Part shown: in pieces, positions 1-64,000 of the stretch
Position numbering within the stretch: position 1 is the stretch's first letter
Layout of the letters: each line of letters begins with the position of its first letter
Made by a program: the position numbers and the translations under genes
Assembly (NCBI RefSeq): GCF_020745735.1
Contig: NC_083444.1
Location: 7,384,338-7,448,337 of the forward strand
Length of the DNA stretch: 64,000 bases
Direction: 5' to 3'
Origin: Hemiscyllium ocellatum
Taxonomy: Eukaryota
The notes under the pieces: generated by a model
What the model saw: only the letters and a program-made list of their open reading frames with translations
What the model was told of the DNA's origin: nothing
The model's database searches: none

Positions 1-635
1 CTGTTCTATATCTCACCCCTCAATTTAAAGCTATGCCCCCTTATGCTAGCCATCACCATCCGAGAAAAAAGGCTCTCACTGTCCACCCTCTCTAACCCTC
101 TGATTATACAGTATGTCTTAATTAAGTCACCTTCTTCTCTCTAATGAAAACAGCCTCAAGTCCCTCAGCCTTTCCTGATAAGACCTTCCCTCCATATCAG
201 GCAGCATCCTGGTAAATCTCCTCTGCACCCGTTCCAATGCTTCCACATACTTTCTATAATACGGTGACCAGAACTGTTTGCAATACTCCAAATGTGGCCG
301 CACCACAGCTGCGGCATGACCTCGTGACTCCGAAACCCAATTCCTCCACCAATAAAAGCTAACACAGTGTATCCTTTTTAACAACCCTATCAACTTGGGG
401 ACACCTCCAGGGATCTGTGTGCACGTGGACACCGAGATCTCTCTGCTCATCCACACTACCAAGAATCTTACCATTCGCCCAGTACACTCAATTCCTGTTA
501 CTCCTTCCAAAGTGGATCACCTCACACTTTTCTGCATTAAACTCCATTTGCCACCTCTCAGCCCAGCTCTGCACTTACCTATGTCCCTCTGTAATCTACA
601 ACATCCTTCTGCACTGTCCACTAAATTACCGCACC
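1..635 (-). mobile_element. CR1-clade LINE, RT C-terminal fragment
   Basis: ORF 127-510 contains [32 protein letters not shown], the CR1 RT C-terminus seen in many other copies here. Confidence 0.85.
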
Positions 636-1133
636 TCGTTAGCACCAAATCTACAAATTCCCCAAATAACTTTGCTGTCGAGCCCATGATTAATTTCATC
701 TTTGTGTTATCTAGTAGGGCAGTGAAAGAGTTGGAAAGGTTTGAATTTGGTGTTCGGTTTTCTTAGAATTCAGAGAGTCAGAAGTATTTCGCACTTGGTT
801 CAACAGGGAGGAGTCAAGGACAGACTGAAACATACAAGGCAAAACTGGATAAACACAGGAAGAGGGGTAGAGAGAGAAAGAGAGACAGAGAATAGCAGGA
901 ACAGGTAACAAGGTAAAATGCAGAGGAGCGTGGGAGAAGGGTTGCATAGTATGGAGACACCAGCAGGGAACAGATGGGCCGAATGGTTTATGAGTTTGAA
1001 ATTGGAGCCTGTGATAATTGCAACAATGTTTGATGGGAATTTGCAGAGGCGCTGGAGATTAGTTGAGTTTTGTTTACAGTTCTGGCTGCTTAATGCTTAC
1101 TTCTCTCTGTCTCTGTCTTATGAAGGATCAAAA

Positions 1134-1248
1134 ATGGCTTCCCCTGTTGTGGTGATGACACAGCCCCAACAAACCACTACCATCATCAGCACACAACCCA
1201 AAGGCTGGAACACTGGCATCTTCGAGTGTTGTGAAGATTGTGGGATCT
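1134..1248 (+). CDS. PLAC8/cornifelin-family protein, first coding exon (exon 1126-1248, ATG at 1134)
   Basis: Pyrimidine tract and AG at 1124-1125; MASPVVVMTQPQQTTTIISTQPKGWNTGIFECCEDCGI matches the PLAC8 N-terminal W.TG...CC.D motif; GT donor at 1249, phase 1, compatible with the next exon. Confidence 0.9.
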
Positions 1249-1454
1249 GTACGTATCAAGTCTCTCCTCTCCCATGCCCTCCAACTGTTTACACTTTCTT
1301 TGATTCTCACCCACCTACCCCCACCTTTCAGGGGCTGAAGCCCACCGTACTTTAATGTGAAGGATTTTGTGCGTACCAGATGCTGTGAGAGTCAACAGGG
1401 GTATTTGACTGCAGAGGCATCGCAATTGAGATGGTGGCATTCCTCAATGCATGC

Positions 1455-1581
1455 ACACAGACAGTGATGCACACACTTTCACATTCTCTCACACACACAC
1501 ATGCACACACTTTCACACTCCTTGTCACGCACTCACACAATCACTCATACATATGCACACTAACACACACACACTAACGTG

Positions 1582-1619
<38 letters not shown>

Positions 1620-2585
1620 TATGCATTCACTCTCTCACACATAAACACACACATATACACACACAAACACACACTATCTTACACACACACACATACACTG
1701 TCAAACTCACTCTCACACCTATACACACACTCACACACGCTCCCACTCTCATACACACACTAACACACTCACACATGTACACACACATACACGCACTCTC
1801 ACACCTATATACACACACACATACACTCACACACACACATACTCGCATACACACACACTCTCACCCACACACATGCACAATCTCACACACACACAAACAC
1901 ACACATACACACACACATAAACATACACATACCCATTCACTCTCACACAAACATAGACACACACCCACAAACACACACACAGAGACACTCTCACGCATAC
2001 ACACACACATACACACACACAATTTCACACATATACATACAAACACACACATACTCCCAGTCTCTCTCGCACACACACACTCACACACATGCATGCACAC
2101 TAACACACTCACATAAGCATGTACACACACATACGCACACTAACACACACACGAATATGCACATTCACTCTCACACACACATAGGCACACACAACCACAC
2201 ACACATACACATACATACACAAACTCACACACACATTCTCACACATATACACACACACTCACACACACACACGTACACTCACNNNNNNNNNNNNNNNNNN
2301 NNNNNNNNNNNNNNNNNNNNNNNNNNNNNNNNNNNNNNNNNNNNNNNNNNNNNNNNNNNNNNNNNNNNNNNNNNNNNNNNNNNNNNNNNNNNNNNNNNNN
2401 NNNNNNNNNNNNNNNNNNNNNNNNNNNNNNNNNNNNNNNNNNNNNNNNNNNNNNNNNNNNNNNNNNNNNNNNNNNNNNNNNNCTCTCACATACCTGCACA
2501 CATATACACACACATGCACACACGCAGACACACATGTACGCACACAGACACACACACACACTCACTCACACACAGTCTCACATAC
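1455..2585. repeat. Degenerate (CA)n/(CT)n microsatellite tract spanning a 200-N gap (2283-2482)
   Basis: Visible CA-dinucleotide tract; it produces the spurious His/Thr and Cys/Val ORFs. Confidence 0.95.
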
Positions 2586-2878
2586 AGCTCCCCATCCACT
2601 GCCCTGCTCCACCTTGCCATACGCCTGTCAGATTTGTGATGTAATTACCAGCTTCTTTTGTGGTGAATAAGGTTAAAATTATGTGGAACAACTTTCTTAA
2701 AGCTGGGGCTTTTGGACAGGAACTATTGCATTATGCATAGCCCCAAACAGGAAATAGCTACACATTCCTCCATTGGAATGTTTAGTCATGGAAATATTGA
2801 ATAATTCCTTTGAGAACCAATTAAGCATAAAAAAATGTGACTATACTAGAATATAACGTACAACAGGAGCATGAGGGC

Positions 2879-2970
2879 CTGATGAAGGGCTTATGCTCGA
2901 AACGTCGAATTCCCTATTCCTGAGATGCTGCCTGGCCTGCTGTGCTTTGACCAGCAACACATTTTCAGCG
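2879..2970 (+). mobile_element. Penelope-like element 3' tail fragment beginning at the hammerhead core
   Basis: CTGATGAagggcttatgctcGAAACGTCgaat followed by gatgctgcctggcctgctgtgctttgaccagcaacacattttcagc, the same tail as 24412-24505. Confidence 0.8.
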
Positions 2971-2985
2971 GCATTAAAGTTAAGC

Positions 2986-3565
2986 CTCCTCTACACTGTG
3001 TCCATTAAACACTCCCAGGACAGGGTCAGCACAGGGTTAGATACAGAGTAAAGCTCCCTCTCCATTGTCCCATCAAACACTCCCAGGACAGGGACAGCAA
3101 GGGGGTTAGATACAGAGTAAATCTCCCTCTCCACTGTCCCAATAAACACTTCCAGGACAGGGGCAGCATGGGGGTTACATACAGAGTAAATCTCCCTTTC
3201 CACTGTCCCAATAAACATTCCCAGGACAGGGACAGCATGGGATTAGATTCAGAGTAAAGCTCCCTCTACACCGTTCCCCCATCAAACACTCCCAGGACAG
3301 GGACAGCACAGCGTTAGATACAGAGTAATTCTTCCTCTCCACTGTCCCCCATCAAACATTCCCAGGACAGGGACAGCACGGGATTAGATAAAGAGTAAAG
3401 CTCCCTCTACACCGTCCCCTCATCAAATACTGCCAGGTCAGGGACGGCACAAGGTTAGATGCAGAGTAAATCTCCCTGTACATTGTCCCCCATCAAACAC
3501 ACCAAGGACAAGGACAGGACGGGGTTAGTTACAGAGTAAAGCAGCTTCTACATTGTCCCTATTAA
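2986..3565 (+). repeat. ~69-bp minisatellite, about 8 units
   Basis: Unit gggacagcacggggttagatacagagtaaagctccctctacactgtccccatcaaacactcccaggaca; period 68-69 bp (3021, 3089, 3158). Confidence 0.95.
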
Positions 3566-3679
3566 ATGGTTACGGTGAGATTGAGTTGCAGAAGTTGAAA
3601 TAATGAAGAGTTGTGAGGAAGTGACCAAGGGGAGACAGTTAGGATTGATTGGTAATGGCAAGTGGAAGCAAGTGGAAGC

Positions 3680-3980
3680 GGGCGGCATGGTGGCACAGTG
3701 GTTAGCACTGCTGCCTCACAGCGCCAGAGAGCCAGGTTCAATTCTCGCCTCAGGTGACTGACTGTTTGCACCTTCTCCCCGTGTCTGTGTGGGTTTCCTC
3801 CGGGTGCTCCGGTTTCCTCCCACAGTCACAAAGATGTGCGGGTCAGGTGAATTGGCCATGCTAAATTGCCCGTAGTGTTAGGTAGGGGTTAAATGTAGGG
3901 GTACAGGTGGGTTGTGCTTCGGCGGGTCGGTGTGGACTTGTTGGGCCGAAGGGCCTGTTTCCACACTGTAAGTAATCTAA
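3680..3980 (+). mobile_element. tRNA-derived V-SINE (HE1-like), single-unit form
   Basis: A box tggcacagtgg, B box ggttcaattc, central gtttcctcccacagt domain, tail gggcctgtttccacactgtaagtaatctaa. Confidence 0.9.
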
Positions 3981-4689
3981 ATATGTCTAATAGTCAAAAC
4001 AGAGGAGAAGACCGTTGTTTTAACACAATGGTCAGGTGTGTGCTGCGGTCAGGTGTGTGCTGCATGGAAAGGGCAAAGGGACACGGGCCATGGGGAACAT
4101 TCAGAAGGGGAAGCTGGAGGGATAGCCAAAGCATAGGAATGTTGAAAGGTCTTGGGGAAGGAGAGTATAGGGAGTAGTGTAGTGGTGATGGTTCTTACTG
4201 AATCACCTTTTCAGTCAGTTATCATCGTTAACAATGGGCTGAATGGCTTCCATGTTGGGGACAACCCAGAAGACTGGGCCATTTCCTGATGGCCATTCCC
4301 TGTTTGCTCTGGAGCTGTGCTCTGCTCTGTTTCGAACCCAAAAGCAAGCATCTTCCTTTCTCGAATAGGCTTGCAACAGCCTGAGAAACTAGGCCTCAGT
4401 CCTTCCGCTGAGGCTAAGACAGCACAGGAGTCTCCCAGAAGCCCAGGGGATTGGCTCCTAATCAGGAAGAGGCAGCAGATGGTTCAGGAAATTTGCCTGA
4501 AGCCTGTACAGAAGGCCCAAAGGATAAAATTACAAAATAACCTCCCACTCTTCTCCCTCTCCCCCGCATTCTCCTCACTCAATCCTGGCTCCTCTACCTT
4601 TGTTCCAACAGGAAAACATGCGAACATTTTTGCTTATTAATGATTTTGATGAGGAATAATCCCTTTACATTTGTAGAGAATCTTTATAG

Positions 4690-5000
4690 ATTCTCTACAG
4701 TGTGGAAACAGGCCCTTCAGCCCAACATGTCCACACCAACCCTCCGAAGAGTGACCCACCTAGACCCATTCCCCCTACCTTATATTTACCCCTGACTAAT
4801 GCACCTAACCTACACATCCCGAACACTTTGGGCAATTTAGCGTGGCCAATTTACCTGAACCTGCACATTTTTGGACTGTGGGAGGAAACCGGAGCACCCA
4901 GAGGAAACCTACGCAGACACAGGGGAGAATGCGCAAACTCCACACAGATAGTCGCCCGGGGCTGGAATCGAACCTGGGACCCCCGGTGATGTGGGGCAGC
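4690..5000 (-). mobile_element. V-SINE (HE1-like), 5' truncated
   Basis: Reverse complement of the same SINE body. Confidence 0.85.
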
Positions 5001-5019
5001 AAAATGATTAAGATAAGAA

Positions 5020-6365
5020 TTGAGAAGGCATGGTTAGTCAGTTTGCGGATGACGCCAAAATCAGTGGTATAGTAGACAGTGAAGAAGGTTATCTAAGATT
5101 ATAATGGGATCTTGATGTATGGGGTCAATAGACTGAAGAGTGGCAGATGGGGTTTAATTTGGATAAATGTGAGATTATTTTGCATTTTGGTAAAACTGAC
5201 AGAGGCAGGGCATGCACAATTAAAATTCAGGCCCTGGGTAGTGTTGTAGAAGAGAAGGACCTCGGAGTTCAGGTACATAATTCTTTGATGTTTGTGTCAC
5301 AGGTAGACAGGGGGGTTAAGAAGGTGTTTAGTACATTTGCCTTCATTGCTCAAACCTTTGAATATAGGAGTTGGGACGTCATGTTGAGGTTGTATAGGAT
5401 ATTGCTGAGGCCTCTTCTGGAGAACTGTGTCTAGTTCTGGTCACCCTGTTATAGGAAGGTTCATAGAGTCATAGAGATGTACAGCATGGAAACAGACCCT
5501 TCGGTCCTACCCATCCACGCTGACTAGATATCCCAACCCAATCTAGTCCCACCTGTCAGCACCCGGTCCATATTCCTCCAAACCCTTCCTATTCATATAC
5601 CCGTCCAAATGCCTTTTAAATGTTGTAATTGTACCAGCCTTCACCACATCCTCTGGCAGCTCATTCCATACATGTACCACCCTCTGTGTGAAAAAGTTGC
5701 CCCTTAGGTCTCTTTTATATCTTTCCCCTCTCACCCTAAACCTATGCCCTCTCGTTCTGGACTCCCCGACCCCAGGAAAAATACTTGTCTACTTATCCTA
5801 TCCATGCCCCTCATAATTCTGTAAACCTCTATAAGGTCACCCCTCAGCCTCCGATGCTCCAGGGAAAATAGCCCCAGCCTGTTCAGCCTCTCCCTATAGC
5901 TCAAATCCTCCAACCCTGGCAACATCCTTGTAAATCTTTCCTGAACCCTTTCAAATTTCACAACATCTTTCTGATAGGAAGGAGACCAGAATTGCACACA
6001 ATATTTCAAGAATGGCTGAACCAATGTCCTGGAGAGGATTCAGAAAACATTTACCAGGATGTTGTCAGGATTGGAGGGTTTGAGTTATAAGGAGAGGCAG
6101 GATAGGCTGGGACTTTTTTCATTGGATTATCGGAGGCTGAGGGGTGACCTCATAGAGATTTATAAAATCATGAGGGGTATAGGTAAGGTGAGTGGCTTTT
6201 CCCTAGGTTGGGGGATTTCAAGACTACGGGCACATTTTTAAGGTGAGAGGAGAAAGATTTAAAAACGATACGAGGAACAACTTTTTTGAACAGAGAGTGG
6301 TTTGTGTGTGGAATGAACTTCCTGAGGAAGTGGTGGATGTGAGTCCAATTAAACTGTTTAAAAGT
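5020..6365. mobile_element. CR1 RT fragment (+) interrupted by an opposite-strand CR1 3' end (~5461-6030)
   Basis: ORFs 5147-5434 and 6059-6241 (+) continue the same RT region around minus-strand ORFs 5543-6024 and a catagagtcatagag tail. Confidence 0.8.
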
Positions 6366-6367
6366 GT

Positions 6368-7067
6368 CATGGTGGCTCAGTAGTTAGCACTGCTGCCTCA
6401 CGCTGCTAGGGACCAGAGCTCGATTCCGCCCTTGGGCGACTGTCTGCGTGGAGTTTGCATGGTCTCCCAATGTCTGTGTGGGTTTTTCCTCTAGCAACCC
6501 AAAGATGTGCAGGTTAGGGTGGATTGGCCGTGCTAACTTCCCCCATAGTGCTCAGGGATGTGCAGGTTAGGGTGGATTGGCCGTGCTAAATTGCTCCATA
6601 CAGTCCAAGGATGTGCAGGTTAGGGTGGATTGGCCGTGCTAAATTGTCTCATTGTGTCCCGGGATGTGCAGGTTAGGGTGGTTAGGCCGTGCTAAATTGT
6701 CTCATTGTGTCCCGGGATGTGCAGGTTAGGGTGGATTGGCCATGCTAAATTGCTCCATAGTGTCCAGGGATGTGCAAATTTGGGTGGATTAGCCGTGCTA
6801 AATTGTCCCATAGTGTCCAGGGATGTGCAGGTTCGGGTGAATTGGCCATGCTAAATTGCCCCATAGTGCCCGGGGATGTGCAGGTTACGGTGGGTTGGCC
6901 ATGCTAAATAGCCCCATAGTGCCCAGGAATGTATAGGTTAGGCGTATTAGTCAGGGGCAAATGGATAGAAATAGGATAGGCGATGGGTTTGGGTGGGATA
7001 CTCTTCGGAGGGTCGATGTGGACTTGTTGGGTCTGTTTCCACACTGTGGGGATTCTATGATGTATGA
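6368..7067 (+). mobile_element. V-SINE with internal 53-bp tandem array (~6500-6940, about 8 units)
   Basis: SINE head and tail flank repeated gggatgtgcaggttagggtggattggccgtgctaaattgtcccatagtgccca. Confidence 0.9.
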
Positions 7068-7554
7068 AATGACATTTGAATACGGAAAGTTTTAAGGGAC
7101 AGGGGTCAAGAGCAGGCAGATGGGACTAGTTTAATTTGGGATTATATCCAGCATGGGGTGGTTGGGCTAAAGGGTCTGTTTCAGTGCTGCAGGACACCTC
7201 CTTGAAAATGCTTCGGCCTCAACCAATTTCCGGAGCAGAGATTGACGTGGGAGAGCACGGGGCTGACCTTTTTATCAAGGGAACTAGCAACGCAGGTTTC
7301 CATTTAAGTCAGAGAGTGATTAGGGACTGTTGTGGAAACAAAGTTTCCTTGCAAGGGAATCACAAAATGCCAACATGTGGGACCCACGCACGAGGAATGC
7401 CAATGGAATGTTGAGTGCCAAAGCATTGGCACTTTAAAGGTAGAATGACCATCTTTTAGTTGGCCAGGACATTGGCCAGTCAATGCAGGGGGATCTATGT
7501 CGAGTTTTGCCTCCCTTATTTGTCCCAGAAGTAGCTCAAAGAAGATTCACTCAG

Positions 7555-8300
7555 CTGTAACAAGAGTAACAAGAAGATGGGGTACAGGGCTAATGGTCAG
7601 ATACATGGTAGTGTGGATGAGCAGAGGGATCTTGGTGTCCATGTACACAGATCTCTGAAAATTGCCACCCAGGTAAATAGAGCTGTGAAGAAGGCATATG
7701 GCTACTGGCTTTTATTGGTAGAGGAATTGAGTTCCGGAATCCTGAGGTCATGTTGCAGTTGTATAAGGCTCTGGTGCGGCCGCATCTGGAGTATTGTGTG
7801 CAGTTTTGGTCACCATACTATAGGAAGGATGTGGAGGCACTGGAATGGGTGCAGAGGATGTTTACCAGGATGTTGCCTGGTATGGTAGGAAGATCGTATG
7901 AGGAAAGGCTGAGGCACTTGGGGCTGTTTTCATTGGAGAAAAGAAGGTTTAGGGGTGACTTGATAGAGGTGTACAAGATGATTAGGGGTTTAGATAGGGT
8001 TGACCATGAGAACCTTTTTCCACGTATGGAGTCAGCTATTAGGAGGGGGCATAGCTTTAAATTAAGGGGAGGTAGGTTTCGGACAGATGTTAGGGATAGA
8101 TTCTTTACTCAGCGAGTCGTGAGTTCATGGAATGCCCTGCCAGTAACAGTGGTGGACTCTCCCTCTTTATGGGCATTTAAACGGGCATTGGATAGGCTTA
8201 TGGAGGATAGTGGGCTCGTGTAGGTTAGGTGAGCTTGGATCAACATCGAGGGCCAAAGGGCCTGTACTGCACTGTATTTTTCTATGTTCTATGTTCTATG
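7555..8300 (+). mobile_element. CR1 3' fragment, same subfamily as 29850-33600
   Basis: ORF 7750-8223 is almost identical to the C-terminus of ORF 32713-33519; ctatgttctatgtt tail. Confidence 0.9.
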
Positions 8301-9369
8301 TCTCCTGGGAAGAAGATATCTTTGTCTTCCGTTGGGATGCTGTCGTTCAGAAAATGGGAGCCAATCGCTTTTGGACTCTGCAAAGTTCTGAGGGTTTATA
8401 GAAAAGCAAAATGCTGGAAATCTGAAATGGATGGTAGGGAGTTTAGGGATAACCTTATAGAGGCATAAATAAATATCTGGATGAGAATTGAATAGTGTAG
8501 GATAGATGGGCTTTAGATTGGTTCTACAGGTCGGTGCAACATTGAGGGCCGAAGGGCCTGTACTGTGCTGTATTGTTATATGTTCAAAGGTCTTTTCCCG
8601 AGGGTGGGGGAGTTCAGAACTGGGGAGGCCATACTTTTAAGGTGGGAGCAGAAAGGACATGAGGGGCAACATTTTCACAACAGACGGTGGTTCGTGTGTG
8701 GAATGAACTTCCTGAGGAAGTGGTGGATGTGAGTACAGTTCCAACGTTTCAGAGACATTTGGATAGGTACATGGAAAGGAAAGGTTTAGAGGTTTATGGG
8801 CCAGGAGCAGGCAGGTGGGGCTAGTTTGGTTTGGGATTATGGTCAGCATGGACGGGTTGGGCCAAAGGGTCTGTTTCAGTGCTGGATGACTCTGTGAGAA
8901 TAGACAGACAATAGATACTGGACTGGCTTGGCAAGATTAACAAGAGCTAACATTTTGAATCCAGTACAACTCTCCTTCAGAACACTGCTTCTTCAAATCT
9001 TCAATGTCCCAAAGAGTCATTGCTGACTAGAGATCTTCCTCTCTCCACAGATCCTGCTCAATGTCTCTCAGGTTCTGAGGGAGGGAATGGGGCTGGGGGG
9101 AGCTTAGGTGTCAGGAGAATGTGACTCTCCCACCCCGTCAGTGTATGAACAGTTTCAAAATGTTGACTCGCTCATGTTGAGATGGAATGTCTTCCCTCAG
9201 AGAGTCTCTTGGTATTTTTTTGGAATTCCCTTCCAGGCTTGTGAAAGTATCCAAGGCCAAGATCGAACCATAGGTGAGGTCATGAGAAGGGGGAGAGCAG
9301 GATGTGGGCCGCGATGCTATGGAATGCTGGAACAAACTGGAAGGGCTGAGTGGCCTTACTCCATCTCTT

Positions 9370-10815
9370 ATTTCAAACAGTAGAAAGTGCATTTGGCCAC
9401 TGTCGTGATGGCCAGTTCAATTTGTCGATGACATTTGTTGACCTACTCTTGGGAAATAAGGCAGGGCAGGTGACTGAGGTGTCAGTGGGGGAGAACTTTG
9501 GGGCCAGCGACCATAATTCTATCAGATTTGAAATAGTGATGGAAAAGGATAGACCAGATCTTAGAGTTGAAGTTCTAAATTGGAGAAAGGCCAATTTTGA
9601 CGGTATTAGGCAAGAACGTTCGAAAGCTGATTGGGGGCAGATTTTCGCAGGTAAAGGGATGGCTGGAAAATGGGAAGCCTTCAGAAATGAGATATCGAGA
9701 GTCCAGAGAAAGTATATTCCTGTCAGGGTGAAAGGAAAGGCTGGTAGGTATAGGGAATGCTGTATGACTAAAGAAATTGAGGGTTTGTTTAAGAAAAAGA
9801 AGGAAGCATATGTAAGGTATAGATAGGAGAGATCGGGTGAATCTTTGGAAGAGTATTAAGGCAGTAGGAATATACTTAAGAGGGAAACCAGGAGGGCAAA
9901 AAGGGGACATGAAATAGCTTTGGCAAATAGAATTAGGGAGAATCCAAAGAGTTTTTACAAATATATTAAGGACAAAAGGGTAACTAGGGAGAGAATAGGG
10001 CCCCTCAAAGATCAAATAAATGTGAGGTGCTGCATTTTGGGAAAGCAAATCTTAGCAGGACTTATACACTTAATGGTAAGGTCCTAGGGAGTGTTGCTGA
10101 ACAAAGACACCTTGGAGTGCAGGTTCATAGCTCTTTGAAAGTGGAGTCGCAGATAGGATAGTGAAGAAGGCGTTTGGTATGCTTTCCTTTTTTGGTCAGA
10201 GTATTGAGTACAGGAGTTGGGAGGTCATGTTGCGGCTGTACAGGACATTGGTTAGGCCATTGTTGGAATATCGTGTACAATTCTGGTTTCCTTCCTATCG
10301 GAAAGATGTTGTGAAACTTGAAAGGGTTGGGTTCAGAAAAGATTTACAAGAATGTCGTCACGGTTGGAGGATTTGAGCTATAGGGAGAGGCTGAACAGGC
10401 TGGGGCTAATTTCCCTGGAGCGTCGGAGGCTGAGAGGTGACCTTATAGAGGTTTACAAAATTATGAGGGGCATGGATAGGGTAAATAGGCAAAGTCTTTT
10501 CCCTGGGGTTGGGGAGTTCAGAACTAGAGGACATAGGTTTACGGTGAGAGGGGAAAGATATAAAAGAGACCTAAGGGGCAACTTTTTCACAGAGAGGGTG
10601 GTACGTGTATGGAATGAGCTGCCAGAGGAAGTGGTGGAGGCTGTACAATTGCAACATTTAAGAGGCATTTGGATGGGTATATGAATAGGAAGGGTTTGGA
10701 GGGATATGGGCCAGGTGCTGGTAGGTGGGACTAGATTGGGTTGGGATATCTGGTCGGCGTGGACGGGTTGGACCGAAGGGTCTGTTTCCGTGCTGTACAT
10801 CTCTATGACTCTAAG
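9370..10815 (+). mobile_element. CR1 ORF2 pieces (endonuclease-RT linker joined to the 3' end, internal deletion near 10015)
   Basis: ORF 9350-9826 (GENFGASDHNSIRF) and ORFs 10161-10684 (RT C-terminus); catctctatgactct tail. Confidence 0.85.
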
Positions 10816-11302
10816 AACGTGACAATGATGAGGCAGTTTCCTCATAACGTTAGTTGAGGGAGAAGGATTGGATGAGTCACAGAGCAGAGCACCGTCAAAG
10901 CTTTCTCTTATTACAATTATTTTAAAAATTCATTTGTTGGATGAGGGCATCTCTGGTTAGGACCAGCATTTATTGTCCATCCCCAGATGCCCCGAGGGCA
11001 GTTTAAGGGTCAACCATCATTGGACTGTGGGCTTGGGGTCACATAGAGGTCAGACCAGATCAGGTTGGCAGCTTCTGTCCCTCACGGGTGAACCAGATGG
11101 GCTTTTCCCACAATGGATTCACGGTTAAGATTCTTTAATTCCAGGTTTGCATTGGATTCAAATCCATGCTTCTGCCATGGCAGGATTTGAACCCAAGTCC
11201 CCCAGAACATTAACTGCCTCCCTGGATTAACAGTCTAGCAATAATATCACTAGGCCATCCTTTTGCACTATTGAAGTTATCTGGCACAGCTGAGCCATTC
11301 AT

Positions 11303-12364
11303 TGGTGGCTCAGTGGTTAGCACTGCTGCCTCACAGCGCCAGGGACTCAGGTTTGATTCCATGCCCAGGCCAACTGCCTGTGTGGAGTTTGTACATTCCC
11401 CCCATGTCTGCATGGGTTTCCTCCGGGTGCTCTGGTTTCCTCCCACAGTCCAAAGCTGTGCAGGTTAGGGTGGATTGGCCATGCTAAATTGCCCCATAGT
11501 GCCCAGGGATGTGCAGGTTAGGGTGGAATGGCTGTGCTAAATTGTCCCATAGTGGTCAGGGATGTGCAGGTTAGGGTGGATTGGCTGTGCTAAATTGTCC
11601 CATAGTGCCCAGGGATGTGCAGGTTAGGGTGGATCGGCCTTGCTAAATGGTCCCATAATGCCCAGGGATGTGCAGGTTAGGGTGGATTGGCTGTGCTAAA
11701 TTGTCCCATAGTGCCCAGGGATGTGCAGGTTAGGGTGAATTGGCCGTGCTAAATGGTCCCATAATGCCCAGGGATGTGCAGGTTAGGGTGGATTGGCCAT
11801 GCTAAATTGTCCCATGGTGCCCAGGGATGTGCAGGTTAGGGTGGATCGGCCATGCTAAATTGTTGAGGTAAAAATAATGACTGCAGATGCTGGAAACCAG
11901 ATTCTGGATTAGTGGTGCTGGAAGAGCACAGCAGTTCAGGCAGCATCCAAAGTGCAGCGAAATCGACGTTTCGGGCAAAAGTCCTTCATCAGGAATTGCT
12001 TTTGCCCGAAACGTCGATTTCGCTGCACTTTGGATGCTGCCTGAACTGCTGTGCTCTTCCAGCACCACTGATCCAGAACATGCTAAATTGTCTCATAGTG
12101 TCCAGGGATGTGCAGATTCAGATGGATCGGCCGTGCTAAACTGTCCCATAGTGCCCAGGGATGTGCAGGTTAGGGTGGATTGGCCGTGCTAAATTGTCCC
12201 ATAGTGCCCAGGGATGTGCAGGTTAGGGTGGATCGGCCATGCTAAATTGTCCCATAGTGCCCAGGGAATTGTGGGTTAGCCAGGGGAAATACAGGGTCGC
12301 AGGGATTGGGATACTCTTTGGAGGGTTGGTGTGGACTGGATGGGCCTGCTCCTGTAGGGACTCC
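11303..12364 (+). mobile_element. V-SINE with 53-bp array (~11455-12265) interrupted by a Penelope-derived insert
   Basis: SINE head at ~11303, about 11 array units, tail near 12350. Confidence 0.9.
11864..12078. mobile_element. Palindromic Penelope-like tail insert with 13-bp target-site duplication
   Basis: Minus-strand tail (11864-11995) joined to plus-strand tail (11997-12078); catgctaaattgt at 11851-11863 and 12079-12091. Confidence 0.85.
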
Positions 12365-12984
12365 TTGCTTCAGCGGAATATCTAATGTCTTTTTAAAACA
12401 GAAACAAGAAGCTCTGAGTGCAGATATTCCCTCAGCTCTGCATTGGGATAGCAGCCTGCATTGCTGGTGTCTGAGAATTTGAACCTAGAAACACTAATTC
12501 CTGCCCACCCTGAGGCATGTCCAAATAGTACCATTCCCACAATTGGAAAGGTGTGTACTAAAAACAGAAAGCGTGGTGAGATTTAAGTCAGTTCAGCTTG
12601 AATGAATGACGTGTCTCATGAAATTAGCATTGCCCCTCCCCCGTAGTGCTCTGTCTCTGTGTGTGTCTCTCTCTCTCTGCCAACTGGTTTCGCTTTATTG
12701 AACTCAGTTTGTAGGATGACTGCGCTCCAAACATTTACCCAAGGGCATTGACTGAAACAATAATCTCACAGAGCTTCCCAGTTTCAAAAACAAAGTTAAA
12801 AATACCTTTGATTGTGTTCGCAAACACACCCAGTGCACAGCTGGAGTGGTAACTAACCCTTGTGTGGGGGGTGGTGGGGGTGGGAAGGGAGCACTCAATT
12901 ACATCATCACTGAGTGATTCAGCAGAAAGATTGAGGCCATTCACGCCATGCTGGCTCTGTGAGGAATCCGTCTCACTCCTCTCT

Positions 12985-13730
12985 CGTGCGCACAAACATG
13001 CATACTCTCTCTCTCACACACACACACATTCTGAGACACACCACACTGTCTCTCTCACTTACACGCACGTATATATTCTCCTACATGCACTCACACAGTG
13101 TTACACACAGACACATATACTCACATACTCATGCACACACACACACACACAAACACTCACACTCATACACACACACACTCCCTNNNNNNNNNNNNNNNNN
13201 NNNNNNNNNNNNNNNNNNNNNNNNNNNNNNNNNNNNNNNNNNNNNNNNNNNNNNNNNNNNNNNNNNNNNNNNNNNNNNNNNNNNNNNNNNNNNNNNNNNN
13301 NNNNNNNNNNNNNNNNNNNNNNNNNNNNNNNNNNNNNNNNNNNNNNNNNNNNNNNNNNNNNNNNNNNNNNNNNNNNNNNNNNNNNNNNNNNNNNNNNNNN
13401 NNNGCAAATACACACACTTATACACACACACTCCTTCATACACACAGTCACAATCGCAAACACTCACACTCACACACACTCACACAGACACAGTCACACT
13501 CCCACATGTACACTCACACTCCCTCACAGTTTCACACACTTACACACGCACACACACATACACACTCTCTCTCTCACACACACGCAAATACATACACTCT
13601 CTCTCACACTCATACGCACACTCACACACAGACCCCCACACATACACACACTCACTCACACACACACACTCCCACACTCACATGCTCACACACACATACT
13701 CTCTCTCGCACTCACACACACAGACACCCC
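12985..13730. repeat. Degenerate (CA)n tract spanning a 220-N gap (13184-13403)
   Basis: Visible dinucleotide tract. Confidence 0.95.
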
Positions 13731-13794
13731 CCCAGCCAGCTTTTAATTTCTGAATGCTTTTAAAAATTCATTCACAGGGTGAGGACAGCTTTTT

Positions 13795-13925
13795 ACTCCT
13801 GATGAAGGGCTTTTGCCTGAAACGTCAATTTCATTGCACTTTGGATGCTGCCTGAACTGCTGTGCTCTTCCAGCACCACTGATCCAGAATTTGGTTTCCA
13901 GCATCTGCAGTCATTGTTTTTACAT
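13795..13925 (+). mobile_element. Penelope-like tail fragment starting at the hammerhead core
   Basis: actcCTGATGAagggcttttgcctGAAACGTCaatt plus the family tail. Confidence 0.8.
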
Positions 13926-14324
13926 CATCTCTGGTTCGGCCCAGTAGTTATTGCCTATCTCTAATTGCCCATTGGCTGTGGGTCTGGGGTCACCAGTCGG
14001 CCAACCAAGGTGAGGACGGCAGATTTCCTTCTCTCCAGGGCATTAGTGACCGAGATGGGTTTTTTTGACAATCGACAATGGATTCATTGTCATCCTTAGT
14101 CTCTTAAATTCCAGATATCTTGAATGTTCCCATAAATCCACCTCCCTCAGGCAGGGGTTCCAGAGCACATCAACTTGCTTCACAAATTTCTTCACATTTA
14201 ATTGTTTTCCTTTCTCTGAAATTGGTGTATTTTCTGTTTGTAGGCAGGACCTCATTTAAGCAAATTTATTTCTGTTGCTTGCTTAAATGAGGTGCTTAAA
14301 CTAATCTGTAACCTGGCATAAGTG

Positions 14325-14633
14325 AGATTAGATTCGCTTCCCTACAGTGTGGAAACAGGCCCTTCAGCCCAACCAGTCCACACCGACCCTCTGAAGAGTA
14401 ACCCACCCAAACTCATTTCCCTCTGACTAATGCACCTAGCAATTTAGCATGGCCAATTCACCTAATCCACACATTTTTGGATTGTGGGAGGAAACCAGAG
14501 CACTCAGAGGAAACCCACACAGACACGAGGAGGATGTGCAAACTCCACTCAGACAATCACCTGAGGCTGGAATCGAACCTGGGACCCTGGTGCTGTGAGA
14601 CAGCAATGCTAACCACTGAGCCACCATGCTGCC
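14325..14633 (-). mobile_element. V-SINE (HE1-like)
   Basis: Reverse complement of the SINE head and body. Confidence 0.85.
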
Positions 14634-14859
14634 TACATGGGGAGGAATTTCTTCTCTCAGAGGGTTATTCACCTTCAACATTCTCAACGTGCCAGCACTC
14701 CATTCCCTTCAGGTTGCTAAGCTTATTAGACAAAGCAGTAATGCATGGGGATACCTGAAAGCACAGGTCTGCAGGAAAAAAACAGAGTTCATGCTTTGAG
14801 TCAAACAGACTCGATCAGATACCTGAAATTAATCTAGTCGCATTTGCCAACATTTGAGT

Positions 14860-15680
14860 AAAAAGTGAGGTCTGCAGATGCTGGAGATCAGAGCTGAAAA
14901 TGTGTTGCTGGAAAAGCGCAGCAGGTCAGGCAGCATCCAAAGAACAGGAAATTCGACGTTTTGGGCCAGAGCCCTTCATCAGGAATGAGGAGAGGGTGCC
15001 AGGCAGGCTAAGATAAAAGGTAGGGAGGAGGGACTTGGGGGAGGGGCGATGGAGATGTGATAGGTGGAAGGAGGTCAAGGTGAGGGTGATAGGCCGGAGT
15101 GGGGTGGGGGCGGAGAGGTCAGGAAGAGGATGGCAGGTTAGGAGGGCGGTGCTGAGTTCAAGGGAATCGACTGAGACAAGGTGGGGGGGAGGGGAAATGA
15201 GGAAACTGGAGAAATCTGAGTTCATCCCTTGTGGTTGGAGGGTTACTGGAGAAATCTGAGTTCCCTCCAACCACAAGGGATGAACTCAGATTTCTCCAGT
15301 TTCCTCATTTCCCCTCCCCCCCACCTTGTCTCAGTCGATTCCCTTGAACTCAGCACCGCCTTCCTAACCTGCAATCCTCTTCCTGACCTCTCCGCCCCCG
15401 CCCCACTCCGGCCGATCACCCTCACCTTGACCTCCTTCCACCTATCACATCTCCATCGCCCCTCCCCCGAGTCCCTCCTCCCTACCTTTTATCTTAGCCT
15501 GCCTGGCACCCTCTCCTCATTCCTGATGAAGGGCTCTGGCCCGAAACGTCGAATTTCCTGTTCCTTGGATGCTGCCTGACCTGTTCCCTATTCCTGAGAT
15601 GCTGCCTAACCTGCTGTGCTTTAACCAGCAACACGTTTTCAGCTCTGCTGTGCTTTAACCAGCAGCACATTTTCAGATTT
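14860..15680. mobile_element. Penelope-like 3' end fold-back (inverted duplication, ~321-bp arms)
   Basis: 14922-15242 is the near-perfect reverse complement of 15263-15583; near-identical ORF translations at 14926-15276 and 15229-15579; sequence matches 24150-24505. Confidence 0.9.
15519..15554 (+). ncRNA. Minimal hammerhead ribozyme motif with intact core
   Basis: attc-CTGATGA-a-gggc(tctg)gccc-GAAA-C-GTC-gaat: stem I attc/gaat, stem II gggc/gccc, conserved core; stem III reduced to the palindrome ACGT. Activity not tested. Confidence 0.7.
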
Positions 15681-15829
15681 TATCAACCTCTCAAGCTTCT
15701 CTGGGGACCAGTTCTGACAAAGAGTCACTGGACTTGAAATGTCAATTCTGCTTTCTACCCACACAGATGCTGCCAGACCTGCTGAGTTTCTGCAGCAATT
15801 TCTGTTTATCTGCCTTTATTTACTGAAGG

Positions 15830-16430
15830 ATAGAGTTGAAGAGTAGGGAAGTTATGGGGGAACTGTATAAAATATCAGTAGGCCACCCTGTGAAAGAGTA
15901 TTGGTGCAGTTAGTGGAATCTAAATTATAAGAGGGGGGTAAAAGAAATTGGAGAGGGTGCAGAGAGAGATTTACCAGGATGTTTCCCAGTCTGGACAGAT
16001 TTACCGGGATGTTGCCTGGGTTGGAGAGATTTACCAGGATGTTGCCTGGCCCGCAGAATTTCAGAGATGGAGAGAGATCGGACAGACTGGGATTGTTTCC
16101 CTTAGAGCACAGGAGATTGAGAGGGGACATGTGAATGAGATGGGGAAAACGATGAGGAGTGCAGACAGGAAGCAACATTTCCCCTCGACTGAGAGACCAA
16201 TGACCGGGGAGGGGGGAGGTACAAATTGTAGGGAAGGGGCAGGTGGTTTAGAGAGAATACGAGGAACACATTTTCACCCGGAAGGTGGTGGGGAGTCTGG
16301 GACTCGATGCCCCATAACTTTTCGGACGTTTTCAGACATGCAGCAAAGCAGACCATGCCAAGTACCAGGCAATTGGATTGGAATATATTCAAGGACTAGC
16401 TTTTGACCAGCATCGATCTAATGGGCCTTT
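15830..16430 (+). mobile_element. Degenerate CR1 3' fragment with a ~30-bp internal triplication (~15965-16050)
   Basis: ERVQREIYQDV-like translation; gatttaccaggatgtt occurs three times. Confidence 0.7.
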
Positions 16431-17049
16431 TTGTTTTAACTCTGCTGCAGATCTATAATTCCTGCCCCAGCAAGCAGACTCTAGCTCATTGAATACCTAC
16501 AAAGACTGGTGTGGGTATTTATTCATCAGTGAGAGAGTCAAAGAGTTTGGAGAGATGGTATCGAGTTCAGTAATAAGCCAGATCAACCAGGAACAAGGGG
16601 GCTGGCTCGAGGGGCTGAATGGCCTACTCCTAGCCCACTTTCATGAGATTGTTTGGCTTGACCTCATTGAATGCTGAATGGGCTGAATGGCTGATGTCTT
16701 GCGGTCCCGGATTACCCCTTCAGGAGGCGCTGGTGAGCTACCTTCATGAAGTCCATTGCAAATGGTGAAGGGTGAGCCTTGATTCTAATCCTTGTCTTGA
16801 TAGGAACACTAGTAGGCCATTCAGCCCCTCTAGACTGTGGTTGATCCATGGCCTAACTCTATATCCCTTGATGCTCTTGCTGAAGAAAATATGTTGCCTT
16901 TCTCAGACTTCAATTTAACCATTAAATTAGCATCATTTGTAGAAGAGAGTCCCAAATCTCTATCACCCTTTCTGTGTAGCAGGACATCCTAATGTCTCTC
17001 TGGACCGAACTTTTAGACTAGTTCCTCTTGGTTTATTTTTATCTACCTG

Positions 17050-17885
17050 GTAATGTCCTGAAGACCTCAATCGGATACCAAAGCAGACCACGCTCAAATG
17101 CAACAAGATCTGGACAATATCCAGGTTTAGGCTGACAGGTGGCATCTAACATTACGCCACACAAATGCCAGGCAATGGCCATCACCAATAAGAGGCGATC
17201 TAACCACTGCCCCTTGACGTTCAATGGTGTTGCCATCACCAAGTCCCCCACCATCAACATCCTGGGGTTTGCCATTAAGCAGAAACTTAACTGGACTTGC
17301 CACATAAACGCAACGGCTATAAGAACAGGTCAGAGGCTATGATTACTGCAGCGAGTAACTCACCTTCTGACTCCCCAAAGCCTGTCCACTAAACACACGG
17401 CTTGAGTCAGGACTATGAGGGAATACTCCCCAGTTGCCCTGGGGTGGTGGGGAAGTTCTAACAACACTCAAGAAGCTTGACACCATCCAGGGACAAAGTA
17501 GCCCTCTTGATTGACACCACCTCCACAAACATCCCCTCCCTCGCTCACCGATGCTCAGTAGCAGCAGTGTGTACCATCTACAAGATGCACTGCAGCAATT
17601 CACCAAAGAGCCTTCACAAGCACCTTCCTAACCCACAGCCACCTCCATCTAGGAGGACAAGGGAACACCATCATGTTCAAATTCCCCTCTGAGCCGCTCA
17701 CCATTCTAACTGGGAAATATATCGGTCGTTCCTTCAACGTCGCTGGGTCAGAATCCTGGAGTCCCCTCCCTAACGACACTGTGTGGGTCAACCCACAGCA
17801 GGTGGACTGTAGATGGCAGCCCCTCCTCACCTTATCAAGGAGAAACTAGGGACGGGCAATAAATGCTGGTTCCAGCCAGCAATAC
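17050..17885 (+). mobile_element. Second LINE family (CR1/L2-group), 3' fragment
   Basis: RT C-terminal-like ORFs 17139-17342 and 17477-17692; same sequence recurs in reverse at 50470-51830. Confidence 0.7.
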
Positions 17886-18689
17886 CCATCTCCTACAAAT
17901 AAATTTTTAAAAAGATCACCCCTTCACCTTCTAACTTCTGGAGAATAGAAGCCTGATTTTTACAATCTCTCCCCATAACGTAATCCCTGAAGTCCTAGTA
18001 TCATGCTTGGAAATGTGTGTTGTACTCCCTCCAGGGTCAAAACATCCCTCTAAGGTATGGTGTATAGATCTGTTCTAAATAGGGTCTAACTAGGGTTTTT
18101 TTTATAGTATAATGTCTCCATTCCTATGCTCCTGCTCCTTTAGATAAGAAGGCCAGCACTCTGTCAGTCTTCCTGAATACTTTCTGCATCTGTTTGTGGA
18201 CATTTTAAAGAACTCCACACTTGAATCCCCAAATCTCATGAAACTCACAAAGAAGGTGAACATTACACCTTTGGCAGTCTCTCTTTATATGTGCTCTGGT
18301 ACTCGACTCATCAGTGTTCCTCACCTATGTATCAGCGCAGTGCTATCACCACCCAACTCTCATCCACGTTCCTTCAGTTATGCCAAACTCCTGAAAGAGT
18401 TCATGAGTTGTAGAGACACCCACGTTAGGGAGGGAGTTCCAGGATTTTGACCCACTGAAGGAACGGCCAAGACATTTCCAACTCAAGATAGTGGGTTGCT
18501 TGGAGGGGAACTTTCAGGGGGTTGGTGTTCCCATGTATCTGCTGCCTTTGCCCTTCTAGATGGTAGAGACTGTGGGTTGGGAAGGTGCTGTTGGAGGAGC
18601 CTTGCATCTTGTAGATGGTTCACACTGCTATGACTGTACATGGGTGATGGAGGGAATGGATACTGAAGGTCTATGATTAACAGTAGGCA

Positions 18690-19560
18690 CAGCAGGCGAT
18701 GAGGAAAGCTAATGGAGTGCTCTCCTTCATGGTGAGAGGATTTGAGCATTGGAGTGGGGATGTCTTGCTGCAGTTATGCAGGGCCTTGGTACGACCACAC
18801 CTTGGGTATTGTGTGCAGTTTTGGTCTCCGAGTCTGAGGAATCCTTGCTATTGAGGGAGTCCAGGAAAGGTTCTCCAGACTGATACCTGGGATGGCAGGA
18901 CTGACATATGAGGAAAGACTGGATCGACTGGGCTTGTACACACTGGAATTTAGAAAAATGGGAGGAAGGGGGGAGCTCCTTTCGAAACATATAAAATCCT
19001 GATGGGAATGGACAGGCTAGATGTGGGAAGAACATTCCCAATGTTGAGGGAGATCCAGAACCAGGGGGTCACAGTCTAAGAATAAGGGGGTAAGCCATTT
19101 AGGATGGAGATGAGGAAGGATTTCATCACTCTGAGAGAGTTGGGAACCTGTGGATTTGTCTCCCACAGGAAGCATGGCGAAAGTGAGGACTGCAGATGCA
19201 GGAGACCAGAGTCGAGAGTGTGGCGCTGGGAAATCACAGCAGGTCAGGCCGCATCCGAGGAGCAGGAAAATTGATGTTTCGGCCCTTCGTTTCCTGATTT
19301 TCTTGCTCCTAGGATGCTGCCTGACCTGCTGTGCTTTTCCAGCACCACTCTCTCGACTCCCACAGCAAACTGTAGGGGCCCATTCATTCGATATACACGA
19401 GAGGGAGCTGGGTGTGGTGCTTGCAGCTAGAGGGATCAAGGGAGACGGGGAGAGGGCGGGAATGGGATAACGAAATCGCACGGACAGCCATGATCATATT
19501 GAATGGTGGGAACAGGCTGGAAGGGCTGAATGGCCTACTCTGTACCTATTAACCCTGTTT
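18690..19560 (+). mobile_element. CR1 3' fragment interrupted by a palindromic Penelope-derived insert (~19185-19360)
   Basis: RPHLGYCVQFW-like sequence; inverted tail pair gcagcatccgaggagcaggaaaatt / ttcttgctcctaggatgctgcc with the ribozyme core deleted. Confidence 0.75.
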
Positions 19561-19599
19561 CTATGTTCGCCTTGCAATCAATGCACAGACAATGAGGAT

Positions 19600-20120
19600 C
19601 ATAGAACATAGAACATTATAGCGGAGTACAGGCCCTTCGGCCCTCGATGTTGCACCGTCCTGTCATACTAATCTGAAGCCCATCCCACCTACACTATTCC
19701 ACATACGTCCATATGCCTGTCCAATGACGACTTAAATGTGCTTAAAGTTGGCGAATCTACTACCGTTGCAGGCAAAGCATTCCATACCCTTACTACACTC
19801 TGAGTAAAGAAACTACCTCTGACATCTGTCTTATATCTATCTCCCCTCACTTTAAAGTTGTGTCCCCTCGTGTTTGCCATCCCCATACTTGGAAAAAGGC
19901 TCTCCCTGTACATCCTATCTAACCCTCTGATTATCTTGAATGTCTCTATTAAGTCACCTCTCAACCTTCTTCTCTCTAACGAGAACAGCCTCAAGGCCCT
20001 CAGCCTTTCCTCGTGAGACATTCCTTCCATACCAGGCAACGTCCTAGTAAATCTCCTCTGCACCCTTTCCAAAGCTTCCACATCCTTCTTATAATGCGGT
20101 GACCAGAACTGTACACAATA
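19600..20120 (-). mobile_element. CR1 3' end
   Basis: ORF 19689-20183 ([26 protein letters not shown]); catagaacatagaacat tail. Confidence 0.9.
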
Positions 20121-20282
20121 ACTAGGGTTATTCACCAGTGCTCTGGGTGCGCAGTTCAAGAAAGCCGGGTAGTCTTGTGCCACTCAGGGTCATGTGGGTG
20201 ACAGACTGGTAACACGGGGAAGGGAGTGCTGGTGCGGTTGCTGGGACACAGAAATTGACCTTCTTTGTTGCATTTTCCCCAG

Positions 20283-20464
20283 GTTGCTGTGCGTTCTGGT
20301 GTATGCCTTGCTTCATGTGCAAGACTGTGGACCAGTTCGGGGAGTGCCTCTGCCTGCCATTACTGGACACTAGCTGCAATGGCTGCGGCTATGTCAGCAC
20401 AGGAGCGATTCCACCCGTCTCCCTCGCAATGCGGGTTGCGTTCCGCGAGAGACACGGAATTCCG
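20283..20464 (+). CDS. PLAC8/cornifelin-family protein, second coding exon
   Basis: AG at 20281-20282, GTGAGT donor at 20465; phase 1 to 0; encodes CCCAFWCMPCFMCKTVDQFGECLCLPLLD...SLAMRVAFRERHGIP. Confidence 0.92.
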
Positions 20465-20654
20465 GTGAGTGGGACAGTGCGCCTGTCACCGCGCTCTCCA
20501 GGCTCCACCTACTGTCCAGTCAATGTAGATCTAGATTTAATTTTTATTGTCACATGTACACACGTACGGTACACAAGACCCCACTGTACGATGGTAAGGT
20601 GTACATTTAGCCCATTCAGTTCTGTGCTAGCTCTTTCCTCTGTTACTGAAACAT

Positions 20655-21135
20655 AGAGTCATACAGCACAGAAACAGACCCTTTGTTCCAACTCATCAAT
20701 GCCGACTAGATATCCTAGATTAATCTAGTCCCATTTGCCAGCATTTGGCCCCATAGCCCTCTAAACCCTTCCTATTCATGTCCCCATCCAAATGCCTTTT
20801 AAATGCTGTAATTGTACCAGCCTCCATCACTTCCTCTGGCAGCTTGTTCCATACATGTACCACCCTCTGTGTGAAAAAGTTGCCCCTTTTAAACTTTCCC
20901 CTTCTCACCTTAAACCTATGCTCTCTAGTTCTGGACACCACAGGCCCAGAGAAAAGACCTTGTCTGTTTATCCTATCCATGACCCTCATGATTTTATAAA
21001 CCTCTGTAAGTTCACCCCTCAGCCTCCGATGCTCCAGGGGAAAAGCGTCCCAGCCTATTCAGCCTCTCATTATAACTCAAACCCTCTAGTCTCAGTAATA
21101 TCCATGTCCTTGTAGCTCTATCAGTTTGCTGAGTA
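20655..21135 (-). mobile_element. CR1 3' end
   Basis: ORF 20720-20989; catagagtcata tail. Confidence 0.85.
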
Positions 21136-21671
21136 GCACCTCCTCTCTAACCTCCTTGTTAACACCCCCTGAATCATTGCTGTTACTGAAATGTTATTGT
21201 ATTCTCTCTACAATGAAGACGGAAGCAAAATATTTGTTAATTCCTTTATTGTTCACACGAAAGCTGCATTCTCTAGAGGACCAAAACACGTTTACAGATA
21301 CGTGTCCCTTAAAAATACCTGTAGAAATTCTTGCTATCTATTTTAACATTTCTACCTCTCTCTCCTACTCTAATCTCTTCCTTCTCATTAGCCCCTTCGT
21401 CACTCTATGCTGTTCTTTATGTTGCTTTGTGCAATGGTACATTTTTTGCCCTAAATTCAAAGCCTTCCCTAACTCCCTCGGATAGCGGGAGCCCCCTTTA
21501 CAATGGCAAGAATATTGTCATTCTCAATGGCCTGTTGTAGAAACTCTTATTTTAGTCAATCAATCTTGTCCGGGGGCCTCGGGTAATTGACACGTTTCTT
21601 CACGCTATCAGGGGGTGGATGGGGGAAGAGATTATAGCTCATTTTTGCTGAGCTCTGACCTATTCAGCCGT

Positions 21672-21980
21672 GGGCGGCACGGTGGCACAGTGGTTAGCAC
21701 TGCTGCCTCACAGCGCCTGAGACCCGGGTTCAATTCCCGACTCAGGCGACTGACTGTGTGGAGTTTGCACGTTCTCCCCGTGTCTGCGTGGGTTTCCTCC
21801 GGGTGCTCCGGTTTCCTCCCACAGTCCAAAGATGTGCGGGTCAGGTGAATTGGCCATGCTAAATTGCCCGTAGTGTTAGGTAAGGGGTAAATGTATGGGT
21901 ATGGGTGGGTTGTGCTTCGGCGAGTCGGTGTGGACTTGTTGGGCCAAAGGGCCTGTTTCCGCACTGTAAGTAATCTAATC
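21672..21980 (+). mobile_element. V-SINE (HE1-like), full single-unit copy
   Basis: A/B boxes, central domain, taatctaatc tail. Confidence 0.92.
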
Positions 21981-22399
21981 ATTATAACTCAAACCCTCTA
22001 GTCTTGGAATATCCTTGCCCCTGGAGCTCTATCAGTTTGTGAATAGCAAAATCACTGACCTCTTCCCTTGATATTGTGAACAAGAGCGTCAATTACTCGA
22101 GGCCTATGGACGAGATTTATTAGCTAAAGCAAGACTTTCTACAACAGTAATGGATTGGGAGTTCGCAGCTTAGCAAAATATGCCTGGGGACAAGTGTAGT
22201 AAGGCCACACCCGGAGTACGTCAGGGAGTTTCAGTTTCCTGACTTGTAGAGAGTTGTGCTTTCATTCAGGATGTGAGCGTCGATTACTCACCCTGAAAAT
22301 AATCGGGCTATCTTTTAATCCTGGAACAGAGCCTCAGACATAGGAACCGAGACAGGCCAGTCAGCCCGTTCCACCATCCGAAGGCATCGTGGCTGGACT

Positions 22400-24505
22400 G
22401 ACATTCCGCACACCGGCAGACAAGGGAGGCGCGGTAGTAGTTTGGCACACCGACCTTTATACCGCTGAGGCCAAACGCCAGCTGGCGGACGCCTCCTCCT
22501 ATTGCCCCCTTGACCATGACCCCACCTCCCAAACCATCATCTCCCAGACCATCCATAACCTCATCACCTCAGGGGATCTCCCATCCACCGCCTCCAACCT
22601 CATAGTCCCACAACCCCGCACCGCCCGTTTCTACCTCCTGCCCAAAATCCACAAACCTGACTGCCCCGGCTGACCCATTGTCTCAGCCTGCTCCTGTCCC
22701 ACCGAACTTATCTCCGCATACCTCGACACGGTTCTGTCCCCCTTAGTCCAAGAACTCCCCACCTACGTTCGGGACACCACCCACGCCCTCCACCTCCTCC
22801 ATGATTTTCGCTTCCCCGGTCCCCAACGCCTTATCTTCACGATGGACTTCCAGTCCCTGTACACCTCCATCCCCCATCACGAAGGACTCAAAGCCCTCCG
22901 CTTCTTCCTTTCCCGCCGCACCAACCAGTACCCTTCCACTGACACCCTCCTTTGACTGACTGAACTGGTCCTCACCCTGAACAACTTCTCTTTTCAATCC
23001 TCCCACTTCCTCCAAACTAAAGGAGTTGCCATGGGCACCCGCATGGGCCCCAGCTATGCCTGTCTCTTCGTAGGATGTGTGGAACAGTCCATCTTCCGCA
23101 ACTACACTGGCACCACACCCCACCTTTTCCTCCGCTACATCGATGACTGTATCGGTGCTGCCTCGTGCTCCCACGAGGAGGTTGAACAGTTCATCAATTT
23201 TACCAACACCTTCCACCCTGACCTCAAATTCACTTGGACTGTCTCAGACTCCTCCCTCCCCTTCCTAGATCTTTCCATTTCTATCTCGGGCGACCGAATC
23301 AACACAGACATCTACTATAAACCGACTGACTCCCACAGCTACCTAGACTACACCTCCTCCCACCCTGCCCCCTGTAAAAATGCCATCCCATATTCCCAAT
23401 TCCTTCGTCTCCGCCGCATCTGCTCCCAGGAGGACCAGTTCCAATACCGTACAGCCCAGATGGCCTCCTTCTTCAAAGACCGCAGATTCCCCCCAGATGT
23501 GATTGACGATGCCCTCCACCGTATCTCCTCCACTTCCCGCTCCTCCGCCCCTGAGCCCCGCTCCTCCAATCGCCACCAGGACAGAACCCCACTGGTTCTC
23601 ACCTACCACCCCACCAACCTCCGTATACAGCGTATCATCCGCCGTCATTTCCGCCACCTCCAAACGGACTCCACCACCAAGGATATATTTCCCTCCCCTC
23701 CCCTATCAGCGTTCCACAAAGCCCACTCCCTCCGTGACTCCCTCGTCAGGTCCACACCCCCCACCAACCCAACCTCCACTCCCGGCACCTTCTCCTGCAA
23801 CTGCAAGAAATGCAAAACTTGCGCCCACACCTCCTCCCTTACTTCTCTCCAAGGCCCCAAGGGATCCTTCCATATCCGCCACAAATTCACCTGCACCTCC
23901 ACACACATCATCTATTGCATCCGCTGCACCCGATGTGGCCTCCTCTATATTGGGGAGACGGGCCGCCTACTTGCGGAACGCTTCAGGGAACACCTCTGGG
24001 ACGGCTGGACCAACCAACCCAACCACCCCGTGGCTCACCACTTTAACCCTCCCTCCCACTCCACCGAGGACATGCAGGTCCTTGGACTCCTCCATCGCCA
24101 GACCATAACAACACAACGGTTGGAGGAAGAGCGCCTCATCTTCTGCCTGGGAACCCTCCAACCACAAGGGATGAACTCCAGTTCTCCAGTCTCCTCATTT
24201 CCCCTCCCCCCACCTTGTCTCAGTCGATTCCCTCGAACTCAGCACCACCCTCCTAACCTGCAATCTTCTTCCTAACCTCTCCGCCCCCACCCCACTCCGG
24301 CCTATCACCCTCACCTTGACCTCCTTCCACCTATCACATCTCCATCGCCCCTCCCCCAAGTCCTTCCTCCCTACCTTTTATCTTACCCTGCTGGACACAA
24401 TTTCCTCATTCCTGATGAAGGGCTTATGCCAGAAACGTCGAATTTCCTCTTCTTTGGATGCTGCCTTACCTGCTGCGCTTTAACCAGCAACACATTTTCA
24501 GCTCT
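22400..24505 (+). mobile_element. Penelope-like retroelement, 5' truncated: RT + GIY-YIG endonuclease + hammerhead tail
   Basis: One reading frame from ~22400 to 24275 with PADKGGAVVVW, FYLLPKIHK, GVAMGTRMGPSYA, LRYIDD, and IIYCIRCTRCGLLYIGETGR.L.ERFREH; in-frame TGA stops at 22671 and 22953; hammerhead-like motif 24408-24443. Confidence 0.92.
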
Positions 24506-25182
24506 GATATTCCGCACGTCTGCTTTCCTGCCCTTTCCCTTGACCAAGAATCTGTCTCGGTCTCAGGGGACTCTGCACCCGCCATATCTCTCTGTCTCAA
24601 GAAGCTCAGCAGGCTCACAGCCCTCTGTGGGAAGAGATGCCTCCTCATCTCAGGGGCCCCTTTATCCTGAGACAGTGCCCTCTGGTCCTAGACTCCCCCA
24701 TGAGGGGAAACATCCTCCCAGCACTAACCCTTAAGAATCCAATATGTTTCAATGAGAACACCTCTCCAGTAAGTACAGTCCCAAACCTGCTTAGCTTCTG
24801 CTCAGAACACAATCCCTTCACCCCAGGGGATCATCCGAGTGAATGTTCTCTCTGAACCGCCTCCAGTGAAATGATATCTTTCCTTAAATAAGGAACTGCT
24901 CGCACTCCTCCAAATGTGGTCTCCCCCAGTACCTTGTACAGTTGCAGTAAGACTTCCTTATTCTTATAGTCCAACCCCCTTGAAATAAGGGCCAACATTC
25001 CACGACCCTTCTTGATTCCCTGCTGCCCGTGTGTGCTAGCTTTTTGAGCTCCCCCCCCCGCCAAGTCGCTTTGTGTCACAGTTTTCTGAATTTTCTCTCC
25101 AAAACTCTGTCCTTCTCCTTTTTAAAGTGAGCAACTTCAGATCTTCCCACATTATGCTCCATTTGCCAACTTACTTAATCAA

Positions 25183-25490
25183 GGGTGGCACGGTGGCGCA
25201 GTGGTTAGCACTGCTGCCTCACAGCGCCAGAGACCCGGGTTCAATTCCCGCCTCAGGTGACTGACTGTGTGGAGTTTGCACGTTCTCCCCATGTCTGCGT
25301 GGGTTTCCTCCGGGTGCTCCGGTTTCCTCCCACAGTCCAAAGATGTGCGGGTCAGGTGAATTGGCCATGCTAAATTGCCTGTAGTGTTAGGTAAGGGGTA
25401 AATGTAGGGGTATGGGTGGGTTGCGCTTCGGGCGGGTCGGTGTGGACTTGTTGGGCCGAAGGGCCTGTTTCCACACTGTAAATAATCTAA
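25183..25490 (+). mobile_element. V-SINE (HE1-like), full single-unit copy
   Basis: Same structure as 21672-21980. Confidence 0.92.
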
Positions 25491-25511
25491 AGAATGTTTG
25501 CCATTAATTGG

Positions 25512-26355
25512 TTAGAGCATTGAGTGTAGGAGTTGGGAGGTCATTTGCATCTGTACATGACATTGGTTAGGCGACTTTTGGAATATTGCGTTCAGTTCTG
25601 GTCTCCCTGCTACAGGAAGGATGTTGTGAAACTTGAAAGGGTTCAGAAAACATTCACAAGGACGTTGCCAGGGTTGGAGGGTTTGACCTCTAGGGAGAGG
25701 TTGGGGCTGTTTTCCCTGCAGCGTCGGAGGCTGAGGAGTGACCTTATAGAGGTTTACAAAATCATGAGGGGGATGGAGAGTGTAAATAGCCGAGCTCTTT
25801 TCCCTGGGGTGAGGGAGTCCATAACTCGAGGGGCATCGGTTTAAGGCGACAGGGGAAAGACATAAAAGGGACCTGAGGGTCAGCTTTTTCACACAGAGGA
25901 TGGTGCGTGTATGGAATGAGCTGCCAGAGGAAGTGGTGGAGGCTGGTACAATTACAGCATTTAAAGTCATAGAGATGTACAGCATGGAAACAGACCTCAA
26001 TTTGTCCGTACCGACCGAATAACCTAACATAATCTAGTCCCATTTGCCAGCACTTGGCCCATGTCCCTCTAAACCTTTCCTATTCATGTACCCATCCAGA
26101 TGCCTTTTAAATACCATAATTGTACCAGCCTCCACCACTTCCTCTGGCAGCTCATTCCATACACGCACCACCCTCTGCCTGAAAAAGTTGCCCCTTAGGT
26201 CTCTTTTATACCTTAAAAGGCATCTGTGATGGGTAAATGAATAGGAAGGGCTGAGAGAGATATGGGCCAATTGCGACTCGCTTCGGTTCAGCTATCTGGT
26301 CGGCATGGATGAGTTGGATAGAAGGTTCTGTTTCTGTGCTGTATGGCTCAATGAC
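25512..26355. mobile_element. CR1 3' end (+) with an opposite-strand CR1 3' end inserted (~25966-26213)
   Basis: + copy breaks at acagcattt and resumes at taaaaggcatctg; the insert ends in a gtcatagag tail. Confidence 0.8.
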
Positions 26356-26653
26356 AAAGGACAGTACAGGAACAAGTCGATCAACAACTCCTCTGCAAAT
26401 CATTTGCATCTCTTTCGCAACCCGCCTTTCCAGCTATTTTTGCATTTGGCGACACTGCGTTCACTTCCTCCCTGTCGGTCATCAGAGGGTTGGGAGAGGT
26501 GGGAAGGGCACTGGGTAGGATGGGGAACAGGCTTTTCGGAACCATTCCGCCACTTCCACCTGGGTTCAGCGAGAGTGGGGAATGACTGACGCTCGGTGGC
26601 TGTGTGTGTGAACCCAGAAATGAGCTGTTTCTTTGTGTCTCTCCTGCACCCAG

Positions 26654-26926
26654 GGCTCCATCTTCAATGACTGCTGCATCATGTACTGGTGCAACTGCTG
26701 TGGCTGGTGCCAGATCGCGCGGGAGATGAAGGCGCGCAAGAGTGCCGTGACGGTGATTAATGCCAGCACCACCATGCTGCCCCACCCCACCTACGTGCCC
26801 CAGCCTAACTACGCCGGGCAGCCTGGCTACGCTGGGCAGCCTGGCTACGCCCCCCCGCCTGGCAATGCCCCCCAGCCTGGCTACGCACCCCCTGCCAACC
26901 AGGTGGCACCATACCCCCCTAAATGA
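26654..26926 (+). CDS. PLAC8/cornifelin-family protein, last coding exon with Pro/Gly/Tyr repeat tail
   Basis: CAG acceptor 26651-26653, phase 0; GSIFNDCCIMYWCNCCGWCQIAREMKARK completes the PLAC8 domain; TGA 26924-26926; three exons total 570 nt = 189 aa. Confidence 0.92.
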   Translation, partial: GSIFNDCCIMYWCNCCGWCQIAREMKARKSAVTVINASTTMLPHPTYVPQPNYAGQPGYAGQPGYAPPPGNAPQPGYAPPANQVAPYPPK

Positions 26927-27020
26927 AGTGATGGAACCCACCGCAGGAGGCGGGGGCACAGGAGAGACATGGCGACACTCCACGACAAAGATCCGTCCTT
27001 GATGACCATTCCTGTGTAAT

Positions 27021-27026
27021 ATTAAA
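27021..27026 (+). promoter_or_regulatory. Candidate polyadenylation signal (ATTAAA) of the PLAC8-family gene
   Basis: ATTAAA ~95 nt after the stop codon. Confidence 0.5.
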
Positions 27027-27394
27027 GGTTACAGCTAGTGCACTTTAATCTGTCTTTCTCAAGGCTTCGTCTGTTAAGGGAAGGGGCCCGTCCCCGAAAG
27101 GTCTTTCCATTGCATTTCTTTCATCGTTTTGTAATCACTCCCTGTCTCTTTCTTCGATGGGACTATATGTTAGCCTGCTCTCTCTGTATTCCTCACCCCC
27201 TCTCTTTCTCTCACTCTTCCATCCCTTCCCACCTCCTCCCCGTCCTCCCTCCATTTCCCCCACTCTTCATCCCTCTCTGTCTTTCTCCAACCCACATCTC
27301 CACTCCCCTCTCTCTCTCTCTCCAGCCCCCTCCCCATCTTCCCTATCCATTACCTCCCCCCCAATGCTCTCCCTCTCTCTCTCTCTCTCCATTC

Positions 27395-27865
27395 CCCAAC
27401 CCCCCTCTCTCACAGGGAGAGATCTGTACACTGACTGGTGTCTCTCAACCCCTTCTCTCTCAGGGAGATATCTGTACACTGACTGGTGTCTCTCAGTTCC
27501 ACCCCTCTCAGGGAGATATCTGTCCACTGACTGATGGGTGTCTCTCAGTATTCCCCCCCACCCCTCTCAGGGAGATATCTGTACATTGACTGATGTCTCT
27601 CAATCCTCTCTCTCTCAGGGAGATATCTGTACACTGACTGGTGTCTCTCAGTCCCTCTCTCTCAGGGAGATATCTGTACACTGACTGATGTCTCTCAGTC
27701 CCCTCTCTCAAGGAGATATCTGTACACTGACTGATGTCTCTCAGTCCCTCTCTCTCAGGGAGATATCGGTACACTGTCTGGTGTCTCTCAGCCCCCTCTC
27801 TCTCCCTCTCAGGAAGATATCTGTACACTGACTGATGTCTCTCAATCCTCTCCCTCTCAGGGAGA
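27395..27865 (+). repeat. ~47-bp minisatellite, about 10 units
   Basis: Unit ctctcagggagatatctgtacactgactg(g/a)tgtctctcagtccct; period 46-48 bp. Confidence 0.92.
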
Positions 27866-29039
27866 TTTGTGTCTACTCAGGCTTTATCAACTTTATTCAA
27901 TGTCTGAGCCAACTATTAAACTGCTCGGTCTCAGAGTTATATCTTTTGTAAATCTTTTGTCATGATGAAGGACTTAAAAAACCCCTGGTCAAATGAGACC
28001 AGAGAAAAGTTTTAACTGTACTTGCTTCAGCTTCTGTAGAGCAGTGATTAATAATCAAATTCACGCTGTCTGTTCAGGATAATAAATCAGAATAATAAAG
28101 GCATTACCCATCAGTGACTTGTCTTATTTAATTTGGCATAACTCTGCTGTGTTCCACAGACCCTTCCCCAACTGGGCTGTTCTGTTTCTTATTTGGCAAT
28201 GTGTCATTGTTTACTGCTCCTGAGCTTGAGTGGGGGAGGGAGGGGATGTAGGCGGATGTGATGCCAATCAAGTGGGGGTTGCTTTGTCCCCTGGATGGTG
28301 TCGGGCTTGTTGAGTGTTGTTGGAGCCGCCCCCATCCAGGGGCAAGTGGGGAGTATCCAGAGATTGATAGATTCTTGTTGTCTCGAGGAATTAAGGGCTA
28401 CTGGGAGAACGCTGGTAAGTGGAGTTGAAATGCCCATCAGCCATGATTGAATGGCGGAGTGGACTTGATGGGCCGAATGGCCTTACTTCCACTCCTATGT
28501 CTAATGGTCTTATCCCCTCACACTCCTGACTTGGGCCTTGTCAATGGTGGATTGACCTAGGGGACGGAGCTGGTGAGGAAAAAGGGGTGATTTCTGGGGT
28601 TTTTTTTTGAGGTAGGGGGTTGCTATTGGAAGGGGACAGTTACAAAACTTAACAAGATGGAGACTGGGAGGGGAAACTGAGAGGCCGACAGTTTAGAAGA
28701 GTGTAGTGCTGGAAAAGCACAGCCAGTCAGGCACCAGCCAAGGAGCAGGAGAATCGACGTTTGGGTATGAGCGCTTCAGTAAGGGGTGAGAGGCCAGGAA
28801 ACAACCAACAGGCAGGCCAATGGGAAGATATTGGAGAACGTTGTGGGTCCCAGGGGGAGGATGGGAAGAGTTCTAGGCCATGACTGGTTATGGGATGGGT
28901 GGGAGGTAGCAGAAGCAGTTGATTCAGTGAAGCTATTGGTGACAATACAGATAGAAACCATGCAGATGAGAACGTGGAAGGGTAAGGTAAGTATATCTGT
29001 CAAAATTTGAGGAGGTCTCATTACCTTTGGCCTCAAACT

Positions 29040-29665
29040 GCTCATCGAGATAAAATCACGAGGGACACGGATAAGGTGAAGAGCTAAAGTCTTTGCCCTG
29101 GGGTCAGGGAGTCCAAAATGAGAGGGCATAAGCTTAGGGTGAGAGGGGAAAGACTTAAAAGGGACCCGAGGGCAACTTTTTCATGGGTGGTTCATCCAGA
29201 GGAAGGGTAGGCACAGTTACGACATTTGGACATGAATAGGAAGGGTTGATTAGATTAGATTAGATTAGACTTACAGTGTGGAAACAGGCCCTTCGGCCCA
29301 ACAAGTCCACACCGACCCGCCGAAGCGAAACCCACCCATACCCCTACATTACCCCTTACCTAACACTACGGGCAATTTAGCTTGGCCAATTCACCTGACC
29401 CGCACATCTTTGGACTGTGGGAGGAAACCGGAGCACCCGGAGGAAACCCACGCAGACACGGGGAGAACGTGCAAACTCCACACAGTCAGTCGCCTGAGTC
29501 GGGAATTGAACCCGGGTCTTCAGGCGCTGTGAGGCAGCAGTGCTAACCACTGGGTTGAGAGGGACATGGGCCAAACACAGGCAAGTGGGACAGGTTTGGG
29601 ACAACTGGTCAGCATGGATTGGTTGAACCGAAGGGTCTGTTTCAGTACTGTATAATTCCAGACAT
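29040..29665. mobile_element. CR1 3' end (+) carrying a minus-strand V-SINE (29250-29551) with 7-bp TSD
   Basis: gggttga at 29243-29249 and 29552-29558 flanks the SINE. Confidence 0.85.
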
Positions 29666-29684
29666 ATAAAATGACCAGAGGCTA

Positions 29685-29845
29685 GATTAGAGTGGTGCTG
29701 GAAAAGCACAGCAGGTCAGGCAGCATCCGAGGAGCAGGAAAATCGACGTTTCGGGCAAAAGTCCTTCATCAGGAATATTCATCAGGTATGGTGCTTTTCC
29801 AGCACCATTCTGATCTAAACTCCAGCATCAGCAGTCCTGTGTTAG
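29685..29845. mobile_element. Short inverted Penelope-like tail pair
   Basis: Minus tail ending at attcCTGATGA (29776) followed by a plus-strand gcttttccagcaccattctgatc remnant. Confidence 0.7.
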
Positions 29846-29849
29846 GGAA

Positions 29850-32800
29850 CTGGAGCTGGAGTTGGATGAACTTAGGATCATTCAGGAGGCAGAGGGGGTC
29901 ATAGATCGGAGCTTTAGGGAAGTAGTAACTCCAAAGATTGCAGACAGATGGGTGACAGTGAGGGGGACTGGGAGGAAGCAGTCAGTACAGGGACCCCCTG
30001 CAGCCGTTCCCCTCAAGAACAAGTGTACCGTTTTGGAAACTTGTGGGGGGGACGACTTACCAGGGGTAAGCAATGGGGTTCAGGCCTCTGGCACGGAGCC
30101 TGTCCCCGTTGCTCAGAAGGGAAGGGTGGAGAAGAGCAGAGCAATAGTTATTGGAGACTCGATAGTTTGGGGCACAGATAGGCGGTTTTGTGGGGGCGAG
30201 AGAGACTCACGTTTGGTATGTTGCCTCCCAGGTGCAAGGGTGCGTGATGTCTCTGATCGTGTTTTCCGGGTCCTTAAGGGGGAGGGGGAGCAGTCCGAAG
30301 TCGTGGTCCACATTGGCACCAACGACATAGGTAGGAAGAGGGATGAGGATGTTAGGCAGGCTTTCAGGGAGCTAGGTTGGAAGCTCAGAGCTAGAATGAA
30401 CAGAGTTGTTGTCTCTGGTTTGTTACCCGTGCCACGTGATAGAAAGTCGAGGAATAGGGAGAGAGAACAGTTAAATGCGTGGCTACAGGGATGGTGCAGG
30501 AGGGAGGGATTCCGGTTTCTGGATAACTGGGGTTCTTTCTGGGGAAGGTGGGACCTCTATAAACAGGATGGTCTACATCTGAACCTGAGGGGCACCAGTA
30601 TCCTTGGGGGGGAGGTTTGCTAGTGCTCGTTCGGGGTGTTTAAACTAACTCTGCAGGGGCATGGGAACCTAGACTGTAGCTTTAGGGTGCAGGACCTGGA
30701 GGGTAGGGAGGTTAGGAACATGGCATCAATCTCGAAGGAGGGTGCCTGTGAACAGGAAGGTGGCTTGAAGTGTGTATACTTCAATGCGAGAAGTATACGA
30801 AATAAGGTAGGTGAACTTGCAGCGTGGGTTGGTACCTGGGATTTCGATGTTGTGGCTATTACGGAGACATGGGTAGAACAGGGACAGGATTGGATGTTGC
30901 AGGTTCCAGGGTTTAAATGTTTTAGTAGGGTCAGAGGTGGGGTTAAAAGAGGGGGAGGTGTGGCATTGCTTGTCAAGGATAGTATTACAGCAGTGGAAAA
31001 GACGATGGATGAAGACTCGCCATCTGAGGTAGTTTGGGCTGAGTTTAGAAATAGGAAAGATGAGGTCACCCTGTTAGGAGTTTTCTACAGGCCTCCTAAT
31101 AGTCCTAGAGATGTAGAAGAAAGGATTGCGAGGATGATTCAGGAGAAGAGTGAAAGTAATAGGGTGGTTGTTATGGGGGACTTTAACTTTCCAAATATTG
31201 ACTGGGAAAGCTATAGCTCAAGTACGTTAGATGGGTTGGTGTTTGTCCAATGTGTGCAGGAGGGTTTCCTGACGCAATATGTAGACAGGCCAACAAGAGG
31301 TGAGGCTATACTGGATTTGGTTCTGGGTAACGAACCAGGCCAGGTGTTAAAATTGGAGGTAGGTGAGCACTTTGGGGACAGTGACCACAATTCTGTAACT
31401 TTTACTCTAGTGATGGAGAGGGATAAGTGTGCACTGCAGGGCAAGAGTTATATCTGGGGGCAGGGAAATTATGATGCGGTGAGGCATGACTTAGGATGCG
31501 TGGCTTGGAAAAGTAGGCTTCAAGGGAAGGGTGCAATCGATATGTGGAGCTTGTTCAAGGAGCAACTATTGAGTGTCCTTGATAAGTGTGTACCTGTCAG
31601 GCAGGGAGGAAAGGGTTGTGTGAGGGAGCCGTGGTTTAATAAGGAATTGGAATCCCTTGTTAAAGGGAAGAGGGCGGCCTATGTAAAGATGAGGCGTGAA
31701 GGTTCAATTAGGGCGATTGAGAGTTATAAGGTAGCCAGCAAGGATCTAAAGAGAGAGTTAAGATCAGCAAGGAGGGGACATGAAAAGTCCTTGGTTGGTA
31801 GGATTAGGGAAAACCCAAAGGCTTTCGATAGGTATGTCAGGAATAAAAGAATGACTAGGGTAGGAATAGGTCCAGTCAAGGATAGTAGTGGGAAGTTGTG
31901 CGTGGATGCTGAAGAAATTGGGGAGACACTGAATTAATACTTTACGTCAGTATTCACTCAGGAACAGGACATTATTGCCGATGTGAATATTGAGTCACAA
32001 TTAATTAGAATGGATGGCTTTGAGGTATGTAGGGAAGAGGTGTTGGAAATTCTGGAAAGGGTGAAAATAGATAAGTCCCCTGGGCCTGATGGCATTTATC
32101 CTAGGATTCTCTGGGAAGCAAGGGAAAAGATTGCAGAGCCATTGGCCTTGATTTTTATGTCCTCGTTGTCTACGAATAGTGCCAGAAGACTGGAGGATAA
32201 CAAATGTGGTTCCTTTGTTCAAGAAGGGGAGTAGGGATAACCCTAGTAACTATAGGCCGGTGAGTCTTACCTCTGTTGTGGGCAAAGTCTTAGAGAGAAT
32301 TGTAAGGGATAGGATTTATGAACATCTGGATAGGAATAATATGATCAAGGATAGTCAGCATGGTTTTGTGAAGGGCAGGGCGTGCCTCACAAACCTTATT
32401 GAATTCTTTGAGAAGGTGACTAAGGAGGTGGACGAGGGTAAAGCGGTAGATGTGGTGTATATGGATTTTAGTAAGGCGTTTGATAAGGTTCCCCATGGTA
32501 GGCTACTGCAAAAAATACGGAGGTATGGCATTGAGGGTGCGTTGGAGGTTTGGATTAGGAATTGGCTGGCTGGAAGAAGACAGAGGGTAGTAGTTGATGG
32601 TAAAGGTTCATCTTGGAGTGCAGTTACCAGCGGTGTTCCGCAAGGATCTGTTTTGGGACCATTGCTGTTTGTCACTTTTATAAATGACCTGGAGGAGGGG
32701 CTAGAAGGTTAGGTGAGAAAGTTTGCAGATGATACGAAAGTCGGTGGAGTTGTTGACAGTGAGGAAGGATGTGGCAGGTTGCAGCGGGATATAGATAAGC

Positions 32801-33600
32801 TGCACAGCTGGGCAGAAAGGTGGCAAATGGAGTTCAATGTAGGTAAGTGTGAAGTGATTCACTTTGGTAAGAGTAACAAGAAGATGGGGTACTGGGCTAA
32901 TGGTTGGATACCTGGTAGTGTGGATGAGCAGAGGGATCTTGGTGTCCATGTACACAGATCTCTGAAAGTTGCCACCCAGGTAAATAGTGCTGTGAAGAAA
33001 GCATATGGCGTACTGGCTTTTATTGGTAGAGGAATTGAGTTCCGGAGTCCTGAGGTCATGTTGCAGTTGTATAAGACTCTGGTGCAGCTGCATCTGGAGT
33101 ATTGTGTGCAGTTTTGGTCGCCATACTATAGGAAGGATGTGGAGGCACTGGAACGGGTGCAGAGGAGGTTTACCAGGATGTTGCCTGGTATGGTAGGAAG
33201 ATCGTATGAGGAAAGGCTGAGGCACTTGGGGCTGTTTTCATTGGAGAAAAGAAGGTTTAGGGGTGACTTGATAGAGGTGTACAAGATGATTAGGGGTTTA
33301 GATAGTGTTGACCATGAGAATCTTTTTCCACGTATGGAGTCAGATATTACGTGGAAACATAGCTTTAAATTAAGGGGTGGTAGGTATAGGACAGATGTTA
33401 GGGGTAGATTCTTTACTCAGCGAGTTGTGAGTTCATGGAATGCCCTGCCAATAGCAGTGGTGGACTCTCCCTCTTTATGGGCATTTAAACGGATAGTCAT
33501 ATGGAGGATAGTGGGCTAGTGTAGGTTAGGTGGGCTTGGATCGGCGCAACATCGAGGGCCGAAGGGCCTGTACTGCGCTGTATTTTTCTATGTTCTATGT
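29850..33600 (+). mobile_element. Near-full-length CR1 LINE: ORF1 with SGNH/GDSL esterase domain, ORF2 APE endonuclease-RT (disrupted)
   Basis: ORF1 29862-30623 has VIGDS, PGA, HIGTND, D.LHL; ORF2 30636-33519 has [33 protein letters not shown]; stops at 31935 and 32710 and a frameshift near 32175; ctatgtt tail. Confidence 0.95.
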
Positions 33601-34074
33601 TCCTCGGTTTTGCCATAAAAATGACCAGACATCTGTCTCACCAAGGATTTCCATGGCCATGCCTTTTGAGGGCAAAACCTTGGAGACAGAACAATTCTTT
33701 GTGAAAGGGTAATGTCTGTTCTGCGGACGGAAGGCGGAAACGAGAGGGTCAGGTTGGAAAATGCAATCAGGGCGATTGCAAAATGTGAGGCCGTCTAAAT
33801 CTGACTCTGATGCAAATCGTACAGTCATGCAAATCACCAGAGTCCGTGGAACTCAAGCGTAAATGGAACACAGGGCTCACAGATGGATGATAGTTGGAAA
33901 GGCAATGTGAGCGATGTACACAGAGGTATAGAGAGTCAGATGGAGAGATAGACAGATCGATCAACAGATAACTGCAGAGAGCAGCAGTCAGAACTGAATG
34001 TAGTGGAGGAACTCGATGAGACTGACAGAGTTGAGGGTGCTGTAGTAGAAACATCACTAGATCAAAGTCAGACA

Positions 34075-35770
34075 GACATACAGCATGGAAATAGACCTTC
34101 GGTCCAACTTGAACATGCCAACCAGATATCCTAACCTAATCTAGTCCCATTCGGCCCCTATCCCTCTAAACCCTTCCTATTCATATACCCATCCAGATGC
34201 CTTTTAACTGTGATTGTAGCAGCCTCTACGACTTCCTCTGACAGCACATTCCATACACGCACCACCCTCTGTGTGAAAAAGTTGCCCCTTAGGTCTCTTT
34301 TATATCTTTCCCCTCTCACCCTAAACCTATGCCCCTCTAGTTCTGGACTCCCCCACCCCAGGGAAAAGACCTTGTTTATTTACCCTATCCATGCTCCTCA
34401 TGATTTTATAAACCTCGCTAAGGTCACCCCTCAGCCTCCGACGCTCCAGCGAAACCTGCTTGGAATCAGCAAGATGTTATTGAGCTGGAGAGAAGGATTT
34501 ACCAGGATGTTGCCAGGTATGGAAGCTTGACCAGATGGGCCAATGGGCTGAGAAGTGGCAGATGGAGTTTAATTCAGATAAATGTGAGGTGCTGCATTTT
34601 AGGAAAGCAAATCTTAGCAGGACTTATACACTTAATGGTAAGGTCCTAGGGAGTATTGCTGAACAAAGATACCTTGGAGTGCAGGTTCAAAGCTCCTTGA
34701 AAGTGGAGTCACAGGTAGATAGGATAGTGAAGAAGGCGTTTGGTATGCTTTCCTTTATTGGTCAGAGCATTGAGTACAGGAGTTGGGAGGTCATGTTGTG
34801 GCCGTACAGGACATTGGTTAGGCCACTATTGGAATATTATGTGCAATTCTGGTCTCCTTCCTATCGGAAAGATGTTGTGAAACTTAAAATGGTTTAGAAA
34901 AGATTTACAAGGATGTTGCCAGGGTTGGAGGATTTGAGCTATAGGGAGAGGCTGAACAGGCTGGGGCTGTTTTCCCTGGAGCGTCGGAGGCTGAGGGGTG
35001 ACTTTATAGAGGTTTACAAAATTATAAGGGGCATGGATCAGTTAAATAAGCAAAGCTTTTTCCCTGGGGTTGGGGAGTCCAGAACTCGAAGCCATAGGTT
35101 TAGGGTGAGAGGGGAAAGATATAAAAGAAACCTAAGGGGCAACTTTTTCATGCAGAGGGTGGTACATGTATGGAATGAGCTGCCAGAGGATGTGGTGGAG
35201 GCTGGTACAATTACAACATTTAAGAGGCATTTGGATGAATATATGAATAGGAAGGGTTTGGAGGGATATGGGCCGGGTGCTGGCAGGTGGGACTAGATTG
35301 GGTTGGGATATCTGGTCGGCATGGACGGGTTGGACTGAAGGGTCTGTTTCCGTGCTGTAACATCTCTATGACTCTCTGACTCTATTTGAGTTATAAGGAG
35401 AATCTGGGACTTTCTTAACTGAAGTGTCGGAGGCTATGGGGTGACCTTACAGAGGTTTATAAAATTAGGAGGGGTGTAGATAGGGGTAATGGTTGGTGTC
35501 TTTAGGATGGGGGATTTGAAGACTAGAGGACATATGTTTATGGTGAGAGGAGAGAGATTTAAAAAAACACACGGGGGAAGTCTTTTACACAGAGGGTGGT
35601 TCATGTGTGGAACAAACTTCTTGAGGAAGTGATGGATTACATTCAAAAGACATTCAGATAAGGACACGAAGAGGAAAGATTTGGAGGGATATGGCCAGGA
35701 GCAGGGAGGTGGGACTAGTTTAGTTTGGGATTATGGTCCGCACGGACTGGTTGGAGTGAATGGTTTCCGC
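34075..35770. mobile_element. Cluster of CR1 3' fragments (34075-34450 minus; 34530-35385 plus; 35385-35770 plus)
   Basis: ORFs 34535-34897 and 34913-35296 encode the RT C-terminus; tails visible. Confidence 0.85.
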
Positions 35771-35903
35771 GTCATGTGACTCTTTGACTGCAAACTGAGC
35801 TTAACATTCAGCAGGGCCAAGGGTTCAAATCCCGTCATGGTGGGGGGCAAATTCAGACTAAATGTGGAATTAAAGTGTCAGATGTAATGACAACATTTAA
35901 AAA

Positions 35904-36184
35904 TTAGATTACTTACAGTGTGGAAACAGGCCCTTCGGCCCAACAAGTCCACACCGACCCGCCACCCACCCATACATTTACCCCTTACCTAACACTACGG
36001 GCAATTTAGCATGGCCAATTCACCTGACCCGCACATCTTTGGACTGTGGGAGGAAACCGGAGCACCTGGAGGAAACCCACGCAGACACGGGGAGAATGTG
36101 CAAACTCCACACAGTCAGTCGCCTGAGTCTGGAATTGAACCCGGGTCTCAGGTGCTGTGAGGCAGCAGTGCCACCGTGCCGCCC
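35904..36184 (-). mobile_element. V-SINE (HE1-like)
   Basis: Reverse complement of the SINE, with a small deletion in the head. Confidence 0.88.
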
Positions 36185-36360
36185 ATAAAGGATAGGTTAG
36201 GACATTGAAACCAGATTTGGACAGGTATATGAATAGGAAAGGTTTAGGGGGATATGGAGCAAAAGCAGCCAATCAGGATTATTCAGTTTAGGAAACTACG
36301 GCTGAAGGGTCTGTTTCTCTCCTGTGTATGGCTCAGTCGCTGCTGCCAGTTCATAGACTC

Positions 36361-36616
36361 CCCACAGCGTGGAATCAAGTCCTTTGACCCAAGTCCACCC
36401 CTGACTAATGCACCTAGCCTACACATTCTGGGCAATTTAGCATGGCCGACTCACCTTAACCTGCACATCGTTGGATTGTGGGGGGAAGCCTGAGGAAACC
36501 CACACAGACACGGGGAGAATGTGCAAACTCCACACAGACAGTCACCCGAGACTGGAATCAAACCCCAGTCCCTGGTGCTGTGAGGCAGCAGTGCTAACCA
36601 CTGAGCCACCATACCA
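36361..36616 (-). mobile_element. V-SINE (HE1-like)
   Basis: Reverse complement of the SINE head and body. Confidence 0.85.
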
Positions 36617-36914
36617 CAAGTTGTCCAGTAGCAAATCATTCATCCTTACCTTAACAGATCCACAGCGATGTGCAGTTGGCACTTAACCGTCCTCTGGGCC
36701 ATTAGGGATGTGTAATAAATGCTGCCCTTTATGTCAATACGTGATAAAAAGAACAAAAATCTGTGTCTTCTTCCTCTGAGACATTGAGGGATTCATTCCT
36801 TCCAAACTGAAAGGTCTGGTCATCAGGTGAGAAATCTCAGACATCAAAATAGGAACGTATTCTTGGCAGTTCAAATGCCTGAGGGCCGTCTTTAATTGGG
36901 ATTAACCGAGGGAT

Positions 36915-37275
36915 AGGGACAGCACGGGGTTAGCTACAGAGTAAAGCTTTCTCTACACTGTCCCCCATCAAACATTCCCCAGAACAGGGACAGCACTGGT
37001 AAGATACAGAATAAAGCTCTCTGTACACTGACCCTATCAAACACTCCCAGGCAGGGACAGCACAGGGTTAGATACAGAGTAAAGCTCCCTGTACACTGAC
37101 CCTATCAAACACTCCCAGGACAGGGACAGCACAGGGTTAGATACAGAGTAAAGCTCTCTCTACACTGTCCCCCATCAAACATTCCCCAGGACAGGGACTG
37201 CGCAGGGTTAGATACAGAGTAAAGCTCCCTTTTCACTGACCCTATCAAACACTCCCAGGACAGGGACATCATGGG
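36915..37275 (+). repeat. Second array of the ~69-bp minisatellite, about 5 units
   Basis: Same unit as 2986-3565. Confidence 0.92.
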
Positions 37276-37509
37276 GTTACTGAGCAATCCACTCCTTAAT
37301 TCCGCAGATTGAGAACATTGCCAATGGGATTAACCCCTCCCTTCTAGATCCGACTCCTCCTCCCCTGTACCGTTTATACTGAGAGTGAATGGGGCCATTG
37401 ACGATGAGAAGGGAGAAGGAATTCTCAGGGTACAAACTAACTGGAGCAGCAGTTCCACAGTATATCTCTGTCTTATAAGAATTATTCCTGTTGATGGTAA
37501 ATTGATAAT

Positions 37510-40500
37510 AATTAAATGGTGAAGGATACTAATGAACTGGAAAGGGTTCAGAAAAGATCTACAAGCATGCTGCCAGGGTTGGAGGGTTTGAGCTATAGGG
37601 AGAGGCTAACTAGGTTAGGGCTGTTTTCCCTGGAGCATCGGAGGCTGAGGGGTGACCTTATGGAGGTTTATAAAATTATGAAGGACATAAATAGAATAAA
37701 TCGACAAGACCTTTTTCCTGGGAAAGGGGTAATCCAAAACCGGAGGGCATAGGTTTAGAGTGAGAGGGGAATGATTTAAAAGGGATCTAAGGGGCAACAT
37801 TTTCACACAGAGGGTGGTGCGTGGAAGGAGCTGCCAGAGGAAGTGGTGGAGGCTGGTACAATTACAGCATTTAAAAGGCATCTGGATGGGTATAAGAATA
37901 GGAAGAGTTTGGAGGGATATGGGCCAAGTGCTGGCAAGTGGGACTTGATTAGGTTAGGCTATCCAGTCGGCATGGACGTATTGGACCGAAGGGTCTGTTT
38001 CCCTGCTGTACATCTCTATGACTCTCTGAGCGGGAACGTGAAAGGGACACCTCAACATTTCAATCCACAACCCCTCGGAATACGCAGTCTAATTCTCTCG
38101 ATTTCCTAGTTATCTGCTTTGTCTGCATGCCAGCCCTGCAGGGACTGGTGTACCAGGGTGTCTGCTGAGTAAACTGTCCCAGGGCGAATGCAGCACTGTG
38201 GACAATGCATGCCTGTGTGAGGTCCCAATGTTTAGGGTGAGGTTTTAAGCCAAGAGAATTAGACCTTACCTTCAGCGCCGACTGGAGACTTAACACTACC
38301 ACCTGCTGGAAGAACATCACATTGCGGGTGAAGACCGCCCCAACTCAATCTCAGGATCACCTAGCCCAGAGTGAGTTGATGATCGCGTCTGCAGTGTCGT
38401 TAGTTTTTTAGCCTTCGGTGCCACGTCGGACTTGAACTCGAGCCCTCCTGGCCCAGAGGTAGAGCTACCACCCACCACCTTGACGTATTTTCCCCAATCA
38501 ATTCATTAAAGGTGCACCCTCTGGACTGGAACTCGGGCCTCCTGTCTCGGTGGTAGGGGCACTGGCACTGCACCACAACTGCTTTCCCTTTTATTCAGAG
38601 TCATGTGGCATGGAAACGGACCATTTGGCCTAACCAGTCCACGCTGAACATAATCCCAAACTAAACTAGTCCCAGCTGCCTGCTCCTGGCCCATATCCCT
38701 CCAAACCTTTCCTGTTCATAAACTTATCCAAATGTCTTTTAAACATTGTAACTGTCCCCACATCCACCACTTTCTCAAGAGGTTCATTCCATATGTGAAC
38801 CACTCTCTGTGTACACAAATTACCCCTCATGTCTTTTTAAATCTCTCTCCTCTCACCTTAAAAATATGCCCCCTTAGTCTTCAAATCCCCCCACTCTCGG
38901 GAAAAGACACCTGCCATGAACTCTATCTATATTCCTCATGATTTTATAAACCTCTACAAGGTCGCCCCTCAACCTCCGCCACTTCAGTGACAAAAGTCTC
39001 AGCCTAACTAGTGTCTCTTCCATACCTGGCAACATCCTGGTAAATCTCTTCAGTTCAAGATTCACCTTCCTATAACAGAGCGACCAGAACTGGACACAGT
39101 ACTCCAGAAGAGGTCTCACTAATGTCCTGTACAACCTCAACATGACGTCCTAACTCCTGTACTCAAAGGTCTGAGCGACGAAGGCATGCGTACGAAACAC
39201 CTTTTTAATCACTTACCAAACATTTAAAAATAAAGCTTTGTTGACTTTAAAATTTCCCCAATCACCCTGTTGAGAAATACCACTTCACACTTCTGCAGTA
39301 GTTGGGATTTAGAATCCAGGCTCCTCTGGTCCAGGGGCTGGGACACTGCCACTGTGTCACAAGAGGGCCCCCAACAAGCTTCCTGTTTTCTCTCCCCTTC
39401 AACACCGCAGAATGACTTGCGGCAAGCTCCATGCTGTAAACCGCCACCAGGAAATCACCTGCAATTTTCCCATTGATGGATTTACTCCAGACTCTCTGCT
39501 ATTAGGGGCAACGCAATAGAGTCATAGAGTTGTACAGCATGGAAACATACCCTTCGGTCCAACTCGTCCATGCGGACCAGATACCCTAACCTAATCTAGT
39601 TCCACTTGCCAGCACTTGGCTCATATCCCCTCATGTACTCATTCAGATGCCCTTTAAATACTATAATTGTACCAGCCATCCATCACTGCCTCTGGCAGCT
39701 CATTCCACACACGCACCACACTCTGCGTGAAAAAGTTCCCCTCAGGTTGCTTTTAAGTCTTTCCCCCTCTCACCTCGACCCTCTAGTTCTGGATTCCCCT
39801 ACCTTGGGAGCGACCTTGTCTATTCCCCCTATCCATGCCTCTCATGATTTTATAAACCTTTCTCAGGTCACCCCTCAGCCTCAGGGGAAACAGCCCCAGC
39901 CTATTCAGCCTCTCCCTATAGCTCAAGCCCTCCAACTGAGGCAACATCCTTGTAAATCTTCAGAGTTGAATAACATCCTTCCTCTAACAGGGTCATTTTC
40001 TATTCACTCAGAAATTGTGGCTGTTGCTGGTCAGACCAGTATTTAATACCATCCCTAACTGCCCCTTGACTGAGTGTCTCTCTCAGCCATTTCAGAAGGC
40101 AGTTCAGTGTCAGCCCCATCGCTGTGGGTCTGGTGTTACGTGCAGGCCAGACCAGGATAAGGACGGTAGGTCTCCCTCCCGAAAGGACATGAGCGAACTC
40201 ATCCAGATGAGTTGAGATGTGGAATCAATTCCCGCATCGGCTGAGTTTACTGCGCAGGATTCTCCTTAACCTCGCCACTTACCTGAGGGCGTGGTGACCC
40301 TCAGATTAAACCAATACCAGCACCCCCCCCCTCTCTCACTCCCTCTCTGAGGAGCGAGTAATCCCATGGTCTGGTAAGACTGGGAACATTTTTCTAATGG
40401 TAGGACCTATACACTTCACAGTAGGGCCTTGGGGAATGTTGCTGAACAGAGGGTCCTTGGAGTGCAGGTTCATAGTTCCTTGAAGGCAGAGTCACAGGTA

Positions 40501-40930
40501 GATGAGATAGGGAAGAAGGTGTTTGGAAATGTTGCCTTCATTGGTCAGCGCATTGAGTATAGGAGTTGGGAAGTCATGTTGCAGCTGTACAGGACATTGG
40601 TTAGGCCACTTTTGGAATACTGCATTTAATTCTGGTCCCCCTGCTGCAGGAAGGAAGTTGTGAAACTTGAAAGGGTTCAGAAAAGATTTACAAGGATGGT
40701 GGAGGGTTTGAGCTACAGGGAGAGGCTGAATAGGCTGGGGTTGTTTTCCCTGGAGCGTTAGAGGCTGAGGGGTGACATTATAGGCTGCCAGAGGAAATGG
40801 TAGAGACAGGTGCAGTGACAGCATTTAAAAGACAGATACGTGAATAAGAATGGTTTGGAGGGATATGGGCCGAATGCTGGCAACTGGGACCAGATTAGTT
40901 AAGGAAACATGGACGAGTTGGGTTGAAGGA
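37510..40930. mobile_element. Series of CR1 3' fragments (37510-38030 +, 38600-39215 -, 39515-39990 -, 40395-40930 +) with degenerate tRNA-like SINE heads between them
   Basis: ORFs 37516-37752, 38874-39143 and 40429-40629 encode the RT C-terminus; B-box-like gagttcaagtcc on the minus strand near 38440. Confidence 0.75.
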
Positions 40931-41211
40931 TCTGCTGCTGTGCGACATGACCCTACAAAAGTCTTTATAAATGGGATTATGACGAATATTTTGAGGCCAA
41001 GTAGAGTCATGGGACAAATACTTATGACCTAATCGTTAAATCATCTGCTTATTTAGAAATTTCCTGTTCGTGGGAGTGAACAGCACTTGATTTCTGCTTC
41101 CCATGTTCCTCACAGAGAGAAGCGACTGTCCTTCATGAAAATACTTCACCGACTGTTAAGTCCTTGGGAGAATGGTTTGCAGAAGAGGGTGCTACACAAA
41201 TAAAGTCGCTC

Positions 41212-41217
41212 TTTATT
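41212..41217 (-). promoter_or_regulatory. Candidate AATAAA polyadenylation signal of the PILR-like gene
   Basis: tttatt on the + strand, ~850 nt past the stop at 42071. Confidence 0.35.
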
Positions 41218-41334
41218 GATGGACATGTGGTAGTTACAGCTCCCACATCAACCACTGGGGGAGGGGATGGAATGGTGAGGGGAGGGGATAGGGAGGGAGG
41301 GGGAGGAGGAAGGGGAAGGAAAGAGGAGGGGAGT

Positions 41335-41805
41335 ACTCAACACTTTAACTCTCCCTCCCACTCCACCGAGGACATGCAGGTCCTTGGACTCCTCCATCGC
41401 CAGAACATAACAACACGACGGTTGGAGGAAGAGCGCCTCATCTTCCGCCTGGGAACCCTCCAACCACAAGGGATGAACTCAGATTTCTCCAGTTTCCTCA
41501 TTTCCCCTCCCCCCACCTTGTCTCAGTCGATTCCCTCGAACTCAGCACCGCCCTCCTAACCTGCAATCTTCTTCCTGACCTCTCCGTCCCCACCCCACTC
41601 CGGCCTATCATCCTCACCTTGACCTCCTTCCACCTATCCCACCTCCATCGCCCCTCCCCCAAGTCCCTCCTCCCTCCCTTTTATCTTAGCCTGCCTGGCA
41701 CACTCTCCTCATTCCTGATGAAGGGCTTTTGCCCGAAACGTCGAATTTCCTGTTCCTTGGATGCTGCCTGACCTGCTGCGCTTTAACCAGCAACACATTT
41801 TCAGG
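41335..41805 (+). mobile_element. Penelope-like 3' fragment (GIY-YIG C-terminus + tail)
   Basis: HFNSPSHSTEDMQVLGLLHRQ...RRLEEERLIFRLGTLQPQG matches 24040-24170. Confidence 0.9.
41711..41746 (+). ncRNA. Minimal hammerhead ribozyme motif with intact core
   Basis: attc-CTGATGA-a-gggc(tttt)gccc-GAAA-C-GTC-gaat. Activity not tested. Confidence 0.7.
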
Positions 41806-42070
41806 GGTGAGGGGGGGAGCCAAGGTGTTAGGGGAGAGGGGTGGAGGGGAGGGTGAGAGAACACAAAGGGGGAGCGCCCAATCGGGAGTCGAACAGACCC
41901 ATTCGGCAGCGACAAAGAAAGGCCTACTTCAGGCCAGCAGGGTCAAGGCCTGTCTCTTCCTCCAGTAGGCCTCAGCACCCTGTGAGGCAAGAGGAAAGGG
42001 GATTGAAGGTGGGAGGAGGGGAGGAGGGGGAATGGGGAGGGGGTGGAAGTCAAGGAGGGGGGGTGGACAT

Positions 42071-42220
42071 CTAGCGAGAGTCTGGCTGGAACCGCACGGC
42101 AGCGTACACAACGTCTCCACCCCCTCGCGGGGCCGTGCTCCCGTTCTTCAGGCCTTTTATTCCTGCTCCTTTTCCGACCTGCACAGAGGCGTAGACCAGG
42201 CCTTCCGGGTGGGCGAGCTG
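42071..42220 (-). CDS. PILR/Siglec-like receptor, last exon with two ITIMs
   Basis: Long AG-free pyrimidine tract ending in CAG|CAG at 42221; encodes QLAHPEG-LVYASV-QVGK...GD-VVYAAV-RFQPDSR*; both hexamers fit the ITIM consensus. Confidence 0.8.
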   Translation of the reverse strand, partial: QLAHPEGLVYASVQVGKGAGIKGLKNGSTAPRGGGDVVYAAVRFQPDSR

Positions 42221-42674
42221 CTGCGGGGAGGGGGGTGTGGGGAGTTGGGGATGTAGGGGTGGGGGTGTCCAGTTGAGGGGGGGGGAGGTGGTGGGAGAAG
42301 CAGAGAGAGAGAGAGAGAGAGAGAAAGAGGGGACAGGAGTTGAGAAAGGGGTTGCGGAGGGAGCAATCCCATTGTGAGTTTCCACCGACCCGCACCCCAA
42401 CTTCCACCCCTTGGGTGGGGGTCCGGAGGTGGGACACAAGAGGCAGGATGGGCGAGTCATCAGGTCATATTTGGCCAACTCATGCCCCCTAACCCCCTTC
42501 CCCCTCCCCTCAGATATTGAGGATCAGAAGGCGGGGAGGGGGAGTGGTCACCTTGAATCTGCGTCTCCTGTAGCAACCTGGTCGTCGTCATGGCGACCTG
42601 TTACCACGTGTTAAACAAAAAAGGGCTGAAAAATAGGCCATTCAGCCCCTCAAGCCTGCCCTGCATCCCCCCAA

Positions 42675-43160
42675 ATACACACACACATACAGACATGTGC
42701 ACACGCGCACACACACACACACACACAGGCATACGCACACGCTCGCACACACACACAGGCATGCACAGAGACATGCACATACACAGTTACATCCACACAC
42801 GTGCACATGCACAGACATGCACTTACACACACACGCACAGACATGCACGCACACGCTCGCACACACACACACAAACATGCACACAGACACGCACATACAC
42901 TGGCGCATCCACACATGTGCACATGCACACATAGGCATGCACACATACAGACACGCGCGCACACACAGAGGCATGCACACATACAGACATGCGTGCACAC
43001 GCTTGCACACACACACAAACATGCACACAGACACGCACACACACAGGCACATCCACACACGTGCACATGCACAGACATGCACACACAGAGACATGCACAC
43101 ATGCAGACAGGCGCGCACACACAGATGTGCGCATGCACATATGCACACGCACACACCCAC
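42675..43160. repeat. Compound (CA)n/(CATG) microsatellite
   Basis: Visible; source of the His/Thr and Cys/Val ORFs. Confidence 0.92.
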
Positions 43161-43917
43161 ACCCCTGGTTCCCTCTAAGCCCCGCCAGTCGTGTTCCCCA
43201 AGACAATGGGCAAATCCTCGGGCTTGGTCCCACCTGGTGGGGTTTCCAGGCCAACCCGAGGAGGAGAAGGTTCTGGAACATTGTTGGGTGGGTGAGGTAG
43301 CGCGAGGGAAGACAAAAGCGCCTTGCCCTGATCCTGAGAAAAATAACTTGTAAGGTGGAAACGACGGGCTGACTGAACCCTTCATGGGTCGTCCTGAGGT
43401 TGGGGAAGGTGCTACGAAATGAAGGCCTCGATGCCGCGTTGATGATTCCGTTTGGGTACGTTCGGTGGGGGAGGGAGAGCGAAGGGAGGCTGGTTGATAT
43501 AATCAGTGGCTGGACAAGGAGGGAGAAGGGGGGGCCAGCTGTCACCCAGTGGGAGGCAGCAGTTCCACAGCTCCATGGGATCTAGCTGTGCACCGCTAGG
43601 CCCCGGTCTGTCCGAAATGCCAGAATTCCTGGAGGACAACAAGGCAAAAAGAAAAGACTACGGAATTGGGATATGAAAAAGAGGCATGGGAAGATTCCAC
43701 CATTCCCGTCGCTTGGCAGCGATCTTAGCGGCTGAACTTTGACCTCACTCCCATATTGTCGGTGGAGCAGGCTTAGGGTGTGGGGATGGCCCACCTGCTC
43801 CTATTTCCAACGTTATCCCGTCAGATTCCCGAGGGTGCTGTGAGGAAGTGTCCTCCCCCACCCACACCCCCTTGCCATTTCCCGGGTTTGCCACCTCCAT
43901 CCACCTCTGGGTCTTAC

Positions 43918-43961
43918 CTCACCAGTGGCCACTGTCTCAGGTTGGCATGGGGCACCAGGAT
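43918..43961 (-). CDS. PILR/Siglec-like receptor, probable cytoplasmic exon
   Basis: ctttcag acceptor and GTAAGA donor; 44 nt, phase 1 to 0 (DPGAPCQPETVATGE); joins the TM exon in frame to the ITIM exon. Confidence 0.55.
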
Positions 43962-44360
43962 CTGAAAGATACAAAGCAGATGGCAAAGCACTCAGGGGGC
44001 ACTCTCTCGTGTTTGTGTGCGATTCCCCACCATCTCCACCGGCGAAACTACAACACCCACCCCTCCTGAGCACCCACCCCTCTCAGTTCTAGCCACTGCC
44101 CCCTTCGTGACCTGGACTCCCGCCCCTCTGGATTTTCCAGCCTGGTCGCTCAGTGACACCCCCTGCGTCCCACCTCCCCGCCCCGAGCGCTTTACTACAC
44201 CGTGGTGAGACACCATTGCCTTAGGTTTTCCAGGAGCTACGTAAATGCAACTTGTTGTTGTAGTCTGGGATTGCCAACCCTTGCTTGGTTGCTGCTCCAG
44301 GATAAATTGTCTCCCCCACCTGCCCCCATCGGAAGGTATTGACAATGCCATTGGGATAGG

Positions 44361-45316
44361 GGATGGTGTGGTGGCTCAGTGGTTAGCACTGCTGCCTCAC
44401 AGCGCCAGGGAGACGAGTTCAATTCCATCCTCGGGTGACTGACCATGTGGAGTTTGCACATTCCCCCCCCACCCCCCTCCCCGTGTCTGCATGGGTTTCC
44501 TCACAAAGTCCAGGTTAGGGTGGATTGGCCATGCTAATTTGTCCCATAGTGCCCAGGGATGTGCAGGTTAGGGTGGATTGGCCGTGCTAAATTGTCCCAT
44601 AGTGCCCAGGAATGTGCAGGTTAGGGTGGATTGGCCATGCTAAATTGTCCCATAGTGCCCAGGGATGTGCAGGTTACGGTGGATTGGCCATGCTAAATTG
44701 TCCCATAGTGCCCAGGGATGTGCAGGTTAGGGTGGATTGGCCGTGCTAAATTGTCCCATCGTGCCCAGGGATGTGTAAGTTAGGGTGGATTGGCCGTGCT
44801 AAATTGTCCCATAGTGCCCAGGGATGTGCAGGTTAGGGTGGATTGGCCATGCTAAATTGTCCCATAGTGCCCCAGGGATGTGCAGGTTAGGGCGGATTGA
44901 CCATGCTAAATTGTCCCATAGTGCCCCAGGGATGTGCAGGTTAGGGTGGATTGGCCATGCTAAATTGTCCCATAGTGCCACGGGATGTGCAGGTTAGGGT
45001 GGATTGGCTGTGCTAAATTGTCCCATAGTGCCCAGGGATGTGCAGGTTAGGGTGGATTGGCCGTGCTAAATTGTCCCTTAGTGCCCCGGGATGTGCAGGT
45101 TAGGGTGGATTGGCCATGCTAAATTGTCCCATAGTGCCCAGGGATGTGCAGGTTAGGGTGGATTGTCCGTGCTAAATTGTCCCATAGTGCCCCGGGATGT
45201 GCAGGGTTACAGGGACAGGGTAGGGGGGGATATAGATCTGGGTGGGATGTTATTCAGGGTGTGGGTGTGGACTTGCTGGGCCGAATGGCCTGCTTCCAAA
45301 CTCTAGGGATTTGATG
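44361..45316 (+). mobile_element. V-SINE with 53-bp array (~44515-45205, about 13 units)
   Basis: Period 53 bp (tggattg at 44521 and 44574); SINE head and tail flank the array. Confidence 0.92.
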
Positions 45317-45709
45317 AAATTTCTCCTCATCCCGGTCCTATCCCATCTCGTTGAGAACGTAACCTATTGGGAACACGCCTCCTGCCTGGCCTGTCCCATC
45401 ACGATATGAAGGGCTCCCAGTCGCTTCCCCTTGAACCCGTTCATATCAAATAAACAGCGAATGCCAAACGGCAAGTCGAATTGATGAAACATCGTGCCTG
45501 GGACAGGGCAAAACGCAGGCACCGGATGGGGTTAGTGAGCTGGCTCGCTCACTCTATTGACTTTTCCACCCATATGTCCCATTATCCTTTACACAGAGTT
45601 CGAGACAGTAAGAGGAGGCACACATGGAGCAGAGAATTGTGTGCGCAACAGAGTCGTTTGACTCCTCCAGCCTGTACAGCCCAAAATACACTCCTACCTC
45701 AGTGATGGA

Positions 45710-45976
45710 ATCCCCGCAGTGTGGAAACAGGCCCATACCAACCCTCCAAAGATTAACCCACCCAGACCCTACCCTGTTTACCCCTGACTAATGCACCTAA
45801 CCTACACGTCCCTGAGCGCTATGGACAATTTGGAATGGCCAGTTCACCCTAACCTGCATATTTTGGATTGTGGGAGGAAATCAGGCAGACACAGGGAGAA
45901 CATCCACACCAACAGTCAACCCTGAGGCTGGAATCAAACCCAGGTCTCCGGTGCTGTGAGACAGGAGTGCTTACTG
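45710..45976 (-). mobile_element. V-SINE, degenerate
   Basis: Reverse complement of the SINE. Confidence 0.75.
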
Positions 45977-46259
45977 TCGGATCACCATGCTCCCAGCTTC
46001 CTGGGCCAGTGTTGATGACACCAACCACCAATGTGAAGACACTACAAGTGCTTTTTAATGGCTGTTATGATTCCTATCCCAATCACTACATTCCAGAGAT
46101 TCCCCATCACCCAACTGGGAGTTAACCTGTTCCTCAAATCCCCTCGAAACCTCCACATTTTCATTTGAAACTGATAAAGCCCCTTGATTATAGGGAACAC
46201 TTCCTTCCCATCTACCCTCAGAATCTTACACACCTACTGAACCCCATAGCCAAGGTTAG

Positions 46260-46580
46260 ACCAGGGAGGGGAGAGGCAACAGAGGAGGGGAGAGAGGAGG
46301 CAACAGAGAGGGGGAGGGGGGGCAACAGGGAGGGAGAGAGAGGGCGCAACAGGGAGGGGGAAAGGCGGGTGACTCAACAGGGAGGGGGAAGGAGGGGCAA
46401 TGGAGGGGGGAAGGAGTGTTACTGGGGAAATGGAGGGACTGAGATGGGGAGGGTAGAGCAACAGGGAGAGGGAGGGAGGGTCTGAGATGGGGAAGGAGGG
46501 GTAACAGGGAGAGGGAGGGGCAATGGATGGAGGATGAAGTGGGGACAGAGGTAGGGTGCAAGGGGCATTAGAGAGAGGGA
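46260..46580. repeat. Purine-rich low-complexity repeat (ggagggggcaacagg-like)
   Basis: Strong G/A strand bias. Confidence 0.8.
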
Positions 46581-47619
46581 GGGGTAAACAGGAGAGGGAT
46601 CTCTCAGGATCCTTCCTCACACCCCCCCCCCACCCTCTTCTATTCCAAGAAAGAAAATCCCAGTCCAAGTTTATCCAGCCTCTCTCCATCAGTGAACTGC
46701 CCCGTCCCAGGGCAACATCCCAATGGATCTCCTCTGCACTCCCCCCCACCCTCCTTCAGGCCCCTTCCCCCTCCAGTGCAATCCCACCCTTCCGATGGTG
46801 TAGGGATCTGGAACAGAGCACCGTATCCCAGGGTCAAGGTTAGACCAGAGAAGGTAATGCGTTCACCCCCACCCTCCCCTCCCCCAAACTGGCCCATACC
46901 TTCCTGGGATTGATCCACGTCCTTCACTGGGGAGCCGTTTAGACCTCGATCGCTGCAGGGGTAGGGGGAGAGAGAGCAGAGAAAGGTGGGAGATATACCC
47001 GCCATTCTGAACACAAACAGGCCATTCGGCCCCTCAACCCTCCGATGATATTGCGGTGGATCCATTCCCAGTCGGCAACCCCCTTCCCTGATAACGTTTT
47101 CACCCCTGTCCATAGGAGCGCCATACCCATTAACACACGGCACGTCGCTATGGCCGGGAAAAGACATCTCTTCATCTTGTCCTCTTCAGGACCTTTCACA
47201 AGAATCACCAAACGTAGGCAGCCATTCAGTGCCGGTAGAGTTTCGTTTATAATTATTCAGGGGCATCACAGAATAGTGACCAGCCCGGAGGGCGAATAAG
47301 AGGCAACCGCACTGCTGTGGGTCTGGAGTCACATGTAGGCCAGACCAGGTAACAGATTTTCTTCACCCCACTTTCTCACAATCAATAATGCTTTCATGGT
47401 TATCAATTCATTCTTTTTTCCAGATAATTGTTGGATTCGATTCCCGTGAGCGGGATTTGAACCCAGGTCCCTGGAACGTTTGCTTGGCATTAACCACGAG
47501 GCTGTCAGCTGCCCCCAATGCTTGGTGCGTCAGTCGGTGGCTGATTGTACTCGACAGCACATTCCCATTGGCTAGCCTCAACAGGGTAGCTAGTGACCCT
47601 CCTCAGATGGTCCTCACTT

Positions 47620-48320
47620 ACCCCGGGGGGGGTACGTGAGGGTCGGGGGCAGGGTGAGTGGCAGGGCGGAGGGAGTGAAGGAGGTAGGGTGGCATGTAGG
47701 TGGGTGAGGGGGCAGGGTGGGTGGTGGTAGAGATGGGGCAGGTGGTAGGAGGATCTCCAGGGTAGAAGGGCAAGCAGGCTGGCAAACTGGGGGCTAAAGG
47801 GGCAACAGGGAAGGGGAAGGAGGGGGAAGGAGGGAAAGGCAACAGAAGGGGAAGGAGGAGCAACCGGGAAGGGGAAGGAGGGGCAACAGGGAGAAACAAT
47901 GAAAGGGGAAGGGTGGCAACAGGTAAGGGGAAGGAGGGGCAATGGAAGGGGAAGGGAGGGGCAACAGGGAAAGGGAAGGAGGGGCAATGGAGGGGAAGGG
48001 AGGGGCAATGGAGAAGGGCAAGGGTGCAACAGAGGGAGGAGGAGAGGCCATGGAGAGTGGGAAAGGAGAGGCAATGGGGGTAAGGAGAGGCAACAGAAAG
48101 GGGGAAGGAGGGACAATGGGGGAAGGGAAGGGCAGCACAGAGGGAGAAGGAAGGGCAAAGGGGCATTGGAGGGGCAGCAGAGAGGAGAAAGGGGGAGAAG
48201 AGATAGAAAGCGGCGGGGGGAGCGAGTGGCAGAGATAAGAAAGATGAGGGAGGGGCAACAGGGAGGAGAGATGGGCATCTGTTAAGATGGCAGGAGGGTG
48301 AGGGGGTCCATGTCGAAGGT
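47620..48320. repeat. Purine-rich low-complexity repeat (ggggaaggaggggcaa-like)
   Basis: Strong G/A strand bias; gives the Pro/Leu/Ser-rich spurious ORFs. Confidence 0.85.
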
Positions 48321-48688
48321 GAGGTGGGCAGGGCACTGGGGCATCGGGTGTTGAAAGGGGTATGTATCAGAGTTTGGGGGTATATCAGTGTGAGTGATTT
48401 GGGGAGTTGTTGGGGGGGAAGAGGGGTCGGGGGAATTAACTTTAGTTTCAGCCTTTGTGATTGGGGGAGCTCTGATTTAACCTTGAATCTCCCCTTTGGG
48501 ATGGGGTGAGGGGGGGAAGTGTAGGGTGGGGATGGCCCACAAGAGCCAATCAGAAACCTATAACGTCCCTGTCTTGAGCTCTGGAGTCCTGGGGAGGGTG
48601 GAGGGCACTCTCAGAAGGTTCTGGAAGTGGGGTATTGTCCAGATGGAGATTTCAGAGCGGCTCTGGGGACATGTGGGAAGGGTACGTG

Positions 48689-50079
48689 CAGCATGGTGGC
48701 TCAGTGGTTAGCACTGTTGCCTCACAGCGCCAGGGAGCTAGGTTTGATTCCACCCTTGGACGACTGTCCGTGTGGAGATTGCACATTCTCCCTGTGTCTG
48801 CGTGAGTTTTCTCCCACAATCCAAAGTTGTACAGGTTAGGGTGGATTAACCGTGCTACATTGTCCCATAGTGCCAAGGAATGTGCAGGTTAGGGTGGACT
48901 GGCCGTGCTAAATTGTTCCATAGTGTCCAGTGATGTGCAGGTTAGGGTGGATTGGCCGTGCTAAATTGTCTCACAGTGTCCAGGGATGTGCAGGTTAGGG
49001 TGGATTGGCCGTGCTAAATTGTCCCATAGTGTCCAGGGATGTGCAGGTTAGGGTGGATTGGCCATGCTACATTGTCCCATAGTGCCCAGGGATGTGTAGG
49101 TTAGGGTGGATTGGCCATGCTAAATTGTCCCATAGTGCCCAGGGATGTGCAGGTTAGAGTGGATTGGCCGTACTAAATTGTCCCATAGTGCCCAGGGATG
49201 TGCAGGTTAGGGTGGATTGGCCATGCTACATTGTCCCATAGTGCCCAGGGATGTGTAGGTTAGGGTGGATTGGCTGTGCTAAATTGTCCCATAGTGCCCA
49301 GGGATGTGCAGGTTAGAGTGGATTGGCTATACTAAATTGTCCCATAGTGCCCAGGGATGTGCAGGTTAGGGTGGATTGGCTGTGCTAACTTGTCCCATAG
49401 TGCCCAGGGCTGTGTGGGTTTGGGTGGATTGGCCGTGCTAAATTGTCCCATAGTGTCCAGTGATGTGCATGTTAGGGTGGATTGGCCGTGCTAAATTGTC
49501 CCATAGTGTCCAGTGATGTGCAGGTTAGGGTGGATTGGCCATGCTAAATTGTCCCATAGTGTCCAGGGATGTGCAGGTTAGGGTGGATCGGCCGTGCTAA
49601 ATCGTCCCATAGTGCCTAGGGATGTGCAGGTTAGGGTGGATTGGCCGTGCTATATTGTCCCATAGTGCCCAGGGATGTGTAGGTTAGGGTGGACTGGCTG
49701 TGTTAAATTGTCCCATAGTGCCCAGGGATGTGCAGGTTAGGGTAGATTGGCCGCGCTAAATTGTCCCATAGTGCCCAGGGATGTGCAGGTTAGGGTAGAT
49801 TGGCCGCGCTAAATTGTCCCATAGTGCCCAGGGATGTGCAGGTTAGGGTGGATTGACCGTGCTAAATTGTCCCATAGTGCCCAGGGATGTGTAGGTTAGG
49901 GTAGATCGGCCGTGCTAAATTGTCCCATAGTGTCCAGGGATGTGTAGGTTAGCTGCGTTCATCAGGGTAAATGTAGAGTGATAGGGTAGGGGACTGGGTC
50001 TGGGTGGGTTACTCTTCGCAGGGTCAGTGTAGACTTGTTTGGCCGAAGGGCCTGTTTCCGCATTGTGGGGATCCTATGG
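48689..50079 (+). mobile_element. V-SINE with 53-bp array (~48830-49950, about 21 units)
   Basis: Longest array copy; head and tail intact. Confidence 0.92.
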
Positions 50080-50469
50080 TACATGTGGTGTGTGAGGATT
50101 GGGAGATAGGATGTTCTCCTGTCGATAATGCAGCCTGGGTTATGGTAGATTACATGGGCTATCCCCAGGAATACAGCAAGCTGTTCCGTTCTATGACTAA
50201 TGCTCCAGGAAGGCACTGTGTGGTCCCCATCTAATACCGTGTCAGAGTCAGTCACATGTATTGATGGTTGGTACTTACATGTCCATGCTCCCTTTCCTGA
50301 TATTACCTGCACAGACAGGGAGATAAACAAGGAGTAAGCACAGAGACCATTGTCACCATGGAGACTAGGACTGACGGGATTTGACACCCTGTGCAGTTTG
50401 CAGACAGCCCATTAGTAGAAGGAGAATATTTTTAACTTCGTGTTGACAAAAATGAGATGTGGGTGCCGC

Positions 50470-51830
50470 AACATTTATTGCTCGTCCCTAATTGCCCCTC
50501 GAGACAGTTGCCTTCTTGAACCGTTGCAGTCCCATGTAGCGTAGGGACACCCACACAGCACCATTAGGGAGAGATTCGCAGGAGACCCAGCGACACTGAA
50601 GGAACGGCCGATATATTCTCAAGTTGGGATGGGGAGTGGCTTGGAGGGGAACTTGCAGGGGGATGGTGTTCCCATGTATTGGCTGCCCTTGTCCTTATTG
50701 ATGGAATTGGTCATGGGTTTGGAAGATGGTCTCGAAGGATCTTGGGTGAATTGCTGCAGTATATCTTGTAGACGGTACATACTGAGCGTCGGTGAGGTAG
50801 GGAAGGGATGTTTGTGAATGAGGTGCCAGTCAAGTGGGGGCTACTTTGTCCTGGATGTGTCAAGCTTCTCAAGTGCTGTAGGAGTTGCCCCCATCCAGGG
50901 CAAGTGGGGAGTATTCCATCACACTCCTGAATTGTGCCTTGTCGATGGTGGACAGGCTTTGGGGAGTCAGGAGGTGAGTTACTCACTGCAGTATTCCTAG
51001 TCTCTGACCTACTCTTGTAGCCACTGTGTTTCTATGGTGAATCCAGCTGAGTTTCTAGTCAATGGTAACCCCCAGGATATTGATAGTGGGGGGATTCAGA
51101 GATAGTAACACCATTGAATGTCATGGGGCGGTGGTGAGATTGTCTGTTATCGTCATAGCCTGGCATTTGCGTGGCATGATGTTAGATGCCACTTGTCAGC
51201 CCAAGCTTGGATATTGTCCAGATCTTGTTGCATTTGGACACAGACTGCTTCAGTATCTGGGGAGTGGCGAATGGTGCTGAACATTGTGCAATTATCGGTG
51301 AACATCCCACTTCTGATCTTATAGTGGAGGTAAGGGCATTGATGAAGCAGCTGAAGATGGTTGGGCCTAGGACACTACCCTGAGGGACTCCTGCAGAGAT
51401 GTCCTGGAGCTGAGATGACTGACCTCCAACAACCACGAACATCTTCCTACGTGTCAGGGATGAGTCTAACCAGTGGAGTGTTTGCTCCCTGCTACCCATG
51501 GGCTCCAGTTTTGCCAGGGCTCCTTGAAGCCACACTCACTCGATTGCAGCCTTGATGTCAAAGGCTGTCACTCTCACCTCCCCTCTGGAAGCTAGCTTCT
51601 TTGTTTATGTTTGACCCAGGGCTGTAATGAGGGCAGGAACTGAGTGGCCCTGGAGGAACCCAAACTGGGCATCACTGAGCAGGTTATTGCTGAGTGGGTG
51701 CTGTTTTGCTGATGACACTTTACTGATGATCGCGAGGCGACTGATGGGGCAGCAATTAGCCAGGTTGGATCTGTCCTGTTTTTTATGTCCAGGACATATC
51801 AAGGGAAGGGTCACTGGCTCGAAAGGTTAA
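50470..51830 (-). mobile_element. Second LINE family (CR1/L2-group), RT and 3' end
   Basis: ORF 51182-51535 has [20 protein letters not shown]; 3' part matches 17050-17885. Confidence 0.8.
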
Positions 51831-52059
51831 CTGTGTTTTTTTCTCTACAGATCTTGTTAGGTGCTGAAGATTTTCTTTGGCAATTTCTCTTATTGCTAGA
51901 ACTTTCCATATTGTCAGGTAGATGCCAATGTGACAACTGCATGTCTCAATCGTTGCTTTGGCCAAATCATGCTGCCTGCCATCTTGGTTGCTTACATTGG
52001 TGGTAAACTTCTGGCTGCCTCAGTATGGGCGAGCACAGCAATACCCACACTTTGATTCG

Positions 52060-52620
52060 CGTTGTTGCCCCTCTGGTAGACAGGGTAGTGAAGAAGCTTA
52101 CCTTTATTGGTCAGTGAATTGAGTACAGGAGTTGGGAGGTCATGTTGTGGCTGTACAGGACATTGGTTTGGCCAATTTTGCAATATTACGTTCAGTTCTG
52201 GTCTCCCTACTATAGGAAGGATGTTGTGAAACTTTGAAAGGGTTCAGAAAAGATTTACAAGGATGTTGCTGGGGCTGGAGGGTTTGAATTATAGGGAGAT
52301 GTTGGATAGGCTGGGGCTGTTTAGCTTAGAGTGTTGGAGGCTGAGGGGTGACCTTATAGAGGTTTATAAAATCATGAGGGTCAAGGATAGGGTAAATAGA
52401 CAAGGCCTTTTTCCCCAGGGTGGGGAAGTCCAAAACTAGAGACCAAAAGGTTTAAGATGAGAGGGGTAAGATTTAAAAGGAACCAGGGGGGCAAATGTTT
52501 CACACAGAGGGTGGTGCACATATGGAATTGACTGCCAGAGGAAGTGGTGGAGACTGGTACAATTACAACATTTAAAAGGCATCTGGATGAGTATATGAAT
52601 AGGAAGGGTTGAGAGGGATA
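52060..52620 (+). mobile_element. CR1 3' fragment
   Basis: Same RT C-terminal sequence as other copies. Confidence 0.85.
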
Positions 52621-53254
52621 GGTGACAATACCAATTGAGACCTGCCCTACCTCTCCCTCTGTGCTCCTCAGTGCCCCGCCAACTTCAGCGTAGGCAGTGG
52701 GCAATGATGGCAAAAGATTTCTCTGAGGTAACGGGTGCCCCTATGACCGGTGCCAATTGGTTGGTACACGGGCACCACTGACGTAGAGAAACGGGCACAG
52801 TAATAAAACTAGGCTGGTCAAACTCTGGGAGTGTGCGATGGCACAGGGGAGTGGAAATCCAGCCAATCACAGTGTAGCAAGTCACTCCAGGAGCCAAACC
52901 TGGTGGGATCTCCGTTGGGCCCCCGAAACCCGACGGATTCACATCTCGGGGTTTAAAAAGAGTGAAAAAAATCCCGCCCTCGAGGGGGAAGGGGTCCCTG
53001 CCATCCCTTTACCCGGTCTGGGCAGCACACGTGACTCCAGACCCGTGGCGACGGAGGTTGACGCTTGAGCTGCATTCTGGGAAAGAAGGGTCGCTCTGCG
53101 AGAAGGGAAGGGGGTGCTTCTGTGGAGACAGGAGGAGAATGCCACCTTCATGAGGGCAACTGGGTACTCGTTGGCACCCCATAAGTGACGCCCGGGTCCC
53201 TTGGAGGAAGTGGCCCATGGCGAGGGGTGTGGGTACTGGGGATGGACTCCTTAC

Positions 53255-53470
53255 CTCGCTGCTGACGTTTCTTCTTGCGGACGTATACAGTAGCTGCTAT
53301 CGCCATGATAGCAATGAGCACTATCACTACACACGCAGTCGCTACAATCCAGGCCAGCTTCTGACGTTTTCCCGTGTTTGTTACCATGGTTCTGGAAGTA
53401 GTGAGTTGCCATGTTGAAACCGTGGTGGGGTTGACTGTGGATTTGGAAGGAATTGGTTGTTGCGTTGAAG
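53255..53470 (-). CDS. PILR/Siglec-like receptor, mucin-like stalk + transmembrane exon
   Basis: ctctctag acceptor (53471), GTAAGG donor (53254), phase 1-1; STQQPIPSKSTVNPTTVSTWQLTTSRTMVTNTGKRQK-LAWIVATACVVIVLIAIMAIAATVYV-RKKKRQQR; uncharged TM followed by a basic stop-transfer run. Confidence 0.88.
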
Positions 53471-53662
53471 CTAGAGAGAAAGAGAGAGAGGACCACTTTC
53501 ATGAAAGTAAGATCGGCGCCACACAAATTCCAGGCAATGGCTATCTCCAACAACTGCTTGACATTCAGTGGTGTTATCGAGGCTGAATCCCCAATCCCCT
53601 CCCACACGATCAACATCCTGGGTAGTGGGGTGGGGGGTTACCATTGACTAGAAACTGAACTG

Positions 53663-53869
53663 AGAGAAAGTGAGGACTGCAGACACTGGAGATCAGAGTT
53701 AAAAAGGGAAAGGACAGGGGGTCAGGCAGCATCTGAGGAGCAGGAGAATCGATGTTTCAGGCATTAGCCCTTCATCAGGAATGTGATAAAGGGGCTAATG
53801 CCTGAAACATCGATTCTCTTGCTCCTCGGATGCTGCCCGACCTGCTGTGCTTTACCAACACCACATGTT
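53663..53869. mobile_element. Palindromic Penelope-like tail insert with 19-bp target-site duplication
   Basis: ttgactagaaactgaactg at 53644-53662 and 53870-53888; the inverted arms meet at the hammerhead core (~53780). Confidence 0.85.
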
Positions 53870-53904
53870 TTGACTAGAAACTGAACTGGAAGATTAAAAC
53901 CCAC

Positions 53905-54000
53905 CACTCCGGTAATTATACATGGTTGTGGAAGTAGTGGGTTGCCATGTTGAAACCGTGGTGGCTTTGACAGTGGATTTGGAAGGAATTAGTTGTTGCA
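53905..54000 (-). CDS. PILR/Siglec-like receptor, duplicated mucin-like stalk exon
   Basis: tttcag acceptor, GTGGGT donor, 96 nt phase 1-1; QQLIPSKSTVKATTVSTWQPTTSTTMYNYRS is paralogous to the start of the 53255-53470 exon. Confidence 0.72.
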
Positions 54001-54059
54001 CTGAAATGAATTCTGATGAACAATCAACTTGACTCGAAACGTTAGCTTGCTCTCTCTCC

Positions 54060-57000
54060 TGGAAAAATGCCTTATAGGTCTTTCTATCTTCTCATCATCT
54101 TCCTGTAAGAGCACAGCACCAACACCAACATCATTTGCATCAATAGCCAACATGAATTGGCTTTACGTAGTTAGATATGGCTAACATTGGGGCGGTGATT
54201 AATAAAGCTCTCAAACTGTATTCAATTAAACTTCCTACTTTTACTAAGGAACTCGGTGAGTGAAGCAGCCACACTACTAAATTTGATTCGAATTTCCAAT
54301 AAAATCTAGTCAATCCCAGGAATCATAGTACTGCTCTCTTGATTGATGGTATGGAAAACTCCCCAATAACCTTTGGTTTTATGTTCTGTGGGGCCATTTG
54401 TTGATGTTCGATAACATGGCCTCGGAAGGTGACTTGGGCTTTGGCAAGTTCACTCATGGCCAGGTTTATCACCAAGTCTGCCCCCGCGAAGCCAGTTGAA
54501 CAATTCTGATAAATATTGCAAATCTTCCTTCCATGTGTGACAAAAAAAATCACCAGGTCATCAATTGGGTAATCCAGAAATGACCAGGTTGGTTAGTCTT
54601 TGAAATGTGGCTAGCACATTTTTCACACTAAATGACATGACTTTAAATTGATACAGTCCATTTGGCAGAACGAAAGGCAAAATTGTCTTCACTCTTTCGA
54701 ATAAAGGTACCTGCAGTATCCTCTGAGTAAGTCCAACTTAGAAATAGAAGTTGCTTGCCCCACCTTTTCAATACAGTCTTCCAAATGTGAAATCAGATAT
54801 GAATCAGACTTTGTAACTGCATTGACTTTGTGATAGCCCACACATCACCATTGGGTATCATCCAGTTTTGGCACCATTATTATGGGTGAGCTCCAGACAC
54901 TGTAACTCACTTTGATTATGTTGTCTTGGGGCATGAGTTCCATCTCTTTTTGAACCTCTGTCAACTTTAAAGAGTTAAGTCCATAAAGACGTTGCTTAAT
55001 CGAAACAGAATTTCATATATCAATATCATGCATAAGTGGGTTAGTACTTCCTGGCTTATTTCGACATATCTCTCCAGGTAATAGCCATAACTCTTTTGGG
55101 TCATTTCAAATTTTCCAATGGAAGGTAATTCAATAATTTATCCCAATTTTTGACAACTTTCTTATTATCTAATTTAATTGGAGGAATGTCTAATTCAGAG
55201 TCCTCTTAGTTCTTCCCTCTGTGTTGTAACCAGTAGCTCAGCCTCCTTTTGCTTTCCTCCCCTGTCAAAATATCTGTTGAGTGTATTCACATGACACACT
55301 CTGTGAGATTTCTTTCTGCGTCGAGTCCTGATCAAATAGTCCACCTCACTCAATCTCCTTTTGACTTGATAACATCTACTTAACTATGCTTTTAAATGTT
55401 CACCTGTCTCTGGTAGTACCACTGGCACTTTATCTCCAACAGCAAAAATTGCGAGTTTTTAATTTCGTGTCTGCTTCCTGTTTCGGCATATGCTGTGATA
55501 TTTTTAAATGCTGTTGAGCCAGCTCCCTCACTTTATTTAGCTGTTCTTGAAAATTTGACTCAGAGACCAAACATATGGTGGCTGAATTCTGACTCACCAA
55601 TTTAATGGTCCACTCATGCCAAAATAAAATTAATTCAAATGTTCTGCATTTGGCCGATTCATTTGGTGCATCTCTGATGGCAAAAAGCACAAATGGAATT
55701 CCTCTATCCCCATCATCTGGATAGTCTTGACTAGAAGCCCGCAACATGGTCTTTAATGTCTGATGCTCCCTTTCTAGTGCTCCGGATGTTCACAGTGGAT
55801 TTGAATTGTTTTGTTGCTAAGCTGTCCATAGATTCCTTGAATAGTTTTGATGTAAAGTTTGACTTTTGACTGGATTGATATCATGTAAATAATTTGAGTA
55901 ACTCTGAGTATGTATTGGATTGGCCTCTGAAAATCGAGTGGACGTATCCATTATTGTTAACAAATACTGATTCCCACTTTTTGTTTTAAGTAGGGGTCCT
56001 GTGAAATCAATTAGGATGCTTGTAAATCATTCCTCAAATGCCGGAATAGGTATTAAAGATGACTGCGTTTTTCCAGTTACCTGACGTATATGACATGTCT
56101 GGCAAAAGAGTGCTTTAGGAAACATCTCCGGGACAACCGCACCAATCAACCCCACCGCCCCATGACCAAACATTTGAACTCCCCCTCCCACTCTGCCAAG
56201 GACATGCAGGTCCTGGGCCTCCTCCACTGCTGCTCCCTCACCATTCAACGCCTAGAGGAAGAATGTCTCATCTTCTGCCTTGGAACCCTTCAACCCCAGG
56301 GCATCAATGTAGACTTCACCAGTTTCCTCATTTCCCCTCCCCTCACCTTACCCCAGTTCCAACCTTCCAGCTCAGCACCATCCTCATGACCTGTCCTACC
56401 TGCCAATCTTCCGTGCCACCTACCCGCTCCACCCTCCTCTCCGACCGATCACCTTCATCCCCACCCCCATCCACCTATTGCACTCTTAGCTACCTTCTCC
56501 CCAGCCCCAATTCACCCCCCTCCCATTTACCTCTCCATCCCGGACACTGCCTGCCTCATTCCTGATGGAGGGCTTTTGCCCGAAACGTAGATTTTCCTGC
56601 TCCTCGGATGCTGCCTGACCTGCTGTGCTTTTCCAGCACCACTCTAATCTTGACTCTAATCACCAGTCCTCACTTTCACCAAATATACAACTACATCCTT
56701 GAGCTGTTCAGGCCAGTAAAAATGTTTTTATATTTTAGCTTGAGTTTTTCCTACCCCTAAATGACCTCCTACTGGCAATTTATGCACGACCCACAACACC
56801 ACCTCTCTATAACCCACTGGCAATACGACGTGATGAATCTCTGCCCATTTCCCATCTGCCTGAATACGTGATGGTCTCCATTTCCCTCAGTAAGGCATAA
56901 TTTTTATGATAGTTGCACACTGGGATACATCTACAGTCTTCGTCCAAGTATGCTTTTTGATACAATCACTTCAGTTTTTTGTCTTTCTCTGAGCTAAAGA

Positions 57001-58902
57001 TATCCACGTCGTCCTCCACCTGTTCCTGTTTCATCTCATCTATCTGATCAACCAGGGTCTCTGATAATTCGACTTCAACTTTCTTATCTGTATTCTTTGA
57101 TTTCTCCTCTTGTTCCAACTGGTGACTTTGTGACCTCGTTACCATACAAGCAGAACAAGTCCCAGGATACTCTCCCTGTACCATCTCAGTTGCCTGATTT
57201 TCCACTGGCTTTTCAACCACATTAGGCAGCACTCCCACTATGACCCAGCTATATCATTAGCAAGGACAAATTATATTCCAGGATTTGAGAGTTTTTCCAA
57301 TCCTGCCACCATGACTTATTCCACTCTTTACTGTAACCTCACTCTACACAATTGAACACTTTATGTCTCTCCGTGAGTTCCACGTATTAGCACTCTTTCT
57401 GGTAATCATCCTTTTGAGTTACATATCTCCTCAGCTCTCAACATCAAAGATTGACATGATCCCATATCTCTTAATACTGTAACCTCTTTGCCTGCTGCTC
57501 CTGGTCTATGCGAGTGAGACTTACCATTGCACATAAATGGTTTAAGAAGATGTAGCACTTCCTCCTTACCCAATCTCTGACCAGGTTGTACATTCTGATG
57601 CAGCTTTCTTGCCTCCACTGTCCTTTCTGTTAACACACCAACAGAATTCACTGGCTTCTCCTGTTTCCTACATCTGGCTTTTCCAGACCCACTAACACTG
57701 TGATTTCACACGGCAGTGAAAACACCGGAGCTTTTTAACTTCTCTTTCCCCTTTCATGGGTTTCCTTTTGACCCTGTGGTAAGTTATCCCGATGATCTTC
57801 AGTGAGATCTACCTTTCCCTTTCCACATGAGGATTCCTCTTTGCCCCAGTTTCTATCTCTCACGGATTCAAATTGATGTTGGAAGCCAAACTTTGATTTA
57901 TGAACCAACTCATAACCATCAGCCATTTCAGCTGCTAATCTTAGTGTCTTCACTCTCTGCTCTTCCACAGGAGTTCTCACTACCACAGGAAGCGAATTTT
58001 TGAAATCTTCCAAGGTAATTGTCTCTCTAAGAGCATCATAGGTTCCCTCCATTTTTAATGCCCTTCTCCACTGCTCAAAATTACTTTGTTTGATCCTTTC
58101 AAACTCAATATAGGTTTGACCAGGGTCCGCCCTTAGATTCTTAAAACATTGTCTGTCAGTTTCTGGCACAAGTCCATATGCACTTAAGCTGGTTTTCTTC
58201 ACCACCTCATATCCCCAGGTACCTCCTCTGATAGGGATGTGAATACCTCAGGAACTCTACCTCCCAGCTTTGTTTGGATTGACAAAACCCACATGGGCAC
58301 TGGCCACTGCATTTGTTTAGCCACCTCCTCAAATGAGATGAAAAAGGCTTCTACATCCTTCTCATCAAATTGAGGCAACGCTTGGACGCATTGAAACAGG
58401 TCCCCACCAGGCCTTCTGCTCCCAGGGGTTTGCTCATCCTCACTCTCTCCCTCCCTGAGCTTACCTTTTCCTTTCAAGCTGATTTTCCTGGCTAAGTGCC
58501 AATTCAAAACGTTCAATTTCCCTCTCTTTCTTCTCTCCCTTTCTCTCTTTCCTCTCACTATTTATCCTTTGGTTCTGCTCGGGTGATGCGTTCGTTTTCT
58601 CTTAATTCAAACTAGTCTATTTCCAATCATATTGCATTTCTATTTCTCTTCTTTTGCCTTTTGCCAGTAACTCAAGCTGCTTCATGTTCAATTGGACTTT
58701 AGCCATTTCCAAAGATGCTGATGGCATTTCCAGCAAATTTGAAATGCTGAGCCGTTGCTGTAATGTTCTCTCCTTTTCTCATGGATGAAGGCAACTCCAA
58801 CTTGCCTACCAATCCCAGAAGCTTTTCCTCGTTCACCTTTTGTAAAGGTCCCAAAGTCACCTCTTCCACCCCCAAAAAACTCCTAGCGACTGAAAGAGCC
58901 AT
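54060..58902 (-). mobile_element. Decayed Gmr1-like Ty3/gypsy LTR retrotransposon internal region (gag with SCAN-like domain, PR, IN, RT, partial RH)
   Basis: In transcript order: gag 58902-57700 (PETDRQCF...W...LEDFKNSLP), protease LRDMGSCQSL ~57460, integrase GHLG..KT...FYWP...CQTC ~56780-56080 and IDFTGPL ~56005, RT LDLLRGY ~54725 and IDDLVIF ~54560, RH remnant ~54100-54250; many stops and frameshifts. Confidence 0.82.
56108..56680 (+). mobile_element. Penelope-like 3' fragment inserted in the gypsy integrase zinc finger
   Basis: CFRKHLRD.RTNQPHRPMTKHLNSPSHSAKDMQVLG plus tail; the flanks rejoin as KDVVVY-FCQTCH. Confidence 0.85.
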
Positions 58903-59339
58903 TCCTCCCCCAAGCAGGGTTTAAACCAACCGCATTCAACACCCGGAACAAAAGACAATAACACCTACCACTTGCTGCCTTTGAGTCCAACCACCCTAAT
59001 CCCAAATTGGAACTATCAAATAAATCCTGACAAGAGTTTTCAATCTGTTATGGACCAGGCCAGACCTCCTCAAAACACTTTAGGAACGGAACCCAGACCT
59101 GAACTTTATCATATTTTAAAGGTAGATGTGCCGTGGATAGTCCAGGTGTGATGCAGCTGATCATACCACCCAGCTTGAAGCAAAATAGAATTTATTGAAG
59201 CAATAAATAAACAAAAGAATTTACAATAACTGCACTATTTGAAAACCCAACTGACTTAACGAAGGAGCCTTTCCAATTCCCACAACATCCCAAGAATACT
59301 CATTCAGAAAGTAAGGAGGCTTGGGATACAGGGAACCTG

Positions 59340-60370
59340 TCTGTCTGGATACAGAAGTGCCTGGAGCTCGGTGACCAGTGGTGTGACGCAGGGATCGGTT
59401 CTGGGACCTCTGCTCTTTGTGATTTTTATAAATGACTTGGATGGGGAAGTGGAAGGGTGGGTTAGTAAGTTTGATATGAAGGTTGGTGGAGTTGTGATAG
59501 TGGGGAGTGCTGTTGTAGGTTGCAATAGGCAGCACAGTGGTTCAGTGGTGAGCACTGCTGCCTCACAGCGCCAGGGGACCTCGGGCGACTGTCTGTGTGG
59601 TGTGTGCACATTCTCCTGTGTCTGTGTGGGTTTCCTCCCACAATCCAAAGATGTGCAGGTTAGGTGAATTGTCCATGCTAAATTGTCTTTGTGCTCAGGG
59701 ATGTGCAGGTTAGGTGGATTAGGCAAATATAGGATAGGGGAATAAATCTAGATGGGTTAGTCTTTGATCAGTGAGGATTTGTTGGGCTGAAGGGCTTGTT
59801 TCCACAGGGTAGGGATTCTAATTCAACGGGACATTGACAGGATGCAGAGTTGGGCTGAGAAGTGGCAGATGGAGCTCAACTTGGAAAAGTGTGAAGGGAT
59901 TCACCTTGGAAGGTCAAATTTGGATGCAGAGTACAGGGTTAAAGGCTGAATTCTTGGCAGAGAGCAGAGGGATTCTAGGTCCATGCCCATAGATTCCTCA
60001 AATTTGCCATCAAGTTGATCAGGTTGTTAAGAAGGTGTAAGGTGTGTTGGCTTTCAGTAGCAGGGGATTGAGTTTAAGAGCCACAAGGTTATGCTGTAGC
60101 TCGATGGAGCCCTGGTTAGACCACTCTTGGAATATTGTGTTCAGTTCTGGCCGCCTCATTATATAAAAGATGTGGAAGCTTTAGAGAGGGTGCAGAGGAG
60201 ATTTACTAGGACTGGACTGGAGGGCATGTCTTATGAGGAAAGGTTGAGGGAGCCAGGGCTTTTCTCATTGGAGAGAAGAAGGATGAGAGGTGACTTGCTG
60301 GAGGAGTGTACAAAATGTTGAGAGGCATAAGTAGAGTGGATAGCCAGAGACTTTTTTCCAAAGCAGGAAT
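59340..60370 (+). mobile_element. CR1 RT fragment interrupted by a V-SINE (~59529-59820)
   Basis: [22 protein letters not shown] before the SINE; [11 protein letters not shown] after it. Confidence 0.85.
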
Positions 60371-60574
60371 GTCTGGAGTGGGCTACTTTAAACAAGGGCA
60401 GGCAACTCTGCCTTTACGATCCCCCCCCCGCCCCGAAAAAAAAAAGGACAAAAGAACCTTGTTAAAGGGGCAGCAATGTCACAAGTGGTTCAAGAAGGCA
60501 GCTCACCACCACCTTCTCAAGGGGCAATTAGGGATGAGCAATAAATGCTGGGCCAGTCAGCAACATCCATGTCC

Positions 60575-61190
60575 CCAGGGTCAATGTAAATACATATTGC
60601 TGGATGGCAGCAAACACCACATCGGACAGACAGGCAGCAAACTAGCCACCAAGATACACGGACATCAGCTGGTCACCAAAAGGCATGACCCACTGTCACT
60701 AGTATCCTGACATACGGATGGAGAAGGACACCATTTCGACTGGGACAACACATCCAGCCTGGGACAGGCTAAACAGAGACATGCACGGGAATTCCTAAAT
60801 GCCTGGCATTCAAACTGGAATTCTATCAATAAACACATCGACTTGGACTCCATTTATCAACCTCTGAGAATAAGGACCGGAAATGATATCATCCAACTTA
60901 AAGGGACCAAGACACAGAAAGCTGAACAGAACACCAGTGCTTCGCAGGAAGCTCACCGATGATGTCCGATGAAGGGCTCCGGCCCAAAACATCGATCCTC
61001 CTGCTCCTCGGATGCTGCCTGACCTGCTGTGCTTTTCCAGCCAACACACTCTCAACTCTGATCTCCAGCATCTGCAGACCTCACTGGCTCCTCACTGATG
61101 ATGTTCCCGAGCATGGTGACGAACCGTCTGGGAACAAGCCTTCCAGCTCAGTGAGCAAACTTACAACCCAAACCTCACCCTGAGCTACAA
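60575..61190 (+). mobile_element. Second Penelope-like family, GIY-YIG 3' end, with a family-1 tail inserted (60966-61090)
   Basis: HIGQTGSKLATKIHGHQLVTKRHD...FDWDNT...AREFLNAWHS; own degenerate hammerhead caCTGATGAtgtt...gacGAAccGTCtg at ~61093-61130. Confidence 0.75.
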
Positions 61191-62479
61191 ATCTTCTCAG
61201 AAATCACAAATGTGTATTTAATGAAAAATTACTGTCCTCCCTGTCCACTTGTTCATTGTCGGGTATACCAGACCCTCTGGAAAAGGCTGAGACTTATTCC
61301 TGGGAAGATATCATCTCAAACTGCCAGCAGACATTCCAGAGGGTCACTCAGACATTGGCCATGTTGATGTGGGACGGGAGTCACCTATAGACCCCGACTA
61401 GTCAGTGCATGGAGGGTTCAAATACAAACAGGGACTGAGTTGGATGATCCGCCATGATCCCATTGAACAGCAGAGGAGGCCTGAGGGACCGAATGGCCTA
61501 ACTTGTGCTCCTAACCCTCACCTTCACCCTGACCCTACCCGATATTTCTCCGTTTGGGGTGAAAGAAAGAGTTAACGTTTCCAGTCTGACGCAACTCTCC
61601 TTTGGAATTTGTGTTGTGAAATTGGAACGGAAATGTTAAACTCTCTCTCTCTCTCCGCAGACCTGCTGAGTTTTTCCATTGCCTTGCCATTTTTATTTCA
61701 GATTCCCCGTGAAAGGACAGGAGGTTGAGAAGGGAGCAACAATCCGACTGTGTCCCGATCACCCTTTTCCCGATCACGATTCCCAGGTGAAGGTGGCACT
61801 GGCTAGGCCCCTCCCTAATTGCCCGGGGGGGGGGGCTGTTGAGAGCCAACCACATGGCTGTGGGTCTGGAGTCATGTGTAGGCCAGACTGGGTAAGGATG
61901 GCAGTTTCCTTCCGGGATGGACATTAGTTTTCTGACAATTCGATTCATTGCCAACAGGGGACTATTAATTCCAGATTTCTTTTTAAAAATTGGAATTCAA
62001 GTTCCACTTTCTGCTCTGGGTGGATTATGAAGCCAGGTCCCCTGGAATATTACCTGGGTCTCTCTGGGTCTGGCAACAACACCACTCGGCCACCACATTC
62101 TCCCTCCAGGGGCTATTCTTGTAAACACCCTCTGCGTTTTCTCAGTAATGTGGCACGCACAGCAGGTCACCAGACTTCCTCTGAGGTTTTGTGACACGTG
62201 AAAACAAAACCACGAATAGTTTCTTGGTTCGGTGGAGCCATTGCATGGCTCCCATGTTGCAGCTTCAACCATTGAGGTGACACCGAGGGCCAGGACACAG
62301 GGCAGTTGATGGAGGGAAGGGTCTAGGGGTTGGCAGTCGAATGTTATTTCTGGAGGAGAGTTGGGGGTGGGGGGAGATGTGGGGAATGCATTGGCTGATC
62401 CGGTGGTCTGATTTCTTAATGTGCTTTGATGTTCACCCTTCCCTCACCAAATTACCATTCCACAATGTCCATTTGGTGT

Positions 62480-63410
62480 AGGGGTTGGAGGAGGTGACAG
62501 AGATAGAGACGAGTGTAGGGCTACAGGAGGTGACTGTGGTAGGGAGGGATATAGGGGCTGGAGGAGGTGACAGAGATAAGAGGGGTGGAAAGGCTGGAGG
62601 AGGTGACAGAGACAGGGAAGGGTATAGGGGCTGGAGGAGGTTACAGAGATAGGGAGGGATGTAGGAGCTGGAGGGGGTTACAGAGATAGGGAGGGGGTGT
62701 AGGGGCTGGAGGGGGTTACAGAGATTGGGAGTGGGTGTAGGGGCTGGAGGGGGTTACAGAGATAGGGAGCAGATGTAGGGGCTGGAGGAGGTTAGAGCGA
62801 TAGGGAGGGATGTAGAGGATGGAGGAGGTTACAGAAATAGAGAAAGGTACCAGGGCTGGAGGGGGTTACAGAGATATAGGGAGGGATGTCAGGACTGGAG
62901 GAAGTGACAGAGATAAGGAGGGGTGTAGGGGGTTACAGAGATAGGGAGGGATGTAGGGGATGGAGGAGGTTACAGAGATAGGGAGAGGTGCCTGGGCTGG
63001 AGAGGGTTACAGAGATAGCGAGGGGGTAGCGGGGATGGAGGGGGTTAGAGAGATAGGGAGGGGGTGGAGGTGCTGGAGGGTGTTACAGAGATAGGGAGGG
63101 TGTGGAGGGGCTGGAGGGGGTGACAGAGATAGGGAGGAGTGTAGGGACTGGAGGAAGTGACAGAGATAGGGAGGGGGTGGCGGGGCTGGAGGGGGTGACA
63201 AATATAGGGAGGGGATGTAGGGGCTGGAGGGGGTGACAGAGATTGGGAGAGGTGCCAGGGCTGAAGGGGGTGACAGAGATAGGGAGGGGGTGTAGGGGCT
63301 GGAGGGGGTTACAGAGATAGGGAGGGGGTGTCAGGGCTTGAGGGGGTTACAGAGATAGGGAGGGGGTGTTGGAGCTGGAGGAGGTGACGGAGTTAGGGAA
63401 GGGTGAGGGA
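62480..63410. repeat. G-rich ~37-bp minisatellite, roughly 24 units
   Basis: Unit gggctggagggggttacagagatagggaggggtgtag. Confidence 0.92.
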
Positions 63411-63493
63411 GAGTTAGGAGATGAATACTAAACCTGAGGCAATGCAGGGGGTATCATACACAAAGTAATACTGAGACTTTAAAGCAGTATTAC

Positions 63494-63862
63494 CTCGGAC
63501 AGTCAGGTAGGTCCCTGGGATGCTTTGCCAGACTGCATAACGATTTCCTGTTATCGCCACCCGACAGAAATAACGGTTTGTATCCCTTGTTCTCAGCTGC
63601 TTTATCCGGATGGTCCCTGTCCTCTCCTTGGCCGGATCTCCCAGGAATTGAATTCGCCCTCGGTATTCAGGGTGAGTGTATCCCAGAGACATATTGAAGA
63701 TAAATTCCCCGTGAAACTCGTTTCTTCTCCAGGTAATGTCATACCGTGTGGGTGTGTGTGTATCTGGGTAAGTGAATGTACACGGGATGTCGACCCATCC
63801 CCCTTCCACACCCTCCAGTCGACCCGGTTGGTTCACTGTGAAACCATCTCCATGGATCATCC
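63494..63862 (-). CDS. PILR/Siglec-15-like receptor, V-set Ig domain exon
   Basis: ctccctcag acceptor (63863), GTAATA donor (63493), 369 nt phase 1-1; IPCTFTYP...ITWRRNEFHGE...GTIRIKQL...DTNRYFCRV...WQSIPGTYLTV has B-strand Cys, C-strand Trp and the D-x-x-x-Y-F-C-R motif. Confidence 0.92.
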
Positions 63863-64000
63863 CTGAGGGAGAGCGAAACAGCAAACAGTCATTTAGGAAT
63901 CCTGAATAAATCTCTCCCAGCTGGAGACCAGTCCCCAGGATATCCCCCAGTGACAGAGAGACTCTGTAACTGAGACAGCAAAATGTAACTCACTCCTGGG

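Follow-up and report, generated by a model that had tools for sequence, protein, structure and literature searches.

A PILR-family receptor gene, probably the inhibitory member of a paired locus, in the shark Hemiscyllium ocellatum

Gene structure and the rest of the window

The window, i.e., the whole 64,000-nucleotide stretch that was analysed (contig NC_083444.1, positions 7,384,338 to 7,448,337, Hemiscyllium ocellatum), carries a PILR gene on its minus strand. The gene is real, intact and already catalogued in RefSeq, and as a gene it is ordinary. Six exons encode a type I membrane protein in which one V-set domain is followed by a mucin-like stalk, a transmembrane (TM) helix free of charged residues and a cytoplasmic tail bearing two ITIMs. 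All six are open, are bounded by AG/GT sites and have matching phases, and their spliced product is exactly identical to residues 16-299 of the database protein P0162, which RefSeq names PILR beta isoform X2 of H. ocellatum. The signal-peptide exon falls outside the window, ~4.75 kb past its end according to the gene layout. An earlier note on this DNA had located the V exon, stalk, TM segment, ITIMs and a key arginine codon correctly and on the correct strand. Three small cytoplasmic exons are absent from that account, and they are needed because the phases connect only with them. The features of the gene are as follows.

63494..63862, minus strand: V-set Ig exon, 122 full codons, phase 1/1, acceptor ...CCCTCAG, donor GTAATA
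63780-63782, minus strand: codon of Cys27 in the V domain
63564-63566, minus strand: codon of Cys99 in the V domain
63561-63563, minus strand: codon of Arg100 in the V domain, directly after Cys99
53255..53470, minus strand: stalk and TM exon, phase 1/1, coding for the stalk (rich in Ser/Thr), the TM helix (uncharged) and the stop-transfer stretch KKKRQQR
50279..50306, minus strand: cytoplasmic exon 1 (GNIRKGSMD..), AG/GTAAGT
46900..46952, minus strand: cytoplasmic exon 2 (IDRGLNGSPVKDVDQSQE)
43918..43961, minus strand: cytoplasmic exon 3 (DPGAPCQPETVATGE)
42071..42220, minus strand: last coding exon, with both ITIMs and the stop codon TAG at 42071-42073
42182-42199, minus strand: ITIM 1, LVYASV
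42095-42112, minus strand: ITIM 2, VVYAAV
41700..42070, minus strand: 3' untranslated region, minimum extent, present in two small RNA-like runs

V-set is the only Pfam family that the V exon matches above threshold (E 5.4e-11). Besides the two cysteines and Arg100, this exon holds a CC' loop with W44-R45-R46..F49-H50-G51 and a G strand with W111-Q112-S-I. The stalk is rich in Ser/Thr (15 of 39 residues), and charged residues are absent from the TM segment, WIVATACVVIVLIAIMAIAATVYV. The acceptor of the last coding exon is a tandem CAG|CAG, whose use at 42220 or 42217 yields isoforms of 300 and 299 residues. Both tyrosine motifs match the pattern [SIVL]xYxx[IVL]. The earlier note had described this architecture as the PILR-alpha layout, and we agree: despite the "beta" in its RefSeq name, the gene is of the alpha (inhibitory) type because it combines an uncharged TM helix with two ITIMs. 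We therefore read the stretch as containing, with only its first exon lying outside, the inhibitory gene of a paired-receptor locus of the PILR kind, a reading to which we give a probability of about 0.85.

Transcription may be reflected in X1 and X2, two small runs from the sample behind the assembly that are only guessed to be RNA. These runs hold 0.93-0.95 of the words of a stretch made up of the last coding exon and 3' untranslated region, for which transcription of all sequence beyond the acceptor predicts a share of 0.94. They hold only 0.30-0.32 of a second stretch, 39% of which is TM exon, and DNA runs hold 0.70-0.96 of that same stretch. The X1 and X2 shares of both stretches tested are exon-sized.

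Apart from the PILR gene, the window contains transposon remnants only. A tblastn search of the window with the V, TM and ITIM pieces detected no second PILR paralogue, only a partial copy of the stalk.

53924..54007, minus strand: partial second stalk copy, 28 codons, 79% identical to the working stalk (tblastn)
53989..58558, minus strand: decayed LTR-retroelement remnant, with an RT-RNase H piece and a SCAN-like gag piece

The stalk copy has no TM part and no in-phase donor, is unused in the RefSeq product, and is probably a dead exon remnant. It abuts the retroelement. The latter sits in the 10-kb intron between the V and stalk exons and contributes nothing to the gene product.

Family assignment of the V domain

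Both sequence comparison and the modelled fold make the V domain an ordinary PILR. Its best single-domain sequence matches in the PDB are PILRB (4NFC, 4NFD; 65 bits, E 9e-17) and PILRA (64 bits), followed by Siglec-15 (7ZOZ; 40.1 bits, E 4.5e-9) and by other V-sets at 31 bits or less. Database searches, both with the V region and with a 28-sequence full-length alignment, return almost only proteins named PILR. A profile built from its clade gives human PILRA 158 bits (E 8e-46) and scores ~44 for Siglec-15, 44.4 for sialoadhesin and 43.7 for domain 1 of pIgR. The earlier note's view of the V domain as a PILR/Siglec-15 hybrid does not hold up against these scores.

The fold points the same way. 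It was modelled with AlphaFold from a 53-sequence alignment (pLDDT 93.8), a single-sequence model (pLDDT 44) having been discarded. The six best matches of the model in the PDB are all PILRA or PILRB (TM 0.85-0.88, 32-42% identity), as are the five best in Swiss-Prot. Siglec-15 is second to PILR (TM 0.80, 29% identity). Sialoadhesin and MAG share the siglec-type V fold (TM 0.81-0.84) and an F-strand arginine with the shark domain, but their identity to it is only 22-25% and they carry many C2-set domains. Their cysteine pattern also differs from that of the shark. The predicted shark ectodomain is a single V-set domain of siglec-like fold followed directly by the stalk exon, and the product includes no C2-set exon. 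P0036 and P0068, tried as Siglec-15-like outgroups, were rejected as generic pIgR/JAML-like V-sets by comparison with the PDB.

In layout, too, the protein is like PILRA, which has one V-set domain, an O-glycan-type stalk, an uncharged TM helix, two ITIMs and, adjoining it, an activating partner whose V domain is almost the same. Both share WRR..FHG, YFCRV and WQSI.GT; the first and last of these motifs, which the earlier note had likened to PILRA, agree with the human protein residue for residue in the alignments. The earlier note had also likened PCTFT.P, LG.P and D..RYFCRV to Siglec-15, and the match to that protein as a whole is real. The differences are a phenylalanine (Phe53) in human PILRA at the B-strand position of shark Cys27, an FG loop two residues shorter in the shark, a human tryptophan (W59) with no shark counterpart, and a tail whose sequence beyond the ITIMs is unrelated. 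PILRB, which supplies both the best single PDB match and the RefSeq name, is unlike the window gene in having a membrane lysine, a short tail and no ITIM.

The ligand-binding site and the cysteines

Shark R45, F49, G51, R100, W111 and Q112 align with human PILRA R72, F76, G78, R126, W139 and Q140. Every alignable residue of the human ligand clamp is thus kept, in the CC' loop (R72, F76, G78), strand F (R126) and strand G (W139, Q140). The roles of R126, Q140, F76, R72 and G78 in the clamp have been described (PMC6235402), and the numbering of R126 was checked against that paper. We infer that on a mucin-like ligand the V domain would bind both a sialylated O-glycan and the peptide that carries it, with Arg100 salt-bridged to the carboxylate of the sialic acid and Phe49 closing over the peptide. 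Binding would lead to phosphorylation of both ITIM tyrosines and the recruitment of phosphatases of the SHP-1/SHP-2 type, which may damp the activation of myeloid or NK cells.

The shark receptor may instead have kept the PILR fold and the arginine while recognizing a protein or another non-sialylated ligand, which we consider unlikely. The human clamp residue W59 falls in a one-residue gap in the shark and Y33 is replaced by Phe, so the detail of the ligand may differ. In turtle relatives the arginine is Gln, His or Glu and the WQ is WR; therefore, the site is not fixed in the PILR family. Against a non-sialylated ligand, the shark, skate and chimaera members of the alignment retain the six clamp residues with a single exception, and both shark partners (see below) have them too.

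The B-strand cysteine bears on a second alternative. As the earlier note had proposed, the shark domain has a canonical B-F cysteine pair, and since Cys27 is kept, the canonical disulfide should form. Cys27, Cys99 and Arg100 line up with C64, C142 and R143 of Siglec-15 (PMC10264397). The equivalence of Arg100 and R143, as that of Arg100 and PILRA R126, agrees with the earlier note; for Siglec-15 it is by position arithmetic, from an ungapped match of query 6-42 to chain 107-143 and a construct that starts at residue 20 (PMC10264397). Siglec-15 has the same canonical disulfide, an essential arginine directly after the F-strand cysteine, and affinity for sialyl-Tn-type O-glycans. The V domain could accordingly be viewed, as in the earlier note, as no ordinary PILR but an intermediate between PILR and Siglec-15 in which the condition of a shared ancestor that bound sialic acid lives on. 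Outside the PILRs, Siglec-15 matches best in both sequence and fold, and a rodent PILRA V domain does not find it among the matches listed (the last of which is at 18 bits). We regard this reading as slightly less probable even than the preceding one. The family profile places Siglec-15 no closer than sialoadhesin or pIgR domain 1, and the chimaera protein scores higher with pIgR domain 1 (40.7 bits) than with Siglec-15 (33.3 bits). The traits that recall Siglec-15 are not special to the shark gene but occur in all non-mammalian PILRs examined: chimaera and caecilian PILRs likewise combine the B-strand cysteine with 33-40 bits to Siglec-15. Moreover, the shark protein lacks the C2-set domain that follows the V domain of Siglec-15 and its second, C'-C'' disulfide (C95-C104). 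Siglec-15 further differs in its extra C'' strand, its positively charged TM region that pairs with DAP12/DAP10, and its lack of an ITIM.

All the non-mammalian relatives aligned (chimaera, skate, ray, caecilian, tuatara, turtle) retain the B-strand cysteine, and in the mammals aligned the position is Phe. On this comparison of sequences, the derived state is the mammalian one, a later loss of the B-strand cysteine, and the shark state is not special.

It is highly improbable that the gene product is a V-set receptor without lectin character, like pIgR, CD300 or TREM, or that the gene model is mis-joined or has no function. Chains of pIgR do head the raw PDB list, but their 74 bits add up from five domain matches worth 9-23 bits apiece. 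The 50 best structural matches of the V domain include no chain of pIgR, CD300 or TREM; in sequence and fold it instead keeps company with PILR, Siglec-15, sialoadhesin and MAG. The six open, phase-matched exons reproduce the RefSeq protein exactly over residues 16-299, and the two RNA-like runs hold exon-sized shares of both stretches tested.

The activating partner and the history of the family

A search for a nearby activating paralogue with a charged TM segment, suggested in the earlier note, leads to P0160, whose gene lies on the same strand and ends 7.8 kb upstream of the window gene. P0160 has 206 residues, the same signal peptide as the window gene, a lysine in its TM segment (LILIIKAGF..) and no ITIM. 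The true shark gene of beta type is thus P0160, and not the window gene that bears this name in RefSeq. The V domains of the two are 95% identical, and none of their six differences is at a clamp residue. P0160 would read the same ligand as the inhibitory receptor and signal via a DAP12-type adaptor held by its membrane lysine.

The sharks examined have the full inhibitory/activating pair, and members of the family also occur in skates, rays and a chimaera. The receptor pair would accordingly go back to the first jawed vertebrates. In a tree of V domains, five species each have their inhibitory form placed with their own activating form. The AU test rejects the union of all activating V domains in one clade (p 3e-62), for a group chosen after inspection of the tree. 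V identity is 86-98% between partners within a species vs. 69-83% between receptors of the same type across species. The grouping of partner V domains by species indicates gene conversion, which, as judged from protein comparison, would keep the two V exons alike in each shark lineage. Conversion of the V exon has been reported for mammalian PILR genes also.

In people, PILRA is studied as a myeloid checkpoint, a co-receptor for herpes simplex entry and an Alzheimer's risk gene. The earlier note's remark that PILRs are best characterised in mammals is true of experiments. It does not apply to catalogues, in which RefSeq already names PILR relatives in many sharks, rays, a chimaera, caecilians and turtles. 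We found no papers on shark PILRs, nor any binding, signalling or expression experiments on them in the literature, and the searchable papers treat the history of PILRA for mammals alone.

The shark PILR offers a natural disulfide-stabilised domain for structural and glycan-binding work, and an outgroup for the question of how PILR and Siglec-15 are related. It is possible, though doubtful, that both derive from one sialic-acid-binding V-set gene that predates the split of cartilaginous and bony vertebrates. If so, shark PILRs would show the shared ancestral B-F disulfide and the arginine after the F-strand cysteine, and the conversion-matched pairing of inhibitory and activating receptors would itself go back ~450 million years instead of having arisen in mammals.

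Gene model and architecture of the receptor

The gene lies on the minus strand (42071-63862), and six of its exons fall within the window. All have AG acceptors, GT donors and compatible phases.

63494-63862, minus strand, V exon
53255-53470, minus strand, stalk and transmembrane (TM) exon
50279-50306, minus strand, short cytoplasmic exon
46900-46952, minus strand, short cytoplasmic exon
43918-43961, minus strand, short cytoplasmic exon
42220 or 42217 to the TAG at 42071-42073, minus strand, last exon, with a tandem CAG/CAG acceptor

Splicing with the 42217 acceptor gives a translation identical to residues 16-299 of P0162, the RefSeq protein of this gene (named PILR beta isoform X2), and the RefSeq model connects the six exons identically. 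The first 15 residues of P0162 are the signal peptide, encoded past the window end in an exon that the gene layout places ~4.75 kb farther on. The 299- and 300-residue isoforms arise from the tandem acceptor of the last exon (42217-42222). A one-residue isoform pair is also found in Chiloscyllium punctatum (293 and 294 residues). The earlier note placed the V exon, the end of the gene and the Arg codon (63561-63563) correctly; the three small cytoplasmic exons were not on its list.

The V domain has two cysteines only, Cys27 and Cys99 (V-domain numbering), and one N-glycan site (N56-M-S). The stalk is rich in Ser/Thr (15 of 39 residues), no charged residue occurs in the TM helix (WIVATACVVIVLIAIMAIAATVYV), and the tail carries LVYASV and VVYAAV, both of which match the ITIM pattern. 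These features establish the architecture of the protein. The layout is alpha (inhibitory), and "beta" in the RefSeq name is therefore a naming slip.

Two small sequencing runs, X1 and X2 (253 and 150 million letters), come from the sample used for the assembly's DNA runs; that they are RNA is our guess. Of the words sampled from 41700-42260 they contain 0.95 and 0.93, where ~0.93-0.94 is expected if everything downstream of the 42220 acceptor is transcribed. The same runs contain only 0.32 and 0.30 of the words of 53100-53650, of which the DNA runs contain 0.70-0.96. The TM exon makes up 39% of that interval, and ~0.36 of its 31-letter words lie fully within the exon. The shares are what spliced RNA would give, and do not prove that the exons are joined on one molecule.

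Three other features were recognized in the window:

53924-54007, minus strand, partial stalk-coding copy (28 codons, 79% identity to the working exon)
53989-58558, minus strand, decayed LTR-retroelement within the 10-kb intron between the V and stalk exons
29862-33519, plus strand, LINE-like element whose GDSL-esterase ORF (E 6e-15) precedes one for an apurinic-type endonuclease (Exo_endo_phos, E 6e-22)

The stalk copy carries an acceptor-like TTTCAG, lacks the TM part and an in-phase donor, abuts the retroelement remnant, and at several positions is nearer to the Chiloscyllium stalk; it looks like a duplicated exon that is now dead. Of the LTR-retroelement, fragments of RT-RNase H (Pfam RT_RNaseH_2, E 6e-7) and of a SCAN-like gag (E 5e-8) remain. 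No host genes were recognized in 1-41900. A 414-codon ORF (23031-24275) matches GIY-YIG weakly (E 3e-4, under the Pfam cut-off), and there are N runs at 2283-2482 (200 bases) and 13184-13403 (220 bases).

Membership in the PILR family

The V domain matches Pfam V-set (E 5.4e-11), and its best single-domain matches among PDB sequences are PILRB (65.0 bits, E 9.3e-17) and PILRA (64.2 and 63.7 bits). Siglec-15 is next (40.1 bits, E 4.5e-9), followed by pIgR domain 1, NKp30, sialoadhesin, MAG and other Siglecs at 23-31 bits. Chains of pIgR head the PDB list with 74 bits, a sum over five domains of 9-23 bits each, and were set aside. A profile of the V domains of 53 relatives matched human PILRA at 158 bits (E 8e-46) and sialoadhesin, Siglec-15 and pIgR domain 1 at ~44 bits each. 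An AlphaFold model built from the 53-sequence alignment (pLDDT 93.8) had PILRA/PILRB as its six best PDB structural matches (TM 0.85-0.87, rmsd 1.6-2.1, 32-35% identity), and after these came Siglec-15 (TM 0.80), sialoadhesin (0.83) and MAG (0.83). A structural search of Swiss-Prot models left the order unchanged. The earlier note had named clustering with CD300, TREM or pIgR as one outcome that would refute it; no entry of these families is among the structural matches listed. By the order of its matches, the V domain groups with lectin-type V-sets.

An exhaustive protein search found 570 relatives of the V domain, and the named ones carry PILR alpha/beta names in many species: the sharks Chiloscyllium, Stegostoma, Rhincodon, Carcharodon, Cetorhinus and Scyliorhinus; the skates and rays Amblyraja, Leucoraja, Rhinoraja, Narcine, Pristis and Mobula; the chimaera Callorhinchus; and caecilians, turtles and mammals. 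The tuatara relative has no name and that of Heterodontus is named pIgR-like. The Heterodontus francisci models (P0001, P0151-P0154; RefSeq "polymeric immunoglobulin receptor-like") consist of three near-identical head-to-tail units, each with a PILR V domain and an activating-type TM segment, and look like tandem PILR genes fused by the gene predictor. Membership of the shark gene in the PILR family is established by these results.

The binding site and the comparison with Siglec-15

In human PILRA the ligand-binding residues, here called the clamp, are R72, F76, G78, R126, W139 and Q140. The essential R126, placed in position by Q140, makes a salt bridge with sialic acid; F76 and R72 are needed for ligand binding, and G78 is conserved outside humans (PMC6235402). 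PILRA residue numbers are the chain index + 30, confirmed by W59, F76, G78 and the R78 variant of 4NFB.

Shark V-domain residues and their human PILRA counterparts
W44-R45-R46: W71-R72-R73
F49-H50-G51: F76-H77-G78
Cys99-Arg100: C125-R126
W111-Q112: W139-Q140

By alignment, the clamp is conserved in the shark V domain. Elsewhere the two differ: PILRA Y33 aligns with Phe7, W59 falls at a one-residue gap in the shark, and the B-strand position is Phe53 in human PILRA and Cys27 in the shark. This Phe is present in all mammalian members of the alignment, and the Cys in all members from sharks, skates, rays, chimaera, caecilians, tuatara and turtles. In a set of turtle relatives in this alignment, PILR-named or similar and unnamed (P0035, P0039, P0041-P0043, P0051, P0053, P0058, P0059, P0062, P0065, P0074), the F-strand Arg is replaced by Gln, His or Glu and the G-strand WQ by WR or WK. 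PILRA-like sialic-acid binding may have been lost in these proteins.

The earlier note described a receptor mixing PILR and Siglec-15 V-domain features. In human Siglec-15, C64 and C142 form the canonical disulfide, the essential R143 comes right after C142, and C95 and C104 form a second bridge; the protein further has a C2-set domain and pairs with DAP12/DAP10 through a positively charged TM region (PMC10264397). An ungapped match of query 6-42 to Siglec-15 chain 107-143 (construct start at residue 20) puts Cys99-Arg100 on C142-R143, and Cys27 falls on C64 if the single gap of the match comes after C64. The likeness in the Arg and the Cys pair thus holds. It is not peculiar to this gene, and the hybrid description was overstated: the V domain matches Siglec-15 at 40 bits, and chimaera and caecilian PILRs do so at 33-34 bits. 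Rodent PILRA fell below the last match listed, at 18 bits, and with the chimaera V domain pIgR domain 1 scores above Siglec-15. This is most simply read as divergence of the mammalian PILRs, with loss of the B-strand Cys, and retention in non-mammalian PILRs of a state nearer a generic siglec-type V domain.

The activating partner and the age of the family

An activating partner adjoins the gene. Its protein, P0160 (206 residues, named PILR beta), is encoded on the same contig (34.46 Mb) by a gene of 12,772 bases that ends 7,841 bases before the start, on the same strand, of the gene for a 300-residue V-set product, the length of the longer isoform described here. The signal peptide of P0160 is identical to that of P0162, and the V domains differ at 6 of 122 positions, none in the clamp. 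The stalks are unrelated; P0160 has a Lys in its TM segment (LILIIKAGFALTILVTVWLVGMCLM) and a short tail that lacks an ITIM. Chiloscyllium, Rhincodon, Carcharodon, Cetorhinus and Scyliorhinus also have activating forms, whose homologous TM segment bears Lys or Arg at the corresponding position; therefore both gene types are old. The V domains nevertheless cluster by species, not type, in five species, with identities of 86-98% within species versus 69-83% for the same type across species. Constraining the activating V domains to one clade, a group chosen after the tree was seen, was 302 log-likelihood units worse (AU p 3e-62). The species-wise grouping and within-species identity indicate that the leader and V exons have probably been gene-converted repeatedly. 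A review (PMC13358205) cites Wilson et al. (2006), whose title reports that the PILR locus of mammals underwent duplication and conversion.

In a tree of 141 V domains, Siglec-15 not among them, cartilaginous-fish sequences form one clade (support 98). This clade shares one unresolved group with the clades of mammals (98), turtles (98) and caecilians and with a multi-V group from amphibians; outside it are the lamprey relatives and generic V-sets. Deep forks are weak because the tree came from a quick search with midpoint rooting. Two outside families were checked and are pIgR/JAML-like. Lamprey P0011, P0020, P0222 and P0223 have three V domains of PILR type (64-90 bits to the PILR profile), and lungfish P0013 has seven, weaker than the lamprey ones. 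These lamprey and lungfish proteins lie outside the jawed-vertebrate PILR clade, so the PILR-type V domain may be older than jawed vertebrates.

RefSeq already lists the gene and its relatives under PILR names, and our literature search found no paper on PILRs of cartilaginous fish. The gene is an unstudied PILR-family receptor gene. If human and mouse PILR biology is a guide (PMC6235402, PMC13358205), the V domain would bind a sialylated O-glycan plus its peptide, the ITIMs of the inhibitory receptor would be phosphorylated and recruit phosphatases, and the partner P0160 would use DAP12-type signalling.
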